Part shown: piece by piece, positions 1 through 64,000 of the stretch
Layout of the letters: every line of letters begins with the position of its first letter
Numbering within the stretch: the stretch's first letter is position 1
Assembly (NCBI RefSeq): GCF_028641065.1
Contig: NC_073400.1
Location: forward strand, 29,512,001 to 29,576,000
Direction of reading: 5' to 3'
DNA length: 64,000 nucleotides
From: Leucoraja erinacea
Taxonomy: Eukaryota
Position numbers and translations under genes: made by a program
The notes under the pieces: model-generated
The model's database searches: none
What the model saw: only the letters and a program-made list of their open reading frames with translations
What the model was told of the DNA's origin: nothing

Positions 1-841
1 TAATATGCTTCAGACGTGCAGATGTTGAGTCAACATATTGGGAATTGTGTTCAGCTTTAGTCCCTCAGCTCCTAGAAAAGTGCCGTTGAGGTGGACAGCG
101 TGCAGAAAGGTTTTAGGGCGACGCTGCCTGGACAGGATGGGATTGACGCAGGGAGCGATTGGACAAACTCAGACTTCATTCCTTGGTGTGGAAATGATTG
201 AGCGAGGAACTTATAGAAATGTATCAATCACGAGAAGCATGTTCATTTTCCCACGATGTGTGGGATGAGGAAGTGGAGGACAGGGGTAATGGGGACTATT
301 TAAAGAGGGGAGAATAGTAAGGTGTCACTTACTGTAATGGCATGTTTTGTACAGATGAGTGGCCGAAGCTGAACACAATTCGCCCAAGTTCGACCTCAAC
401 AACATATGTACAACTGAAACATAACATCCCAACTTCTGTTCTGAGGGACAACATTGTCCACACATTGGGTGATATTTATATGGAACCTGCTGCCAGAGGA
501 GGTTGTTGAGGCAGTTAGAATAATAGCAGTTAAGATGCATTTTGGACAGTTGCGTAGATTTGGGATCATTGCGAGTGATAAGGGAGAAACATGGACACAA
601 GGAAATGGCCCAGAAAGACATGTTGGTCGGCATGAATGAGCTGTTGTGATGGGCATCTTTCGGTTCTCTATAACTCTAACCTTCTTCGGTTTCTGGGCTT
701 CACACACTCACAGAGATGTGGATGAGCCGGTGAGATGTGAACCGGACGGTTCGGGCTGAGATAAAGGGCTGCTGAGATTTAGCACGTGTTTGGTTTTGAA
801 CTGTTCATACAGGTGACTGAATGTTTGCTCCATTCCCACAG

Positions 842-1162
842 AACCCGTGTCTGCTCCTGTGCTCAGATATCTGTCACCAGCAAATGCCTCACGTCTCGGA
901 GGCTCAGTGTCAGTGTCCTGTGCGTCTGCCAGTGGATCCCTTCCCATCCATTACACATGGTGTGAGAAGAACGAGCATCGGTGGTCAACGATCTTGTCTG
1001 GCAATCAACTGGATCTGAGTTGTGAAATCCTCGCCGGCCAACATCGTCAATATTACTGCACAGCCTCAAATAATCTTGGGACAAAACCGAGTGAAATACT
1101 CAACGTGAAAGTCTTCAAAGGAGAAGGAATGTGCAGTTATGTGACAGAAATGAACAATGCAG
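842..1162 (+). CDS. Gene 1 exon: C2-type Ig domain a
   Basis: cccacag|AACCC acceptor, GCAG|gtgagt donor, phase 1-1; VSVSC...YTW...QYYCTASN. Confidence 0.9.
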
Positions 1163-4100
1163 GTGAGTGTTAACTCATTCACCCTTGGGTGAACCATTCA
1201 CCAGTTTAAGAAGCACTGGCCTAGGCCACAGTTTCGCTGAACACTTGTGCTTGGTCTGTCGTGACCCAGAATCGCGCTTGAAAGACACCCCATTCTCAAC
1301 CTCCCCTGCTGATGCAGAGCAGCAGCAGTTTACACCATCTGCACGATGCACTGCAGCAACTCACCAAGACTCCCTAGACAGCGCCTTCCAATTGCAACAG
1401 GCTCCGTGTTCAATGCATTATTTTTCACCATTCACACCCACATTGGCTGGGAAGCGCTTTTGGAACGACCTGTACAGGTGGTGAGGGATAGTGTACAGTA
1501 TCTGTCTCTCATCGCAATCTAGGTGGAATTCAACACAGCTAAGAAAATGATTGGGCGGAGTCCCTTGTATACTAGAATGTGTATGTTTGTGAAAGGCTAA
1601 TTTTGCTCTTCAATTTATCAAAGATGCTTCCTTTAGTTTCAGGTGCACTATGGGCTGAGAGCGAAGTAAGAGGGGTTCTGGGAAGAGCGATCACAATCGA
1701 TTGTCACTATGCAGCAGTGTACCGCTCACACACAAAATACTGGTGCCGTGGGACAAGTCGCCAGTGTACACATGTGGGTGAAACAAATGGGAAGAGCGGA
1801 AGAGCGTCATTCACAGATAACCCGGCACGAGGAATATTTACTGTGACTGTGGAGGATCTTCACTCTGCTGATACAGGATGGTACAGTTGTGGAATTACTG
1901 CACCTGGCGAACCAACATTTAAAGTATATCTCCAAATATCTGAAGGTAGGTTTCTCAATGAGTGACTTTATGTCTCCACTTTGGCAACTCATAAAACATT
2001 TGTTAGGTGGGAATCTGGTGCACAGTTCTGGTCGCCGCTTTATAAAACAAAAGATGTGGAAGGTTTGGAGAGGTTACAGAAAATGTCACCGGGATATTTA
2101 GTTGTAGTTTACAAATGTAACTTGGAAACGGATCCTTCGACCCACCGAGTCCACACCGACTAGCGATCACCGGTCACACTAGTTCTATGTTATTCCACTT
2201 CCCCATTCGCTCCCTACACACAATTCTACAATACCGTCATTCACACACATCATTAGTTCAACAGTATCACCATCAACAATTTTATACAAGGAAATTTGAA
2301 CTTTGTTGAGAGTGTTACTGTTGCACTAATGAGGTGTTTGAATATTGGTATTGTAGAATTGTGGCAGAGGTTCAGATTACAAATACTGCAAATTCTGGAA
2401 ACATTGAACAAATAGAGATGGTGCTGCTGTGTACTGGTCCAGTGGCTGACATGGTAGTTCTTTCAGAGGGGAGGATGGAGAGCCACAGAGATGTACAAAT
2501 CTGGTAAATGGATTGTGAGGAGAAGGAGCTTTCTGACAGGCAATTAGGCTGTCGCTTTGAAATGTAGCATCTGAGTAGCTGACATTGTCCTCATCTGTAC
2601 TGGAGTGTGTCCATGTTGATTCCCTTCAAAATTGCGCTCCAGCATACACAGTTTGATTTTAATTAGACAAATGGGCAGCATCCTTGTTGTTTTCAATGTC
2701 TAACAGTGTTGCATAAACGATGCTCCCTTTTCCTGCTGGTAATTCCTGAAATGTATAAGAGAATCCAAGATGTGTCTGATGATTTGTCTGATTTGTGTTC
2801 AGTTTTAGTTGGATAGGGTGCAGAATAGATTTACAAGGATGTTGCGATGACTTGAGGGCCCGACTTCGAGGGACGGGTTATAGACAATAGACAATAGACA
2901 ATAGAAAATTGAGCAGACTAGGACATTATTTCTTGGAGCGCAGTAGGAAGAAGGATGATCTTATGGCAGCTACAAAATCATGTGATGAATAGATCGAGTA
3001 AATGCACAGTCTTTTGCCCCGAGTAGGGGAATCGAGAACCAGAGGACATAGTTTTAAGATGAGGGGGGAATGATTTAACAAGAACCTGGGGAGTAACGTT
3101 TTTACACAATGGTTGGTAGGTATATGAAACGAACAGCCGACAGATGTAGTTATGGCAGGTACTATCACAACATTTAAGAATAATTTGGACAGGTACATGA
3201 ATAGTATAAGTTTAGAGGGTTAAGGGCCAAGCAAGGGCAGGTGGTACTAGTGGAGATTGGGCGTGTTGGTCAGTGCGGGCAGGTTTGACTGAAAGGCCTG
3301 TTTCTACGCTGTATGACTCTATGACTCTATGACTAAGTAGATGGGTGTGTCAGATTCCAACCAGGCAGCTCTGGCTAAGATACAGAGATGTTGGATATTG
3401 GCGAGTGTTTGATTTTATGATGTTCACTCAGTGTCTGACTGTTTGCTCCTTTCCCACAGAACCCGTGTCTGTTCCTGTGCTTGGATTTCTGTCACCAGCC
3501 AATGTTTCCTGTCTCGGGGGCTCATTGACAGTGACAGTGTCCTGTGAGTCGCTCCGGGGATCGCTTCCCATTAGCTACATCTGGTATGAAAAGGCCCCAT
3601 CTGGGGATTCAAAGATCTCAGACAACAATGCCCTGGATCTACATTGTCAATCCTTCAAACACCAGCACCATCAATATTTCTGCACAGCCTCAAATCAACA
3701 TGGATCAAAATCCAGTGAAATGGTCAACGTGTCCATCTCCAGCAGTGACGTGCCCTGCAGTTTCCTAATAAAAATCAACAGCACTGGTAAGTAGTGGAGG
3801 GGATGAGGAGAAGAAGGGGAAGTGGGGGCGGGGTGGTTCATAAAATCACGTGATAAAAGCAGTAATAGACCATTCAATCATGACTGATCTATCTTCCCCT
3901 CTTCACCCCATTCTCCTGCCTTCTCCCCAAAGCCCCGACACCCTGAAATCCATGAACTTTATTTAATTAACTTGTCGAGATTAAAATGATGAAATTATGG
4001 CCCATTTGTCAATACTTGGTTGCTGGGCTCCAGAATTAGATTTCCCAGTGCTGGTGTAGGCCAGCTTCCCTGCTAGAACTTCCTCTTATGTTTACACAGC

Positions 4101-6290
4101 TTTAAGCTAGGTATCTGGTGACATCAGTCCAAGCACTTTCACTTTCCGTCATCATCTCCACATGGCCACTCAAATGTGGGACGGGATCAGTAAATCTGGC
4201 CACAATAAAATCCGAGACGACGGTATTAGATTTGGTCCACTGTGTGAATGTTGTGTATTCAGTACCATCGATACTAATCCCATTTACCAGCACCTCGTCC
4301 ATTGTGGCAATGCAGATACCTCCACCTTCTAGGTTTAAAAATATTTATTGATTGCCTTGAAACATCCTGCTCCAAAAATTAACCATATGTTCTCCACTTT
4401 TACACATATGTGCCGTGCACAATTTATCAAAAAAGACCCCATCTATACTGCTCAGAGTTTTGCACATCTGTAATAGGTTTCCCCTTCCTCGCCTATCCTG
4501 CATGGACTTTTATAAAATCCCTATCTGGATTTTGAAGGTGGATAAAATTAAGAAGGAACTGCAGATGCTGGAAAATTCGAAGGAAGCTAATCGACCATGT
4601 CTAAGGAAGGGTCACGACCCGAAACATCACCTATTGCTTCTCTTCATAGATGCTGCCTCACCCGTTGAGTTTCTCCAGCATTTTTGTCCACCTTCGATTT
4701 TTCCAGCACCTCCAGTTCCTTTTTAAAGATATACTAATAGCTGGTGTTTTGATTGGGAATGCTTTAATGGGGGGGAAAGTTGTGCCTTCCTTTCACTGAC
4801 ATTAAATGTTGTGAGAGTATTGATCTGAATTCACAGAGGCACAGCCTGTAGAATCACAGCCTCACAACGCCACGACCCTGGTTCATTGGGTGCTGTCTAC
4901 GTGTGGTCTGCATGTTTTGCCTTAAAATTGTGTTAGTTTCATTTAAGTGCTCCAATTTCCTCCCAGCTCCCTTCCACCATTAGCATTGATCCTTTTTTAC
5001 TATTCCTGACAATCCATGTGGATTTTATTATAATCTTCCTTGCATCTGCATATTCTTTCTTCCAGGGTATTAGACTGTTCTTTGTATCCTTCCACATCCC
5101 CAGTTTCCCTCTCCCGTGACACCCAGTCTGAAGAAGGTGCTCGACCCAAAACCTCACGCATTCCTTCTCTCCAGAGATGCTGCCTCTCTCGCTGTGTTTT
5201 TCCAGCATTTAGTGTCTATCTACTCCGTATTCACTGTATTAACTGCTCCATCTGATGACTTATTTCTCTTTCTCCGAATCCATTTAACGGTGTAATCTCT
5301 CAATCGCAGCCTTGATGCCATGCTCCAGCAATGGTGTAGTAATTGGTGATCACGAGTTGCCCCCCCCACCCCAGTCCAACTCCCGTTCTTTCTCCAACCT
5401 GATCTCCATTGACTCTGCTGCTTCGCCCCGCTCCACTTCACCAAGATTATGAAGCAAATAACAGGTAAATGTTTCAAAGATAAACCGTCTCGTTTCCTCC
5501 CATTGATTCTGTATCTCTTGCCCTTTGCCCAGTTACATCTCATGGGAAGTGGGGCGCTGGATGTTTTTTCTCCTGCTTGTGATCTGGAGTATCTCAACCG
5601 CGGTGTTCACAAGAGACTCTAAGGTAGGTTTTATTGTCATCATGTTCATAAATTATAGGTGCAGTATTAAGCCATTCAGTCCATCATATCTAATCCGCCC
5701 CCAATCACGGCTGATCTATCCTTCCCTCTCGATCCCATTCACATGCCTTCTCCTCATAACCATTGGAATCCATATTTATCAAGAATATGAAAATATCCGC
5801 CTTAAATATATCAATCGATTTGGATGGATGCAAAATTGCTGGAGTAGCTCAGCGGGACAGGCAGCATCTCCGGTGTGAATTGACTTGGCCCCCACAGCCT
5901 CCTGTGGCAATAAATTCCATAGATTCACCACCCTCTGCCCAAAGCAATTACCTCTCTTCACCGAATGTTTCCAAACGGTTTCCAGTAATGCTTTCAAATA
6001 TCCTGTCAATTGATAGAAACAAAAACCGTGCAAGTTTTCATACCCTGAAGTTAAACCAAATCGCTGTGTAGATGATATCACGAGGTTTTGTCAGGTTGTA
6101 CGTGTGCAGGGTGGATTTCTGTGCCCGGTGTGGATTCTGTGGGGTTCATCTTCCAGACATCAATGTGTTGGGAGTGGTCGGGTCAAATAAAGCGCGGTTC
6201 CCACTGTCAGTCAGTCTGATGACCTCACATTGTCTTTTGCAGAGACGCGATGAGCCAGAATCTCGCCATTCGACCCACGAATTACAATGA
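842..6290 (+). CDS. Gene 1 (5'-partial): CD300/pIgR-like (MDIR-like) multi-Ig receptor, activating type; exons C2a, V2, C2b, candidate micro-stalk, charged TM, short tail
   Basis: Exons 842-1162, 1637-1945, 3460-3786, (5446-5464), 5533-5623, 6243-6290 have AG/GT boundaries and compatible phases if the micro-exon is used; paralogous to genes 2-4. Leader and V1 would lie upstream of the window. Confidence 0.8.
1637..1945 (+). CDS. Gene 1 exon: V-type Ig domain 2 (CD300/pIgR-like)
   Basis: ITIDCHY...KYWC-x6-C...DTGWYSCG with the extra C-C' cysteine pair; tandem acceptors at 1637/1643; GAAG|gtaggt donor. Confidence 0.92.
2380..2745 (-). pseudogene. Inverted fossil cytoplasmic (ITIM) exon in the V2-C2b intron of gene 1
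   Basis: Minus strand tacatttcag|GAA...: ELPAGKGSIVYATL...TVYAGA...VSYSDA with two in-frame stops; aligns to the start of the gene 3 terminal exon EMTALEGTDIYANL. 3' boundary approximate. Confidence 0.65.
2808..3335 (+). mobile_element. CR1 LINE 3' fragment (old; shared at ~17941-18255, ~31290-31805, ~50125-50620)
   Basis: Degenerate ...agaaccagaggacatagttttaagatgag... and (ctatga)n tail; boundaries approximate. Confidence 0.7.
3460..3786 (+). CDS. Gene 1 exon: C2-type Ig domain b
   Basis: cccacag|AACCC acceptor, ACTG|gtaagt donor, phase 1-1; VSCES...YIWYEK...QYFCTASN; 6 nt longer than paralogs. Confidence 0.9.
4549..4725. mobile_element. Penelope-derived short inverted-repeat element
   Basis: aaggaactgcagatgctggaaaattcgaagg ... 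ccttcgatttttccagcacctccagttcctt arms. Confidence 0.7.
5446..5464 (+). CDS. Gene 1 candidate 19-nt stalk micro-exon (DYEANNS)
   Basis: pyrimidine-rich ...ccacttcaccaag|ATTATGAAGCAAATAACAG|gtaaat; converts phase 1 to the phase 2 needed by the TM exon; conserved in gene 2; downstream intron is only 68 nt. Confidence 0.5.
5533..5623 (+). CDS. Gene 1 exon: transmembrane segment with charged residues (SYISWEVGRWMFFLLLVIWSISTAVFTRDSK)
   Basis: tttgcccag| acceptor, AAG|gtaggt donor; hydrophobic stretch preceded by E-x-x-R. Confidence 0.85.
6243..6290 (+). CDS. Gene 1 terminal exon: short Tyr-free tail RRDEPESRHSTHELQ*
   Basis: tcttttgcag| acceptor in phase 0 matches the TM donor; conserved in gene 2; AATAAA at 6431 and 6484. 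Confidence 0.75.
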   Translation, partial: RRDEPESRHSTHELQ

Positions 6291-6430
6291 AGACACCTAG
6301 CTTGCACCATCTTAATTTTTGTCACCTGCTACAAGGTTTCTTTCGTCAGCTTCGAACTATTCTTTTAACATTTGCGTGGTTTCTGTTGTTCCTGTCTTAT
6401 ACTATATTAAACGCATACAGCTTGGTGGGG

Positions 6431-6436
6431 AATAAA
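6431..6436 (+). terminator. Candidate polyadenylation signal of gene 1
   Basis: AATAAA ~140 nt after the stop codon; conserved at 22115-22120 in gene 2. Confidence 0.5.
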
Positions 6437-6832
6437 ACGTTTTTCACTGGTCAATGAATAATAATGCACCAGAGTGCATTATTAATAAATGGTTGTGGCA
6501 AAAAATGGTTTGTCTAATTTGTTTTGTTTAGACCGCAACTTTAGTGATGAAGAACAGACTGCAATCTGACAGCTGGATAATCCTCCTGTTGCCAAACGTT
6601 AAAGGCGTTTCGGAAATACAATCAATTAATATTTCACACCATGTTATCCCATAAGGACAAAATTATGCAACGAGTTTGTTCAGACCTTAAGCCTTATTTG
6701 TCTCTCCACCGATGCTGACTGAGGTGCTAAGCACACCCATCATCTGCAAATTTAATTTCCGATGTGCAACTAATGTTCAGATAGGAAGGAACTGATGATG
6801 CTGGTTTAAACTGAAGATGGACATACATTTGC

Positions 6833-7472
6833 ATAGAAACATAAAAACGTAGAAAATGGGTGCAGGAGGAGGCCATTCAGCCCTTCGAGCCAGCACCACC
6901 ATTCATTGTGATCATGGCGGATCGTCCCCTATCAATAACCCGCGCCTGCCTTCTCCCTATATCCATTGCCTCCACCAGCCCCTAGAGCTCTATCTAAATC
7001 TCTCTTAAATCCATCCAGTGACATGGCCTCCACTGCCCTATATGGCAGGGAATTCCACACATTCACAACTCTCTGGGTGAAAACGTTTTTCTCACCTCAG
7101 TCTTAAATGACCTCCCCTTTATTCTACGACTGTTGCCCCTGGTTCTGGACTCGCCCAACATTGGGAACATTTTTCATGCATCTAGCTTGTCCAGTCCTTT
7201 TATATTTTTATATGTTTCTATAAGATATCCCCTCATCCTTCTAAACTCCAGTGAATACAAGCCTAGTCTATTCAATCTTTCCTCATATGACAGTCCCGCC
7301 ATCCCAGGGATCAATCTCCCGAATCCACGCTGCACTGCTTCAATCACAAGGATGTCCTTCCTCAAATTAGGAGACCAAAAATGTACACAATACTCCAGAT
7401 GTGGTCTCACCGGAGCCCTATACAACTGCAGAAGAACCTCTTTACTCCTATACTGAAATCGTCTTGTTATGA
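6833..7472 (-). mobile_element. CR1 LINE 3' fragment
   Basis: Minus ORF LLQLYRAPVRPHLEYCVHFWSP...LSYEERLNRLGLYSLEFRR; tail near 6833. Confidence 0.88.
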
Positions 7473-7483
7473 AGACCAAATTG

Positions 7484-7771
7484 CTGAGGTAACACAGCCT
7501 GACCGGCGGCACCTGTGGATAGATCAGGTAGATTTAGGCGGGTTGAGCGGCAGCGTTCAGCGAAACGATCGCAGAGCCTGCGCTTGTTCTCGCTTCTCGG
7601 TGACCTACCTGATACCTCGCTAAATACTTTAACTCCCCCTCCCATTCCCACACTGGCATTGCTGTCCTGGCCATCCTCCATTGTCAGATTGAGTCCGAGC
7701 GCAAATTGGAGGAAGAGCACCTCATATTTCGCTTGGGCAGCAGTATGAACATTGACTTCACTATCTTCAAG

Positions 7772-7774
<3 letters not shown>
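7484..7774 (+). mobile_element. Penelope-like fragment (GIY-YIG C-terminal region)
   Basis: ...aaattggaggaagagcacctcatatttcgcttgggcag..., similar to 57924-58160. Confidence 0.65.
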
Positions 7775-7804
<30 letters not shown>

Positions 7805-7814
7805 ACCCCCCCCA

Positions 7815-8732
7815 AAAAACGTTTTTTTTCTACTAAACAAAGACAAAACTGTGGTAGTTGTTTTTGGAGCCAAAGAGGAACGATTGAAACTCAATACTCA
7901 ACTTCAATCGGACAAATTCGGAATTCGTGATGTAATCGTGGACTCAGACCTGAATTTCAACAGCCACTTTAGGACAATTACTATGTCAGACAACTATAAC
8001 CTTAAGAATATATCAAGGTTTAAGGACTTATGTTTCAGCAGGATTTGGAAAAACTTGTCCATGCTTTTATCTTCAGTAGACATGACTACTGTAATACTAT
8101 CCTCACAAGTCTCACTAAAAAATCGATTAGACAGCTGCAGTTGATTCAGAACGCTGCTGCTCTCTAAGACCAAGAAAGTAGATCGCAACACTCCAATTAT
8201 GAGCTCTTTATACCGGCTTCCATTCAGTCAAAGAATTGTTTTCAAAATATTACTGTTGGTTTATAAAACTCTGAATGGTCTAGGGCCAAAATACATTTCT
8301 GATATTCTGCTTCATTATGAACCATCCAGACCTCTGAGGCCGTCTGGGACTTGTCTGCTTTCTGTCCCCAGAGTTAAACATGGAGAAGCAGCGTTTAGTT
8401 TTTATGCACAATGTTTATGTAACAAACTTCCTGAAAAATGCAGGTCCGCTCCAACTCTCAGCCTTTTAAATCGGGGATGAAGACGTTGCTATTTGACGTT
8501 GCTTTTAATTATTTTTAATTCTAATTAAATTAAATAATTATTAATTTAAACACTGCACTGCAATTTTTATTCTTGTATTTTATGCCATTCTATTTTAGCT
8601 TGTTTTTATTTTCTATTCTCTTTAATTACATTTTAATTGCTTCAGATTACTTTTTAATGCTTTGTGTAATGCACTTTGAAGTGTCTTGTTGCTGAAATGT
8701 GCTATATGAATAAACATGCTTGCATGCTTGCT
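7815..8732 (+). mobile_element. L2-clade LINE 3' fragment
   Basis: NKDKT...DSDLNFNSH, LIQNAAA, QRIVFKILLLVYKTLNGLGPKYISDILLHYEPSRPLR, GEAAFSFYA; (gctt)n-like tail. Confidence 0.85.
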
Positions 8733-11179
8733 AGGGTAGTGTTAATGTGCGGCGATCGCTGGTCAGTGTAGACTCGATGGGCTGAAGGGCCTGATTTCGC
8801 GCTGTATCTCTAAACTAAACTAAACTAAACTAAACTAGTGGAAAGTCTATTCTTGTGCAGAACAAAATGGTTACGTTGCAGCTTGCAAAGGGCGGGGTGT
8901 GAAACTGCAAATACATTGTGTTGCTTTCCTCAGTCTGACTTGTGACTGTAACCCCGCCCATGAAAGAACTGTGGAGGATGTTGTTTGGAAATAAGAAATG
9001 GCGACCTGCAAAAATGAAGTAAACACCATCAAGTTCGGATAGACTCAAGGATTGCTTTGGGTAAAATGTCCCACTGACATAGATAAATATTCTCCACATA
9101 TTAAGCGGGGTGGGGGAGGGGGGGGGGGGGGCGAGGAGATGAGACCAGAGGCTGCTTTGAACCCACAAACCCCCAGGTCAGGGATATCAGAGAGGTGCTC
9201 AATAGCCAGAGTTACTTGCAGATTCTGTGGTCACACTGATGCTGCCTGGCCCGTTCAAGTGGAGCTTGTTAATGGTCTATTAGGAGGAATGATCTTGAAT
9301 TGGAGATTTTCCCCACTGCAAGACATCCCAAAGTGCCTCACAGATAGTGAGAGATAATCGGTCAGAGATGCCACAGATGGACCCAAAATACTGGAGAAAA
9401 TCAGCGGAATAGGCAGCATCACTGGAGGGAAAGAACGGGTGACATTTCGGATCGATGGCACTGTTGGTTTTAGCGATGGCTGCTGACTTGGAATGTACTT
9501 TAATCTAACAGCAGGACAAATTTTGTTCAAACAGTCATTTATTTCTTTACACTGAATTGTTCTGCAGTGCTGACACTTTGTTCGCGCTGCTGAAACAAGC
9601 GTGTGTAGATTCATATCTCTGAACCGCATCTTGCGAGCAGCTCGCTGTAACACTGTTTGCTGAGCAGTGTTTGCAGAAGTCATGGGTCAATGGCGAATGA
9701 AGACATAATGTAATTGTTTTGCTGCATTGTCGGTTCCTCTCTGCAATGTTTTAGTTGGGCAAGTAAACCGGAAATAGATCCCAACAAAAGATCCTTTACT
9801 GAGGGTCGCCAACGCTCAGCTAACATCAGTTGCGGACACATCAGTGTGTTACACCCATACCACGTGATACACAACGTTGCCATTGATGTACACAACCCGA
9901 ATAAACTGCACTGATCCCCTGTAAAATAACACACCCGGAACGATAGCAGACAGCAGATGTTAGGATATATTATAATGCAACTAGTTACCTACAGAATGAA
10001 ATCGTTGCAATCAGATGTACACAATCAGCCAATAGAATGCACGTGAACATAACTGATAATTTATTAGCTCTGCGTTGCAAAGAAGACAAGTTAACAATTC
10101 TATTCACCGTGCATATTCTACCTTGCTTTAACTTCACTAAGTGTATCACTTTGCCCTTGTTTGAGTTACATTACACATGTCAGTTACATTCCACATCCCG
10201 CTTTCCCAGCTGATTTCCATCCTGTGATAATTCTAGACAAAATTCTTCACAGACCACTACACCATTAATTGTCATTTACAAAACATGAATATCATGACAA
10301 TAGTGTTTCAAAGTTGGAAATAAATAGTTGATGTAGAGTGAAGAGCCTCAAACTCCAATTAACCTCAGCTGATTTCGGGTCAAAAGCCCCTACTTCCTAA
10401 CGCCAGCTTCCTGTTTTGCCTCTTGTCACCGGCAATATGCCAAAACAAAAGTTCCAATGATTATATTTTTGATCTGCCGATCCACTTACAAAATCATCAA
10501 GAGGGAATGATCCGGAAGTGTACACATCTTAGAAGTATCTACTCTTCTAAATGTCGTATTTTAACCAACGTATCATTGTTTACACGAAGGGTCCCGACCC
10601 GAAACGTCACCTATCAATTTTCTCCAGGGGTACTGCCTGGCCCGCAGAGTTGCTCCTATCACTATTCAGCGTTCACAGATTCTGAGTACAGAGATAACCG
10701 CCGCTCCATCCTTATGGATACATCACACTTGACGAAGGCTGAAGTAGGCCAATTTCTAGTCAACGTGTATGGGGCATTGCTTTAAGGTCATGGATGGGGA
10801 AGTTTGGGGCATGTTTAGTAACATTGGACAAATTGACCCTTTGATGAGCATATTGGTTTAACGAGCTGGGGAGAAGGGCCTGTTTCACGCGTAGACTCGT
10901 GGGATCATCCAGACCCACACCAACTTTGCTATTTTTATAATCCTTGATGAGCCTGTTCAGAACTTACTGACAGTTGCGTAAATAGCACTGCTCGGCGTGA
11001 AAGCCGCGTTGACCTGTGTCTCAACGAGCTCAGACAGTTCTCTGTTCATAAGCCCTGTACTCCTAAAGCCAGCTTGCTGTTTGTTGGTGAAGCTATCACA
11101 GCGATGCAGTATACACTTCGAATGATTATATCGAGAGTCTGTCGATCCACTTAGAAAATCTGACAGACAATGATCCGGA

Positions 11180-11220
11180 CTTGTCACCTGTGGATAAAAC
11201 TACAAATGTGAATTCCCATT
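11180..11220 (+). pseudogene. Gene 2 degraded leader-exon remnant
   Basis: cttgtcacctgtggataaaactacaaatgtgaattcccatt resembles cttgtcactatggataaaacaatgtggattcccatt of genes 3/4, with indels. Confidence 0.55.
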
Positions 11221-12984
11221 ACTTAAGTAACGTAATCTGCGTACTCAAGGGTCCGTGGGGACATTGAACCTTCTCTTTTAAGTGAGGTACGTGGCTGCCT
11301 GGCCACATGTTGTCCTATGATATGCGCGCTTCAAAGATTCAATGTGTACAGAGAGTTGGCGGAGGCTCCTTAGGACATACAGGGACGCTGAAGCAGCAGA
11401 GCAATGTGTTGGGGTGTGGATAAGTCCATGTGTTGGAATTGGGATTCTCTCCGATATTTGACCACTTGTGATGTGCATGACTGGTTGAACTGCACCGAGT
11501 TGTGGATTTAGGAGATTGATCCACTGCCGTATGACTGTGTTCATCTGACCGGCATATTTGCTACAAGGCATAACTCTAGGCGCCGTTCCCACTGTGCGTG
11601 ACAAGAAATGGCTCCTGTGAGGGGAAGATCGAACTTCAGATCATACTCCTTGCTATTGGAGGATCGCCCCTGTCATTGAGATCTTGACTTGCTCCGCGAC
11701 AGACAAGCAGTGAAAGGCCTTGTCACAACAGCGACAGGACATTTGATTCGTCCTCTTCTTCAACCATGTGACGGTTCCGGGATCAGTGGAAAGCAGATGT
11801 TGTTTTCATAACTGTGCAATGTAGTAATTGACGGTAACACGTAACCCTTGGGTGTTTAGTAGAGTGATGGACTCATTTGGTGTAGAGCATGTTAGTTCGA
11901 ATTGTGACCAATCATTCTGACCAGTTCGGAAGTTCACAACTGAATATCAACTTCTGTCCCGGTATTGATCCCAAGCACAAACTAAGTCACCCTGGCTGGA
12001 GTTAGATACTCCAAGAACCTGGAGTCGAAAACAGGTCACTCGCACCTGACATCGAGTTGACCCAGGCACTACTCCAACATGTTTCTCCCAACGTCGGTGC
12101 ACGGTCACCGATGGCTCATTAGTCGTCTCTCGTCCTGCATTTGCAACTCGACAGTCCGGTGCTGTAAAATCCAAAGGTCCCTAAAGCGTCGCAAACAGAT
12201 CTACGGGTCATTAATGGAAAACCAACGGCCCTAGACTCTGCCGTCATGGCCCAGACGTGACCCCGGCAGGCGAGTTCCCGACATTGGATAGAACATAGTT
12301 TACCCCCGGATGTTGCAAATTCAGTTTTAGTTTATTGTCACGTGTGACCGAAGTAGAGTGTTTTAGTTGCGAGCTCCTCCGTCAGCAGAAAAGACAATCC
12401 TGAAAGGATGTGTGATTATTCCGATCATCTTACAGTGCATGTATACACATGAAAAGGAAAATAACGTTTAGTGTAAGGTAAAGGCCAGCACATAGTCCGA
12501 TCAAGGGTAGTCCGAGGGCTCATCAGAGAGAGGGTAGATGGGAGTTCATGCACCGCTCTCTGTTTGTGGTAGGATGATATGAGATGCCATCATAACAGCT
12601 GGATGATGAAACTGTCCTGAACTCTGGCGGTGTGCGTGTTTCACGCTAGTAACGCTCTCCAGTAAGGGACCCGCTTTATTGATTAACCCGTCCGTCCTCT
12701 GTCCTCAGTCAGGGGGCGTTGTGTAAAGGCACAGTGAATGTCTAAACACGGGTCCGGCCCACTGTCGCGTTGAGAGATGAATGTTGGCAGCGCAGCCGGG
12801 TTTCTGGCATCCGCCAATGAAATAGCAATAGTGGGGTCTTTCTGTGGGGTGAGAGGCCGGGCATACGCCTGGGATTGTTGAAAGGCAGCTCCTGGCAACA
12901 ACTGCCGCGCTCCCTCAGTACCGCACTGCGATCCCAGCCCCTATTTCTGTTCAGGGATCTGGAGGTGGGTATGAACCTGAATTG

Positions 12985-13292
12985 GGTCACAGTTTAAGGG
13001 TAAGGGAGGGAATCCTTTAGGACCGAGATGTGGAAACATTTTCCACAGAGAGAGTGGTGAATCTCTGGAATGCTCTGCCACAGAAGGTAGTTGAGGCCAG
13101 TTCATTGGCTATATTTAAGAGGGAGTTAGATGTGGCCCTTGTGGCTAAAGGGATCAAGGGGGTATGGAGAGAAGGCAGGTACATGATACTGAGTTGGATG
13201 ATCAGCCATGGTCATATTGAATGGCGGTGCAGGCTCGACGAGGGCCGAATGGCCTACTGCTGCAGCTATTTTCTATGTTTCTATAATTTCTA
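12985..13292 (+). mobile_element. CR1 LINE 3' fragment in gene 2 intron 1
   Basis: RVVNLWNALPQKVVEASSLAIFKRELDVAL plus tttctatg tail; absent at the paralogous sites near 26705 and 43273. Confidence 0.85.
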
Positions 13293-13495
13293 GTGTACTG
13301 ACCCTGGGGGACAGAGCATTTACACAACAGGTACAATAACAGCACTGCCTGCACTTCAGACCGAGAGACACATTGGCCGTGAAGCAATATGACACTCATG
13401 GAAACGATTTAAATAATATTCAAAAATGTATATATTGCCATTAAACAGTTCATTTGCTCAAAGCACACCTGAAAGTTTCTCCCCTCTGCTTCCAG

Positions 13496-13853
13496 GTGCA
13501 GTGTGGGGCCAGGACTTATGTAAGAGGAGTTGTGTGGAAGAAGTAGTGCGATCAACAATCGATATGTCACTATGCAGCAGAGTACCGCTCCACACACAAA
13601 AATACTGGTGGAAATGGGTGGATCATTCAATGTACAGTTTTAGTGGTGAACGAATGGGCAGCACGGGCGGAGTGGAAGAGTGGTCAATCACAGATAAACC
13701 CACAGACAGGTTTTACGTGCAACGAGGACATTTTACTTGCTGTGGGACTTAGGAGGATCTTCAGTCTGGAGATACGGGACTGTACCGCTGTGGAACTAGA
13801 TTTATACCCGTGGTGCGGATCCAATATTTAACGTCAGGTCCAAGTATTTGACG
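13496..13853 (+). pseudogene. Gene 2 V1 exon, frameshifted as assembled
   Basis: Clear nucleotide similarity to 26902-27222 and 43469-43789, including the GACG|gtacgt donor, but many small insertions break the frame. Confidence 0.75.
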
Positions 13854-14880
13854 GTACGTTTCGCAGCGATATGGAGACTTGATGTCTCCACTGAAATGCC
13901 CCATCCATGTTTAATCTTATCCGGGATAGTGTGACTTCAAAGGGGGTGTTCAGCAAAGTTCCCTGCCGGTGGGTCCTGAAACTGTAAAAAATAAATTCAC
14001 CCTGTGTCAGTGGTTAGCATTCCCACTCAAACTAATGATCCAGGATGACAGGAACAGATTAGTGAGAACACAAGTGTTGCTCGCCGGTCTGAAACCCGGA
14101 GAATATTAACAGTTTTCCATCAGTCCACAGAGGGGCACAGCCCACACCCCCGCCCCCCAAACTCAGGGATCAGTCACTTCCTCCTCACCTGAGCCACCAC
14201 CACCGCACCGCCCGGCAGCCAGGCCACCCTCTCCACACGGACATTTACCATTCTCAGAGAAGCACGAATAACCTCATCTTTCGCTCCCGCACCCGCCGTC
14301 GCACACACCACATGAATCACCGACATTTCGCCACCTCCAACGGGAATCCCCCCCAAAACTGGCCATATCTTTAATCTCGCACCGCTGCGGGCTCTGCTTT
14401 CCGAAAGACAACCCTGGTCAACGTCTTCGTCCTCCCCCGGAAAGTAACAGACGGTTCCACACTACCAGGAAATTAACTTCGATACTTCTAAAAATGTGCT
14501 TTACAAACTGAGGAGGAAGTCAGGATTGTGGACTCATTGGGTCAGTTCAAATTATTCCCTGCATTTGTTCAACCTCAACTCTGTGCGCAAACCCAACGAT
14601 TCCCGGAGTCTGAGGCTGAACCACTGTCCTCTCACAACTTTCTCACCATCCGCTCTCCGAACCGCGGCCCAGTCCCTGCTGACTTGTCCAGGCGCGAGCC
14701 GGGTTCATTGGGGAATAGAAACCTGTCCCAGATGAGCAGCAGGACATTTGGCTCCCCATTCAGTTTAGTTTATATGTCACGCTTTACCGAGGTTACAGTG
14801 AAAAAGATTTGTGTGTCCGATCTAGAACCAGCCAGCAGAAAGACCAATCCATGATTAGAATCGATCCTCTTACAGTGCAT

Positions 14881-17633
14881 ATTCAATATTCAGGAGGGAT
14901 AGACAGAAAGGAAAAGGAGGTAGGTGGGGGTAGCGTTACTGATTAGAGAGGGGATTAATGCAATGGAAATGAAGGACATTAGTTTGGAGGATATGGAATC
15001 GGTATGGGTAGACCTGCGAAACACTAAGGGGCAGAAAACGCTGGTGGGTGTTGTGTACAGGCCACCTAACAGTAGTAGTGAAGTTGGAGATGGTATCAAA
15101 CAGGAAATTAGAAATGCGTGCGACAAAGGCAAAACAGTTATAATGGGTGACTTCAATCTACATATAGATTGGGTGAATCAAATTGGCAGGGGTGCTGAGG
15201 AAGAGGATTTTCTTGTAATGTATGCTGGATAGTTATCTAAATCAACATGTAGAGGAACCAACGAGAGAGCAGGCTATTTTAGACTGGGTATTGAGTAATG
15301 AGGAATGGTTAGTTAGCAATCTTGTTGTACGTGCCCCCTTGGGCAAGAGTGACCATAATATGGTTGAGTTCTTCATTAGGATGGAGAGTGACATTGTTAA
15401 TTCAGAAACAATGGTTCTGAACTTAAAGAAAGGTAACTTTTAGGGTATGAGAGACGGAATTGGCCAAGATTGACTGGCAATTAATTCTAAAAGGGTTGAC
15501 GGTGGATATGCAATGGAAGACATTTTAAAGACTGTATGGATGAACTACAAAAATTGTTCATACCAGTTTGGCAAAAGAATAAATCAGGGAAGGTAGTACA
15601 TCCATGGATAAACAAGGGAAATCCAGGGATAGTATCAAAGCGAAGGATGATGCGTACAAATTAGTCAGAAAAAAGCAGCATACCGGAGGACTGGGAGAAA
15701 TTCAAAGACCATCAGAGGAGGACAAAGGTCTTAATTAGGAAAGGAAAAATAGATTATGAAAGAAAACTGGCAGGGAACATAAAAACTGACTGCAAACGTT
15801 TTATAGATATGTGAAAAGAAAAAGATTAGTTAAAACAAATGTAGGTCCCTTGCAGTCAGAAACAGGTGAGTTGATCATGGGGAACAAGGATATGGCGGAC
15901 CAATTGAATAACTACTTTGGTTCCGTCTTCACTAAGGAAGACATAAATAATTTGCCGGAAATAGCAGGGGACCGCGGGTCAAAGGAGTTGGAGGAATTGA
16001 GTGAAATCCAGGTTAGCCGGGAAGTGGTGTGGGGTAAATTGAATGGATTAAAGGCCGATAAACCCCCCAGGGCCAGATAGGCTGCATCCCCGAGTACTTA
16101 AGGAAGTAGCTCCAGAAATATGGTGGATGCATTAGTAATAATCTTTCAAAACGCTTTAGATTCTGGAGTAGTTCTGAGGATTGGCGGGTAGCAAACAAAC
16201 CCCCACTTTTTAAGAAGGGAGGGAGAGAGAAAATGGGGAATTACAGACCAGTTAGTCTAACATCGGTAGCGGGGAAACTGCTAGAGTCAGTTATTAAAGA
16301 TGGGATAGCAGCACATTTGGAAAGTGGTGAAATCATTGGACAAAGTCAGCATGGATTTACGAAAGGTAAATCATGTCTGACGAATCTTATAGAATTTTTC
16401 GAGGATGTAACTATAGTAGCGTGGATAGGGGAGAACCAGTGGATGTGGTGTATCTGGACTTCCAGAAGGCTTTCGACAAGGTCCCACATAAGAGATTAGT
16501 ATACAAACTTAAAGCACAAGGCATTGGGGGTTCAGTATTGATGTGGATAGAGAACTGGCCCAGAAGCAAAGAATGGAAAACGGGTCCTTTTTCACAATGG
16601 ACAGTAGTGGGGTACACCCAAGGCTCAGTACTGGGACCCCAGCTATTTACAATATATATTAATGATCTGGATGAGGGAATTGAAGGCAATATCTCCAAGT
16701 TTGCGGATGACACTAAGCTGGGGGGCAGTGTTAGCTGTGAGGAGGATGCTAGGAGACTGCAAGGTGACTTGGATAGGCTGGGTGAGTGGGCAGACTGTTT
16801 GGCAGATGCAGTATAATGTTGATAAATGTGAGGTTATCCATTTTGGTGGACAAAAACGGGAAAGCAGGCTGTTATCTAAATGGTGGCCGATTGGGAAAGG
16901 GGGAGATGTGGCGAGACCTGTGTTTCATGGTACTCCAGTCATTGAAGGTAGGCATGCAGGTGCAGCAAGCAGTAAAGAAAGCGAATGGTATGTTAGCTTT
17001 CATTGCAAAAGGATTTGAGTATAGGAGCAGGGAGGTTCTACTGCAGTTGTACAGGGTCTTGGTGAGACCACACCTGGAGTATTGCGTACAGTTTTGGTCT
17101 CCAAATCTGAGGAAGGACATTATTGCCATAGAGGGAGTGCAGAGACGGTTCACCAGACTGATTCCTGGGATGTCAGGACTGTCTTATGAAGAAAGACTGG
17201 ATAGACTGGGTTATACTCTCTAGAATTTAGGAGATTGAGAGGGGATCTTATAGAAACTTACAAAATTCTTAAGGGGTTGGACAGGCTAGATGCGGAAGAT
17301 TGTTCCCGATGTTAGGGAAGTCCAGGACAAGGGGTCACAGCTTAAGGATAAGGGGGAAATCCTTTAAAACCGAGATGAGAAGAACTTTTTTCACACAGAG
17401 AGTGGTGAATCTCTGGAACTCTCCGCCACAGAGGGTAGTTGAGGCCAGTTCATTGGCTATATTTAAGAGGGAGTTAGATGTGGCCCTTGTGGCTAAGGGG
17501 ATCAGGGGGTATGGAGAGAAGGCAGGTACGGGATACTGAGTTGGATGATCAGCCATGATCATATTGAATGGCGGTGCAGGCTCGAAGGGCCGAATGGCCT
17601 ACTCCTGCACCTAATTTCTATGTTTCTATGTTT
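14881..17633 (+). mobile_element. CR1-clade LINE (HER1-like), 5'-truncated and frameshifted; APE endonuclease + RT
   Basis: ORF pieces GVVYRPPN, IMGDFN, LGKSDHN, NYRPVSLTS, YLDFQKAFDKVPH, QGSVLGP, KFADDTKL, RPHLEYCVQFWSP; (tttctatg)n tail; interrupts sequence that is continuous near 26200. Confidence 0.93.
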
Positions 17634-18377
17634 ATATAGATACATGAAAAGGAAATAACGTTCAGTGTAAGGTAAAGTCAGCAAAGTCCGATCAAGGGTA
17701 GTCAGAGGGTCATCAAAGATGTAGACGGTAGTTCAGCACTGCACTCTGGATGTGGTAGGATTATTCAGATGCCAGATAACAGCTGGGAAGAAACTTCCAA
17801 AATCTGGGGGTGTACGTTTTCACGCAATTAACGCTCTCCAGTAAGGGACCAGCTATATTGTAACCCGTCCGTCCTCTGTCCACAGTCAGGGCGTTGTAAA
17901 GGCGGTGAATGTCTAAACACGGGTCCGGCCCAGTGTCATTTGCCCAGAGGAGGGGAATCGAGAACCAGAGGACATTGTTTTAAGATGAGGGGAAAATGAT
18001 TGAACAAGAACCTGGGGAGTAACGTTTTTACACAAAGGTTGTTAGGTAAATGAAACAAACTGCCGACGGATGTACTTATGGCAGGTTTTCGCAATATTTA
18101 AGAAAGGTTTGGACAGCTACATGAATAAGATAGGTTTAGAGGGTTAAGGGCCAAGCAAGTGCAGGTGGAACTAGTGTAGATTGGTCGTGTTGCTCAGTGC
18201 GGGCAAGTTAGACCGAAGGGCCTGTTTCTATGCTGTGTGATTCTATGACTCTATGTAGATGGATGGGTCAGATTCCAACCCGGCGGCTCTGGCTAAGATA
18301 CAGAGATGGTGGATATTGGCGAGTGTTTGATTTTCAGATGTTCACTCAGTGTCTGACTGTTTGCTCCTTTCCCACAG

Positions 18378-18698
18378 AACCCGTGTCTGTTCCTGTGCTT
18401 GGGTTTCTGTCACCAGCCAATGTCTCCTGTCCCGGGAGCTCAGTGACAGTGTCCTGTGAGTCTGTCCGGGGATCGCTTCCCATTAGCTACGGCTGGTATG
18501 AAACGACCCCATCTGTGGATTCAAAGATCTCAGACAACAATGCCCTGGATCTACATTGCCAATCATTCAAACGACAGAACCATCAATATTATTGCACAGC
18601 CTCAAATAATAATGGATCAAAATCCAGTGAAATGGTCAACGTGTCCATCTCCAGGAGTGACGTGCCCGGCAGTTTCCTAGTAAAAATCAACGGCACTG
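18378..18698 (+). CDS. Gene 2 exon: C2-type Ig domain b
   Basis: Intact 321-nt phase 1-1 exon with the same splice sites as paralogs; DVPGSF instead of DVPCSF. Confidence 0.85.
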
Positions 18699-19995
18699 GT
18701 AAGTAGTGGAGGGAATGGGGAGAAGAAGGGGAAGTGGGGGTGGGGTGGTTCATAAAATCACGTGATAAAAGCAGTAATAGACCATTCAATCATGGCTGAT
18801 CTATCTTCCCCTCTTCACCCCATTCTCCTGCCTTCTCCCCAAACCCCCGACACCCTGAAATCCATGCACATTATTTAATTAACATCAAGATTAAAATGAT
18901 GGAATTATAGCCCATTTGTCAATACTTGGTTGCTGGGCTCCAGACGTAGATTTCCCAGTGCTGGTGTAGACCAGCTTCCCGGCTAGAACTTCCTCTCATG
19001 TTTACACAGCTTTAAATTAGGTTTGCAGTGACATCAGTCCAAGCACATTCATTTTCCCACCACCATCTCCACACGACCGACAATCAAATGTGGGAAGGTA
19101 ACAGATATTATCCATAAATGTGGCCACAGTTAACTCCTAGACGATGGTATCGCATTTGGGTCACTGTGTTAATGTTGACCATTCAGTACTATAAATACTC
19201 ATCCCACTTACCAGCACCTCGTCCATTGAGGCAATTCAGGTACCTCTATCTTCTAGGTTTAAAAATATTTCTTGATACCCTAGAAACATCCTGCTCCTCA
19301 ACTTAACCATATGTTCTCCGCTTTTACACATATCTGTCTTGCAAAATGTTCCCCAAAATACCCTATCTACGCTGCTCACAGTTGTGCACACCTGTAATAG
19401 GCCCCCCCTTTTACACCTGCTCTGCATGGAATTTTATAAAACCTCTATCCAACCCCTCCCCATAACTGTAAAATTTCATCCCAAGCAATACTCCTCTCAA
19501 ATGAAATTGGACCCTTTTGATTAGTTTGTGGATACATCGTGGAAACAGGCTCTTCGGCCCATTGAGTACACAACGTCCAGTATTCACCAGTACACTAGTT
19601 CCATGGGGCCAATTTACAGAAGCCAATTAACCACCAAACTTGCACGACTTCAGATTGCGGGGAAATTTGAGAACTTGGAGAATGCCCACGCGGTCACAGG
19701 GAGGAGGTACAAATTCCATACAGACGGCATCCGTAGTCAGGATCGAACCCGTGCCTCTGGCGCTGTAACGCAGCAACTCTACCCCAGCGCCACCGTGCCG
19801 TCTACACCTGGCGCCAGAGTTGTTACCAGCACTCCAGCTTGTTATGATCACATCTCCCATTTGCTGCAAATCACACTGAAGAAACATTACCCTGTCTGTT
19901 AAGCCTATCAACTCCATTCATCGGAAATTCATACCTACTTGTTGAACTGCAAGTGAAAGGCAGTGAAACTGACTTGTATTACCTTGTTCCAACAG

Positions 19996-20044
19996 GTCAT
20001 GAATATTCTTGTGCAAATTTGATAACATCCAATTACTCTGCAAG
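19996..20044 (+). CDS. Gene 2 49-nt stalk exon (GHEYSCANLITSNYSA)
   Basis: ttccaacag| acceptor, AAG|gtaaac donor, phase 1-2; paralog of 33634-33682 and 52299-52347. Confidence 0.75.
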
Positions 20045-21345
20045 GTAAACCTCTCTGTATCCAATGAAGTTACAATGTATTTATTGCTGGCGTTTTGATA
20101 GTGAATTCTTTAATTGGGAGAAAGTTGTGCCTTCCTTTCACTGACATTAAATGTGTGAGAGTATTGATCTGAATGCACAATGGCACGGCCTGTAGAGCCA
20201 CAGTCTCACAACGCAACGACATATATTCATTAGGTGCTGTCTGTGCGTTATCTGCATGTTTTGCCTTTTAATTGTTTTGGTTTCATTTAAGTGCATTCCC
20301 AGTTTCCTCTCCGCTCCCAAAGATGTGCCAGTTGTGAATTGCCCCGTGTGTACAGGGAAAGCGGTTGAATCTGTGAAGAATGGGTATGGCCGGGGAAGGG
20401 GGGGGGGGGGGGGGGGGGGGGGGCGGTGGGGGAGGGGGGGGGGAGGGGGGGGGTACTTGGTGAGAAAGTGGGGGAAATAAAAATAGGATTGACACGGGAA
20501 TCGTGTGAAAGCAGTTGACTGAAGGGCCAAATGACCTTTGTCTAGACTGTTTCTCTTTGGGTCTTTGATCCAATGAACCCAAATATCAGGAAACATAATC
20601 AATGAAAGTGAGAACACTTTGTTATTTATCTTATTACAATTGAAATAGATCTGGCTTTCTATCACATTCTTGTGTGATATTTACGTTAGGATATATCGGC
20701 CACGCCGATATGAACGAACCTGTAACCGATTTTTCGAGCACGATTTCCCCATCCACACACCTACCGCGTTAATCCAAGTAATATCGAGGGTGTGAGATTA
20801 AGCATTATCATTTTAAATTAATTTTATTAATTGGTCTCATCTGTTTCCATATTTATTGCCCCATCCCCCACCATTTGAATTAACATTTTTTTAATTATTC
20901 CTGTCTATCCATATGGATTTTATTATAAACTTCCTTGCAGCTGCGTTTTCTTTCTTCCAGGTTATTACACTGTTCTTTGTATCCTTCCACATCCCCAGTT
21001 TCCCTCTCCCGTGACACCCAGTCTGAAGAAGGGTCTCGACCCAAATCCTCACACATTCCTCTCCAGAGATGCTGCCTCTCTCGCTGTGTTTTTCCAGCAT
21101 TTAGTGTCTATTTACTCCGTATTCACTGTATTCACTGCTCCATCTGATGACTTATTTCTCTTTCTCCGAATCCATTTAACAGTGTAATCTCTCATTCCCA
21201 GCCTTGCAGTCATGCTCCAGCAATGGTGTAGTAATTGGTGATCACGAGTTGCCCCCCCCCCCCCCCCCCCCCTGTCCAACACCCGTTCTTTCTCCAAAGT
21301 GATCTTCATTGACTCTGCTGCTTCGCCCCGCTCCACTTCACCAAG

Positions 21346-21364
21346 ATTATGCAGCAAATAACAG
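21346..21364 (+). CDS. Gene 2 candidate 19-nt micro-exon (DYAANNS)
   Basis: Paralog of 5446-5464 with both splice sites conserved; phase 1-2. Confidence 0.45.
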
Positions 21365-21432
21365 GTAAATGTTTCAAAGATAAACCGTCTCGTTTTCTCC
21401 CAGTGATTTTGTATTTCTTGCCCTTTGCCCAG

Positions 21433-21523
21433 TTACATCTCATGGGAAGTGGGGCGCTGGGTGTTCTTTCTCCTGCTCGTGATCTGGAGTATCTCAACTG
21501 CGGTGTTCACAAGAGATTCTAAG
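21433..21523 (+). CDS. Gene 2 charged TM exon (SYISWEVGRWVFFLLLVIWSISTAVFTRDSK)
   Basis: Near-identical to 5533-5623; splice sites intact. Confidence 0.85.
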
Positions 21524-21926
21524 GTAGGTTTTATTGTCATCATGTTCATAAATTATAGGTGCAGTATTTAGCCATTCAGTCCATCATAACTAATCCGCCC
21601 CCAATCACGGCTGATCTATCCTTCCCTCCCGATCCCATTCACCTGCCTTCTCCTCATAACCATTGAAATCCTTATTTATCAAGAATATGAAAATATCCGC
21701 CTTAAATATATCAATCGATTTGGATGGATGCAAAATTGCTGGAGTAGCTATGTAGATGATATCACGAGGTTTTGTCAGGTTGTACGTGTGCAGGGTGGAT
21801 TTCTGTGCCCGGTGTGGATTCTTTGGGGTCCATCTTCCAGACATCAACGTGTTGGGAGTGGTCGGGTCAAATAAAGCGTGGTTCCCACTGTCAGTCAGTC
21901 TGATGACCTCACATTGTCTTTTGCAG

Positions 21927-21974
21927 AGACGCGATGAGCCAGAATCTCGCCATTCGACCCACAAATTACAATGA
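21927..21974 (+). CDS. Gene 2 terminal exon RRDEPESRHSTHKLQ*
   Basis: Paralog of 6243-6290; AATAAA at 22115. Confidence 0.75.
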   Translation, partial: RRDEPESRHSTHKLQ

Positions 21975-22251
21975 AGACACCGAGCTTGCACCATCTTAAT
22001 TTTTGTCACCTGTTACAAGCTTTCTTTCGTCAGCTTCGAACTATTGTTTTAACCTTTGCGTGGTTTCTGCTGTTCCTGTCTTATACTATATTAAACGCAT
22101 ACAGCTTGGTGGGAAATAAAACGTTTTTCACTGATTAATGAATAATAATGCACCAGAATGCTTCTTAATAAATGGTTGTGGCAAAAAATGGTTTGTCTAA
22201 TTTGTTTTGTTTAGACCGCAACTTTAGTGATGAAGAACAGACTGCAATTTG

Positions 22252-22252
<1 letters not shown>

Positions 22253-22316
<64 letters not shown>

Positions 22317-22327
22317 ACCCCCCCCCC
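22253..22327 (+). repeat. Poly-C tract (~75 nt); paralogous tract at 7775-7812 (~38 nt)
   Basis: Directly visible; G-rich tracts also at ~9110-9132 and ~20391-20454. Confidence 0.95.
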
Positions 22328-22329
22328 AA

Positions 22330-23195
22330 AAAACTTTTTTTTCTACTAAACAAATACAAAACTGTGGTAGTTGTTTTTGGAGCCAAAGAGGAACGATTGA
22401 AACTGAATGCTCAACTTCAATTGGACAAAGTCGGAATTCGTGATGTAATCGTGGACTCAGACCTTAATTTCAACAGCCACTTTAGGACAATTACTATGTC
22501 AGACTACTATCACCTTAAGAATATATCAAGGTTTAAGGACTTATGTTTCAGCAGGATTTGGAAAAACTTGTCCATGCATTTATCTTCAGTAGTCTTGACT
22601 ACTGTAATACTATCCTCACAAGTCTCACTAAAAAATCGATTAGACATCTGCAGTTGATTCAGAACGCTGCTGCTCTCTAAGACCAAGAAAGTAGATCTCA
22701 ACACTCCAATTTTGAGCTCTTTATACCGGCTTCCATACAGTCAAAGAATTGTTTTCAAAATATTACTGTTGGTTTATAAAACACTGAATGGTCTAGGGCC
22801 AAAATACATTTCTGATATTCTGCTTCATTATGAACCATCCAGACCTCTGAGGCCGTCTGGGACAGGTCTGCTTTCTGTCCCCAGAGTTAAACATGGAGAA
22901 GCAGCGTTTAGTTTTTATGCACAATGTTTATGTAACAAACTTCCTGAAAAATGCAGGTCCGCTCCAACTCTCAGCCTTTTAAATCGGGGATGAAGACTTT
23001 GCTATTTGACGTTGCTTTTAATTATTTTTAATTCTAATTAAATTAAATAATTATAAATTTGAACACTGCACTGCAATTTTTATTCTTATATTTTATGCCA
23101 TTCTATTTTTGCTTGTATTTATTTTCTATGCTCTTTAATTACATTTTAATTGCTTCACGTTACTTTTTAATGATTTGTGTAATGCACTTTGAAGT
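22330..23195 (+). mobile_element. L2-clade LINE 3' fragment (segmental duplicate of 7815-8732)
   Basis: Near-identical sequence at the same position relative to the gene's 3' end. Confidence 0.85.
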
Positions 23196-25408
23196 GACTC
23201 GATGGGCTGAAGGGCCTGATTCCGCGCTGTATCTCTACACTAAACTAAACTAAACTAAACTAGTGGAAAGTCTATTCTTGTGCAGAACAAAATGGTTAAG
23301 TTACAGCTTGCAAAGGGCGGGGTGTGAAACTGCAAATACATTGTGTTGCTTTCCTCAGTCTGACTTGTGACTGTAACCCCGCCCATGAAAGAACTGTGAA
23401 GGATGTTGTTTGGAAATAAGAAATGGTGACCTGCAAAAATGAAGTAACCGCCATAAAGTTAGGAAAGATTCCAGGATTGCTTTGGGTAAAATGTCCCACT
23501 GACAAAGATAAATATTCTCCACATATTAAGCGGGGTGGGGGAGGGGAGGGGGGCTGGTGGGGGCGAGGAGATGAGACCAGAGGCTGTTTTGAACCCACAA
23601 ACCCCCAGGTCAGGGATATCAGAGAGGTGCTCAATATCCAGAGTTACTTGCAGATTCTGTGGTCACACTGATGCTGCCTGGCCCGTTCAAGTGGAGCTTG
23701 TTAATGGTCTAATCGGAGGAATGATCTTGAATTAGAGATTTTCCCCACTGCAAGACATCCCAAAGTGCCTCACAGATAGTGAGAGATAATCGGTCAGAGA
23801 TGCCACAGATGGACCCAAAATACTGGAGAAAATCAGCGGAATAGGCAGCATCACTGGAGGGAAAGAACGGGTGACATTTCGGATCGATGCCACTGTTGTT
23901 TTTAGCGATGGGTGCTGACTTGGAATGTACTTTAATCTAACAGCAGGACAAATTTGTTCAAACAGTCATTTAATTCTTTACACTGAATTGTTCTGCAGTG
24001 CTGACACTTTGTTCGCGCTGCTGAAACAAGGGTGTGTAGATTCGTATCTCTGAACCGCATCTTGCGAGCAGTTCGCTGTAACACTGTTTGCTGAGCAGTG
24101 TTTGCAGAAGTCATGGGTCAAAGGCGAATGAAGACATCATGTAATCGTTTTGCTGCATCGTCGGTTCCTCTCTGCAGTGTTTTAGTTGAGCAAGTAAACA
24201 GGAAATAGATCCCAACAAAAGATCCTTTACTGAGGGTCGCCAACGCTCAGCTAACATCAATTGCGGACACATCAGTGTGTTACACCCATACCACGTGATA
24301 CACAACATTGCCATTGATGTACACAACCCGAATAAACTGCACTGATCCCCTGTAATATAACACACCCAGAACGATAGCAGACAGCAGATGTTAGGATATA
24401 TTATAATGCAACTAGTTACCTACAGAATGAAATCGTTGCAAGCAGATGTACACAATCAGCCAATAGAATGCACGTGAACATAACTGATAATTTATTAGGT
24501 CTGCGTTGCAAAGAAGACAAGTTAACAATTCTATTCACCGTGCATATTCTCCCTTGCTTTAACTTCACTAAGTGTATCACTTTGCCCTTGTTTGAGTTAC
24601 ATTACACATGTCAGTTACATTCCACATCCCGCTTTCCCAGCTGATCTCCATCCTGTGGTAATTCTAAACAAAATTCTTCACAGTCCACTACACCATTAAT
24701 TGTCATTTACAAAACATGAATATCATGACAATAGTGTTTCAAAGTTGGAATTAAATAGTTGATGTAGAGAGAAGAGGCTCAAACTCCAATTAACCTCAGC
24801 TGATTTCGGGTCAAAAGCCCCTACTTCCTAACGCCAGCTTCCTGTCTTGTCACCGGCAATATGCCAAAACAAAAGTTCCAATGATTATATTTTTGATCTG
24901 CCGATCCACTTACAAAATCATCAAGAGGGAATGATCCGGAAGTGTACACATCTTAGAAGTATCTACTCTTCTAAATGTCGTATTTTAATCAACGTGTCAT
25001 TGTTTACATGAAGGGTCCCGACCCGAAACGTCACCTATCAATTTTCTCCAGAGGTGCTGCCTGGCCCGCAGAGTTGCTCCTATCACTATTCAGCGTTCAC
25101 AGACTCTGAGTACAGAGATAACCGCCGCTCCATTCTTATGGATACATCACACTTGACGAAGTGGGTGAAGCAGCTGTAATACCAACGTGTATTGGGCACT
25201 TGGACAGGTCCGTAGATAGGGAAGGTTTGGGGAGATATGGATCGAGCGTGGACAAATTTGACCAACTTAGATGAGCATATTGGTTTAACGCGTTGGGGAG
25301 AAGGGCTTGGTTCCTGCTGTATGATTCTGTGATCATCTGACCCAACCATTTGTTAAATATAACCCTGAGCCTTTCACACTGCATCGTGTCGAGCTGCTAC
25401 TGGCTCGC

Positions 25409-25446
25409 TGTGGTTCACGATGTGACTTCCTGTGCCCTTCTTCCTC
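25409..25446 (+). promoter_or_regulatory. Candidate TATA-less haematopoietic promoter of gene 3 (RUNX, ETS and PU.1-type motifs)
   Basis: TGTGGTT 25409-25415, ACTTCCTG 25425-25432 and TTCCTC 25441-25446 cluster 80-115 nt upstream of the ATG; motif match only. Confidence 0.45.
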
Positions 25447-25523
25447 ATTGCTATTTGAGAGATGCGGGTGTATCTGAGAGCACAGAGCTGAGCGACAGGC
25501 AGACGAGTGCTGGCCTTGTCACT

Positions 25524-25572
25524 ATGGATAAAACAATGTGGATTCCCATTCTTCTCATCTCTTCGCTACCCG
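25524..25572 (+). CDS. Gene 3 leader exon MDKTMWIPILLISSLP
   Basis: Hydrophobic signal peptide, CCCG|gtgagt donor, second in-frame ATG at 25536. Confidence 0.88.
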
Positions 25573-28500
25573 GTGAGTGAAAGCCAGATCTTGACATTCC
25601 AATGAGCAATGTTAGTTGGGGTCCCGTGCACCCTTTCCACAGCAGAGATGGTTAAGTGTGTGTAGACATGTAATGGGGGAAATGGAAGTCAGTGCATTGT
25701 GGTGATGGATCTGAATTCACATTTGAATATCTAGACTTTGTTCGAGTATTGATGAAAGGCATAAAATAGCGAATACATTTGGAGCAGATACTCCAGCATT
25801 ACCAGGAAGTTAATTCTACACTAACAAAATGTGTTTAAAACTGAGGAGGAAGTCACGAATGTGGACTCATTGTGTCAGTTCAAATATTCCCCTGCATTTG
25901 TCCAACTCAACTTTGTCGTAAACCCAACAATTCCCCGGAGTCTTAAACTGATCCACGGTCCTCGCTCTATCCACCCACTCCCAACTCTCTCTCCATCCTC
26001 TCTCTCGTCCGCGGCCCAATCGTACTGAAAGGTCCAAGGCGAGCCGGGGTCATTGGGAATAGAACATGGCCCAGATGAGCAGCGGGTTCCAAATTCAGTT
26101 TAGTTTATTGTCACGTGTACCGAAGTAGAGTGTTTTTGTTGCGAGCTAACTCAGCCAGCAGAAAGACAATCCATGATTGTTATCGATCATCTTACAGTGC
26201 ATATATACATGAAAAGGAAGTAACGTTTAGTGTAAGGTAAAGCCAGCAAAGTCCGATCAAAGGTAGTCCGAGGGTCATCAGAGAGGTAGATGGGAGTTCA
26301 GCACCGCTCTCTGTTTGTGGTAGGATGATTGAGATGCCTGATAACAGCCGGGATGAAACTGTCCCTGAATCTGGCGGTGTGCGTGTTCACGCTAGTAACG
26401 CTCTCCAGTAAGGGACCCGCTTTATTGTAACCCGTCCGTCCTCTGTCCTCAGTCAGGGCGTTGTAAAGGCAGTGAATGTCTAAACACGGGTCCGGCCCAG
26501 TGTCGGTTGAGAGATGAATGTTGGCAACGCAGCCGGCGGCACCGCCAATGAAATAGCAAAGTGGGGAATTTCTGTGAGAGGCCGGGCACCGCCTGGGATT
26601 GTTGAAAGGCAGCTCCTGCAACACTGTCGCGCTCCCTCAGTACCGCACTGCGATCCCAGCCCAGTTTCCGTTCGGGGATCTGGAGTGGGAAGTGAACCCT
26701 AATTGTACGGACCCGGGGACAGAACACTGACACAACTGGTTCAATAACAGCACTGCCTGTACTTTAGACCGGAGACATTGGCCGTGAAGCAATATGACAC
26801 ATCATGGAACGTCTTAAGTTTTCTTTCATGCAATCTTCAAAAATGTATCTATTTCCATTAAGCAGTTCATTTGCTCTCCATCTGAAAGTTTCTCCCCTCA
26901 GTTTCAGGTGCAATGCGGGGAGAGAGGGAGGTAAGAGGAGTTGTGGGAAGAGCGATCACAATCGATTGTCACTATGAACAATGGTACCGCTCATACACAA
27001 AATACTGGTGCCGTGGGTGGACTATCCAATGTACAGTTTTAGCGGATACAAATGGACAACACGGACGGAGTGAAAGAGTGTCAATCACAGATAACCCGGC
27101 ACGAGGAATATTTACTGTGACTGTGGAGGATCTTCAGTCTGGAGATACAGGATGGTACAGATGTGGAATTCATACAGATGGCACGGATCCATACTTTAAC
27201 GTATATCTCCAAGTATCTGACGGTACGTTTCGCAGCGATTGACTTGAAGTCTCCACTGAAATGCCTGATTCATGTTTTCTCCGGGAAGTGTCACTTCAAG
27301 TGGGATGCTCAGCACATGTTCCTGCCGCTGAACTGTAAAAAAAAGTCACCCTGTCAGAGGTTTGCATTCCCACTCAAACTAATGATCCGACAGGTACAGA
27401 TCAGTGACAAACAAGTGTTGCTCGTGGTCTGAACACCCGGAGAAACATAAACAGGGAATGTGTCCCCAGAACTCAACAGACTGCGTTCAGTGATCGCGGG
27501 GCAGAGCAGCCCGCTCCCCGCCCCCACCTCAGGGATCAGTCACTTCCTCCCCACATCGCACGCTCCCTCTCCCTCTGCCCCGTCAATGCGCCCCCACCCC
27601 CAGCAGCCACTGTCCACCCACCGCCCGGCAGCCAGCCAGCCTCTCCACCCGGACATTTCCCTGGTGGTAAGGAGAATAAATTCATCTTTCGCCCCATCAG
27701 CCGTCGCACACAGTATATAATCCTCCAACATTTTCGCCACTTCCATCGGAATCCCACATCTAGCCACATATTCCCATCTCCACCGCTTTCTCCTCTCCGA
27801 AGAGACCGTTCCCTCCGCAACTCCCTGGTCAACTCGTCCTTTCCCACCCAAACCACCCCGTCCCCAGGTACCTACAACTGCAGCAGATGCAACACCTGGC
27901 CCTATACCTCCTCTGTTCACTCCGACTAAGGACTCCAACAGTCTTTTCGGGTGAAGCAGCGGTTCACTTGAATCTTCTCTAAACTCTTCTACTATATCCG
28001 CTGTTCCATGTGTGAACAAGATGGGAGACCAAGCGCAGACTCGGCGATCGTTTCGCTGAACAACTGCGCTCAGTCTGCCTCGGCCTACGCTAATTTCCGT
28101 TTGCTAAACACTAACTCCCCCTCCCATTCCCAAACTTACCTTTCTGTCCTGGACCTCCTCCACTGTCAGAGTGAGGCCAAACGCAAATTGGAGGAACAGC
28201 GCCTCATATTTCGCTTTGGCAGCTTACAACCCAGCGGTTTAAATATTGACTTCTCAAACTTCAAGTAACCGTTGTTTTACCCCTGTCTCAATCCCGCCCT
28301 AGTTCTCCATTTACATTCACTGTCCTCTTCATTATATTTTACAGATTGTGTGCCTCGTTGTCACCTTCCCTTCGTCTGACAATGATCCATTCTGCATTTC
28401 CGTTTAACATTGTCAACTTTTAGCACTTGTTTTCCCTCCTTACTCTTCCATTACTATTCTGTCACCCTAGACTTGACTCTCAGGCTGAAGAAGGGTCCCG

Positions 28501-31500
28501 ACCCGATTCTTCACCCATTCTTTCTCTCGAGAGATGCTGCCTGCTCCACTATGATACTCCAGCCTTGTGTGTCTAGCTTAAAGGGATCGTTATTAGTTTT
28601 GGCCTTTAATTTCCAAGGCATTGAATGGGGTTTTTGGTACGCTGCTCTTCATCAGTGAGACCATTCAGAACATAATCTGAGATAATCTGCTTCAGACGTG
28701 CAGATGTTGAGTCCACACTTTGGGAATTGTGTTCAGCTTTAGTCCCTCAGCTCCAAGAAAAGTGCCGTTGAGGTGGACAGCGTGCAGAAAGGTTTTAGGG
28801 CGACGCTGCCTGGACAGGGTGGGATTGACGCAGGGAGCGATTGGACAAACTCAGACTTCATTCCTTGGTGTGGAAATGATTGAGCGAGGAACTTATAGAA
28901 CTGTATCAATCACGAGAAGCATGTTCATTTTCCCACGATATGTGGGATGAGGAAGTGGAGGACAGAGGTAATGGGAACTATTTAAAGAGGGGAGAATAGT
29001 AAGGTGTCACTTACTGTAATGGCATGTTTTGTACAGATGAGTGGCCGAAGCTGAACACAAATCGCCAAGTTCGACCTCAACAATATATGTACAACTGAAA
29101 CATAACATCCCAACTTCTGTTCTGAGGGACAACATTCGCTACACATTGGGTGATATTTATATGGAACCTGCTGGCAGAGGAAGTTGTTGAGGCAGTTAGA
29201 ATAATAGCATTTAAAATACATTTTGGACAGTTGCGTAGATTGGGATCATTGCGAGTGATAAAGGAGAAACGTGGACATATGGAAATGGCCAAAAAGACAT
29301 GTTGGTCGGCATGAATGAGCTGTTGTGATGGGCATCTTTCGGTACTCTATACCTCTAACCTTCTTCGATTTGTGGGCTTCGCACACTCACAGAGATGTAG
29401 ATGAGCCGGTGAGATATCAACTAGACGGTTCGGGCTGAGATAAAGGGCTGCTGAGATTTAGCATGTGTTTGGTGTATAACTGTTCATACAGGTGACTGAA
29501 TGTTTGCTCCATTCCCACAGAACCAGTGTCTGCTCCTATGCTCAGATATCTGTCACCAGCAAATGCCTCACGTCTCGGAGGCTCAGTGTCAGTGTCGTGT
29601 GAGTCTGTCAGTGGATCCCTTCCCATCAATTACACATGGTGTGAGAAGAACGAGCATCGGTGTTCAACGATCTTGTCTGGCAATCAATTGGATCTGAGTT
29701 GTGAAATCCTCAGAGGTCAACATCGTCAATATTACTGCACAGCCACAAATAATCGTGGGATAAAACCCAGTGAAATACTCAACGTGAATGTCTCCAATGG
29801 AGAAGGAACGTGCAGTTATGTGACAGAAATCAACAATGCAGGTGAGTGTTAACTCATTCACCCTTGGGTGAACCATTCAGCAGTTTAAGAAGCACTGGCC
29901 TAGGCCACAGTTTCGCTGAACACTTGTGCTTGGTTTGTCATGACCCATAATCGCGCTTGAAAGACACTCCATTCTGAACCTCCCCCGCAGATGCAGAGCA
30001 GCAGCAGTTTACACCATCTGCACGATGCACTGCAGCAACTCACCAAGACTCCCTAGACAGCGCCTTCCAATTGCAACGGGCTCCGTGTCCAATGCATCAT
30101 TCTTCACCATTCACACCCACATTGGCTGGGAAGCGCTTTGGAACGACCTGTGCAGATGGTGAGGGACAGTGTACAGTATCTGTCTCTCATCGCAATCTAG
30201 GTGGAATTTAACACAGCTAAGAAAATGATTGGGCGGACTCCCTTGTATACTAGAATGTGCATGTTTGTGAAAGGCTAATTTTGCTCTTCAATTTATCAAA
30301 TATGTTTCCTTCAGTTTCAGGTGCACTGTGGGCGGAGAGTGATGTAAGAGGGGTTGTGGGAAGAGCGATCACAATCGATTGTCACTATGCAGCAGTGTAC
30401 CGCTCACACACAAAATACTGGTGCCGTGGGACAAGTCGCCAGTGTACACATGTAGGTGAAACAAATGGGAAGAGCGGAAAGGCGTCAATCACAGATAACC
30501 CGGCACGAGGAATATTTACTGTGACTGTGGAGGATCTTCACTCTGGAGATACAGGATGGTACAGATGTGGAATTACTACATCTGGCGAACCAACATTTAA
30601 AGTATATCTCCAAGTATCTGAAGGTAGGTTTCTCAATGAGTGACTTTATGTCTCCACTTTGGCAACGCATAAAACATTTGTTAGGTGGGAGTCTGGTGCA
30701 CAGTTCTGGTCGCCGCTTTATAAAACAAAAGATGTGGAAGGTTTGGAGAGGTTACAGAAAAGGTCACCGGGATATTTAGTTGTAGTTTACAAATGCAACA
30801 TGGAAACGGATCCTTCGGCCCACCGAGTCCACACCGACTGGCGATCACCGGTCACACTAGTTCTATGTTATTCCACTTCCCCATTCGCTCCCTACACACA
30901 ATTCTACAATACCGCCATTCACACACCTCATTAGTGCAACATTATCACCATCAACAATTTTATGCAAGGAAATTAAAACGTTGTTGAGAGTGATACTTTT
31001 GCACTAATGGGGTGTTTGACAGGGAATTTGGCTGTCGCTTTGAAATGTAGCATCTGAGTAGCTGACATTGTCCCCATCTGTACTGGAGTGTGTCCATGTC
31101 GATTCCCTTCAAAATTGCGCTCCAGCATACACAGTTTGATTTTAATTAGACAAATGGGCAGCATCCTTGTTGTTTTCAATGTCTAACAGTGTTGCATAAA
31201 CGATGCTCCCTTTTCCTGCTGGTAATTCCTGAAATGTATAAGAGAATCCAAGATGTGTCTGATGATTTGTCTGATTTGTGTTCAGTTTTAGTTGGATAGG
31301 GTGCAGAATAGATTTACAAGGATGTTGCGATGACTTGAGGGCCTGACTTCGATGGACGGGATATAGACAATAGACAATAGAAAATTGAGCAGACTAGGAC
31401 ATTATTTCTTGGAGCGCAGTAGGAAGAAGGATGATCTTATGGCAGCTACAAAATCATGTGATGAATAGATCGAGTAAATGCACAGTCTTTTGCCCCGAGT

Positions 31501-34500
31501 AGGGGAATCGAGAACCAGAGGACATAGTTTTAAGATGAGGGGGGAATGATTTAACAAGAACCTGGGGAGTAACGTTTTTACACAAAAGTTGGTAGGTATA
31601 TGAAACGAACAGCCGACAGATGTAGTTATGGCAGGTACTATCACAACATTTAAGAATAATTTGGACAGGAACATGAATAGTATAAGTTTAGAGGGTCAAG
31701 GGCCAAGCAAGGGCAGGTTGAACTAGTGCAGATTGGGCGTGTTGGTCAGTGCGGGCAGGTTTGACTGAGGGGCCTGTTTCTACACTGTACGACTGTGATT
31801 CTATGTAGATGGATGGGTCAGATTCCAACCGGGCGGCTCTGGCTAAGATACAGAGATGGTGGATATTGGCGAGTGTTTGATTTTATGATGTTCACTCAGT
31901 GTCTGACTGTTTGCTCCTTTCCCACAGAACCCGTGTCTGTTCCTGTGCTTGGATTTCTGTCACCAGCCGATGTCTCCTGTTTCGGGGGCTCAGTGACAGT
32001 GTCATGTGAGTCGGTCCGGGGATCGCTTCCCATTAACTACACCTGGTATGAAAAGACCCCATCTGGGGATTCAAAGATCTCAGACAACAATGCCCTGGGT
32101 CTACATTGTCAATCCTTCAAACATCAGCACCATCAATATTTCTGCACAGCCTCAAATCAACATGGATCAAAATCCAGTGAAATGGTCAACATGTCCATCT
32201 CCAGCAGTGACGTGCCCTGTAGTTTCCAGGTGAAAATCAACGGCACTGGTAAGTAGTGAAGGGAATGGGAAAAGAAGGGGAAGTGCGGTGGGGTGGTTCA
32301 TAAAATCACAAGTGATAGAAGCAGAAATAGACCATTCAATCATGGCTGATCTATCTTCCCCTCTTCACCCCATTCTCCTGCCTTCTCCCCAAACCCCCGA
32401 CACTCTGAAATCCATGCACATTATTTAATTAATTTATCAAGATTAAAATGATGGAGTTATGGCCCATTTGTCAATACTTTATTGCTGGGCTCCAGAAACA
32501 GTTTTCACAGAGCTGGTGTAGGCCAGCTTCCCGGCTAGAACTTCCTCTTATGTTTACACAGCTGTAAACTAGGTTTGCAGTGACATCAGTCCAAGCACTT
32601 TCACTTTCCATCATCTCCACATGACCGACACTCAAATATGGGAAGGGAACAGAAATTATCCGTAAATGTGGCCACAGTTAACTTCTAGACTATCAGATTT
32701 GGTCCACTGTGTTACCATTAAGTACCATCGATACTTATCCCATTTTTACCAGCCGCTCACCCATAGTCTTCTTAGATTTGGCAATTCAAGTGCCCTCACC
32801 ATCTCAGTTTAAAAATATTTCTTGCTCTGATACCCTCCAAATATTCTACTGCTCAACCCAACCCTATGTTCTCCATTTCTATGCACATCTGCTGTGCTGA
32901 TTTCCCACGAAATACCCTATCTATGTTCCTCATAGCTTTGCACACCTGCAATAGCTTCCTCATTCCTCTCCTGTGTGGAATAAAAGTCCCATCTATCCAG
33001 TTTAGTTTAGAGATCCAGCGTGGAAGCAGCTGCCTTTCACCGGTACACAAATTCTACAATTAGGAGCAATTCAAAACTAAGGGACAATTTACAGAAGCCA
33101 ATTAATCTACAAACCTACACGTCTTTAGTTTAGAGATACAGCGCGGAAACAATCCCGTTGGCCCACCGGGTCCGCGCCGACCAGCAAGGACCCGCCGACC
33201 TGAGATCCATCCCCACATATTAACACCATCCTACACCCACTAGGGATCATTTTTACATTTACCAAACCAATGTAACCTACAAACCTGCACGTCTTTGGAG
33301 TGTGGGAGGAAACTGAAGATCTCGGCGAAAACCCACGCAGGTCACGGGGAGAACGTACACACTCCGTATAGACAGCACCCGTAGTCGGGATCGAACTTGG
33401 GCTGCATTCGTTGGCAGCAACTCTACCACTGTGCTGCCGTATTGGTGGCGACCTGAGTTGTAACCAGTGCTCCAGCTTATCTTGACAACATCTCCCATTT
33501 GCTGCAAATTACAATGAAGAAACATTGCCCTGTCTATTAAGCCTATAAACTCTTTACATCGGACAATCATGCTCTCTTGTTCAACTGCAAGCAAAAAGCA
33601 GTGAAACTGATTTTTATTTCCTTGTTCCAACAGGACCTGAATATTCTTGTGAAACTTCGAAAGGATCCGAAGATTCTTCAAGGTAAACTACTCTGTTTCC
33701 AATGAAAGGTGCTATATACTAATTGCTGGTGTTTTGATTGTGATTGCTTCAATTGGGAAATTGGGAGAGTTGTGTCTTCCGTTCACTGGCATTAAAGGCC
33801 AGTTGGAGTATTGATCTGAATACACAGTGACACAGCCAGTAGAATCACAGCCTCACAATGCCAGGACACTGATCTTATGACCTTATTCTATAATAATATA
33901 AGTATATAATTTGAAACCAGATAATACTTAACAAATCAGAAGGGAAATTGCACTGGTTTACATCTCATTGTGTTGTGTACATGCTTGGGTGATAAGAACA
34001 AATTCCTCCATTTGTTGCCCTTCAGAGGACGTTCCCTGCAGTATTCACCATGACGTCTCCATCACTAACCTCATCCCATGGTGTGAGATGAGTATAGTTG
34101 TCAAACCCAAGTATTGTTGTTTTGCCTTGCTGTGACCTGCTCTAGTGTGATACTGATAGGAAAATGCATAGTGAATTATGGGCTAAAACTTTGATATCAC
34201 TTTTGGCATGACCTTGCTGAGTTGGTCAAAGTCTCAATGTCAGTCACTCCAACAGCAGGAAGTGTCTCCACCTAGAACGTGACCCTGGGAGGGAGGCATG
34301 TTAGGTCACACTGCTGACCTTGAGATGGTTATGGTGAGTCACCTTCTGGATATGTTCAAGGTTTGTAGGTTAATTGACTTCTGTAAAGTGTCTCTAATGT
34401 TTAGCGTAGATCTAGTGTATAGGGATTGCTGGCCGATGAAGACTTGGTGTGCCGAAAAGCCTGTTTCCATGCTGTACCTCTAAACTAAACTAAACTAAAT

Positions 34501-36167
34501 CAAACTCAGCTGAACTAAACTAAACTAATCATTGCAAACAAGTGTTTAACAGTTCCCACGCATCTTTCCTTAATGGTTGGACGCAATTGCTCTTCAACCA
34601 ATTTCACGATCGTTGGCCAATGTCACCTTACTGAGAGCAGATTAGTTGCTGCATTACCCACCGAAACAGACTCTTCATTTCCTTTGCTTCACACTTCAAA
34701 AAAATCATGAAAGGTGCCGTATAAATGCTTGACTTGTGTTCTTTACTGAAGGCCAAGAATCAATGATGAGCCATACCTCACCCTTCCCTATTCTCTGTCT
34801 GACAGGATCATTTACATAGTTGCGTCTGGTGTCACTGTGCTTCTCCTGATTCTCATCATTGCCTTCTTTTGGTACCGAAAGCGTAAAACCAAGGGTGAGT
34901 TTTTGATTTCCCTTAAATAATTTCACAATACATGCCTCGGTTCCTTGCAGAATGTCAAGAGATTTAATTATGTTCTAATCAACAAATGCCCTGCATTAAA
35001 GTAATAAAGTGTAGGAGGAAGCATGAATGATCAATAATGCTATCATGTTTGATGCTATCATTGTGAGTCGGTGACAATAAATGTTGTTTTAACATCATTG
35101 CACAGAAACTGTCTGACCTTATATTTAGGAGTACCTCCAAAATAAAAGGTCTTCCACATAACATGTAGATGTTTCTGTGTGTTGGAAGGAACTGCCGATG
35201 CTGGTTTACAATGAAGATAAACACAAAATGCTCAAACAATTCAGCGGGTCAGGGTGCGCCTCTCCAGAAGAGGAATGGGTGAGGTTTAGAGTCGAGACCC
35301 TTCTTCAGACTGAGAGTCAGGGGAAAGGGAAATGAGAGATCTAGAAGGTACATAGAACAAATGAATGAAATATGTGAATGAATGATGTTTAAACCTGTTC
35401 CTGATATGGCTCTATCGACATCATATTTTGCAGAATCCAAGTGCAATACATCACGCGGTGAAGACAACAATGAAACCCAGGTAAAAATGGGAGGTATAAA
35501 TTCTCTGAGTGTTGAAGAATATAGAACATTGAATTATCTGTGTTTACACAGGTCGTTTAGCAACACCAGTCCACTCCAGTTAAGAGATCCATTGCAGAAG
35601 CACGCCCTTCGGCCCACAGAGTCCACGCTGCCCGGAGAACCCTGCACACTAACACTATCCTACACACACTAGGGGCAATTTGCACTTATGCCAAACTATT
35701 TAAACTACAAACCTGTTGTAGGCGCTGTCAGGCAACAACTCTACCGCTGCTCCACCATGCTGTGCTATCGTTGTGTTGTAAACAGCAGCAAATAGCTTGT
35801 ACTGTACACTGAACAACTATTTTGTAATAGACATCTGTTGAGGACCTATCAGCTCTATTAGGTTGTAAAATTGAATTTTGTTATATTTTAGGAAATGACA
35901 GCGTTGGAAGGGACCGACATTTATGCAAATCTGCAGCAACCTGGAAACAACAGGGCAGGTGGCCATTTGGATAACAATGAAGGTGGAATCACGTATGCAG
36001 TGGTGAATTGTCAAAGGAAGTCGAGATCAAGGGAGCATGTGACTGACAACGCTGTCGTCTACGCAGATGTCAATTTTCATCGCAACTGCCCAAAGGGCAA
36101 TCGGAAACCCCACTCTACTGGGACTCCAGAGAACACTGAGTCAATCTATGCCTCTGTTGTTTCTTAG
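25524..36167 (+). CDS. Gene 3: complete CD300/pIgR-like (MDIR-like) inhibitory receptor, L-V1-C2a-V2-C2b-stalk-TM-cyt, 593 aa
   Basis: join(25524-25572,26902-27222,29521-29841,30315-30623,31928-32248,33634-33682,34806-34894,35434-35480,35892-36167) = 1782 nt; all GT-AG, phases 1,1,1,1,1,2,1,0. Confidence 0.9.
26902..27222 (+). CDS. Gene 3 V1 exon
   Basis: ITIDCHY...KYWCRGWTIQC...DTGWYRCG; GACG|gtacgt donor. Confidence 0.93.
27660..28580 (+). mobile_element. Degenerate Penelope-like element (GIY-YIG region + pseudo-LTR) in the V1-C2a intron; paralogous copy ~44355-46130
   Basis: LSVLDLLHCQSEAKRKLEEQRLIFRFGSLQPSGLNIDFSNFK; ctgaagaagggtcccgaccc motif. Confidence 0.8.
29521..29841 (+). CDS. Gene 3 C2a exon
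   Basis: 321-nt phase 1-1 Ig exon, paralog of 842-1162. Confidence 0.9.
30315..30623 (+). CDS. Gene 3 V2 exon
   Basis: Paralog of 1637-1945; intact frame and splice sites. Confidence 0.92.
31020..31228 (-). pseudogene. Inverted fossil ITIM exon, gene 3 copy (partly deleted)
   Basis: Near-identical to 2535-2745, including the acceptor and both stop codons. Confidence 0.6.
31928..32248 (+). CDS. Gene 3 C2b exon
   Basis: 321-nt phase 1-1 Ig exon. Confidence 0.9.
33634..33682 (+). CDS. Gene 3 stalk exon GPEYSCETSKGSEDSSR
   Basis: 49 nt, phase 1-2, bridges C2b to the TM frame. Confidence 0.82.
34806..34894 (+). CDS. Gene 3 neutral TM exon IIYIVASGVTVLLLILIIAFFWYRKRKTK
   Basis: ctgacag| acceptor, AAGG|gtgagt donor; uncharged hydrophobic helix followed by a basic stop-transfer. 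Confidence 0.92.
35434..35480 (+). CDS. Gene 3 cytoplasmic exon 1 ESKCNTSRGEDNNETQ
   Basis: ttttgcag| acceptor, CAG|gtaaaa donor, phase 1-0. Confidence 0.82.
35892..36167 (+). CDS. Gene 3 terminal exon with ITIMs (ITYAVV, VVYADV, SIYASV) and a YANL motif
   Basis: ttttag|GAA acceptor in phase 0; three matches to (S/I/V/L)xYxx(I/V/L); TAG stop. Confidence 0.92.
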   Translation, partial: EMTALEGTDIYANLQQPGNNRAGGHLDNNEGGITYAVVNCQRKSRSREHVTDNAVVYADVNFHRNCPKGNRKPHSTGTPENTESIYASVVS

Positions 36168-38244
36168 GAGCTATTTTCAATTCGGTGTGAGTTTTGGGCA
36201 ATACTCGCTTCACCACTGTATTCAGATTACACTGCTTTAATCTGTTCTATACTTTGTCAAAGAAGGACACAAAATGCTGGAGTAACTCAGCAGGTCAGGC
36301 AGCATCTCTGGAGAAAATGGACAGGTGGCCTTTGAGGTTGGGACCCTTCTTCAGATGGTCTGTGGAAAGGTCCGGACCATAAATGGCACCAATCCATTTT
36401 CGCCAGAGATGTTTCTTGACCATCTGAGTTACTCTAGCATTTTGGGTTAGTCTTTGGTATAAACTGGCATCTTTTTATAGCTCTACTTTGTCAAACTCTT
36501 TCTGAATGGTTTTGTTCAATTCATCAAGTGTCATGGGTGATGGGGAGAAGGGAGGAGAGTGGTGTTTGGAGGGAGAGGTAAATCAGCGATGATTGAATGG
36601 TGGAGTAGCCTTGATGGGTCAAATTGTCTGCTCCTATCACTAATGACCTTATGAATTCCACTCCCATCACCAATCTCTTTCATCCGCAAGTATAATGAAT
36701 GGGCCTAGACCATGCATACAAATGATAAAATGGCACTGCTTCCCATTCTTGTCATACCCACCCTCATTCCCTCCACCCACAAGTTCCCCAACCCTCCCAT
36801 CATCATTCCTTGCAAGGGGCAGCCTAAACACATCACACCCCATTGTCTCTGGGCCAAAATATAATGTGTTCAAGTCCATAAAGGGGCAATGGATCAAGCA
36901 AGAACATGGGTTCAAGTGGATAGTGGGCTAAGTCAGAGATGCCCAAGATGCAGCAGACGTAAGTTCAATTGGAAATGTTGATCTTTGCAGCATTGCTACA
37001 GGACCTCTTCTCAAATCTAGAGGTACTCTGTTAGAAAGATACAAAGTTCTTACAGAGCAGCAGAGTGCAGGTGAAGGGATGAGGTTTTCCTTGTCTCAAT
37101 TATCCAAACGCAGTGAGGGGGGTTAAGTAGGGCCAAAGGGCCTGTTTCGGCGTTGTATGAATCTATGACTCCAATGCAATCTAGCCTGGGAACAATTGTT
37201 TCTTAGATATCAAAGGATCTATGGACATAGAACTAGTACAGGTTATTGTCATGATAATGGATAAGCTATGATTTTAATGCATAGTGTCGTCATGAAGGAC
37301 CTAGTGGGGCCTGACATATTTGTACATTAATTTTTTCACCCTACAATACACATTTATTTGTGTACAACACATTTCCAGTCAATGCACCAACACATCAAAG
37401 GCCAACGTGCTATGGAATGAAACATTGAGTGTGAGCTGCATCTTGCTGGTGGCAACGTGCTTCCAGTTAATATGAGCAGTTGAGCAAAACACACAAAAAA
37501 AAAACACTTCAGTGGGTCAAGCAGCATCTCTGAAAGGAAGTGGACAGATGACATTTCAGGCCAGGACCCTACTTCAGACTGGTGTTACTTTTCTCAGAAT
37601 ATGACTGCAGCAGAAATTCCCAAACAACCAATGTTCATAGGTTCATACGTTTTAGTGCAGAATTAGACCTTTCGGCCATTCAAGTCTACTCCACAATTCA
37701 ATCATGGCTGATGTATCTTCCCCTCCCAACCCCATTCTACTGCCTTCTCGTTATAACCCCTGACACCCACACTGATAAGGAATCTGTCAATATCTGCCTC
37801 AGATATATCCATTGACTTGGCATCTGCAGTTTTCTGGTAAAATAAATTCCACAGATTTACCACCTTCTAACGAACGAAATCTAGCCCATATCACTCTAAA
37901 CCTATCCTGTCCAGCGTCCCTCAGGTTCCTATTAAATCTTTGCCCCTCACCTTAAATCTATGTCCTCTGGTTCTCAAACTATGTCCTCTGGTTCTCAGGT
38001 ATTCAGCAAGAACATGTAGAATATAAGAATGTTAGCTCAGGGAGAGCACCTTGCCCTGGCAGGTCAGTGGGTTTCAGGTAGAACACAGTGGCACAGCGGT
38101 AGAGTTGCTGCCTTACAGCGCCTGATACCCAGGTTCGATGCTGACTTCAGTTGCTGTTTGTATGGAATTTGTTCATTCCCCCTGTGTCCGGATAAGTTTT
38201 CTCTGGGTGCTCCAATTTCCTCCTACTCTACAAAGACATACAGG

Positions 38245-38985
38245 CCATCGACTTAACTTTGCAGTTTACTTGCCGGTTTGCAAGCACGAGTAGAGGAGGG
38301 TGGGGTTTTAAGAGTTAATGTGTACATAACAGATTGCAATTTGCGCGTGGTGAGTCTGCTTTACTTATTTAGAATTGCTAACTAATAATGGTTTTGCAGA
38401 ACTGAAAACGGTGTTATGACTAAAAAGGGAAGAGACCCGATACCAAATAGTACTGCAGAGAAAAACACATCTGTTCTAAACCGGTGCAGAAATGTGCTGA
38501 TTGTGTGATTAACTGGACCCGTGCTACTCATGTATAAATATACTGCCTGTGCACAGAATAATTGAGTGGGACCGCGATGGGCAACGATTATGTAACCATA
38601 CTCGTGGATGCTCTCCCACTCCCGCATGCGCAATAAAGGGCAATTGTTACATTCTTAAAATGTGGTTTGTTGTTTGATAGCGAGGATAGAAATTTAACAT
38701 TGGTGTAGTTGGCAGGATCTCGCTGGGACCATCTCCGACGACTGAGTAAGCGGCTGCTGTCTGGCCGGGACCTCGAGGGGTGTGAGAAGTGCACTATCGG
38801 ATCCATTGAGTCTTAACTCCCGAACGAGGTCCCGGGAAACCGCGGTCCCCGAGGTTGATCTGGCTTCCAGCCGAGATCCACAAGAACCAGAAGTAAGAGA
38901 AACATCTTTATAATCGACAAGGGGTAGGTTAATTGAACATTCAGACGAAGAAGAATGGGGTCTGTGTAAATTAAGATATTAATTG
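38245..38985 (+). mobile_element. LTR retroelement/ERV fragment: 5' LTR part + tRNA-Ser PBS + leader
   Basis: TATAAA 38533, AATAAA 38632, LTR end ...aaca 38699, PBS TGGTGTAGTTGGCAGGAT 38701-38718 (16/18 to the complement of the vertebrate tRNA-Ser 3' end); outer boundaries approximate. Confidence 0.7.
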
Positions 38986-41226
38986 GACACTCCCATCGTA
39001 ATTCCTTACAAGGGTCTGTCTAAGCACACCACAACTCATTGTCTCTGGGCTAAAATATTGTGGATTCAAATCTGTAAAGATGCAATGGATCAGCAAGAAC
39101 ATAGGTTCAAGTGGATAGTGGGTTAAGGCAGATAAGCCCAAGACGTAAAATGATCGTAAAACCTAGGTAAGTGGCCTCACTGAAACTTGGTCTAGTGAGG
39201 ATTTTAGCTGCCTCAGTGACCAGTTGCAAATAAAATGATCTTAATTGAGCCCATTCCTAGATAGTGCCTAGCTAAGGGGAAATGGGGAGTTGGAGGGGAG
39301 TAATGTAGCGTGGAACTGCAGAACTATTCATAGCTTTTATAGCCTATTAGTGCAAGAAGTGAGTCACGTGTGTTTTATTGTCATACAGTGTGTACTTGCA
39401 GCAGCACAACAGAGTAATATACACGATTTCCTTTATCTTTTGTACTCCCTGAGAATGCAAGTTGGAGGTAGGAGAGGAAGGTAATGTCGATGTGGTTGTG
39501 TAAAAGGCACTGAATGTTTTGTATCTGAGGGCATCAGCCCCAGGATATGTGTAACCAAAGTTGGCCAATTTGTAATAAAATAATTGGTTCTGAAAACAAT
39601 CCCAAAGTCCACGTGAAATGTTCCCGTCTACAACGTCCCTCCCCAGTAAATGAGCACATGACCTACGAGCACCTCAGTGCCAACTGGTAGAGTACGTCAC
39701 TGCCTGAGCTGCAAGTTTCTGGGTGAGATCCGAAACCAAGAAGATTCAACTGTCATGGCCACATAAACCCTCCCACAAAAAAAGGCCATTTCTGTAGCAG
39801 AAGTAAGTTCGATTGGAAATGCTGGTCTTAGCAGCATTGCTACATGACCTCGTCTCAACTCTAGAGGTTCAAAATATACAAAGTTGTTTCAGAACAGGAG
39901 AGTGCAGGTGAAGGGATGAGGTATTCCTTGGCTCAATTGTCCAGATGCATTCAGGAGGGGTAAGTTGGGCCGAAGGGCATGTTTCTGCGTTGTGTGACTC
40001 TATGACTCCAATACAATCTAGCCTGGGAACAATTGTTTGTTAGATATTACGGGATCTATGGAAGTAGAACTAATATTGGATATTGACATGATGAAGGATA
40101 AGCTATGATTGTAATGCGTCGTGTAGTTATGAAGGACCGAACGGAGCCTGACATATTTGTTCCTTAATTTGTTCACCCAAAAATACATTTGATTTGAACA
40201 AATTTCCAGTCAGTGTGCAAACACATCAAAGGCCAACGTGCTATGTAAATAAAATGTTAGGTGCTGAGTCAAATGTGTGAGCTGCATCTTGCTGTGGTCA
40301 ACGTGCGTCCTGTTAAAATGAGCAGTGAGCAAAACACAAAAAAAAAACACTTCAGTGGGTCAAACAGCATCGTTGAAAGGAAATGGACAGTTGACATTTC
40401 AGGTCAGGACCCTACTACAGACTGGTGTTATTTTTCTCAGAATATGACGGCAGCAGAAACCCACAAACATACAATGTGGATAGGTTCATAAGTTCTACGT
40501 GCAGAATTAGGCTTTTCAGCCCATCAAGTCTATTCCGCCGTTCCTTCATGGCTGACCTATCTACCCCTCTCAACTTCATTCACCTTGCTTCACCCATAAC
40601 CCCTGACTCCCAAACTAATCAGGAATATGCCAATCTCTGCCTAAAAAAATATCAATTGAATTGCCTTCCATGGTCGTCTATTGAAATGAATTCCACAAAT
40701 TCACCACCCTCTGACTAAGGAAATGTGGCCCATATCACTCTAAATCCTGTCCAACTTCCTTCAAGTTCCTATCAAATCTTTTTTCCCTCACCCTAAACCA
40801 ATGTCCTCAGCTTCTCCAACTATGTCCTCTGGTTCTCAAGTATTCAGTAAGAACATGTAGAGTATAAGAATGTTAGCTCAGGGAGTGCACCTTGCCCTGG
40901 CAGGTCAGTGGGATTTGTGTAGAACATAGTGGCACAATGGTAGAATTACTGCAGTACAGCGCCTGAGACAAAGGTGCGATGCTGACCTCGGGTGTCTATG
41001 TGGAGTTTGTACGTTCTCCTTGTGTCCGCATGGGTTTTCTCTGGGTGCTCCGGCTTCCACCCACACTCCCAAGACATGCAGGTTTGTAGGTTAATTTGCA
41101 CAGTGAAGTGTATACGGGGTGAACACTGGTAGGCGCGGACTCGGTGGGCCGAAGAGTCTGTTTCCACGCTGTATTTATTTAAATTTGTCTTGCCAATTGC
41201 ACACTACAGAAGTAGATGGATAACAG
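38986..41226 (+). repeat. Second copy of an intergenic segment duplicated between genes 3 and 4 (partial copy ~36795-38244; another copy ~60575-63546)
   Basis: Shared colinear blocks such as cattgtctctgggc...aaggggcaatggatcaagcaagaa and gttagctcagggagagcaccttgccctggcagg. Confidence 0.8.
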
Positions 41227-42348
41227 AACGAAATCGTTGCAGCAGATGTACAAAGTCAGCAAATGACATGTACATGAACACGACCCTGATCATTTATTAG
41301 CTCTGGATTGCAGAGAAGACAAGTTACCAATTCAATTCACCGTGCATATTCTATCTTGCTTTAACTTCACTAAGTGTATCACTTCGCCCTTGTTTGAGTT
41401 ACATTACACATGTCAGTTACATTCCACATCCCGCTTTCCCAGCTGATCTCCATCCTGTGGTAATTCTAGACAAACTTCTTCACAGTCCACTACACCATTA
41501 ATTGTCATTTTCAAAACGTGAATATCATGACAATAGTGTTTCAAAGTTTAAATTGAAGAGTTGAAGCAGAGAGGAGAGCGTCAAACTCCAATTAACCTCA
41601 GCCGATTTCAGGTGAAAATCCCCTAGTTCCTCCCACCAGCTTCCTGTTTTGCCCCTTGTCAACAGCAATATGCCACAGCAAACGTTTCAATGATTATATT
41701 TTTCATTTGCCGGTCCACGTACAAAATCATCAAGAGGGAATGATCCGGAAGTGTACACATCTTAGACGTTTCTACTCTTCTCAATGTCATATTTTATGCA
41801 ACGTCTCATTGTTTACATGAAGGGTCCCGACCCAAGACGTCACTTATCCACTTTCTCCAGAGGTGCTGCCTGGCCCGCAGAGTTGCTCATGCATTTTTTT
41901 TGTTGTCTGTCATTATTCCCACCACCGTTCAGTGTTAACAGTCTCTGAGTACAGAGATAACCGCCGCTCCATCCCTACGGATACATCACACTTGACGAGT
42001 GGCTAAAGCAGCTGAAATACAAACGTGTATAGGTCCATGAATAGGGAAGGTTTGGGGAGATGTGGATCGAGCGTAGGCAAATTTGACCAACTTAGATGAG
42101 CATGTTGGTCTAACGCGTTGGGGAGGAGGGCCTGTTTCCCGCTGTGTGACTCTGTGAACATCTGGCCCAACCATTTGTTAAATATAACCCTGAGCCTTTC
42201 ACACCACATCATGTCGAGCTGCTACTGGCTCGCTGTGATTCAGGATCTGACGTCCTGTTCCCTTCTTCCTCAATACTATTTGGGAGATGCGGATGTATCT
42301 GAGAACTCAGAGCTGAGCGACAGGCAGACAAGTGCTGGTCTTGTCACT

Positions 42349-42397
42349 ATGGATAAAACAATGTGGATTCCCATTCTTCTCATCTCCTCGCTGCCCG
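42349..42397 (+). CDS. Gene 4 leader exon
   Basis: MDKTMWIPILLISSLP, gtgagt donor. Confidence 0.88.
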
Positions 42398-45300
42398 GTG
42401 AGTGAAAGCCAGATGTTGATATTCCAATGTTCAATGTTAGTTGTGGTCCCGTGCACCCTTTCCACAGCACAGATGGTTAAGTGTGTGTAGACATGTAATG
42501 GGGGAAATGGAACTCAGTGCATTGTGGTGATGGATCTGAAATCACATTTGAATATCTAGACTATGTTCGTGTTTAACAACTCTCTAATTGCATTATGATG
42601 CTAGTTTAAATTGAGAATATAAACTGTCCCAGATGAGCAGCGGGACATTTGGCTCCCAATTCAGTTTAGTTTATTGTCACGTGGACCGAGGTACAGTGAA
42701 AAGCATTTTTGTTGCTTGCTAACCAGCCAGCAGAAAGACAATACGTGATTACAATCGATGCTCATACAGTGCATAGGAAGGAAATAACGTTTAGTGTAAG
42801 ATAAAGTCAGCAAAGTATGATCAAGGGTAGTCCGAGGGTCATCAGAGAGGTAGATGGGAGTTCAGCACCGCTCTCTGTTCCTGGTTGGATGATTCAGACG
42901 CCTGATAACAGCTGGGAAGAAACTGTCCCTGAATCTGGCGGTGTGCGTTTTCACGCTAGTAACGTTCTCCAGTAAGGGACCCGCTTTATTGTAACCCGTC
43001 CGTCCTCTGTCCTCAGTCAGGGCGTTGTAAAGGCGGTGAATGTCTAAACACGGGTCCGGCCCAGTGTCGGTTGAGAGATGAATGTTGGCAGCGCAGCCGG
43101 CGGCACCGCCAATGAAATAGCAAAGTGGGGTCTTTCTGTGGGGTGAGAGGCCGGGCACCGCCTGGGATTGTTGAAAGGCAGCTCCTGCAACACTGCCGCG
43201 CTCCGTTAGTACCGCACTGCGATTCCAGCCCAGTTTCTGCTCAGGGATCTGGAGTGGGAAGTGAACCCTAATTGTACTGAGCCGGGGACAGAACACTGAC
43301 ACAATGGTTCAATAACAGCACTGCCTGCACTTCAGACCGGAGACATTGGCCGTGAAGCAATATGACACATCATGGAACGTCTTAAGTTTTCTTTCATGTA
43401 ATCTTCAAAATGTATCTATTTCCATTGAACAGTTCATTTGCTCTCCATATGAAAGTTTCTCCCCTCAGTTTCAGGTGCAGTGTGGGGAGAGGCGTATGTA
43501 ACAGGAGTTGTGGGAAGAGCGATCACAATCGATTGTCACTATGGAGCAGAGTACCGCTCACACACAAAATACTGGTGTGATTGGAGGAGGAGCCCGTGTA
43601 GAGTTTTAGTGGATACAAATGGGCAACACGGACGGAGTGGAAGAGTGTCAATCACAGATAATCCGGCACGAGGAACATTTACTGTGACTGTGGAGAATCT
43701 TCACTCTGAAGATGCAGGATGGTACAGATGTGGAATTAGAACATCTGGCGGCCATCCAATGTTTAACGTTTATCTCCGAGTATCTGACGGTACGTTTCGC
43801 AGCGATTGACTTGACGTCTCCACTGAAATGCCTGATCCATGTTTTCCCCGGGAAGGGTCAGGGCAGCACCGATATCCCGAGGCTCCGCAGCAGTGCAGAG
43901 ACCTGCGGGGAGCGGGCGGGGGTCGGGAAACCCCACTCATGTTGCTCTCATCCAATACGGACTCTGTCCCACTGAGCGGCCACCCACGTCAAGTGGGATG
44001 CTCAGCACATTTCCCTGCGTCTGAACTGTATGAAATGTCACCCTGTCCGAGGTTTGCATTCCCACTCAAACTAATGATCCGACAGATCAGTGAGAAACAA
44101 GTGTTGCTCGCGGTCTGAATACCCGGAGAATAATAAACAGGGAATCAGACCCCAGAGCTCAACAGACTGCGTTCAGTCCTCCCGGGACAGGCCAGCCCGC
44201 TCCCCGCCCCCACCTCAGGGATCAGTCACTTCCTCCCCACCCCGCGCTCTCTCTCTCCCTCTGCCCCGTCAATGCGCCCCCACCCCCAACAGCCACTGTC
44301 CACCCACCGCCCGGCAGTCAGCCAGCCTCTCCACACGGACATTTCCCCGGTGGCAATTCATCTTTCGCCCCATCAGCCGTCGCACACAGCACACAGTCCT
44401 CCGAAATGTTCGCCACCTCCAACGGGATCCCACAACTTGCCACGTCTTCCATCTCCACCGCTTTCTGCTTTCCGATGACATCGTTCCCACCGCAACTCCC
44501 AGGTCAACTCGGCTTTCCCCACCCAAACCACCCCGTCCCCAGGTGCCTTCCCCTACAACTGCAGCGGATGCAACACCTGTCCCTATACCTTCTCCGTCTA
44601 CTCCGTCCAAGGATACAAACAGTCTTTTCGGGCGAGGCAGAGGTTCACTTGCATCTCCTCCAACCTCATCAACTACATCCGCTGTTCCAGGTGTGAACTC
44701 CTATATATCGGCGAGACCACGCGCAGACTCCGCTCAGTCAGCCTCAAACTACGCTATGTCCCGATTGTTAAACAGTTTAATTCCCCCTCTCATTCCCAAA
44801 CTCCTTTCCGGCTTGGACCTCCTCCACTGTCAGAGTGAGGTCAAAGACAAATTGGAGGAACAGAACCTCATATTTCGCTTGGGCAGCTTACACCCCAGTG
44901 CTTTGAGCGACAGGATACAAGACAAGTCAAGTTTATTTGTCACAAGATGTGCAGTGAAATGAAAGTGGCAATGCCAGCGGATTGTGCACAAACTGCACAA
45001 CAGAATAGAATAGAATCAGTATTTACATGTTAGAAAAGTTTTTTTTTTGTAAAGCCACAACACAACAGTAAACTAGTCCCTGGTGAGATAAGACTTTAAA
45101 ATCCTGATGGCCTGTGAGAAGAAACTCCGTCTCATCCTCTCTGTTTTCACAGCATGACAGCGGTGGCGTTTGCCTGACCGTAGCAGCTGAAACAGTCCGT
45201 TGTTGGGGTGGTAGGGGTCCCCCAGAATGTTGCTGGCTCTGGATCTGCACCTCCTGGTGTCTACGTCCTGCAGGGGGGCGAGTGTAGTTCCCATAGTACG

Positions 45301-48300
45301 TTCGGCCGAACGCACTGCTCTCTGCAGAGCTTTCCTGTCCCAGGCAGAGCTGTTCCCAAACCAGACTGTGATGTTGCCGGCCAAGATGCTTTCTACAGCC
45401 AGAGTCGAAGCGCTGGAGGATCCTCAGAGAGACTCTGAATTTCCTCAGCTGCCTGGGGTGGTAAAGGCGCTGCCTTGCCTTACTCACCAGTGCGGCAATG
45501 TGTGTTGTCCATGTCAGATCCTCCGTGATGTGGACTCCCAGGTGTTTAAAGCAGCTCGTGTGCTGGCCTTGTCATTATGGATAAAACAATGAACTTCAAG
45601 TAACTCTTGCTTTACTCCTCTCCATCCCGCCCCATCCTAGTTCTCCAATTAGTTTCACTGTCATCCTGATTATATTTTACTGATTGTATGCCTCGTTGTC
45701 ACCTTCCCTTCAGTCAACAATGATCCATTCTACATGTTCCTTTAACTTTGTCACCTTTGATCACTTGTTTTCACACCTTACCCTTCCATTTCTCCCTGTC
45801 CCTGTCCCACGACTCTCATAGAAACATAGAAATTAGGTGCAAGAGCAGGCCATTCGGCCCTTCGAGCCTGCAACGCCATTCAATATGATCATGGCTGATC
45901 ATCCAACATAGTATCCTGTACCTGCCTTTTCTCCATACTCCCTGATCCCTTTAGCCACAAGGGCCACATCTAACTCCCTCTTAAATATAGCCAATGAACT
46001 GGCCTCAACTACCTCCTGTGGCAGAGAATTCTCAAGCTGAAGAACGGTGTGGACCCGAAACGTCAGCCATTCCTTCTCTCGAGAGATGCTGCCTGCTCCG
46101 CTGAGTTACTCCAGCATTTTGTGTCTATCTTAAAGGGATCGTAATTAATTTTCACCTTAAAATTCCAACGCATTGAACAGGGTTTTTGGTACGCTGGTCT
46201 TCATCAGTGAGAACATTCAGAACATAATTTGAGATAATATGCTTCAGATTTGCAGATGTTGAGTCCACACTATGGGAATTGTGTTCAGCTTTAGTCCCTC
46301 AGCTCCAAGAAAAGTGCCGTTGAGGTGGACAGCGTGCAGAAAGGTTTTAGGGCGACGCTGCCTGGACAGGATGTGATTGACGCAGGGAGCGATTGGTCAA
46401 ACTCAGACTTCATTCCTTGGCGTGGAAATGATTGAGCGAGGAACTTATAGAAATGTATCAATCACGAGAAGCATGTTCATTTTCCCACGATGTGTGGGAT
46501 GAGAAAGTGGAGGACAGAGGTAATGGGAACTATTTAAAGAGGAGGGAATAGTAAGGTGTCACTTACTGTAATGGCATGTTTTGTACAGATGAGTGGCCGA
46601 AGCTGAACACGATTCGCCCAAGTTCGACCTCAACAACATATGTACAACTGAAACATAACATCCCAACTTCTGTTCTGAGGGACAACATAGTCCACGCATT
46701 GGGTGATATTTATATGGAACCTGCTGCCAGAGGAGGTTGTTGAGGCACTTAGAATAACAGCATTTAAATACATTTTAGGACAGTTGCGTAGATTGGGGTC
46801 ATTGCGAGTGATAAGGGAGAAACGTGGACATATAGCTATGGCCTAGAAATACATGTTGGTCGGCATGAATGAGCTGTTGTGATGGGCATCTTTCGGTTCT
46901 CTATGACTCTAACCTTCTTGGGTTTCTGGGCTTCGCATACTCACAGAGATGTAGATGAGCCGGTGAGATGTCAACCGGACGGTTCGGGCTGAGATAAAGG
47001 GCTGCTGAGATTTAGCACGTGTTTGGTTTTTAACTGTTCATACAGGTGACAGAATGGTTGTTCCATTCCCACAGAACTCTTGTCTACTCCTGTGCTCAGA
47101 TATCTGTCACCAGCAAATGCCTCACGTCTCGGAGGCTCAGTGTCAGTGTCGTGTGAGTCTGTCCGTGGATCCCTTCCCATCCGTTACACATGGTGTGAGA
47201 AGAACGTGTATGGGTGTTCAACGATCTTGTATGACAATCAACTGGATCTGAGTTGTGAAATCCTCGGAGGTCGACACCGTCAATATTACTGCACAGCCTC
47301 AAATAATCATGGGGGGAAATCCAGTGAAATACTCAACGTGAAAGTCTTCAAAGGAGCAGGAACGTGCAGTTATGTGACAGAAATGAACAATACAGGTGAG
47401 TGTTATTTTCCCGTGGGAATATTGTTTCACAATTCTTCTCGTGTTCTTGTAGCTGCTGCTTTTCACCTTGTGGTGATGGTCGTGGGTTTCTAGGTATTTG
47501 CAGGCAGCATCATTGCAGCCACCTGAGCTCATGGTGCAACATGCGAGAGTTTGTTTGGAGGACTGGCAAATAATTGCCTGTTGCTTTCACCTGGGAGGTG
47601 TTGAGCTTCAAAAGGAGAGAAAGACCTGCACTTATCACAACGGGTCGAGAGCATTCCACCAAATTTCTGCCTAAAAATGATTTTCTGGCTGCCGCTTAAG
47701 ATCTCATATTCACTTTGAGACAGAGAAAGCAATCAAATGCATTCTATGTGGATCCATCATCATTTATAACCAAGGATGTACAACTTCATCATCATGTTCA
47801 TATTTTTCACTCTGTTCATTTGTGTGAATCACACGAACTCCAGTAATCTCACAAAATTAAAGTGGAATCTACTTGGCCGTCATTCCATCAAGTAGGTGTG
47901 GAGACGCTCACAGTCCAGAATAGAGTGTGAATGGTTTACAACAGCGAGACCAAACGCAGCCAAGGCCAGTGCATCTTAAACTATTTCAGTTTCATTCACC
48001 CTTGAGTCTTTATCACAAAATTTCATTCACCCTCGACTAAATTTTCTTATGTATTTTTGGTCATTTTCGTCTTATTCTCTCTTGTGTATAATTCTTTATA
48101 TAATTTATTTAGTCACATGAGCAAAAAACATAATCACCCCAAAATAATTTCATTCACCCTTGGGTGAACCATTCATCAGTTTAAGAAGCACTGGCCTAGG
48201 CCACAGTTTCGCTGAACACTTGTGCTTGGTTTGTCATGACCCAGAATCGCGCTTGAAAGACACCCCATCCTCAACCTCCCCCGCTGATGCAGAGCAGCAG

Positions 48301-51300
48301 CAGTTTACACCATCTGCACGATGCACTGCAGCAACTCACCAAGACTCCCTAGACAGCGCCTTCCAATTGCAACAGGCTCCTTATTCAATGCATCATTCTT
48401 CACCATTCACACCACATTGGCTGGGAAGCGCTTTGGAACGACCTGTGCAGGTGGTGAGGGACAGTGTACAGTATCTGTCTCTCATCGCAATCTAGGTGGA
48501 ATTCAACACAGTTAAGAAAATGATTGGGCGGATTCCCCTGTACACATTGACGCATACTATAATGTGTATGTCTGTGAAAGGCTAATTATGCTCTTCAATT
48601 TATGAAATATGTTTCCTTCAGTTTCAGGTGCACTGTGGGCTGAGAGCGAAGTAAGAGGGGTTGTGGGAAGAGCGATCACAATCGATTGTCACTATGCAGC
48701 AGTGTACCGCTCACACACAAAATACTGGTGCCCTGGGACAAGTCGCCAGTGTACACATGTAGGTGAAACAAATGGGAAACATGGACAGAGCGGAAGAGTG
48801 TCAATCACAGATAACCCGGCACGAGGAATATTTACTGTGACTGTGGAGGATCTTCACTCTGGAGATACAGGATGGTACAGATGTGGAATTACTGCATCTG
48901 GCGAACCAACATTTAAAGTACATCTCCAAGTATCTGAAGGTAGGTTTCTCAATGAGGGACTTTATGTCTCCACTTTGGCAACGGACAAAACATTTGTTAG
49001 GTGGGAGTCTGGTGCACAGTTCTGGTCCCCGCTTTATAAAACAAAAGATGTGGAAGGCTTGGAGAGGTTACAGAAAATGTCACCGGGATATTTAGTTGTA
49101 GTTTACAAATGCAACATGGAAACGGATCCTTCGGCCCACCGAGTCCTCACTGACTAGCGATCACCGGTCACACTAGTACTATGTTGTTCCACTTTCCCAT
49201 TCGCTCCCTACACACAATGCTACAATACCGCCATTCACACACCTCATTAGTGCAACAGTATCACCATCAACAATTTTATACAAGGAAATTTAAAAGTTGT
49301 TGATAGTGATACTGTTGCACTAATGAAGTGTTTGAATATTGGTATTGTAGAATTGTGGCAGAGTTTCAGATTAAAAGATTAACTATAGATTGTAGGAATT
49401 GTAAAACAAAGAGAGATGGTGCTGCTGTGTACTGGTCCAGTGGCAGACATGGTAGTTCTGGCAGCTGGGAGAATGGAGAGAGACAGAGATGTATAAATCT
49501 GGTAAATGGATTGTGAGTCGATGGATCTTTCTGAAGGACAATTTGGCTGTTGCTTTGAAATGTAGTATCTGAGTAGCTGACATTGTCCTCATCTGTGCTG
49601 GAATGTGTCCCTGTCGATTTCCTATGAAATTGCATTTCTGCAACAGTTTGATTTTGATTCGACATATGGGCAGCTTCCTTGTTGCTTTGAATAGCCAACA
49701 CTGTTGCATAAACGATGCTACCTTTTCATCGTTATCCATATGCAAGGATATGGGGGAAGTTTTTTAGGACCGAGATGAGAAAAACATTTTTCACACAGAG
49801 AGTGGTGAATCTCTGGAACTCTCTGCCACAGAAAGTAGTTGAGGCCAGTTCATTGGCTCTATTTAAGAGGGAGTTAGATGTGGCCCTTGTGGCTATATGT
49901 ATCAGGGGGTATGGAGAGAAGGCAGGTACAGGATACTGAGTTGGATATTCAGCCATGATCATATTGAATGGCGGTGCAGGCTCGAGGGTCTGAATGTCCT
50001 ACTCCTGCACCTATTTTCTATGTTATATGTTTTCCTGCTGGTAATTCCTGAAATGTAAAAGAGAATCTAAGATTGTCCGATGATTTGTCTGATTTGTGGT
50101 CAGTTTAAACCACCATGTTATCGGAAAGATGCTGACAAGTTGGATAGGGTGCAGAGAAGACTTAGAATGACTTGAGGACCCGACCCAGAGGGAGGAGTTG
50201 AGCAGTCTAGCACTTTACTTTTTGGAGCGCAGGAGGATGAGGGATGATCTTCAGGCAGGTAAAAAAAAAACCATGCAACGAATAGTTCGAGTAAATGCAC
50301 AGAGTCTGTTGCCCAGAGTAGGGGAATCGAGAACCAGAGGACATAGTTTTAAGATGAGGAGAATGATTTAACAAGAATCTGGGGAGTAACGTTTTTACAC
50401 AAGGTTGGTAGGTATATGAAACGAACTGCTGACGGAAGCAGTTATTGCAGGTACTATCATAACATTCAAGAAAAATTTGAACAGGTACATGAATAGGATT
50501 AGTTTGGAGGGTTAAGGGCCAAGCATGGGCCGGTGGAACTAGTGTAGATTGGGCGTGTTGGTCAGTGCGGGCAAGTTAGACAGAAGGAACTGTTTCTACG
50601 CTGCATGACTATGGTTATATGTAGATGGATGGGTCAGATTCCAAACTGGCGGCTCTGGCTATGATACAGAGATGTTGGATATTGGCGAGTGTTTCATTTT
50701 CAGATGTTGACTCAGTGTCTGACTGTTTGCTCCTTTCCCACAGAACCCGTGTCTGTTCCTGTGCTTGGATTTCTATCACCAGCCAATGTCTCCTGTCTCG
50801 GGGGCTCAGTGACAGTGTCCTGTGAGTCGTTCCGGGGATCCCTTCCCATTAACTACACCTGGTATGAAAAGACCCCATCTGTGGATTCAAAGATCTCAGA
50901 CAACAATGCCCTGGATCTACATTGTCAATCCTTCAAACACCAGCACCATCAATATTATTGCACAGCCTCAAATAAACGTGGATCAAAATCCAGTGAAATG
51001 GTCAACGTGTCCATCTCAAGCAGTGACGTGCCCTGCAGTTTCCCAGTGAAAATCAACGGCACTGGTAAGTAGTGGAGGGAATGGGGAGAAGAAGGGGGAG
51101 TGGGGGTGCGGTGGTTCATAAAATCACGTGATAAAAGCAGTAATAGACCATTCAATCATGGCTGATCTATCTTCCCCTCTTCACCCCATTCTCCTGCCTT
51201 CTCCATATAACCCCTGACACCCTGAAATCCATGCACGTTATTTAATTTTTATCAAGATTAATATGATGGAATTATGGCCCATTTGTCAATACTTGGTTGC

Positions 51301-54300
51301 TGGGCTCCAGAAATAGATTTCCCAGTGCTGGTGTAGGCCAGCTTCCCGGCTAGAACTTCCTCTTACGTTTACACAGCTGTAAACTAGGTCTGCAGTGACA
51401 TCAGTCCAAGCACTTTCACTTTCCATCATCTCCACATGACCAACACTCAAATATGGGAAGGGAACAGAAATTATCAGTAAATGTGACCACAGTTAACTTC
51501 TAGACTATCAGATTTGGTCCACTGTGTTACCATTAAGTGCCATCGATACTTATCCCATTTTTACCAGCTCCTCATCCATAGTCTTCTCAGACTTGGCAAT
51601 GCAAGTGCCTTCACCATCTGGGTTTAAAAATATTTCTTGCTCAGACACCCTCCAAATATTCTACTCCTAAACTCAACGCTATGTTCTCCACGTCTATGCA
51701 CATCTGCTGTGCTGATTTCCCACGAAGTACCTTATCTATGTCCCTCATAGGGACATTACAGGCACACCTGTATTAGCTTCCTGGTTCCTCTCCTGTGTGG
51801 AATAAAACCCCAGCTATCCAGCCAGTTTAGTTTAAAGATCCAGCATGGAAGCAGCTGCCTTTCACCGGTACACCCATTCTACAATTAGGGACAATTCTAA
51901 ATTAAGGGACAATTTACAGAAGCCAATTAACCTACAAACCTGCACGTCTTTAGTTTAGAGGTACAGTGTGTAAACAAGCCCTTCAGCCCACCGGGTCTGG
52001 GCCGACCAGCGATCCCCGCACATTATTAACCATCCTACACCCACTAGGGATATTAACCAAAGGCAATTAACCTACAAACCTGTACGTCTTTGGGGTGTGG
52101 GAGGAAACCGAAGATCTCGGAGAGAACCCACGCAGGTCACGGGGAGAACGTACAAACTCCATACAGGCAGCACCCGTGGTCGGGATCATTGCCCTGTCTA
52201 CTAAGCCTATAAACTCCTTACATCGGACAAGCATGCTCTCTTGTTCAGCTGCAAGTGAAAAGCAGTGAAACTGATTTTTTATTTCCTTGTTCCAACAGGA
52301 CTTGAATATTCTTGTGAAACTTCAAAAAGATCCAAGTATACTTCAAGGTAAACTGTTTAAGAATTAACTGCAGATGGTGGAAAATCGAAGGTAGACAAAA
52401 GTGCTGTAGAAACTCAGCGGGTGCAGCAGCATCTATGGAGCGAAGGACATAGACAACGTTTCGGGCCGAAACCCTTCTTCAGACTGATTGATGGTCTGAT
52501 GAACGGCTTCGGCCCGAAACGTTGCCTATTTCTTTCGCTCCATAGATGCTGCTGCACCCGCTGAGTTTCTCCAGCACTTTTGTCTACCTTCAAGGTTAAC
52601 TACTCTGTTTCCAATGAAAGGCGCCATGTACTAATTGCTGGTGTTTTGATTGGGATTACTTCAATTGGGAGAAGTTTGTGTCTTCCGTTCACTGACATTC
52701 AAGGCCGGTTGGAGTATTGATCTGTACACACAGTGACACAGCCAGTGGAACCACAGCCTCACAAAGCCAAGACCCTGAACTTAGGTGCCGTCTATGTGTG
52801 TTCTGCATATTTTGCTTTCATTGTGTTCGAAGGAACTGCAGATGCTGGTTTAAACTGAATATAGCTACAAACAACTGGAGTAACTCATCGGGTCAGACAG
52901 CGTCTCTGGAGAAATGGAATAGGTGACGTTTCGGGTTGAGACCCTTCTTCAGATTGAGAGTCAGGGGAAAGGGAAACGAGAGCGATATCGACGGTGATAT
53001 AGAAAGATATAAAACAATGAATGAAAGATATGCAAAAAAGTAACGATGATCAAGGAAACGATCCATAGGTAGCTGTGGGTTAGGTGAAAACGAGTTATAC
53101 AGACAACGAGACACTACAAGACAACAGTGACATTCATACCACAACTAGAGTGGGGGAAGGACGAAGAGAGAGGAGATGCAAGGGTAATTTAAAGTTAGAG
53201 AAATCAACATTTATACTGCTTGGCAGTAAGCTGCCCAAGAGAAGTATGAGGTGCTGGTCCTCCAATTTGCATATGGCCTCACTCTGGCAATGGAGGAAGC
53301 CCAGGACAGAACAGTCAGTGTGGGAATGGGCGGGGGAGTTAAAGTGTTTAGCAACTGGGAGATCATATAGTGCCAGGAGGACTGAGCATAAGTGTTCAGT
53401 GAAGCGATCGCCCAGTCAACGTTTAGTCCTGCTGATGTATAAGAGTCCACACCTCATACAGTAGATGAGGTTGGATGAGGTTCAAATGAACTCTATCCTG
53501 AAAGGACAGTTGAGGTCCTTGGACAGAGTCGAGGGAGGAGGTACAGGGACAGGTGTTGCGTTTCCTGTGGTTGAAAGGGAAGGTATTGGGGAGAGCTATT
53601 GGATGGGAAAGGATGAGATAACCAGAGAGGTATAGGGGACCTCAAACATACGTGATAGTGAAAGGCTTGTATAGAGTGGATGTGGGGAGGATGTTTCCAC
53701 CAGTGGGAGATTCAAGGACTAGAGGTCACAGCCTCAGAATGAGATGTTCTTTTAGGAAGAAGATGAGGAGAAAATCCTTTAGTCTGAGGGTGGTGAATCT
53801 GTGGAATTCTTTGCCTCAGAATTCTGTGGAGGCTAATCAGTGGATATTTTTAAGGCAGAGATAGCTAGATTCTTCATTAGTACGGGTGTTAGAGGTTATG
53901 GGGAGAAGGCAGGACAATGGAGTTTGGAGGGAGAGATAGATCAGTCATGATTGAATGGCGGAGTAGATGTGATGGGCCAAATTCCCTAATTCTTCTCATA
54001 TTGCTTATGACCTTATTCTATCATAATATGTATATGCCTTGCAAACCAGATATTAGTTAACTCACCAATAGTGAAATTGCGCTGGTTTGCATCTCATTGT
54101 GTTGTGTATACGCTTGGGTGATGAGAACACTTCCTCCATTTGTGGTACTCCCTGCGGTATTCACCATGACTTCTCCATCACTAACCTCACCCCACGGTGT
54201 GAGATGAGTATAGTTGCCAAACCCAAGTATTGTTGCTTTGCCTTGCTGTGACCTGCTCTGGCGTGGTACTGATAGGAAAATGCATAGTGAATTATGGGCT

Positions 54301-57300
54301 AAAACACCACCTTTGATATCACGTATGGCAACACCTTCCAGAGTTGGTCAAAGTCTCAATGTCAGTCACTCCAACAGCAGGAAGTGTCTCCACCTAGAAC
54401 GTGACCCTGGGTGGTAGGCATGTTAGATCACACTGCTGACCTTGAGATGGTCATGGTGAGCCGTCTTCTAGATATGTTGAAGATGTTTCATATTCCAGAC
54501 GGCTCTTAGCGAACAGTCACTGTCCAAACCCAATGTTGGTGGAGGTGAAGATGGAGTTGTAAATGGCATTGTGGTGAGATTTGTTGTGAACCAAGTGCAT
54601 TGTTTTCTCTTTGGCCTGGTGTTCTCTCCACCGAGGTTGGACCAGGGTTGTAGAACCGTATTCACACAGTGGTGATTTCAATGATAGCTGCAAATATTTG
54701 GTTAATACACTGCAGTATTGTGGGGGGGGGGGGCAGCATGCTGGCAGTCAGATATGAAAACTCCAAAAACAGTGGCATGGAGGCACAGCGGTAGAGTTTC
54801 TGCCTTATTGCCCCAGAGACGTGTTCGATCCCGACAACTGATGCTGCCTGTACGGAGTTTGGTCGTTCTTCCAGTGACCACAGGGGTTTTCTCCAGTTTT
54901 CTCTGGGTGTTCCAGTTTTCTCCCACATTCCAAAGACGTGCAGGTTTGTAGGTTAATTGGCTTCAGTAAATTGTCTCCGATGTTTAGGACGGATCTAGTG
55001 TATGGGGATTGCTGACCGATGCAGACTTGGTGGGCCGAAAGGCCTGTTTCCATGCTGTATCTCTAAACTCAACTAATCTAATCGAAACTCAACTCAACTA
55101 ATCATTGCAATAAAAGTGTAACAGTTCCCATACATTGTTTGTCAAGGAGGAGGGAGGGTTCCTTAATGGTTGGACCCAATTGCTCTTCAACCAGTTTCAC
55201 GATCGTTTGTCAGTGTCACCTTACTGTGAGCAGATTAGCTGCTGCATTACCCACCAAAACAAACTCTACACCTCATTTCCTTTGCTGCACACTTCAAAAA
55301 AATCATGAAAGGTGCCATATAAATGTTTGACTTTTGTTCTTTACTGAAGTCCAAGAATCAATGATGAGCCATGTCTCACCCTTCCCTATTCTCTGTCCAA
55401 CAGGATCATTTACATAGTTGCGTCTGGTGTCACTGTGCTTCTCCTGATTCTCATCATTGCCTTCTTTTGGTACCGAAAGCGTAAAACCAAGGGTGAGTTT
55501 CTGATTTCACTTAAATAATTTCACAATACATGTCTGAGTTCCTTGCAGAATGTCAAGAGATTTAATTATGTTCTAATCAACAAATACCCTGCATTAAAGT
55601 AATAAAATGTAGGGAGAAGCATGGATGATCAATAATGCTATCATGTTTGATGCTTTCATGGTGACTCAGTGAAAAACTGTTCTTTGAACATCATTTTACA
55701 GAAACTGTCTGAGTGTGAAATGGCAGAGATGTGTGAGAACTAAGAGGCCAGGTAGAAGTAAGATTTACATAGATACTCTCATCCTCTCAGCTGTTAGAAT
55801 ATGCTTTGTGTGATTAGCTGTTGTATTTCGATTCAGGTGAAGTCGTGTTTATTGTCACATGCACAAGCACGTTGAAGTACAGTTACAATGAAGATCACGC
55901 CTGCAGCCTCACATGGACATCGACAACGTACAACATACCTGCATCACACAGAGGGTGGTGGGTATATGGCAGGAGCTGCCAGAGGAGGTAGTTGAGGCAG
56001 AGCTGGTCTAGCTAGGACAGGTAATCCAAGATGTGAACGCCCATAAACTTGAAGCTGCCAACTATCTTCACCACCGATGATGGTAGATGGATGGGCCAAT
56101 TAGCATAATTCTGCTCCTATCACTTACTGAACTTATGAAAACCTGTTTTAGCAAATAAGGTTAGGACAATAGACACAAAATGCTGGAGTAACTGAGTGGA
56201 ACGTGCAGCATCTCTGGAGAGAAGGAATGTGTGACATTTCGGGTCAAGACCCCTTTTCAGACTGATGTCAGGGGAGTTGGTAGTACAGAGATAAAATGTA
56301 GTCGGAGACAGTAAGACTAGTCAAAGAACTGGGAATGGGGAGGGGATGGAGAGAGAGGGAAAAACAAGGGTTACTTGAAGTTAGAGAAGTCAATGTTCAT
56401 ACCGCTGGGGTGTAAGCTGCCCAAGCAAAATATGAGGTGCTGTTCCTCCAATTTGTGCTGGGTTTCACTCTGACAATGGAGGAGGCCCAGGACAGAAAGG
56501 TTAGTGTGGGAATGGGGGGAGGAGTTAAAGTGTTGAGCAACCGGGAGATCGGGTAGGTTTAGGCATCTGTTAGGAGGGATGGGTAGAGCACAGGGTATAT
56601 GATACAGCAACCAGAACAACAGGGCTGATTCTTATTCCGTACGTGCAGTACTTTTGACCTGAATATAAGGTCTTGCACACAACACGTAGATGTTTCTGTG
56701 TGTTGGAGGGAACTACAGATGCTGGTTTACAATGAAGATAAACACAAAATGCTCATGCAATTCAGCGGGTCAGGGTACGTCTATGCAGAAGAGGAACAGG
56801 TGACGTTTCGAGTCGAGACCCTTCTTCAGACTGAGAGTCAGGGGAAAGGGAAACAAGAGATCTCGAAGATACATAGAACAAATGAATGGAATATATGAAT
56901 GAATTATGTTTAAACCTGTTCCTGATATGGCTCTATCGACAACATATTTTCCAGAATCCAAGCGCAATACATCACACGGTGAAGACAACAATGAAACCCA
57001 GGTAAAAATGTGAAATATAAATTCTCTGAGTGATGAAGAATATATAGCATTGAATTATCAGTGTTTACACAGGTCGTTTAGCAACACCAGTTCAGTCCAG
57101 TTAAGAGATCCAGCGCAGAAACAGGCCCTTTGGCCCACAGAGTCTAGGCCGACCAGCGAACCCTGCACATGTACAGTATCCTACACACACTAGGGGCAAT
57201 TTGCAATTAAGCCAAACCAATTAACCTACAAGAAACTCAGCGGGTGCAGCAGCATCTATGGAGCGAAGGAAATAGGCAACGTTTCGGGCCGAAACCCTTC

Positions 57301-58872
57301 TTCAGACTGATCGGGGGTGGGGGTAGGTCGGGACAAGAAAGGGAAAAGGAGGAGTAGCCAGAAGGCTGGAGGGTGGGAGGAGATAGTAGGGGAGCTGAGG
57401 AAGGGGAGGAGACAGCAAGGACTAACAGAATTGGAAGAATTCGATGTTCATGCCCCGGGGGTGTAGACTCCCCAAACGGAATATGAGGTGCTGTTCCTCC
57501 AATTTCCGGTGCTGCTCGCTGTGGCCATGGAGGAGACCCAGGACAGAGAGGTCGGAGGCGGAGTGGGAGGGGGAGTTGAAGTGCTGAGCCACCGGGAGGT
57601 CAGCTTGGTTATTGCGGACCGAGCGGAGGTGTTCGGCGAAACGATCGCCCAACCTCCGCTTGGTCTCACCGATATAGATCTGCTGGCATCTAGAGCAGCG
57701 GACGCAATAGATGAGGTTGGAAGAGATGCAGGTAAACCTCTGTCGCACCTGGAACGACTGCTTGGGTCCTTGAACGGAGTCGAGGGGGGAGGCAAAGGGA
57801 CAAGTGTTGCATCTCCTGCGGCCGCAAGGGAAAGTGCCCGGGGAGAGGGTGGACCGAGAGGGAAGGGAAGAATTGACAAGGGAGTTATGGAGGGAGCGGT
57901 CTTTGCGGAAGGCAGATATGGGGGGAGGTTGGGCGATCGTTTCGCCGAACACCTCCGCTCGGTCCGCAATAACCAAGCTGACCTCCCGGTGGCTCAGCAC
58001 TTCAACTCCCCCTCCCACTCCGCCTCCGACCTCTCTGTCCTGGGTCTCCTCCATGGCCACAGCGAGCAGCACCAGAAATTGGAGGAACAGCACCTCATAT
58101 TCCGTTTGGGGAGTCTACACCCCCGGGGCATGAACATCGAATTCTCCCAATTCTGTTAGTCCTTGCTGTCTCCTCCCCTTCCTCAGCTCCCCTACTATCT
58201 CCTCCCACCCTCCAGCCTTCTGGCTACTCCTCCTTTTCCCTTTCTTGTCCCGACCCACCCCCACCCCCGATCAGTCTGAAGAAGGGTTTCGGCCCGAAAC
58301 GTTGCCTATTTCCTTCGCTCCATAGATGCTGCTGCACCCGCTGAGTTTCTCCAGCTTTTCTGTGTAACCTTCGATTCTCCAGCATCTGCAGTTCCCTCTT
58401 AAACAATTAACCTACAAGCCTGTTGTAGGCGCTGTCAGGCAGCAACTCTACTGCTGCTCCACCGTACTGCACTATCTTTGTGTTGTAAACAGCAGCAATG
58501 GCTTGTTCTGTACACTGAACAGTTTGAGACCTACTTTGTAATAGACCTCTGTTGAGGACCTTTCAAATCTATTAGGTTGTAAAATTGGATTGTGTTACAT
58601 TTTAGGAAATGGCAGTGTTGAAAGAGGACCACGTTGATGCAAATCTGGAAAACAACAGGGCAGGTGACCATTTGGATAACAATGAAGGTGGAATCACGTA
58701 TGCAGTGGTGAAATTTCAAAAGAAGACAAGACCAAGGCAGCATGTGGCTGAAAACGCTGTCGTCTACGCAGATGTCAAGTTTCATCGCAACTGCCCAAAG
58801 GGCATTCGGAAACCCCAATCTCCTGGGACTCCAGAGAACCCTGAGTCAACCTATGCCTCTGTCGTTTCTTAG
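42349..58872 (+). CDS. Gene 4: complete CD300/pIgR-like (MDIR-like) inhibitory receptor, 593 aa
   Basis: join(42349-42397,43469-43789,47075-47395,48622-48939,50744-51064,52299-52347,55404-55492,56955-57001,58606-58872) = 1782 nt; all GT-AG, same phases as gene 3. Confidence 0.9.
43469..43789 (+). CDS. Gene 4 V1 exon
   Basis: ITIDCHY...KYWCDWRRSPC...DAGWYRCG. Confidence 0.93.
44917..45557 (-). mobile_element. Rex1/Babar-type LINE 3' fragment
   Basis: Minus ORF ITVWFGNSSAWDRKALQRAVRSAER...HPNNGLFQLLRSGKR...SFFSQAIRIL; (ttgac)n tail. Confidence 0.85.
45817..46031 (-). mobile_element. CR1 LINE 3' fragment
   Basis: catagaaacatagaaattaggtgc..., reverse complement of the 3' end of the 14881-17633 family. 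Confidence 0.85.
47075..47395 (+). CDS. Gene 4 C2a exon
   Basis: 321-nt phase 1-1 Ig exon. Confidence 0.9.
47967..48193. mobile_element. hAT-type MITE
   Basis: TIRs cagtgcatcttaaact / agtttaagaagcactg; 8-bp TSD gcc(a/t)aggc; internal ttcattcaccct repeats. Confidence 0.75.
48622..48939 (+). CDS. Gene 4 V2 exon
   Basis: 318 nt; retains the HGQ segment missing from V2 of genes 1 and 3. Confidence 0.92.
49366..50047 (-). pseudogene. Inverted fossil ITIM exon, gene 4 copy, split by a CR1 fragment
   Basis: Acceptor at 50047 (ELPAGK), CR1 3' piece ~49727-50030, then an open frame GSIVYATV...VSYSDT to 49366. Confidence 0.6.
49727..50030 (+). mobile_element. CR1 LINE 3' fragment inserted in the fossil exon
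   Basis: FFTQRVVNLWNSLPQKVVEASSLALFKRELDVAL; flanked by a ttttc duplication; absent in genes 1 and 3. Confidence 0.85.
50744..51064 (+). CDS. Gene 4 C2b exon
   Basis: 321-nt phase 1-1 Ig exon. Confidence 0.9.
52299..52347 (+). CDS. Gene 4 stalk exon GLEYSCETSKRSKYTSR
   Basis: 49 nt, phase 1-2. Confidence 0.82.
52355..52591. mobile_element. Non-autonomous Penelope-derived fold-back element
   Basis: ~98-nt inverted arms 52387-52484 / 52494-52591; flanked by repeated cttcaaggt(a/t)aact; absent after the gene 3 stalk exon. Confidence 0.8.
52825..53620 (-). mobile_element. Degenerate Penelope-like fragment
   Basis: Reverse-complement similarity to the GIY-YIG C-terminus and pseudo-LTR; boundaries approximate. 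Confidence 0.7.
53625..54020 (+). mobile_element. CR1 LINE 3' fragment
   Basis: MFPPVGDSRTRGHSLRM...RVVNLWNSLPQ. Confidence 0.75.
55404..55492 (+). CDS. Gene 4 neutral TM exon
   Basis: Identical to 34806-34894 by manual comparison. Confidence 0.92.
56165..56570 (-). mobile_element. Penelope-like fragment
   Basis: Minus ORF LPVAQHFNSSPHSHTNLSVLGLLHCQSETQHKLEEQHLIFCLGSLHPSGMNIDFSNFK. Confidence 0.8.
56955..57001 (+). CDS. Gene 4 cytoplasmic exon 1 ESKRNTSHGEDNNETQ
   Basis: 47 nt, phase 1-0, paralog of 35434-35480. Confidence 0.82.
57231..58403 (-). mobile_element. Young 5'-truncated Penelope-like element with GIY-YIG endonuclease segment and inverted pseudo-LTR
   Basis: CGRRRCNTCP...SSNLIYCVRCSRCQQIYIGETKRRLGDRFAEH...; 427-bp inverted arms 57231-57657 / 57924-58350; 15-bp flanking direct repeat caattaacctacaag; absent in the gene 3 intron. 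Confidence 0.93.
58606..58872 (+). CDS. Gene 4 terminal exon with ITIMs (ITYAVV, VVYADV, STYASV)
   Basis: ttttag|GAA acceptor; three ITIM-consensus motifs; first Tyr motif replaced by VDANL. Confidence 0.92.
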   Translation, partial: EMAVLKEDHVDANLENNRAGDHLDNNEGGITYAVVKFQKKTRPRQHVAENAVVYADVKFHRNCPKGIRKPQSPGTPENPESTYASVVS

Positions 58873-59015
58873 GAGAGATTTTTAATTTGGTGTGAGTTTT
58901 TGGCAATACTTGCTTTACTGCATTAATCTGTTCAATACTTTATCAAAGATGGACACAAAATGCTGGAGTAGCTCAGCAGGTCAGGTAGCATCTCTGGAGA
59001 AATTGGACAGGTGGT

Positions 59016-60140
59016 GATACTAAGGTAATACTAAGATAGGTGGTGTTGTGGATAATGAAGTCGATTTTCAAAGTCTACAGAGAGATTTAGGCCATTTGGA
59101 AGAGTGGGCTGAAAGATGGCAGATGGAGTTTAATGCTGATAAGTGTGAGGTGCTACATCTTGGCAGGACAAATCAAAATAGGACGTACATAGTAAATGGT
59201 AGCAAATTGATGAATGCAGTTGAACAGAGGGGTCTAAGAATAACTGTGCATAGTTCCGTGAAGGTGGAATCTCATGTAAGTCAAGTCAAGTCAAGTCAAG
59301 TTTATTTGTCACATACACATACGAGATGTGCAGTGAAATGAAAAGTGGCAATGCTCGTGACTTTGTGCAAAAAGGCAAACAACCAAACAAACTACAAACA
59401 GAATGTAACAGAATCACATATTCTTTTCCATATTAAATATTGTGGGCGGCAGGAAAAAGGGAACAAAAAAACAGCGATTTAAAAAAATATATAGGATGGA
59501 TAGGGTAGTAAAGAAAGCTTTTGGTGTGCTGGCCTTTATAAAGTCAGAGCATTGAGTATAGAAGTTGGGATGTAATGTTAAAATTGTACAAGGCATTGTT
59601 GAGGCCAATTCTGGAGTATGGTGTACAATTTTGGTCGCCTAATTATAGGAAGGATGTCAACAAAATAGAGAGAGTACAGAGGAGATTTACTAAAATGTTG
59701 CCTGGGTTACAGAAAGGTTGAACAAGTTAGGTCTTTATTCTTTGGAGCACAGAAGGTTAAGGGGAGACTTGATAGAGGTCTTTAAAATGATGAGAGGGAT
59801 AGACAGAGTTGACGTGGATAAGCTTTTCCCATTGAGAGTAGGGACGATTCAAACAAGAGGACATGACTTGAGAATTAAGGGACAGAAGTTTAGGGGTAAC
59901 ATGAGGGGGAACTTCTTTACTCAGAGAGTGGTGGCTGTGTGGAATGAGCTTCCAGTGGAAGTGGTGGAGGCAGGTCCGATTTTATCATTTAAAAATAAAT
60001 TGGATAGGTATATAGACGGGAAAGGAATGGAGGGTTATGGTCTGAGTGCTGGTAGATGGGACTAGGGGAAAATAAGTGTTCGGCACGGACTTGAAGGGTC
60101 GAGATGGCCTGTTTCCATGCTGTAATTGTTATATGGTTAT
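59016..60140 (+). mobile_element. CR1 LINE 3' fragment (second family) with a nested minus-strand Rex-like 3' tail at ~59279-59490
   Basis: LQRDLGHLEEWAERWQMEFNADKCEVLHLG; LGLYSLEHRRLRGDLIEVFK; (caagt)n at 59280-59300. Confidence 0.88.
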
Positions 60141-60952
60141 AGGAGGCCTTTGAGGTTGGGACCCTTCTTCAGAGAAAGGTTCTGACCCAAAATAGTACCA
60201 ATCCATTTCCGCCAGAGATGTTTTTTGACCATCTAAGTTACTCCAGCATTTTGGGTTTGTCTTTGGTATAAACCGGCATTTATTATAGCTATTTCTGAGC
60301 GGTTTGGTTCAATTCATCGGGTGTCAGGGGTGATGGGGAGGAGGCAGGAGGGAGAGGTAGATTAACGATGAAGGAATGGTGGAGTAGCCTTGAATAACCA
60401 AATTGGCTGCCCCTATCACAAATGGCTTTATGAATTCCACTCCCATCACCAACCTCTTTCATCCGCTAGTATAATGAATGAGCCTAGATCATGCATACAA
60501 ATGATAAAATGGCGCTGCTTCCCATTCCTATTATACCCACCCTCATTCCCCCCACCCACAAGTTCCCCAACCCTACCATCATCATTCCTTGCAAGGGTCT
60601 GCCTAAGCACACCACACCCCATTGTCTCTGGGGCAAAATATTGTGGGTTCAAGTCTGTAAAGGGGCAATGGATCAAGCAAGAAAATGGGTTCAAGTGGAT
60701 AGTGGGCTAAGGCAGATAAGCCCAAGATGTAAAATGATCCTCAAGCCTGGGTAAGGGGCCTCACTGAAACTTGGTCAAGACTGGATTTTACCTGCCTCAG
60801 TGACCAGTTGCAAATAAAATCTTAAGTGAGCCCATCCCTAGATACTGCACAGCCAAGGGGAAATGGGGAGAGGGAGGACAGTAATGTAGCGTGGAACTGC
60901 AGAACTATTCATAGCTTTTATAGCCTATTAACAGTGCAAGAAGTGAGTCAAG

Positions 60953-61795
60953 TATGCAGATGGTACAACGGTGATTGGCCTCATCAGCAACATCGATGAG
61001 CTGGCCTACAGGGAGGAGGTCCAGCGCTTAGCAGCATGGTGCACTGACAACAACCTGGCCCTTAACTCCAAGAAGACCAAGGAGCTCATTGTAGACTTCA
61101 GGAAGTCCAGAGGCGGCACGCACACCCCCATCCACATTAACGGGACGGAGGTGGAACGTGTTTCTAGCTTCAGGTTCCTGGGAGTCAACATCTCCGATGA
61201 CCTCTCTTGGACCCACAATACCTCTACTCTGATCAAGAAGGCTCATCAGCGTCTCTTCTTCCTGAGGAGACTGAAGAAGGTCCATCTGTCTCCTCAGATC
61301 CTGGTGAACTTCTACCGCTGCACCATCGAGAGCATCCTTACCAACTGCATCACAGTATGGTATGGCAACTGCTCTGTCTCCGACCGGAAGGCATTGCAGA
61401 GGGTGGTGAAAATTGCCCAACGCATCACCGGTTCCACGCTCCCCTCCATTGAGTCTGTCCAAAGCAAGCGCTGTCTGCGGAGGGCGCTCAGCATCGCCAA
61501 GGACTGCTCTCACCCCAACCATGGACTGTTTACCCTCCTACCATCCGGGAGGCGCTACAGGTCTCTCCATTGCCGAACCAGCAGGTCGAGGAACAGCTTC
61601 TTTCTGGCGGCTGTCACTCTACTCAACAACGTACCTCGGTGACTGCCAATCACCCCCCCCCCCCCCCCCGGACACTTATTATTTTTTATTCAAATCGTTT
61701 GCTATGTCGCTCCTCAAGGGAGATGCTAAATGCATTTCGTTGTCTCTGTACTGTACACTGACAATGACAATTAAAATTGAATCTGAATCTGAATC
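60953..61795 (+). mobile_element. Rex1/Babar-type LINE, 5'-truncated at the RT YADD region
   Basis: YADGTTVIGLISN...WCTDNNLALNSKKTKELIVDFRK...; 223-aa open frame; (tctgaa)n tail; 9-bp TSD tgagtcaag; empty paralogous site near 39360. Confidence 0.9.
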
Positions 61796-63247
61796 TGAGT
61801 CAAGAGAGTTTTATTGTCTTAGAGTATATACTTGCAGCAGCACAACAGAGTAATATACATGAATTCCTTTATCTTTTGTACTCACTGAGAATGCAAGTTG
61901 GAGGTAGGAGAGGAAGGTAATGTAGATGTGGTTGTGTAAAAGGCAATGAATGTTTTGTATCTGAGGGCATCAACCCCAGGACATGTATAACCAAAGTTGG
62001 CCAATTTGTAATTAAAATATTTTTTTCTGAAAACAAGTCCAGAGTCCATGTGAAATGTTCCCGTATGCAACATCCCTCCCCAGTAAATGAGCACATGACC
62101 TACGAGCACCACAGTGCCAACTGGTAGAGTACGTCACTGCCTGAACTGCACATTTCTGGGTGAGATCCGAAAACAAGAAGATTCAACTGTCATGACCACA
62201 GAAACCATCCCACAAAAAAGGGAATTTCTGTAGCAGAAGGAAGTTCGATTGGAAATTCTGGTCTTAGCAGCATTGCTACAGGACCTCTTCTCAACTCTAG
62301 AGGTACTCTGTTCGAAATATGCAAAACTCTTACTGGGCAGAAGAGTGCAGGAGAAGGGATGAGGTTTTCCTTGTCTCAATTGTCCAGACGCAGTGAGGAG
62401 GTGTAAGTTGGGCTGAAGGGCCTGTTTCTGCATTGTATTGCTCTATGACTACAATACAATCTAGCCTGGGAACAATTGTTTCTTAGATATTAAAGGACCT
62501 ATGGAAATAGAACTAGCACTGGATATTGACATGATGGATAAGCTATGATTTCAATGCATAAATGACAAATGGGGACTGGCATATTTGTTCATTAATTTGT
62601 TGACCCTACAATACATATTCATTTGTTATGAACACATTTCCAGTCAATGTACAAACACATCAAAGGCCAACATGCCATGGAATGAAACATTGAGTGTGAG
62701 CTGCATCTGGCTGTGGTTTACGTGCTTCCTGTTTGAGCAAAACACAAAAAGGAAATGGACAGATGACATTTCAGGTCACGACCCTACTTCAGACTTTTCT
62801 CAGAATATGACTGCAGCAGAAAGCCACAAACAAACAATGTTCATAGGTTCATAAGTTCGAAGTGCAGAATTAGGCCTTTCGGCCCATCAAGTCTACCATT
62901 CAATCATGGCTGATGTATTTTCTCCTGTCTTCTCCCCATAACTCCTAACACCCCCTCTAATCAGGAATCTGTCAATCTCTGCCTAAAAAATATTAATTGA
63001 CTTGGCTTCCACAAATTCACCATCTTTTGACTGAAGAAATTTGGCCCATATCTCTGTAAACCTATCCTGTCCAGATTTCCTCAGGTTCCTATTAAATCTT
63101 TCCCCCTCACTATAAACCTATGTCCCCTGGCTCTCAAACTATGTCCCCTGGTTCTCAAGTATTCAGTAAGAACATGTAGAGTATAAGAATGTTAGCTCAG
63201 GGAGAGCACCTTGCCCTGGCAGGTCACTGGGTTTCAGGTAGAACGCA

Positions 63248-63500
63248 GTGGCACAGCGGTAAAGCTGCTGCCTTTCAGCGCCAGAGACCCAGGTTCGATG
63301 CTGACTTCGGGTGCTGTCTGTATGGAGTTTGTACGTTCTCCCTGTGTCCGCATGGGTTTTCACCGGGTGCTCCGGTTTCCTCCCACACTCCAAAGACGTA
63401 CAGGTTTGTAGGTTAATCTGCTCAGTAAATTGTATACGGGGTGAACACTGGTTGGCATGGTCTCAGTGGGCCGAAGAGCCTGTTTCCATGCTGTATCTAT
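63248..63500 (+). mobile_element. tRNA-derived V-SINE (HE1-like); other copies at ~19520-19800(-), ~33130-33440(-), ~38090-38244(+), ~40930-41175(+), ~51950-52190(-), ~54780-55080(+), ~63810-64000(+)
   Basis: A/B-box-like tggcacagcggta / ggttcgat, V-domain core tggagtttgtacgttctccc...ggtttcctcccaca, CR1-like 3' tail. Confidence 0.75.
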
Positions 63501-64000
63501 AAAGTTTTCTTGCCAATTGCACACTCCAGAAATAGATGGATAACAGTTTTGTCCAGAGCACAGCTGCCTTGTGTAGCTCTGTGGTTGTGCAACACAATGC
63601 AACGCAAAAAGGATCTGACTTTGGAGCCCTTCCCACCAACACACAAGGAAGGATGTTCACAGTCGGCTTGCAAAATCATCGGGGAGGAAGTACCTTAGAC
63701 TTAACCCTGCGGTTTGCTTGCTAGTTTGCATGCATGCAGCTCCCACGCTGCTAACCAGAGTTCAATCCTTGTTCTTGCCTGCAAGGTAAGTTGAAGGATA
63801 TGTCAGACAATCACAGGTAGAGCCGCTACCTCACAGCATCCGAGTCCCGGGTTCGATCCTGACCTTGGGTGCTGTCTGTGTGGAGTTCGCACGTTCTCTG
63901 TGTACCATGTTCGTTTCCTCCGGGTGTGCGTATTTCCTCCCACATCCCAAAGACGTGTGGGTTTGTAGGTTAATTGGCCCTCTGCAAATTCACCCTCGTG

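Follow-up and report, generated by a model that had tools for sequence, protein, structure and literature searches.

MDIR3 of the clearnose skate (Rostroraja eglanteria; Cannon et al., 2006, Immunogenetics 58:362, reference via PMC3031540), listed in UniProt as 'Modular domain immune-type receptor 3' (P0166), has five Ig domains in the order V-V-C2-V-C2. MDIR5 (P0186), from the same skate, is an in-frame cDNA of 501 aa with the order V-C2-V-C2, a stalk of the form GHEYSC..., and the tail KRDESEPRHSAHELQ. Outside this family, KIR and LILR contain only C2/I-type domains, the CD300 family proper has a single V ectodomain, pIgR combines V-type domains only with a long cytoplasmic sorting tail, and FCRL5 is built of C2-type domains only; neither pIgR nor FCRL5 alternates V and C2. 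We analysed a window of 64,000 nucleotides from Leucoraja erinacea (contig NC_073400.1), which covers part of this species' MDIR (modular domain immune-type receptor) gene cluster and is largely an ordinary member of the known family. The closest named proteins are MDIR3 and MDIR5, so that the link with skate MDIRs drawn in the original prediction was borne out by database comparison. Each Ig exon found its best match in the MDIR3 or MDIR5 domain of the same position, at 70-87% identity, and the window shares the stalk motif (L/P/H)EYSC with these proteins. Moreover, three RefSeq proteins of L. erinacea matched the window exon by exon at 100% identity: P0169 (593 aa) corresponds to gene 3, P0002 to gene 1, and P0153 to genes 3 and 4 joined. 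These RefSeq models are predictions, and the label 'pIgR-like' that they carry is an automatic name only. Exons were searched singly and full-length comparisons were made through the database proteins, with no joined coding sequence built; reading frames were read by script across the C2b/TM junction of gene 1 and the C2b/stalk/TM junctions of gene 2.

The exons are real and lie where they had been placed, from 842 to 58872. With the exception of the frameshifted V exon of gene 2, the Ig exons are open, in phase 1 and flanked by AG/GT splice sites. In Pfam the V exons matched V-set and the C2 exons matched Ig_2/Ig_3/ig. Against the PDB, the best single-domain match of a V exon was CD300LF (64 bits, 1e-16), while every pIgR domain also aligned, as did NKp44 (5e-07) and TREM2 (1e-05); a C2 exon matched FCRL5 (8e-47), six domains of which were hit, and the C2 exons share with it the signature PVSxPVL...GSLPIxY. 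By similarity, then, the V exons resemble CD300 and pIgR, and the C2 exons FCRL5. Unlike the CD300 family proper, the genes encode four Ig domains in which V alternates with FCRL-like C2, and they differ from pIgR in having C2 exons between the V exons and tails that are either ITIM-bearing or 20 residues long. As judged from their predicted products, they combine the features of MDIRs, namely modular Ig subtypes, a signal peptide, a stalk, ITIMs and similarity to CD300, pIgR, TREM, NKp44 and Fc receptor homologs. Relatives show the domain combinations V-C2, V-C2-C2, V-V-C2, V-C2-V-C2 and six-domain forms.

Genes 3 and 4 are both intact, each with the V-C2-V-C2 ectodomain, a stalk, a neutral transmembrane (TM) segment (IIYIVASGVTVLLLILIIAFFWY) and three ITIMs (ITYAVV, VVYADV and S[IT]YASV). 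Their exons are as follows.

25524..25572, + strand: gene 3 leader exon, MDKTMWIPILLISSLP, 100% identical to P0169 and to MDIR3 residues 1-16
26902..27222, + strand: gene 3 first V exon (Va), Pfam V-set 3.2e-15, P0169 100%
29521..29841, + strand: gene 3 first C2 exon (C2a), from splice sites, Pfam and P0169
30315..30623, + strand: gene 3 second V exon (Vb), from splice sites, Pfam, a PDB match and P0169
31928..32248, + strand: gene 3 second C2 exon (C2b), from splice sites, Pfam, a PDB match and P0169
33634..33682, + strand: gene 3 stalk exon of 49 nt, GPEYSCETSKGSEDSS, in P0169
34806..34894, + strand: gene 3 neutral TM exon, RIIYIVASGVTVLLLILIIAFFWYRKRKTK, in P0169
35434..35480, + strand: gene 3 cytoplasmic exon, ESKCNTSRGEDNNETQ, in P0169
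35892..36167, + strand: gene 3 last exon, P0169 100%, MDIR3 tail 78%
35988-36005, 36054-36071 and 36141-36158, + strand: gene 3 ITIMs ITYAVV, VVYADV and SIYASV, by motif consensus
42349..42397, + strand: gene 4 leader exon, from sequence comparison and translation
43469..43789, + strand: gene 4 Va exon, open, from splice sites; used by no RefSeq model retrieved
47075..47395, + strand: gene 4 C2a exon, from splice sites, matching P0153
48622..48939, + strand: gene 4 Vb exon, from splice sites, matching P0153
50744..51064, + strand: gene 4 C2b exon, from splice sites, P0153 100%
52299..52347, + strand: gene 4 stalk exon of 49 nt, GLEYSCETSKRSKYTS, in P0153, followed by a SINE-like insertion
55404..55492, + strand: gene 4 neutral TM exon, in P0153
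56955..57001, + strand: gene 4 cytoplasmic exon, in P0153
58606..58872, + strand: gene 4 last exon, P0153 100%, with ITIMs at 58693-58710, 58759-58776 and 58846-58863

The neutral TM and three ITIMs originally attributed to these two genes are thus confirmed, and gene 3 is the 593-aa P0169 throughout. MDIR3 resembles both genes closely: the signal peptide is identical, the Va, C2a, Vb and C2b types are shared at 70-83% identity, and the same stalk (LEYSC...), neutral TM (85%), small cytoplasmic exon and three-ITIM tail (78%) follow; it differs in having five Ig domains rather than four, and in species. Across both genes, identity to the MDIR3 tail is 70-78%. The RefSeq isoform X1 (P0153) joins the Vb donor of gene 3 at 30623 to the C2a acceptor of gene 4 at 47075, across 16 kb, and may be a prediction artefact. 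Two further candidate exons were discarded. Shortly after the stalk position, all four genes have a hydrophobic run (LIAGVLIV...) that was rejected as a TM exon: neither P0169 nor P0153 contains it, and in genes 1 and 2 it is broken by stops or frameshifts. A second EYSC-like stretch (34087 in gene 3, 54203 in gene 4) is used as a second stalk exon by no model, and its DNA similarity is weak.

Genes 1 and 2 end in another cassette. Gene 1 begins upstream of the window, and its leader and first V exon therefore lie outside it. The features found are these.

842..1162, + strand: gene 1 C2a exon, FCRL-like C2, phase 1-1, from splice sites, 100% identical to P0002 residues 550-656
1637..1945, + strand: gene 1 Vb exon, CD300/pIgR-like V, Pfam V-set 1.8e-12, from splice sites, matching P0002
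3460..3786, + strand: gene 1 C2b exon, whose donor leaves one base (phase 1), from splice sites and Pfam, P0002 residues 760-868
4548..4700, no strand assigned: SINE-like repeat in gene 1 at the place expected for the stalk exon, from the four-gene alignment, repeat-level read depth and read ends at 4548-4571
5533..5623, + strand: gene 1 TM exon with a charged Arg, xYISWEVGRWMFFLLLVIWSISTAVFTRDSK
6243..6290, + strand: gene 1 tail exon, RRDEPESRHSTHELQ and a stop, comparable with the MDIR5 tail
11177..11224, + strand: gene 2 dead leader relic, an 81% blastn match to the gene 3 leader; its ATG is lost and it carries an indel and stops
13496..13760, + strand: gene 2 pseudo-V exon, aligned to Va of genes 3 and 4, with many indels, stops in all frames and no Pfam match
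14924..17223, + strand: LINE inserted in gene 2, with APE endonuclease and reverse transcriptase (Pfam Exo_endo_phos, RVT_1)
18378..18698, + strand: gene 2 C2b exon, open, from splice sites and Pfam
19996..20044, + strand: gene 2 stalk exon of 49 nt, GHEYSCANLITSNYSA, phase 1 to 2, comparable with the MDIR5 stalk GHEYSCENPITSSYSAS
21433..21523, + strand: gene 2 TM exon with the charged Arg, in frame with its own C2b and stalk by exon phases and translation
21927..21974, + strand: gene 2 tail exon, RRDEPESRHSTHKLQ and a stop, by translation

In gene 1, no 49-nt stalk exon was found in the intron 3787-5532 by four-gene alignment, by blastn at word size 7 or by a search for the EYSC motif. The acceptor of the TM exon requires two bases from the preceding exon (phase 2) and the C2b donor supplies one (phase 1), so that with the loss of the stalk exon, which leads from phase 1 to 2, the charged TM falls out of frame. 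Spliced straight to the TM exon, C2b reads VTSHGKWGAGCFFSCL and meets a stop after 16 codons. P0002 ends in this same peptide and stop, its residues 869-884 matching the gene 1 TM exon at 100% in the shifted frame, and this frameshifted ending, VTSHGKWGAGC[FS]FSCL and a stop, recurs in three RefSeq models from two skate species. As read from these exons, gene 1 would yield a TM-less, probably secreted protein with four Ig domains, or a pseudogene product; its frame could be regained through a cryptic exon or by splicing on into gene 2. Polyadenylation signals (AATAAA/ATTAAA) follow its tail exon at 6406, 6431 and 6484. Gene 2 is damaged at its other end: a tblastn search between 13760 and 18378 recovered neither C2a nor Vb, and no usable start codon or signal peptide was found within the window. 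The only open part is C2b, stalk, TM and tail. Its C2b, which was present at 100% identity in none of the protein models retrieved, has a dN/dS of 0.55-0.88, and the open 3′ exons could mean continued use. Of the four V-C2-V-C2 paralogs with two unrelated cassettes in the original prediction, genes 1, 3 and 4 have ectodomain regions 89-95% identical in DNA and 3′ cassettes that fail to align; gene 2, which lacks C2a and Vb and has a decayed V exon, is no such paralog. The ectodomains share recent ancestry, because genes 1 and 3 are 95% identical in DNA across 2.3 kb and dS among the ectodomains is about 0.05-0.14.

The TM exons of genes 1 and 2 read xYISWEVGRW[M/V]FFLLLVIWSISTAVFTRDSK (YISWEVGRW...TRDSK) and are followed by a 15-residue tail exon, RRDEPESRHSTH[E/K]LQ and a stop, which together give a Tyr-free tail of 20 residues. 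The MDIR5 TM, YISWKVGRWLLFLLLVIWSISTAVFTRGSK, is 87% identical to the exons 5533-5623 and 21433-21523; it differs from them three residues before the Arg, where MDIR5 has K and the window E, and the cDNA is in frame, whereas the stalk exon is missing from gene 1 and the 5′ half from gene 2. We found this cassette, which is conserved from skates to sharks, 47 times in predicted elasmobranch proteins (skates, rays, sawfish and sharks). The TM and the short tail had been foreseen and are present, but the E-x-x-R in which the charge had been cast was rejected as a conserved motif: in the family alignment of 41 relatives the position at −3 holds K, D, N, S, T or Q, and Arg is the conserved residue, the Arg-Trp pair itself having been set by the search pattern. 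A regular expression for a hydrophobic window around E..R likewise failed to pick up the exon. Around the Arg, the same 41 relatives keep W-x-V-[GI] before it and LLF after it.

In our view this cassette is unlikely to be no more than a membrane anchor whose short tail has no signalling role, with the MDIR5-type proteins serving as decoys or adhesion molecules, even though the abstract of the original MDIR paper of 2006 reportedly classed MDIR5 among the forms lacking activating or inhibitory motifs, the Arg sits at the N-terminal edge of the hydrophobic run and the residue at −3 varies. An anchor needs hydrophobicity alone, yet elasmobranchs keep specific residues, which counted from the Arg are W (−4), V (−2), L (+7), I (+9), S (+13) and the pair TR (+18/+19). 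Mean pairwise TM identity is higher for this type than for the ITIM type (0.64 against 0.36), which argues for a specific intramembrane partner. Moreover, FcR-gamma-coupled receptors such as Fc-alpha-RI, the LILRA receptors, NKp46 and OSCAR have the same arrangement, with an Arg in the first TM turn. Since the TM is conserved and resembles that of NxxR-type receptors, the cassette most likely docks an adaptor of the FcR-gamma or DAP12 kind, whose TM bears an acidic residue. A different question is whether genes 1 and 2 are still working activating partners of genes 3 and 4, with a cryptic micro-exon (19 nt was proposed) rescuing gene 1, and gene 2 producing a short activating receptor with C2 alone. 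In both genes the TM and tail exons are open, with good splice sites and polyadenylation signals after them, the four 3′ exons of gene 2 keep a common reading frame, and short modular relatives exist, such as Rhinoraja P0012 (264 aa), which consists of leader, partial V, C2b, stalk and the Arg-bearing TM. In three RNA runs the exons and tail of gene 1 also had low stranded read depth with empty unique intron bins, but these reads, at identities of at least 95%, could stem from paralogs. We consider such a rescue improbable: neither the MDIR5 cDNA nor any model retrieved contains a micro-exon, the order in them always being C2b, 49-nt stalk and TM, the RefSeq model of gene 1 is frameshifted, and gene 2 has lost its start.

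The complementary defects of genes 1 and 2, one without the stalk exon only and the other without the 5′ exons only, would also fit a single composite unit. The Vb or C2b donor of gene 1 (phase 1) would be spliced to the C2b acceptor of gene 2 at 18378 (phase 1), and the stalk, TM and tail of gene 2 would complete an in-frame, membrane-bound activating receptor, with the TM and tail of gene 1 left to an alternative, frameshifted soluble form. The splice phases are compatible, the 3′ exons of gene 2 remain open, and the 16-kb joint of P0153 offers a precedent within the window. This precedent is itself a possible artefact, however; polyadenylation signals stand after the gene 1 tail exon, and the gene 2 C2b has no exact counterpart among the retrieved models. 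Nor did the RNA list any splice joint of gene 1 or gene 2, at reads too thin to show one: over 842-6400 the three runs gave exon depths of 0.4-2.7 with repeats dominant, too sparse to show splicing, and a contig run (X1) on the same interval covers introns too and looks like DNA. We regard the composite unit as having little chance of being correct. A wider reading is doubtful as a whole: that the MDIR5-type cassette is an ancient, elasmobranch-wide adaptor-coupling module overlooked in the original description, that loss or skipping of the stalk exon is a recurrent route to soluble MDIR decoys, or else that genes 1 and 2 form a composite unit restoring a membrane-bound activating receptor.

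We consider it likely, instead, that the window holds a four-copy MDIR unit in which genes 3 and 4 are intact and inhibitory and genes 1 and 2 are damaged members of the Arg-bearing type. One duplication unit, comprising promoter, leader, V, C2, V, C2, 49-nt stalk exon and a 3′ signalling cassette, would have been copied four times. Units 3 and 4 would be intact inhibitory genes of the MDIR3 type, whose phosphorylated ITIMs should, by analogy with other ITIM receptors, recruit SHP-type phosphatases. Units 1 and 2 would carry the MDIR5-type cassette, with its Arg in the first TM turn (W-x-V-G-R-W-LLF...) for docking the putative acidic adaptor and its short Tyr-free tail. Unit 1 would have lost its stalk exon, so that C2b joins the TM exon out of frame, and unit 2 its leader, V, C2a and Vb, with C2b, stalk, TM and tail retained; damage to both would represent the birth-and-death turnover expected of a paired receptor family. 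The likeness to the mammalian paired families KIR, LILR, CD300 and PIR lies in near-identical ectodomains set on ITIM tails or on a basic-residue TM with a short tail, in tandem clusters with birth-and-death turnover, and in a dN/dS raised in the membrane-distal domain (1.84 for Va, from few sites); the skate genes differ in mixing V and C2, and adaptor coupling is here putative. The paired-receptor logic that had been proposed therefore stands at the level of the family, where ectodomains are shared between ITIM and Arg cassettes and the MDIR5 cDNA represents an intact member of the probably activating type, but the window itself, in which the ITIM genes have closely related ectodomains, contains no intact activating gene.

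The layout and pairing had been suggested to be undescribed. However, MDIR5 is already a V-C2-V-C2 receptor with the same TM and tail, MDIR3 has the same ITIM tail, both were published as cDNAs in 2006, and the loci already exist as RefSeq models; no new kind of receptor or new principle is revealed. For a family documented until now largely through cDNAs, the window supplies the genomic arrangement, exon by exon, of a portion of the skate MDIR cluster. Behind a common ectodomain and stalk, activating-type and inhibitory-type 3′ cassettes are swapped, and the Arg-bearing copies are decaying here; the arrangement is of use for annotation and for studies of how paired receptors evolved in cartilaginous fish.

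Self-comparison of the window resolved four duplication units arranged in tandem on the + strand, and the Ig-exon regions of units 1, 3 and 4 were 89-95% identical to one another (for example, 1-2341 against 28683-31019, 95%). Every Ig exon is open, in phase 1 and bordered by AG and GT. The V exons match V-set in Pfam (E 3e-15 to 3e-11) and the remaining Ig exons match Ig_2, Ig_3 or ig. When solved structures were searched, the best single-domain match of a V exon was CD300LF (1e-16, 64 bits); it also aligned to every pIgR domain, then to NKp44 and TREM2. A C2 exon matched six FCRL5 domains (8e-47), including the PVSxPVL...GSLPIxY signature. The receptors are therefore built of CD300/pIgR-type V domains alternating with FCRL-type C2 domains. 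From these domain families, skate IgM, IgW or IgNAR and phospholipids emerge as candidate ligands.

Using HMMER with the gene 1 C2b exon, cluster look-ups and two word-index searches, we gathered about 250 elasmobranch relatives; exons were compared singly, and full-length comparisons were made through database proteins. Three L. erinacea RefSeq proteins (P0169, P0153 and P0002) match the window exon by exon at 100% identity. The 593-aa protein that had been predicted corresponds to P0169, named 'pIgR-like isoform X2' in RefSeq, which is gene 3 and matches at 100% in the following exons:

25524-25572 (+), leader
26902-27222 (+), Va
29521-29841 (+), C2a
30315-30623 (+), Vb
31928-32248 (+), C2b
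33634-33682 (+), stalk, 49 nt
34806-34894 (+), TM
35434-35480 (+), small cytoplasmic exon
35892-36167 (+), last exon

P0153 (803 aa, isoform X1) consists of the gene 3 leader, Va, C2a and Vb followed by gene 4 from C2a onward. Its junction, from 30623 in gene 3 Vb to 47075 in gene 4 C2a, spans 16 kb and leaves out all gene 3 exons from C2b onward, together with the leader and Va of gene 4. This protein is either the product of inter-gene splicing, giving a six-domain receptor, or a model artefact. The intact Va exon of gene 4 (43469-43789) is used by none of the retrieved models. The third protein, P0002 (XP_055511094, 884 aa), includes gene 1 exons.

Just downstream of the stalk exon common to the units lies the point at which the signaling cassettes are swapped. 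Genes 3 and 4 had been described as combining a neutral TM with three ITIMs, and both features are borne out: the TM reads IIYIVASGVTVLLLILIIAFFWY, and each gene carries three motifs matching the ITIM consensus (ITYAVV, VVYADV and S[IT]YASV). Genes 1 and 2 carry instead the Arg-type cassette:

5533-5623 (+), gene 1 Arg-type TM exon, 91 nt, encoding xYISWEVGRW[M/V]FFLLLVIWSISTAVFTRDSK
21433-21523 (+), gene 2 Arg-type TM exon, 91 nt, same encoded pattern
6243-6290 (+), gene 1 last (tail) exon, encoding RRDEPESRHSTH[E/K]LQ and a stop
21927-21974 (+), gene 2 last (tail) exon, same encoded pattern

The splice sites of these exons are good and polyA signals lie downstream; the TM and tail exons together give the 20-residue Tyr-free tail proposed for both genes. 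The Arg-type cassette is real and old: it turned up 47 times among predicted proteins from skates, rays, sawfish and sharks. Counted from the Arg, the nearly fixed TM positions among the 41 distinct sequences are W at -4 (37/41), V at -2 (38/41), L at +7 (40/41), I at +9 (39/41), S at +13 (37/41), T at +18 (36/41) and R at +19 (37/41); the Arg-Trp pair and one Phe were set by the search pattern, so their invariance is uninformative. At -3, where the window has E, the relatives carry K, D, N, S, T or Q. What is conserved is thus the Arg together with its surroundings, and not E-x-x-R. Mean pairwise TM identity is 0.64 for the Arg type, a value that the search pattern inflates by roughly 0.15, versus 0.36 for ITIM-type relatives. 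A TM that is conserved in its sequence, and not merely in its hydrophobicity, suggests an intramembrane partner. This conservation is the main argument for a putative adaptor-coupling, and hence activating, role of the cassette. An Arg in the first turn of the TM is the arrangement of FcR-gamma-coupled receptors, which the Arg-type TM resembles in this respect.

Both Arg-type units of the window are defective. Each C2b exon ends in phase 1 and a TM exon of either kind begins in phase 2; the two are bridged by the 49-nt stalk exon. This stalk exon, encoding (G)[LPH]EYSC..., occurs in gene 2 (19996-20044), gene 3, gene 4, the MDIR5 cDNA and Rhinoraja models. In the four-gene alignment, its position in gene 1 is taken by a repeat. 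A blastn search (word size 7) of the gene 1 intron 3787-5532 with the stalks and flanks of genes 2, 3 and 4 matched only the downstream flank, and no EYSC-like peptide was found there in any frame. Joined straight to the TM exon, gene 1 C2b reads VTSHGKWGAGCFFSCL, then a stop, and the C-terminus of P0002 is exactly this shifted peptide; the same reading ends P0206 (L. erinacea) and P0034 (Amblyraja radiata). The shared ending of these three RefSeq models, which come from two skate species, is VTSHGKWGAGC[FS]FSCL and a stop, read in the +1 frame of the Arg-type TM exon (5533-5580, 21433-21480). Soluble MDIR forms lacking a TM may repeatedly arise by this route, with the stalk exon either skipped or lost. 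Directly after the gene 4 stalk donor there is a SINE-like insertion (52348-52590), with the donor site duplicated through a 14-bp overlap (33676-33689 in gene 3). This element recurs in gene 1 at 4548-4700, where the stalk exon is gone, and may have been involved in its deletion.

Gene 2 is damaged at its 5′ end. The leader survives as a relic (11177-11224) without the ATG; the V exon, which has no Pfam match, carries numerous indels and is stopped in every frame; C2a and Vb are absent; and an APE+RT LINE lies at 14924-17223. The only open exons are C2b, stalk, TM and tail, which are mutually in frame. Four L. erinacea runs (one contig, three RNA) were mapped to 842-6400 with a 95% cut-off. 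Nearly all reads fell on repeats; gene 1 exon depth was 0.4-2.7, with paralog reads possible at this cut-off, and unique intron bins were at zero. At that exon depth, no gene 1 splice joint reached the listing threshold. The MDIR5 cDNA joins the Arg-type TM cassette to V-C2-V-C2 exons, that is, at the level of the family. The paired-receptor logic originally proposed holds for the family but not within the window, where there is no intact activating gene. What had been observed is largely right, except that both charged-TM genes are damaged, gene 1 lacking the stalk exon and gene 2 a functional leader and V exon together with C2a and Vb.

Synonymous divergence (dS) is about 0.05-0.12 among genes 1, 3 and 4. 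The dN/dS ratio is 1.84 for Va (40 non-synonymous versus 7 synonymous changes), 0.8-2.2 for C2a, 0.45-0.69 for Vb and 0.36-0.88 for C2b; counts are small and we claim no significance for any of these values. The pattern fits a diversification of the membrane-distal domains. The Vb-C2b introns of genes 1, 3 and 4 each contain, in antisense orientation, the relic of another kind of ITIM-type tail exon; it shares 60-68% identity with the Rhinoraja P0004 tail and is interrupted by stops or a gap:

2509-2763 (-), gene 1
31007-31246 (-), gene 3
49507-49725 (-), gene 4

Its presence in all three implies that it was inserted before these units were duplicated. Within the final intron of gene 4 is a 427-bp inverted repeat with 99.3% identity (57231-57657 and 57924-58350), each arm with a 223-aa ORF weakly matching a GIY-YIG endonuclease (E 0.0014). 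Its structure resembles that of a Penelope-like retroelement which inserted as an inverted pair, and related fragments are present at 28008-28268, 53179-53417 and 56343-56619. Downstream of gene 4, in retroelement-like sequence, a 223-aa ORF (60971-61642, +) matches Pfam ALKBH8_N (E 9e-16), and similar ORFs occur at 45023-45487 (-). Rather than a gene, this probably represents the conserved C-terminal portion of a retrotransposon ORF.

Among named proteins, MDIR3 (P0166, 701 aa) and MDIR5 (P0186, 501 aa) of the clearnose skate come closest; MDIR2 (P0255) was also among those retrieved. MDIR3 has a V-V-C2-V-C2 ectodomain, a stalk, a neutral TM and an ITIM tail, with a leader identical to that of gene 3 and a tail 78% identical. 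MDIR5 is V-C2-V-C2 with the stalk GHEYSC..., the TM YISWKVGRWLLFLLLVIWSISTAVFTRGSK, which shares 87% identity with the TM exons in genes 1 and 2, and the tail KRDESEPRHSAHELQ. MDIRs are said to contain one to six Ig domains from four subfamilies and to be similar to CMRF-35 (CD300), pIgR, TREM, NKp44 and FcR homologs. Reportedly, MDIR1 is activating, MDIR2 and MDIR3 are inhibitory, and MDIR4 and MDIR5 are without recognized motifs. It had been suggested that the alternating layout and its pairing might be new. The family was, however, published by Cannon et al. (2006; summarized in PMC3031540) and the loci are RefSeq models; since MDIR3 and MDIR5 already carry them, the layout and both cassettes are known. 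What is perhaps not in print is the exon-level arrangement of the cluster, with the cassette swap just downstream of the stalk exon, and the interpretation of the MDIR5-type TM as an adaptor module based on Arg.

What the first reader, a model, noticed from the sequence alone, without database searches (positions are those of the whole stretch)
2380..2745. Fossil inhibitory cytoplasmic exon lying antisense inside the V2-C2b intron of genes 1, 3 and 4
Seen: the minus strand has an intact acceptor (tacatttcag|GAA, compare tacattttag|GAA of the real terminal exon in gene 4). It opens ELPAGKGSIVYATL, which aligns to EMTALEGTDIYANL, followed by TVYAGA and VSYSDA: one canonical ITIM and two further Tyr motifs. 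Genes 1 and 3 share two stops; the gene 4 copy has no stops but is split by CR1. Inference: a third, divergent inhibitory tail type was inverted into the intron before the cluster expanded, implying a lost or distant paralog.
Basis: partly seen in the sequence, partly recalled or inferred. Interest (0 to 1): 0.7.

Follow-up and report, generated by a model that had tools for sequence, protein, structure and literature searches.

The report
Dead inverted copy of neighbour's exon
A broken, back-to-front copy of the last exon of an intact, expressed immune-receptor gene nearby sits in the same intron of five skate receptor genes, and it is likely an ordinary duplication scar that was carried along as those genes multiplied.

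Summary
The antisense exon relic is real, but its source is not lost or distant. An intact sense copy (84% nucleotide identity) lies 12 kb past the window end. It is the last exon of an open six-exon, single-V receptor gene with four tyrosine motifs. RNA reads show this donor spliced and expressed, and an orthologous tail exists in Rhinoraja.

The relic covers 2509-2745, not 2380-2745. It lacks the fourth motif and the stop codon. It carries the donor's acceptor-side intron and the same CR1 junction, so it was copied as DNA, not as RNA. It sits in 5 of 13 V-C2 introns examined, always after the same V type and always antisense. It shows no significant constraint, and no read covers its private flanks.

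The host genes are MDIR3- and MDIR5-like skate receptors of the CD300/pIgR-like kind. The relic is useful only as a lineage tracer: neighbouring inhibitory-type and predicted activating-type genes share ectodomain modules, the known paired-receptor pattern. This scan noted the same relic before in another genome (unchecked note). Verdict: an ordinary duplication scar.

The parts
2509..2745 (-). Relic of the first 79 codons of the donor gene's terminal ITIM exon (gene 1 copy); stops at 2661 and 2628; fourth Tyr motif and stop codon absent. The intact donor exon lies outside the window at G000:C24:29588260-29588520, + strand
   Evidence: 37 of 228 nt differ from the donor exon; the final HNP codons match the Rhinoraja orthologue; donor shown
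2746..2788 (-). Co-copied acceptor-side intron of the donor (polypyrimidine tract and AG)
   Evidence: 9 of 42 aligned nt differ from the donor intron; alignment
2789..3335 (+). CR1-type LINE 3' fragment ending in ATGACTCT repeats; its truncation point next to the acceptor is the same as in the donor intron
Evidence: Alignment continues from exon through intron into the repeat.
2380..2508 (.).
   Evidence: No match to the donor or its downstream 5.5 kb above shuffles; genome search finds it only in this cluster
2219..2363 (.). Imperfect 145-bp palindrome about 150 bp from the relic's breakpoint, in all five V2 introns
   Evidence: DNA fold -44 kcal/mol, z -11.9, 0 of 200 shuffles; the 10 genome matches are all in these five introns
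31017..31228 (-). Gene 3 copy of the relic, same two stops, cut short by a deletion
   Evidence: 98% identical to the gene 1 copy
49507..50047 (-). Gene 4 copy: codons 1-6 at 50047-50030, CR1 insertion 49723-50029 with a 5-nt flanking repeat, the rest at 49722-49507; no stop, second Tyr deleted
1642..1945 (+). Host V2 exon (V-set Ig) of gene 1
   Evidence: Pfam V-set E 1.8e-12; 83% identical to clearnose skate MDIR3, 77% to MDIR5
3460..3789 (+). Host C2b exon of gene 1
   Evidence: tblastn map; the gene 4 counterpart hits Ig_2/Ig_3 below the curated cut-off
5531..5623 (+). MDIR5-type transmembrane exon of gene 1 (Arg at the outer end; predicted activating type)
   Evidence: 87% identical to MDIR5 over 31 aa
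35892..36167 (+). Real inhibitory tail exon of gene 3 (MDIR3 type), only about 30% like the relic
58606..58872 (+). Real inhibitory tail exon of gene 4 (MDIR3 type)

Best explanation
This is a broken, inverted DNA copy of part of the last exon of an intact, expressed neighbouring receptor gene, and it is likely functionless. Inferred mechanism: a DNA-level rearrangement inside the cluster (replication template switch or ectopic recombination) copied the donor's last intron, with its CR1 fragment and acceptor, plus 79 codons of the exon, back to front into the V2-C2b intron of one ancestral MDIR gene. One break fell inside the exon, so the fourth motif and the stop were left behind; the other fell in the CR1. 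Being antisense, the piece is invisible to host splicing and is removed with the intron. It then multiplied passively with the V2-C2b module into five genes and decayed differently in each. Shown: identity, donor, orientation, DNA-level copy, distribution, decay. Inferred: the exact repair pathway, a single origin, and lack of function.
For: Genome search gives a sense-strand 84% match 12 kb beyond the window and nothing outside the cluster (9 matches from 7 scored candidates; 4 protein matches). Six donor exons with GT-AG borders give one open 282-codon frame. All 27 RNA reads laid on the relic (13, 7, 7 and 0 in four runs) come from one strand. Listed differences are donor letters, 13 loose ends continue into the donor's own C-terminus and 5 into the donor's upstream exon; depth is 0 on the relic-only flanks 2440-2511 and 2752-2788. 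The orthologous tail in Rhinoraja is 74% identical over 99% of the exon. Intron and CR1 junction are co-copied. Tail relic in 5 of 13 introns, all after a V2-type exon. An open frame in the gene 4 copy is expected by chance (P 0.43-0.48). Between genes 1 and 4 the relic diverges more than its flanks (33/234 against 26/434; Fisher p 0.0009).
Against: The gene 4 branch has 7 synonymous changes of 19 (neutral P 0.07-0.13), and dN/dS is 0.47 for gene 1 vs gene 4: a weak hint of past coding constraint. The same test does not show constraint on the donor branch either (4 of 23 synonymous), so it has little power. Host-gene expression in the RNA runs was not measured, only 6-32% of each run was read, and at position 2727 two of six X16 reads do not show the donor letter. 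CR1 similarity alone does not prove co-copying: another CR1 in the region scores higher against the donor's CR1 than the relic-adjacent ones; the shared junction carries the argument. A second inverted donor piece (stalk exon) lies in another intron in an order that a single simple insertion does not explain.
Confidence: 0.85

Rival explanations
1. The relic is the remains of a larger or complete sister copy of the donor gene that once lay nested antisense in this intron and may have worked for a time; this is the first reader's 'lost paralog' in weakened form.
For: The relic keeps states shared with Rhinoraja and lost in the local donor (9 of 19 differing sites, plus the HNP codons). Trees join donor with Rhinoraja against the relics (93/91; 91/92). 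A second inverted piece, the stalk exon with flanks (677 bp, 84%), lies in another V-C2b intron. Slight synonymous excess on the gene 4 branch.
Against: No inverted leader, V, TM or small cytoplasmic exon of donor type was found in 264-324 kb. The two pieces are not collinear. A donor+relic clade is not rejected (p-AU 0.06). The synonymous excess is not significant. Ancestral states are equally explained by an old copy of the donor itself.
Confidence: 0.1
2. The relic is kept as a regulator: host pre-mRNA introns carry an antisense copy of the donor's ITIM exon that could pair with donor mRNA, or an antisense transcript uses the intact acceptor.
For: The acceptor AG is intact in all five copies. 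The host intron is by geometry complementary to donor mRNA at 84%.
Against: No reads on the host-sense strand or on relic-only flanks in the three runs that had reads. Two of five copies have lost most of the exon, one is split by CR1, and divergence is not lower than in the flanks.
Confidence: 0.03
3. Assembly artefact or chance resemblance.
For: Tandem immune clusters are hard to assemble; relic DNA was not checked against raw DNA reads.
Against: The three long copies differ from each other by 2-14% and all five carry their own insertions and deletions; alignment score to the donor is 231 against a shuffle mean of 25, 0 of 2000.
Confidence: 0.02

Closest known systems
Modular domain immune-type receptors (MDIR2, MDIR3, MDIR5) of clearnose skate; CD300/pIgR/TREM-like family
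   Same: Host V2 is 83% identical to MDIR3; the gene 3 tail is 78% identical to the MDIR3 tail; the gene 1 TM is 87% identical to MDIR5. The donor V hits pIgR, CD300 (CMRF35-like) and TREM2 structures. [quoted passage not shown]
   Different: The donor has one V, a Ser/Thr stalk and a tail only about 30% like the MDIR2 and MDIR3-type tails. It matches none of the three MDIR sequences retrieved (V 66% to MDIR3 and MDIR5). MDIR1 and MDIR4 were not retrieved, so it could correspond to one of them.
Unprocessed (duplicated) pseudo-exon fragments in tandem immune-receptor clusters (general knowledge, recalled)
   Same: DNA-level partial copy with intron, decay by stops, deletions and retroelement insertion, passive multiplication with the host module.
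   Different: It is inverted, sits inside an intron of sister genes, and can be followed through five descendants.
Paired receptors homogenised by gene conversion: SIGLEC11/16 (PMC5701461), CD300A/C (PMC12447643), Xenopus CEACAM (PMC5112662); search listing and start of abstracts only
   Same: Neighbouring inhibitory-type and predicted activating-type genes share ectodomain modules: gene 1 with gene 3 (99/98), and the two minus-strand genes with each other (100/100). Grouping the two activating-type modules is rejected (p-AU 3.6e-9).
   Different: Signalling and ligands are untested here; duplication followed by tail swapping is not separated from gene conversion.

Membership tests
Unprocessed (DNA-level) pseudo-exon | Identifiable intact parent gene | tested here: met
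   Donor with open six-exon frame, spliced reads, orthologous tail
Unprocessed (DNA-level) pseudo-exon | Parent's intron sequence copied along | tested here: met
   Acceptor tract 9/42 differences; shared CR1 junction
Unprocessed (DNA-level) pseudo-exon | Disabling lesions and no purifying selection | tested here: met
   Stops, deletions, CR1 insertion; open frame in gene 4 is neutral at P about 0.45; the selection test has low power
Unprocessed (DNA-level) pseudo-exon | Not transcribed as a spliced exon | tested here: inconclusive
   27 reads in 4 runs, donor-type where assignable, none on relic-only flanks; shallow, and host expression not measured
Processed (retro) pseudogene | Upstream exon joined without intron; 3' end with poly(A) | tested here: not met
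   Intron, not the upstream exon, precedes the acceptor; the copy breaks off inside the coding exon
Dispersed repeat | Copies at many unlinked loci | tested here: not met
   9 of 9 DNA matches and 4 of 4 protein matches lie in one 155-kb stretch of C24; counts are lower bounds
MDIR (host genes) | V and C2 Ig modules closely related to named MDIR proteins | tested here: met
   83% and 77% V identity to MDIR3 and MDIR5; tail and TM matches
MDIR (donor gene) | Orthology to a named MDIR | tested here: inconclusive
   Same cluster, leader and V type, but no one-to-one match to MDIR2, 3 or 5; MDIR1 and 4 not retrieved; defining paper not held
ITIM-bearing inhibitory receptor (donor) | [ILVS]xYxx[LV] motifs after an uncharged TM (consensus recalled) | tested here: met
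   IVYATL, VTYSEV and SIYATV fit; TVYAEV has T at the first position; TM has no charged residue
ITIM-bearing inhibitory receptor (donor) | Phosphorylation and SHP-1/2 recruitment | not testable with these tools
   Needs a cell assay
Paired activating/inhibitory receptors | Ectodomains group by neighbourhood, not by signalling type | tested here: met
   Five-module tree and AU test; V and C2 exon trees
Paired activating/inhibitory receptors | Adaptor binding through the charged TM residue; shared ligand | not testable with these tools
   The activating label is inferred from the TM Arg and short tail

The most novel reading that the evidence does not exclude
The relic, together with the inverted stalk-exon piece, is what remains of a complete inhibitory receptor gene that lay nested antisense inside an intron of its sister receptor, worked there for a time, and was then spread as a fossil through both activating and inhibitory genes by ectodomain exchange.
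Probability: 0.1. Interest if true: 0.45.

Novelty: new member of a known kind. Interest (0 to 1): 0.2.

Why it matters
As a feature it matters little: it is a duplication scar. Its practical value is twofold. It led to an intact, expressed single-V four-tyrosine receptor of the skate MDIR cluster that matches none of the three MDIR sequences retrieved. It also works as a neutral lineage marker: its shared lesions pair gene 1 (predicted activating type) with gene 3 (inhibitory type), and the two minus-strand genes with each other. This fits ectodomain exchange between paired receptors in a cartilaginous fish.

Tried and rejected
Lost or distant paralog as stated: rejected. A shifted-frame reading of 2508-2480 as the fourth motif (QSIYQ..TS, seen): set aside as probable chance once the Rhinoraja tail showed that homology runs in frame to HNP. 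Host-intron duplication flanking the insert: weak and inconsistent (1-114 of 300 shuffles reached the score across 13 introns). Homology of 2219-2512 to the donor's downstream 5.5 kb: none convincing (best 5-6 of 100 shuffles). Poly(A) signals in the relic on the host strand: none. Run search: no RNA holder listed; this is no evidence either way. First read lay on the whole donor locus: swamped by repeats; only low exon depth with a one-strand bias in X16 and X19 was readable, and I do not rest on it. X20 gave no reads (no test). CR1 identity as proof of co-copying: not discriminating. The MDIR paper (Cannon 2006, id from the reference list) and a related review are not held, so their text and supplements were not seen and may already describe the donor as MDIR1 or MDIR4. 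Paper searches found no description of this relic; the library lacks most subscription journals.

Full report
Observation. The minus strand at 2745 has an intact AG acceptor and reads ELPAGKGSIVYATL...TVYAGA...VSYSDA...KAPSPHNP, with stops at 2661 and 2628. Copies lie at 31228-31017 (same two stops) and 50047-49507 (no stop, split by a 307-bp repeat insertion, second tyrosine deleted). Against the real gene 3 tail the peptide scores 60, with 0 of 2000 shuffles reaching it. Its left 130 bases (2380-2508) are not exon-derived.

The source is next door. A DNA search of the own genome gave 9 matches, all within 155 kb of contig C24, one of them on the sense strand 12 kb past the window end at 84% identity; a protein search gave the same four longest copies. 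After fetching the flanks, that match proved to be the last exon of a gene with leader (window-equivalent 65862), V (70235), Ser/Thr stalk (71919), uncharged TM (74661), small cytoplasmic exon (75613) and tail (76260-76520; G000:C24:29588260-29588520). All borders are GT-AG and the frame is open for 282 codons, with motifs IVYATL, TVYAEV, VTYSEV and SIYATV (the start of the small exon was chosen among four trials as the only one with AG and an open frame). The relic scores 231 against this exon. A Rhinoraja protein model carries the orthologous tail (74% over 99%; 2 hits among 73 candidates), directly after a multi-domain gene as here.

Expression. Four RNA runs were laid on 2440-2788 at 80% likeness: 13, 7, 7 and 0 reads, all from one strand, the one expected for donor mRNA if the libraries are stranded in the usual way. 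Listed differences are donor letters. Thirteen loose ends continue into the donor's C-terminus and five into the donor's upstream exon, which confirms the predicted splice. Depth is zero on the relic's private flanks. Limits: 6-32% of each run was read, tissues are unknown, host expression was not measured, two of six reads at 2727 in X16 do not show the donor letter, and X19 has depth 1 at 2740-2751. An earlier lay on the whole donor locus was swamped by repeats.

Anatomy and mechanism. Homology to the donor runs from inside the exon through the acceptor tract (9 of 42 differences) into a CR1-type fragment that is truncated at the same point in donor and relic. An RNA copy would have the upstream exon here, so the copy was made as DNA. 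One break lies after the HNP codons, which the local donor has since lost but Rhinoraja keeps. The other lies somewhere in the CR1; the donor's CR1 has lost its 3' end, so it cannot be placed. CR1 identity alone is not discriminating. A 145-bp imperfect palindrome lies 150 bp from the first break (z -11.9) and occurs only in these five introns; whether it caused, marks or predates the event is unknown. Template switching or ectopic recombination is my inference.

Distribution and age. Of 13 V-downstream introns examined, 5 hold the tail relic: three in the window and two in minus-strand genes 55 and 75 kb upstream, always antisense to the host. These follow 5 of the 6 V exons of one clade (99/98); the sixth loses intron homology after 118 bp. 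The two outside copies share a tandem duplication and keep only about 48 exon bases plus, in one, the far end. Where donor and Rhinoraja differ (19 sites), relics side with Rhinoraja at 9, with the donor at 8, neither at 2. Trees join donor and Rhinoraja (93/91; 91/92), but a donor+relic clade is not rejected (p-AU 0.06). The copy is thus likely about as old as the split between these skates, or older. A second inverted donor piece, the stalk exon with flanks (677 bp, 84%), lies in another V-C2b intron; its position is not collinear with the tail relic, so one larger or two separate events remain open.

Constraint. Between genes 1 and 4 the relic differs at 33 of 234 sites against 26 of 434 in the 5' intron (p 0.0009) and 4-5% in the flanking exons. 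Simulation gives P 0.43-0.48 for no stop on the gene 4 branch and P 0.07-0.13 for its 7 synonymous changes of 19. Pairwise dN/dS ranges from 0.47 to 1.14. The donor branch shows no synonymous excess either, so the test is weak. Nothing significant points to function.

What the hosts are. The V2 exon is 100% identical to a Leucoraja erinacea model on a contig of the same length as C24, and 83% to clearnose skate MDIR3. Genes 3 and 4 have MDIR3-type tails; gene 1 and one outside host have an MDIR5-type TM with an Arg and a short tail, which I read as activating by analogy. The donor V resembles pIgR, CD300 and TREM2. [quoted passage not shown] A tree of the five C2a-V2-intron-C2b modules pairs gene 1 with gene 3 (99/98) and the two outside genes (100/100), and rejects grouping by signalling type (p-AU 3.6e-9). 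The relic's lesions pair the genes the same way. This is the paired-receptor pattern reported for SIGLEC11/16, CD300A/C and CEACAMs (search listing and abstract starts only).

Novelty. Four searches found no paper on this relic, within a library that lacks most subscription journals. This scan's notes hold the same relic in another genome with the same reading (e1-10275594) and a note on ectodomain swapping (e1-9542959); both are unchecked AI notes seen, after my reading was formed (one search found nothing nearby). Verdict: a real but ordinary inverted pseudo-exon with a living parent; interest 0.2.

Noticed in passing
L022, about G000:C24:29461623-29462292 (window-equivalent -50377..-49708; reaches into L020/L021 border): Second inverted relic of the donor gene: stalk exon with intact AG and GT plus flanking repeats, 84% identical, antisense in a V-C2b intron of a minus-strand gene; it keeps residues shared with Rhinoraja that the local donor lacks.
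   Followed up: partly
window 3790-5530: Gene 1 lacks the short hinge exon that gene 2 (19995-20042) and MDIR5 have between C2b and TM. Direct splicing would shift the frame, as the public model P0020 does, so gene 1 is predicted to be secreted or a pseudogene.
   Followed up: partly
window 13495-21971: 'Gene 2' has a degenerate V exon with a stop and no leader was found for it, but it has C2b, hinge, MDIR5-type TM and tail exons; it looks like a partial duplicate of gene 1.
   Followed up: no
window 2219-2363 and paralogous V2 introns: Cluster-private 145-bp imperfect palindrome, 75-80% self-complementary, of unknown origin.
   Followed up: partly
G000:C24 about 29.40-29.65 Mb: The cluster has two arms in opposite orientation that meet head to head about 20-27 kb upstream of the window; more distant V exons continue at window-equivalent 117 kb and 133 kb.
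   Followed up: no
protein P0090 (unnamed short contig): A donor-type V and stalk joined to an Arg-bearing TM and short tail: a likely activating counterpart of the donor in some skate.
   Followed up: no
proteins P0001, P0002, P0010, P0020: Public gene models fuse neighbouring genes of this cluster; the Rhinoraja model joins a multi-domain gene to the donor orthologue and has two TM segments.
   Followed up: no
window 57231-58350: Two 427-bp arms of a repeat, 99.3% identical and inverted, in the last intron of gene 4: a recent inverted duplication or an assembly feature.
   Followed up: no
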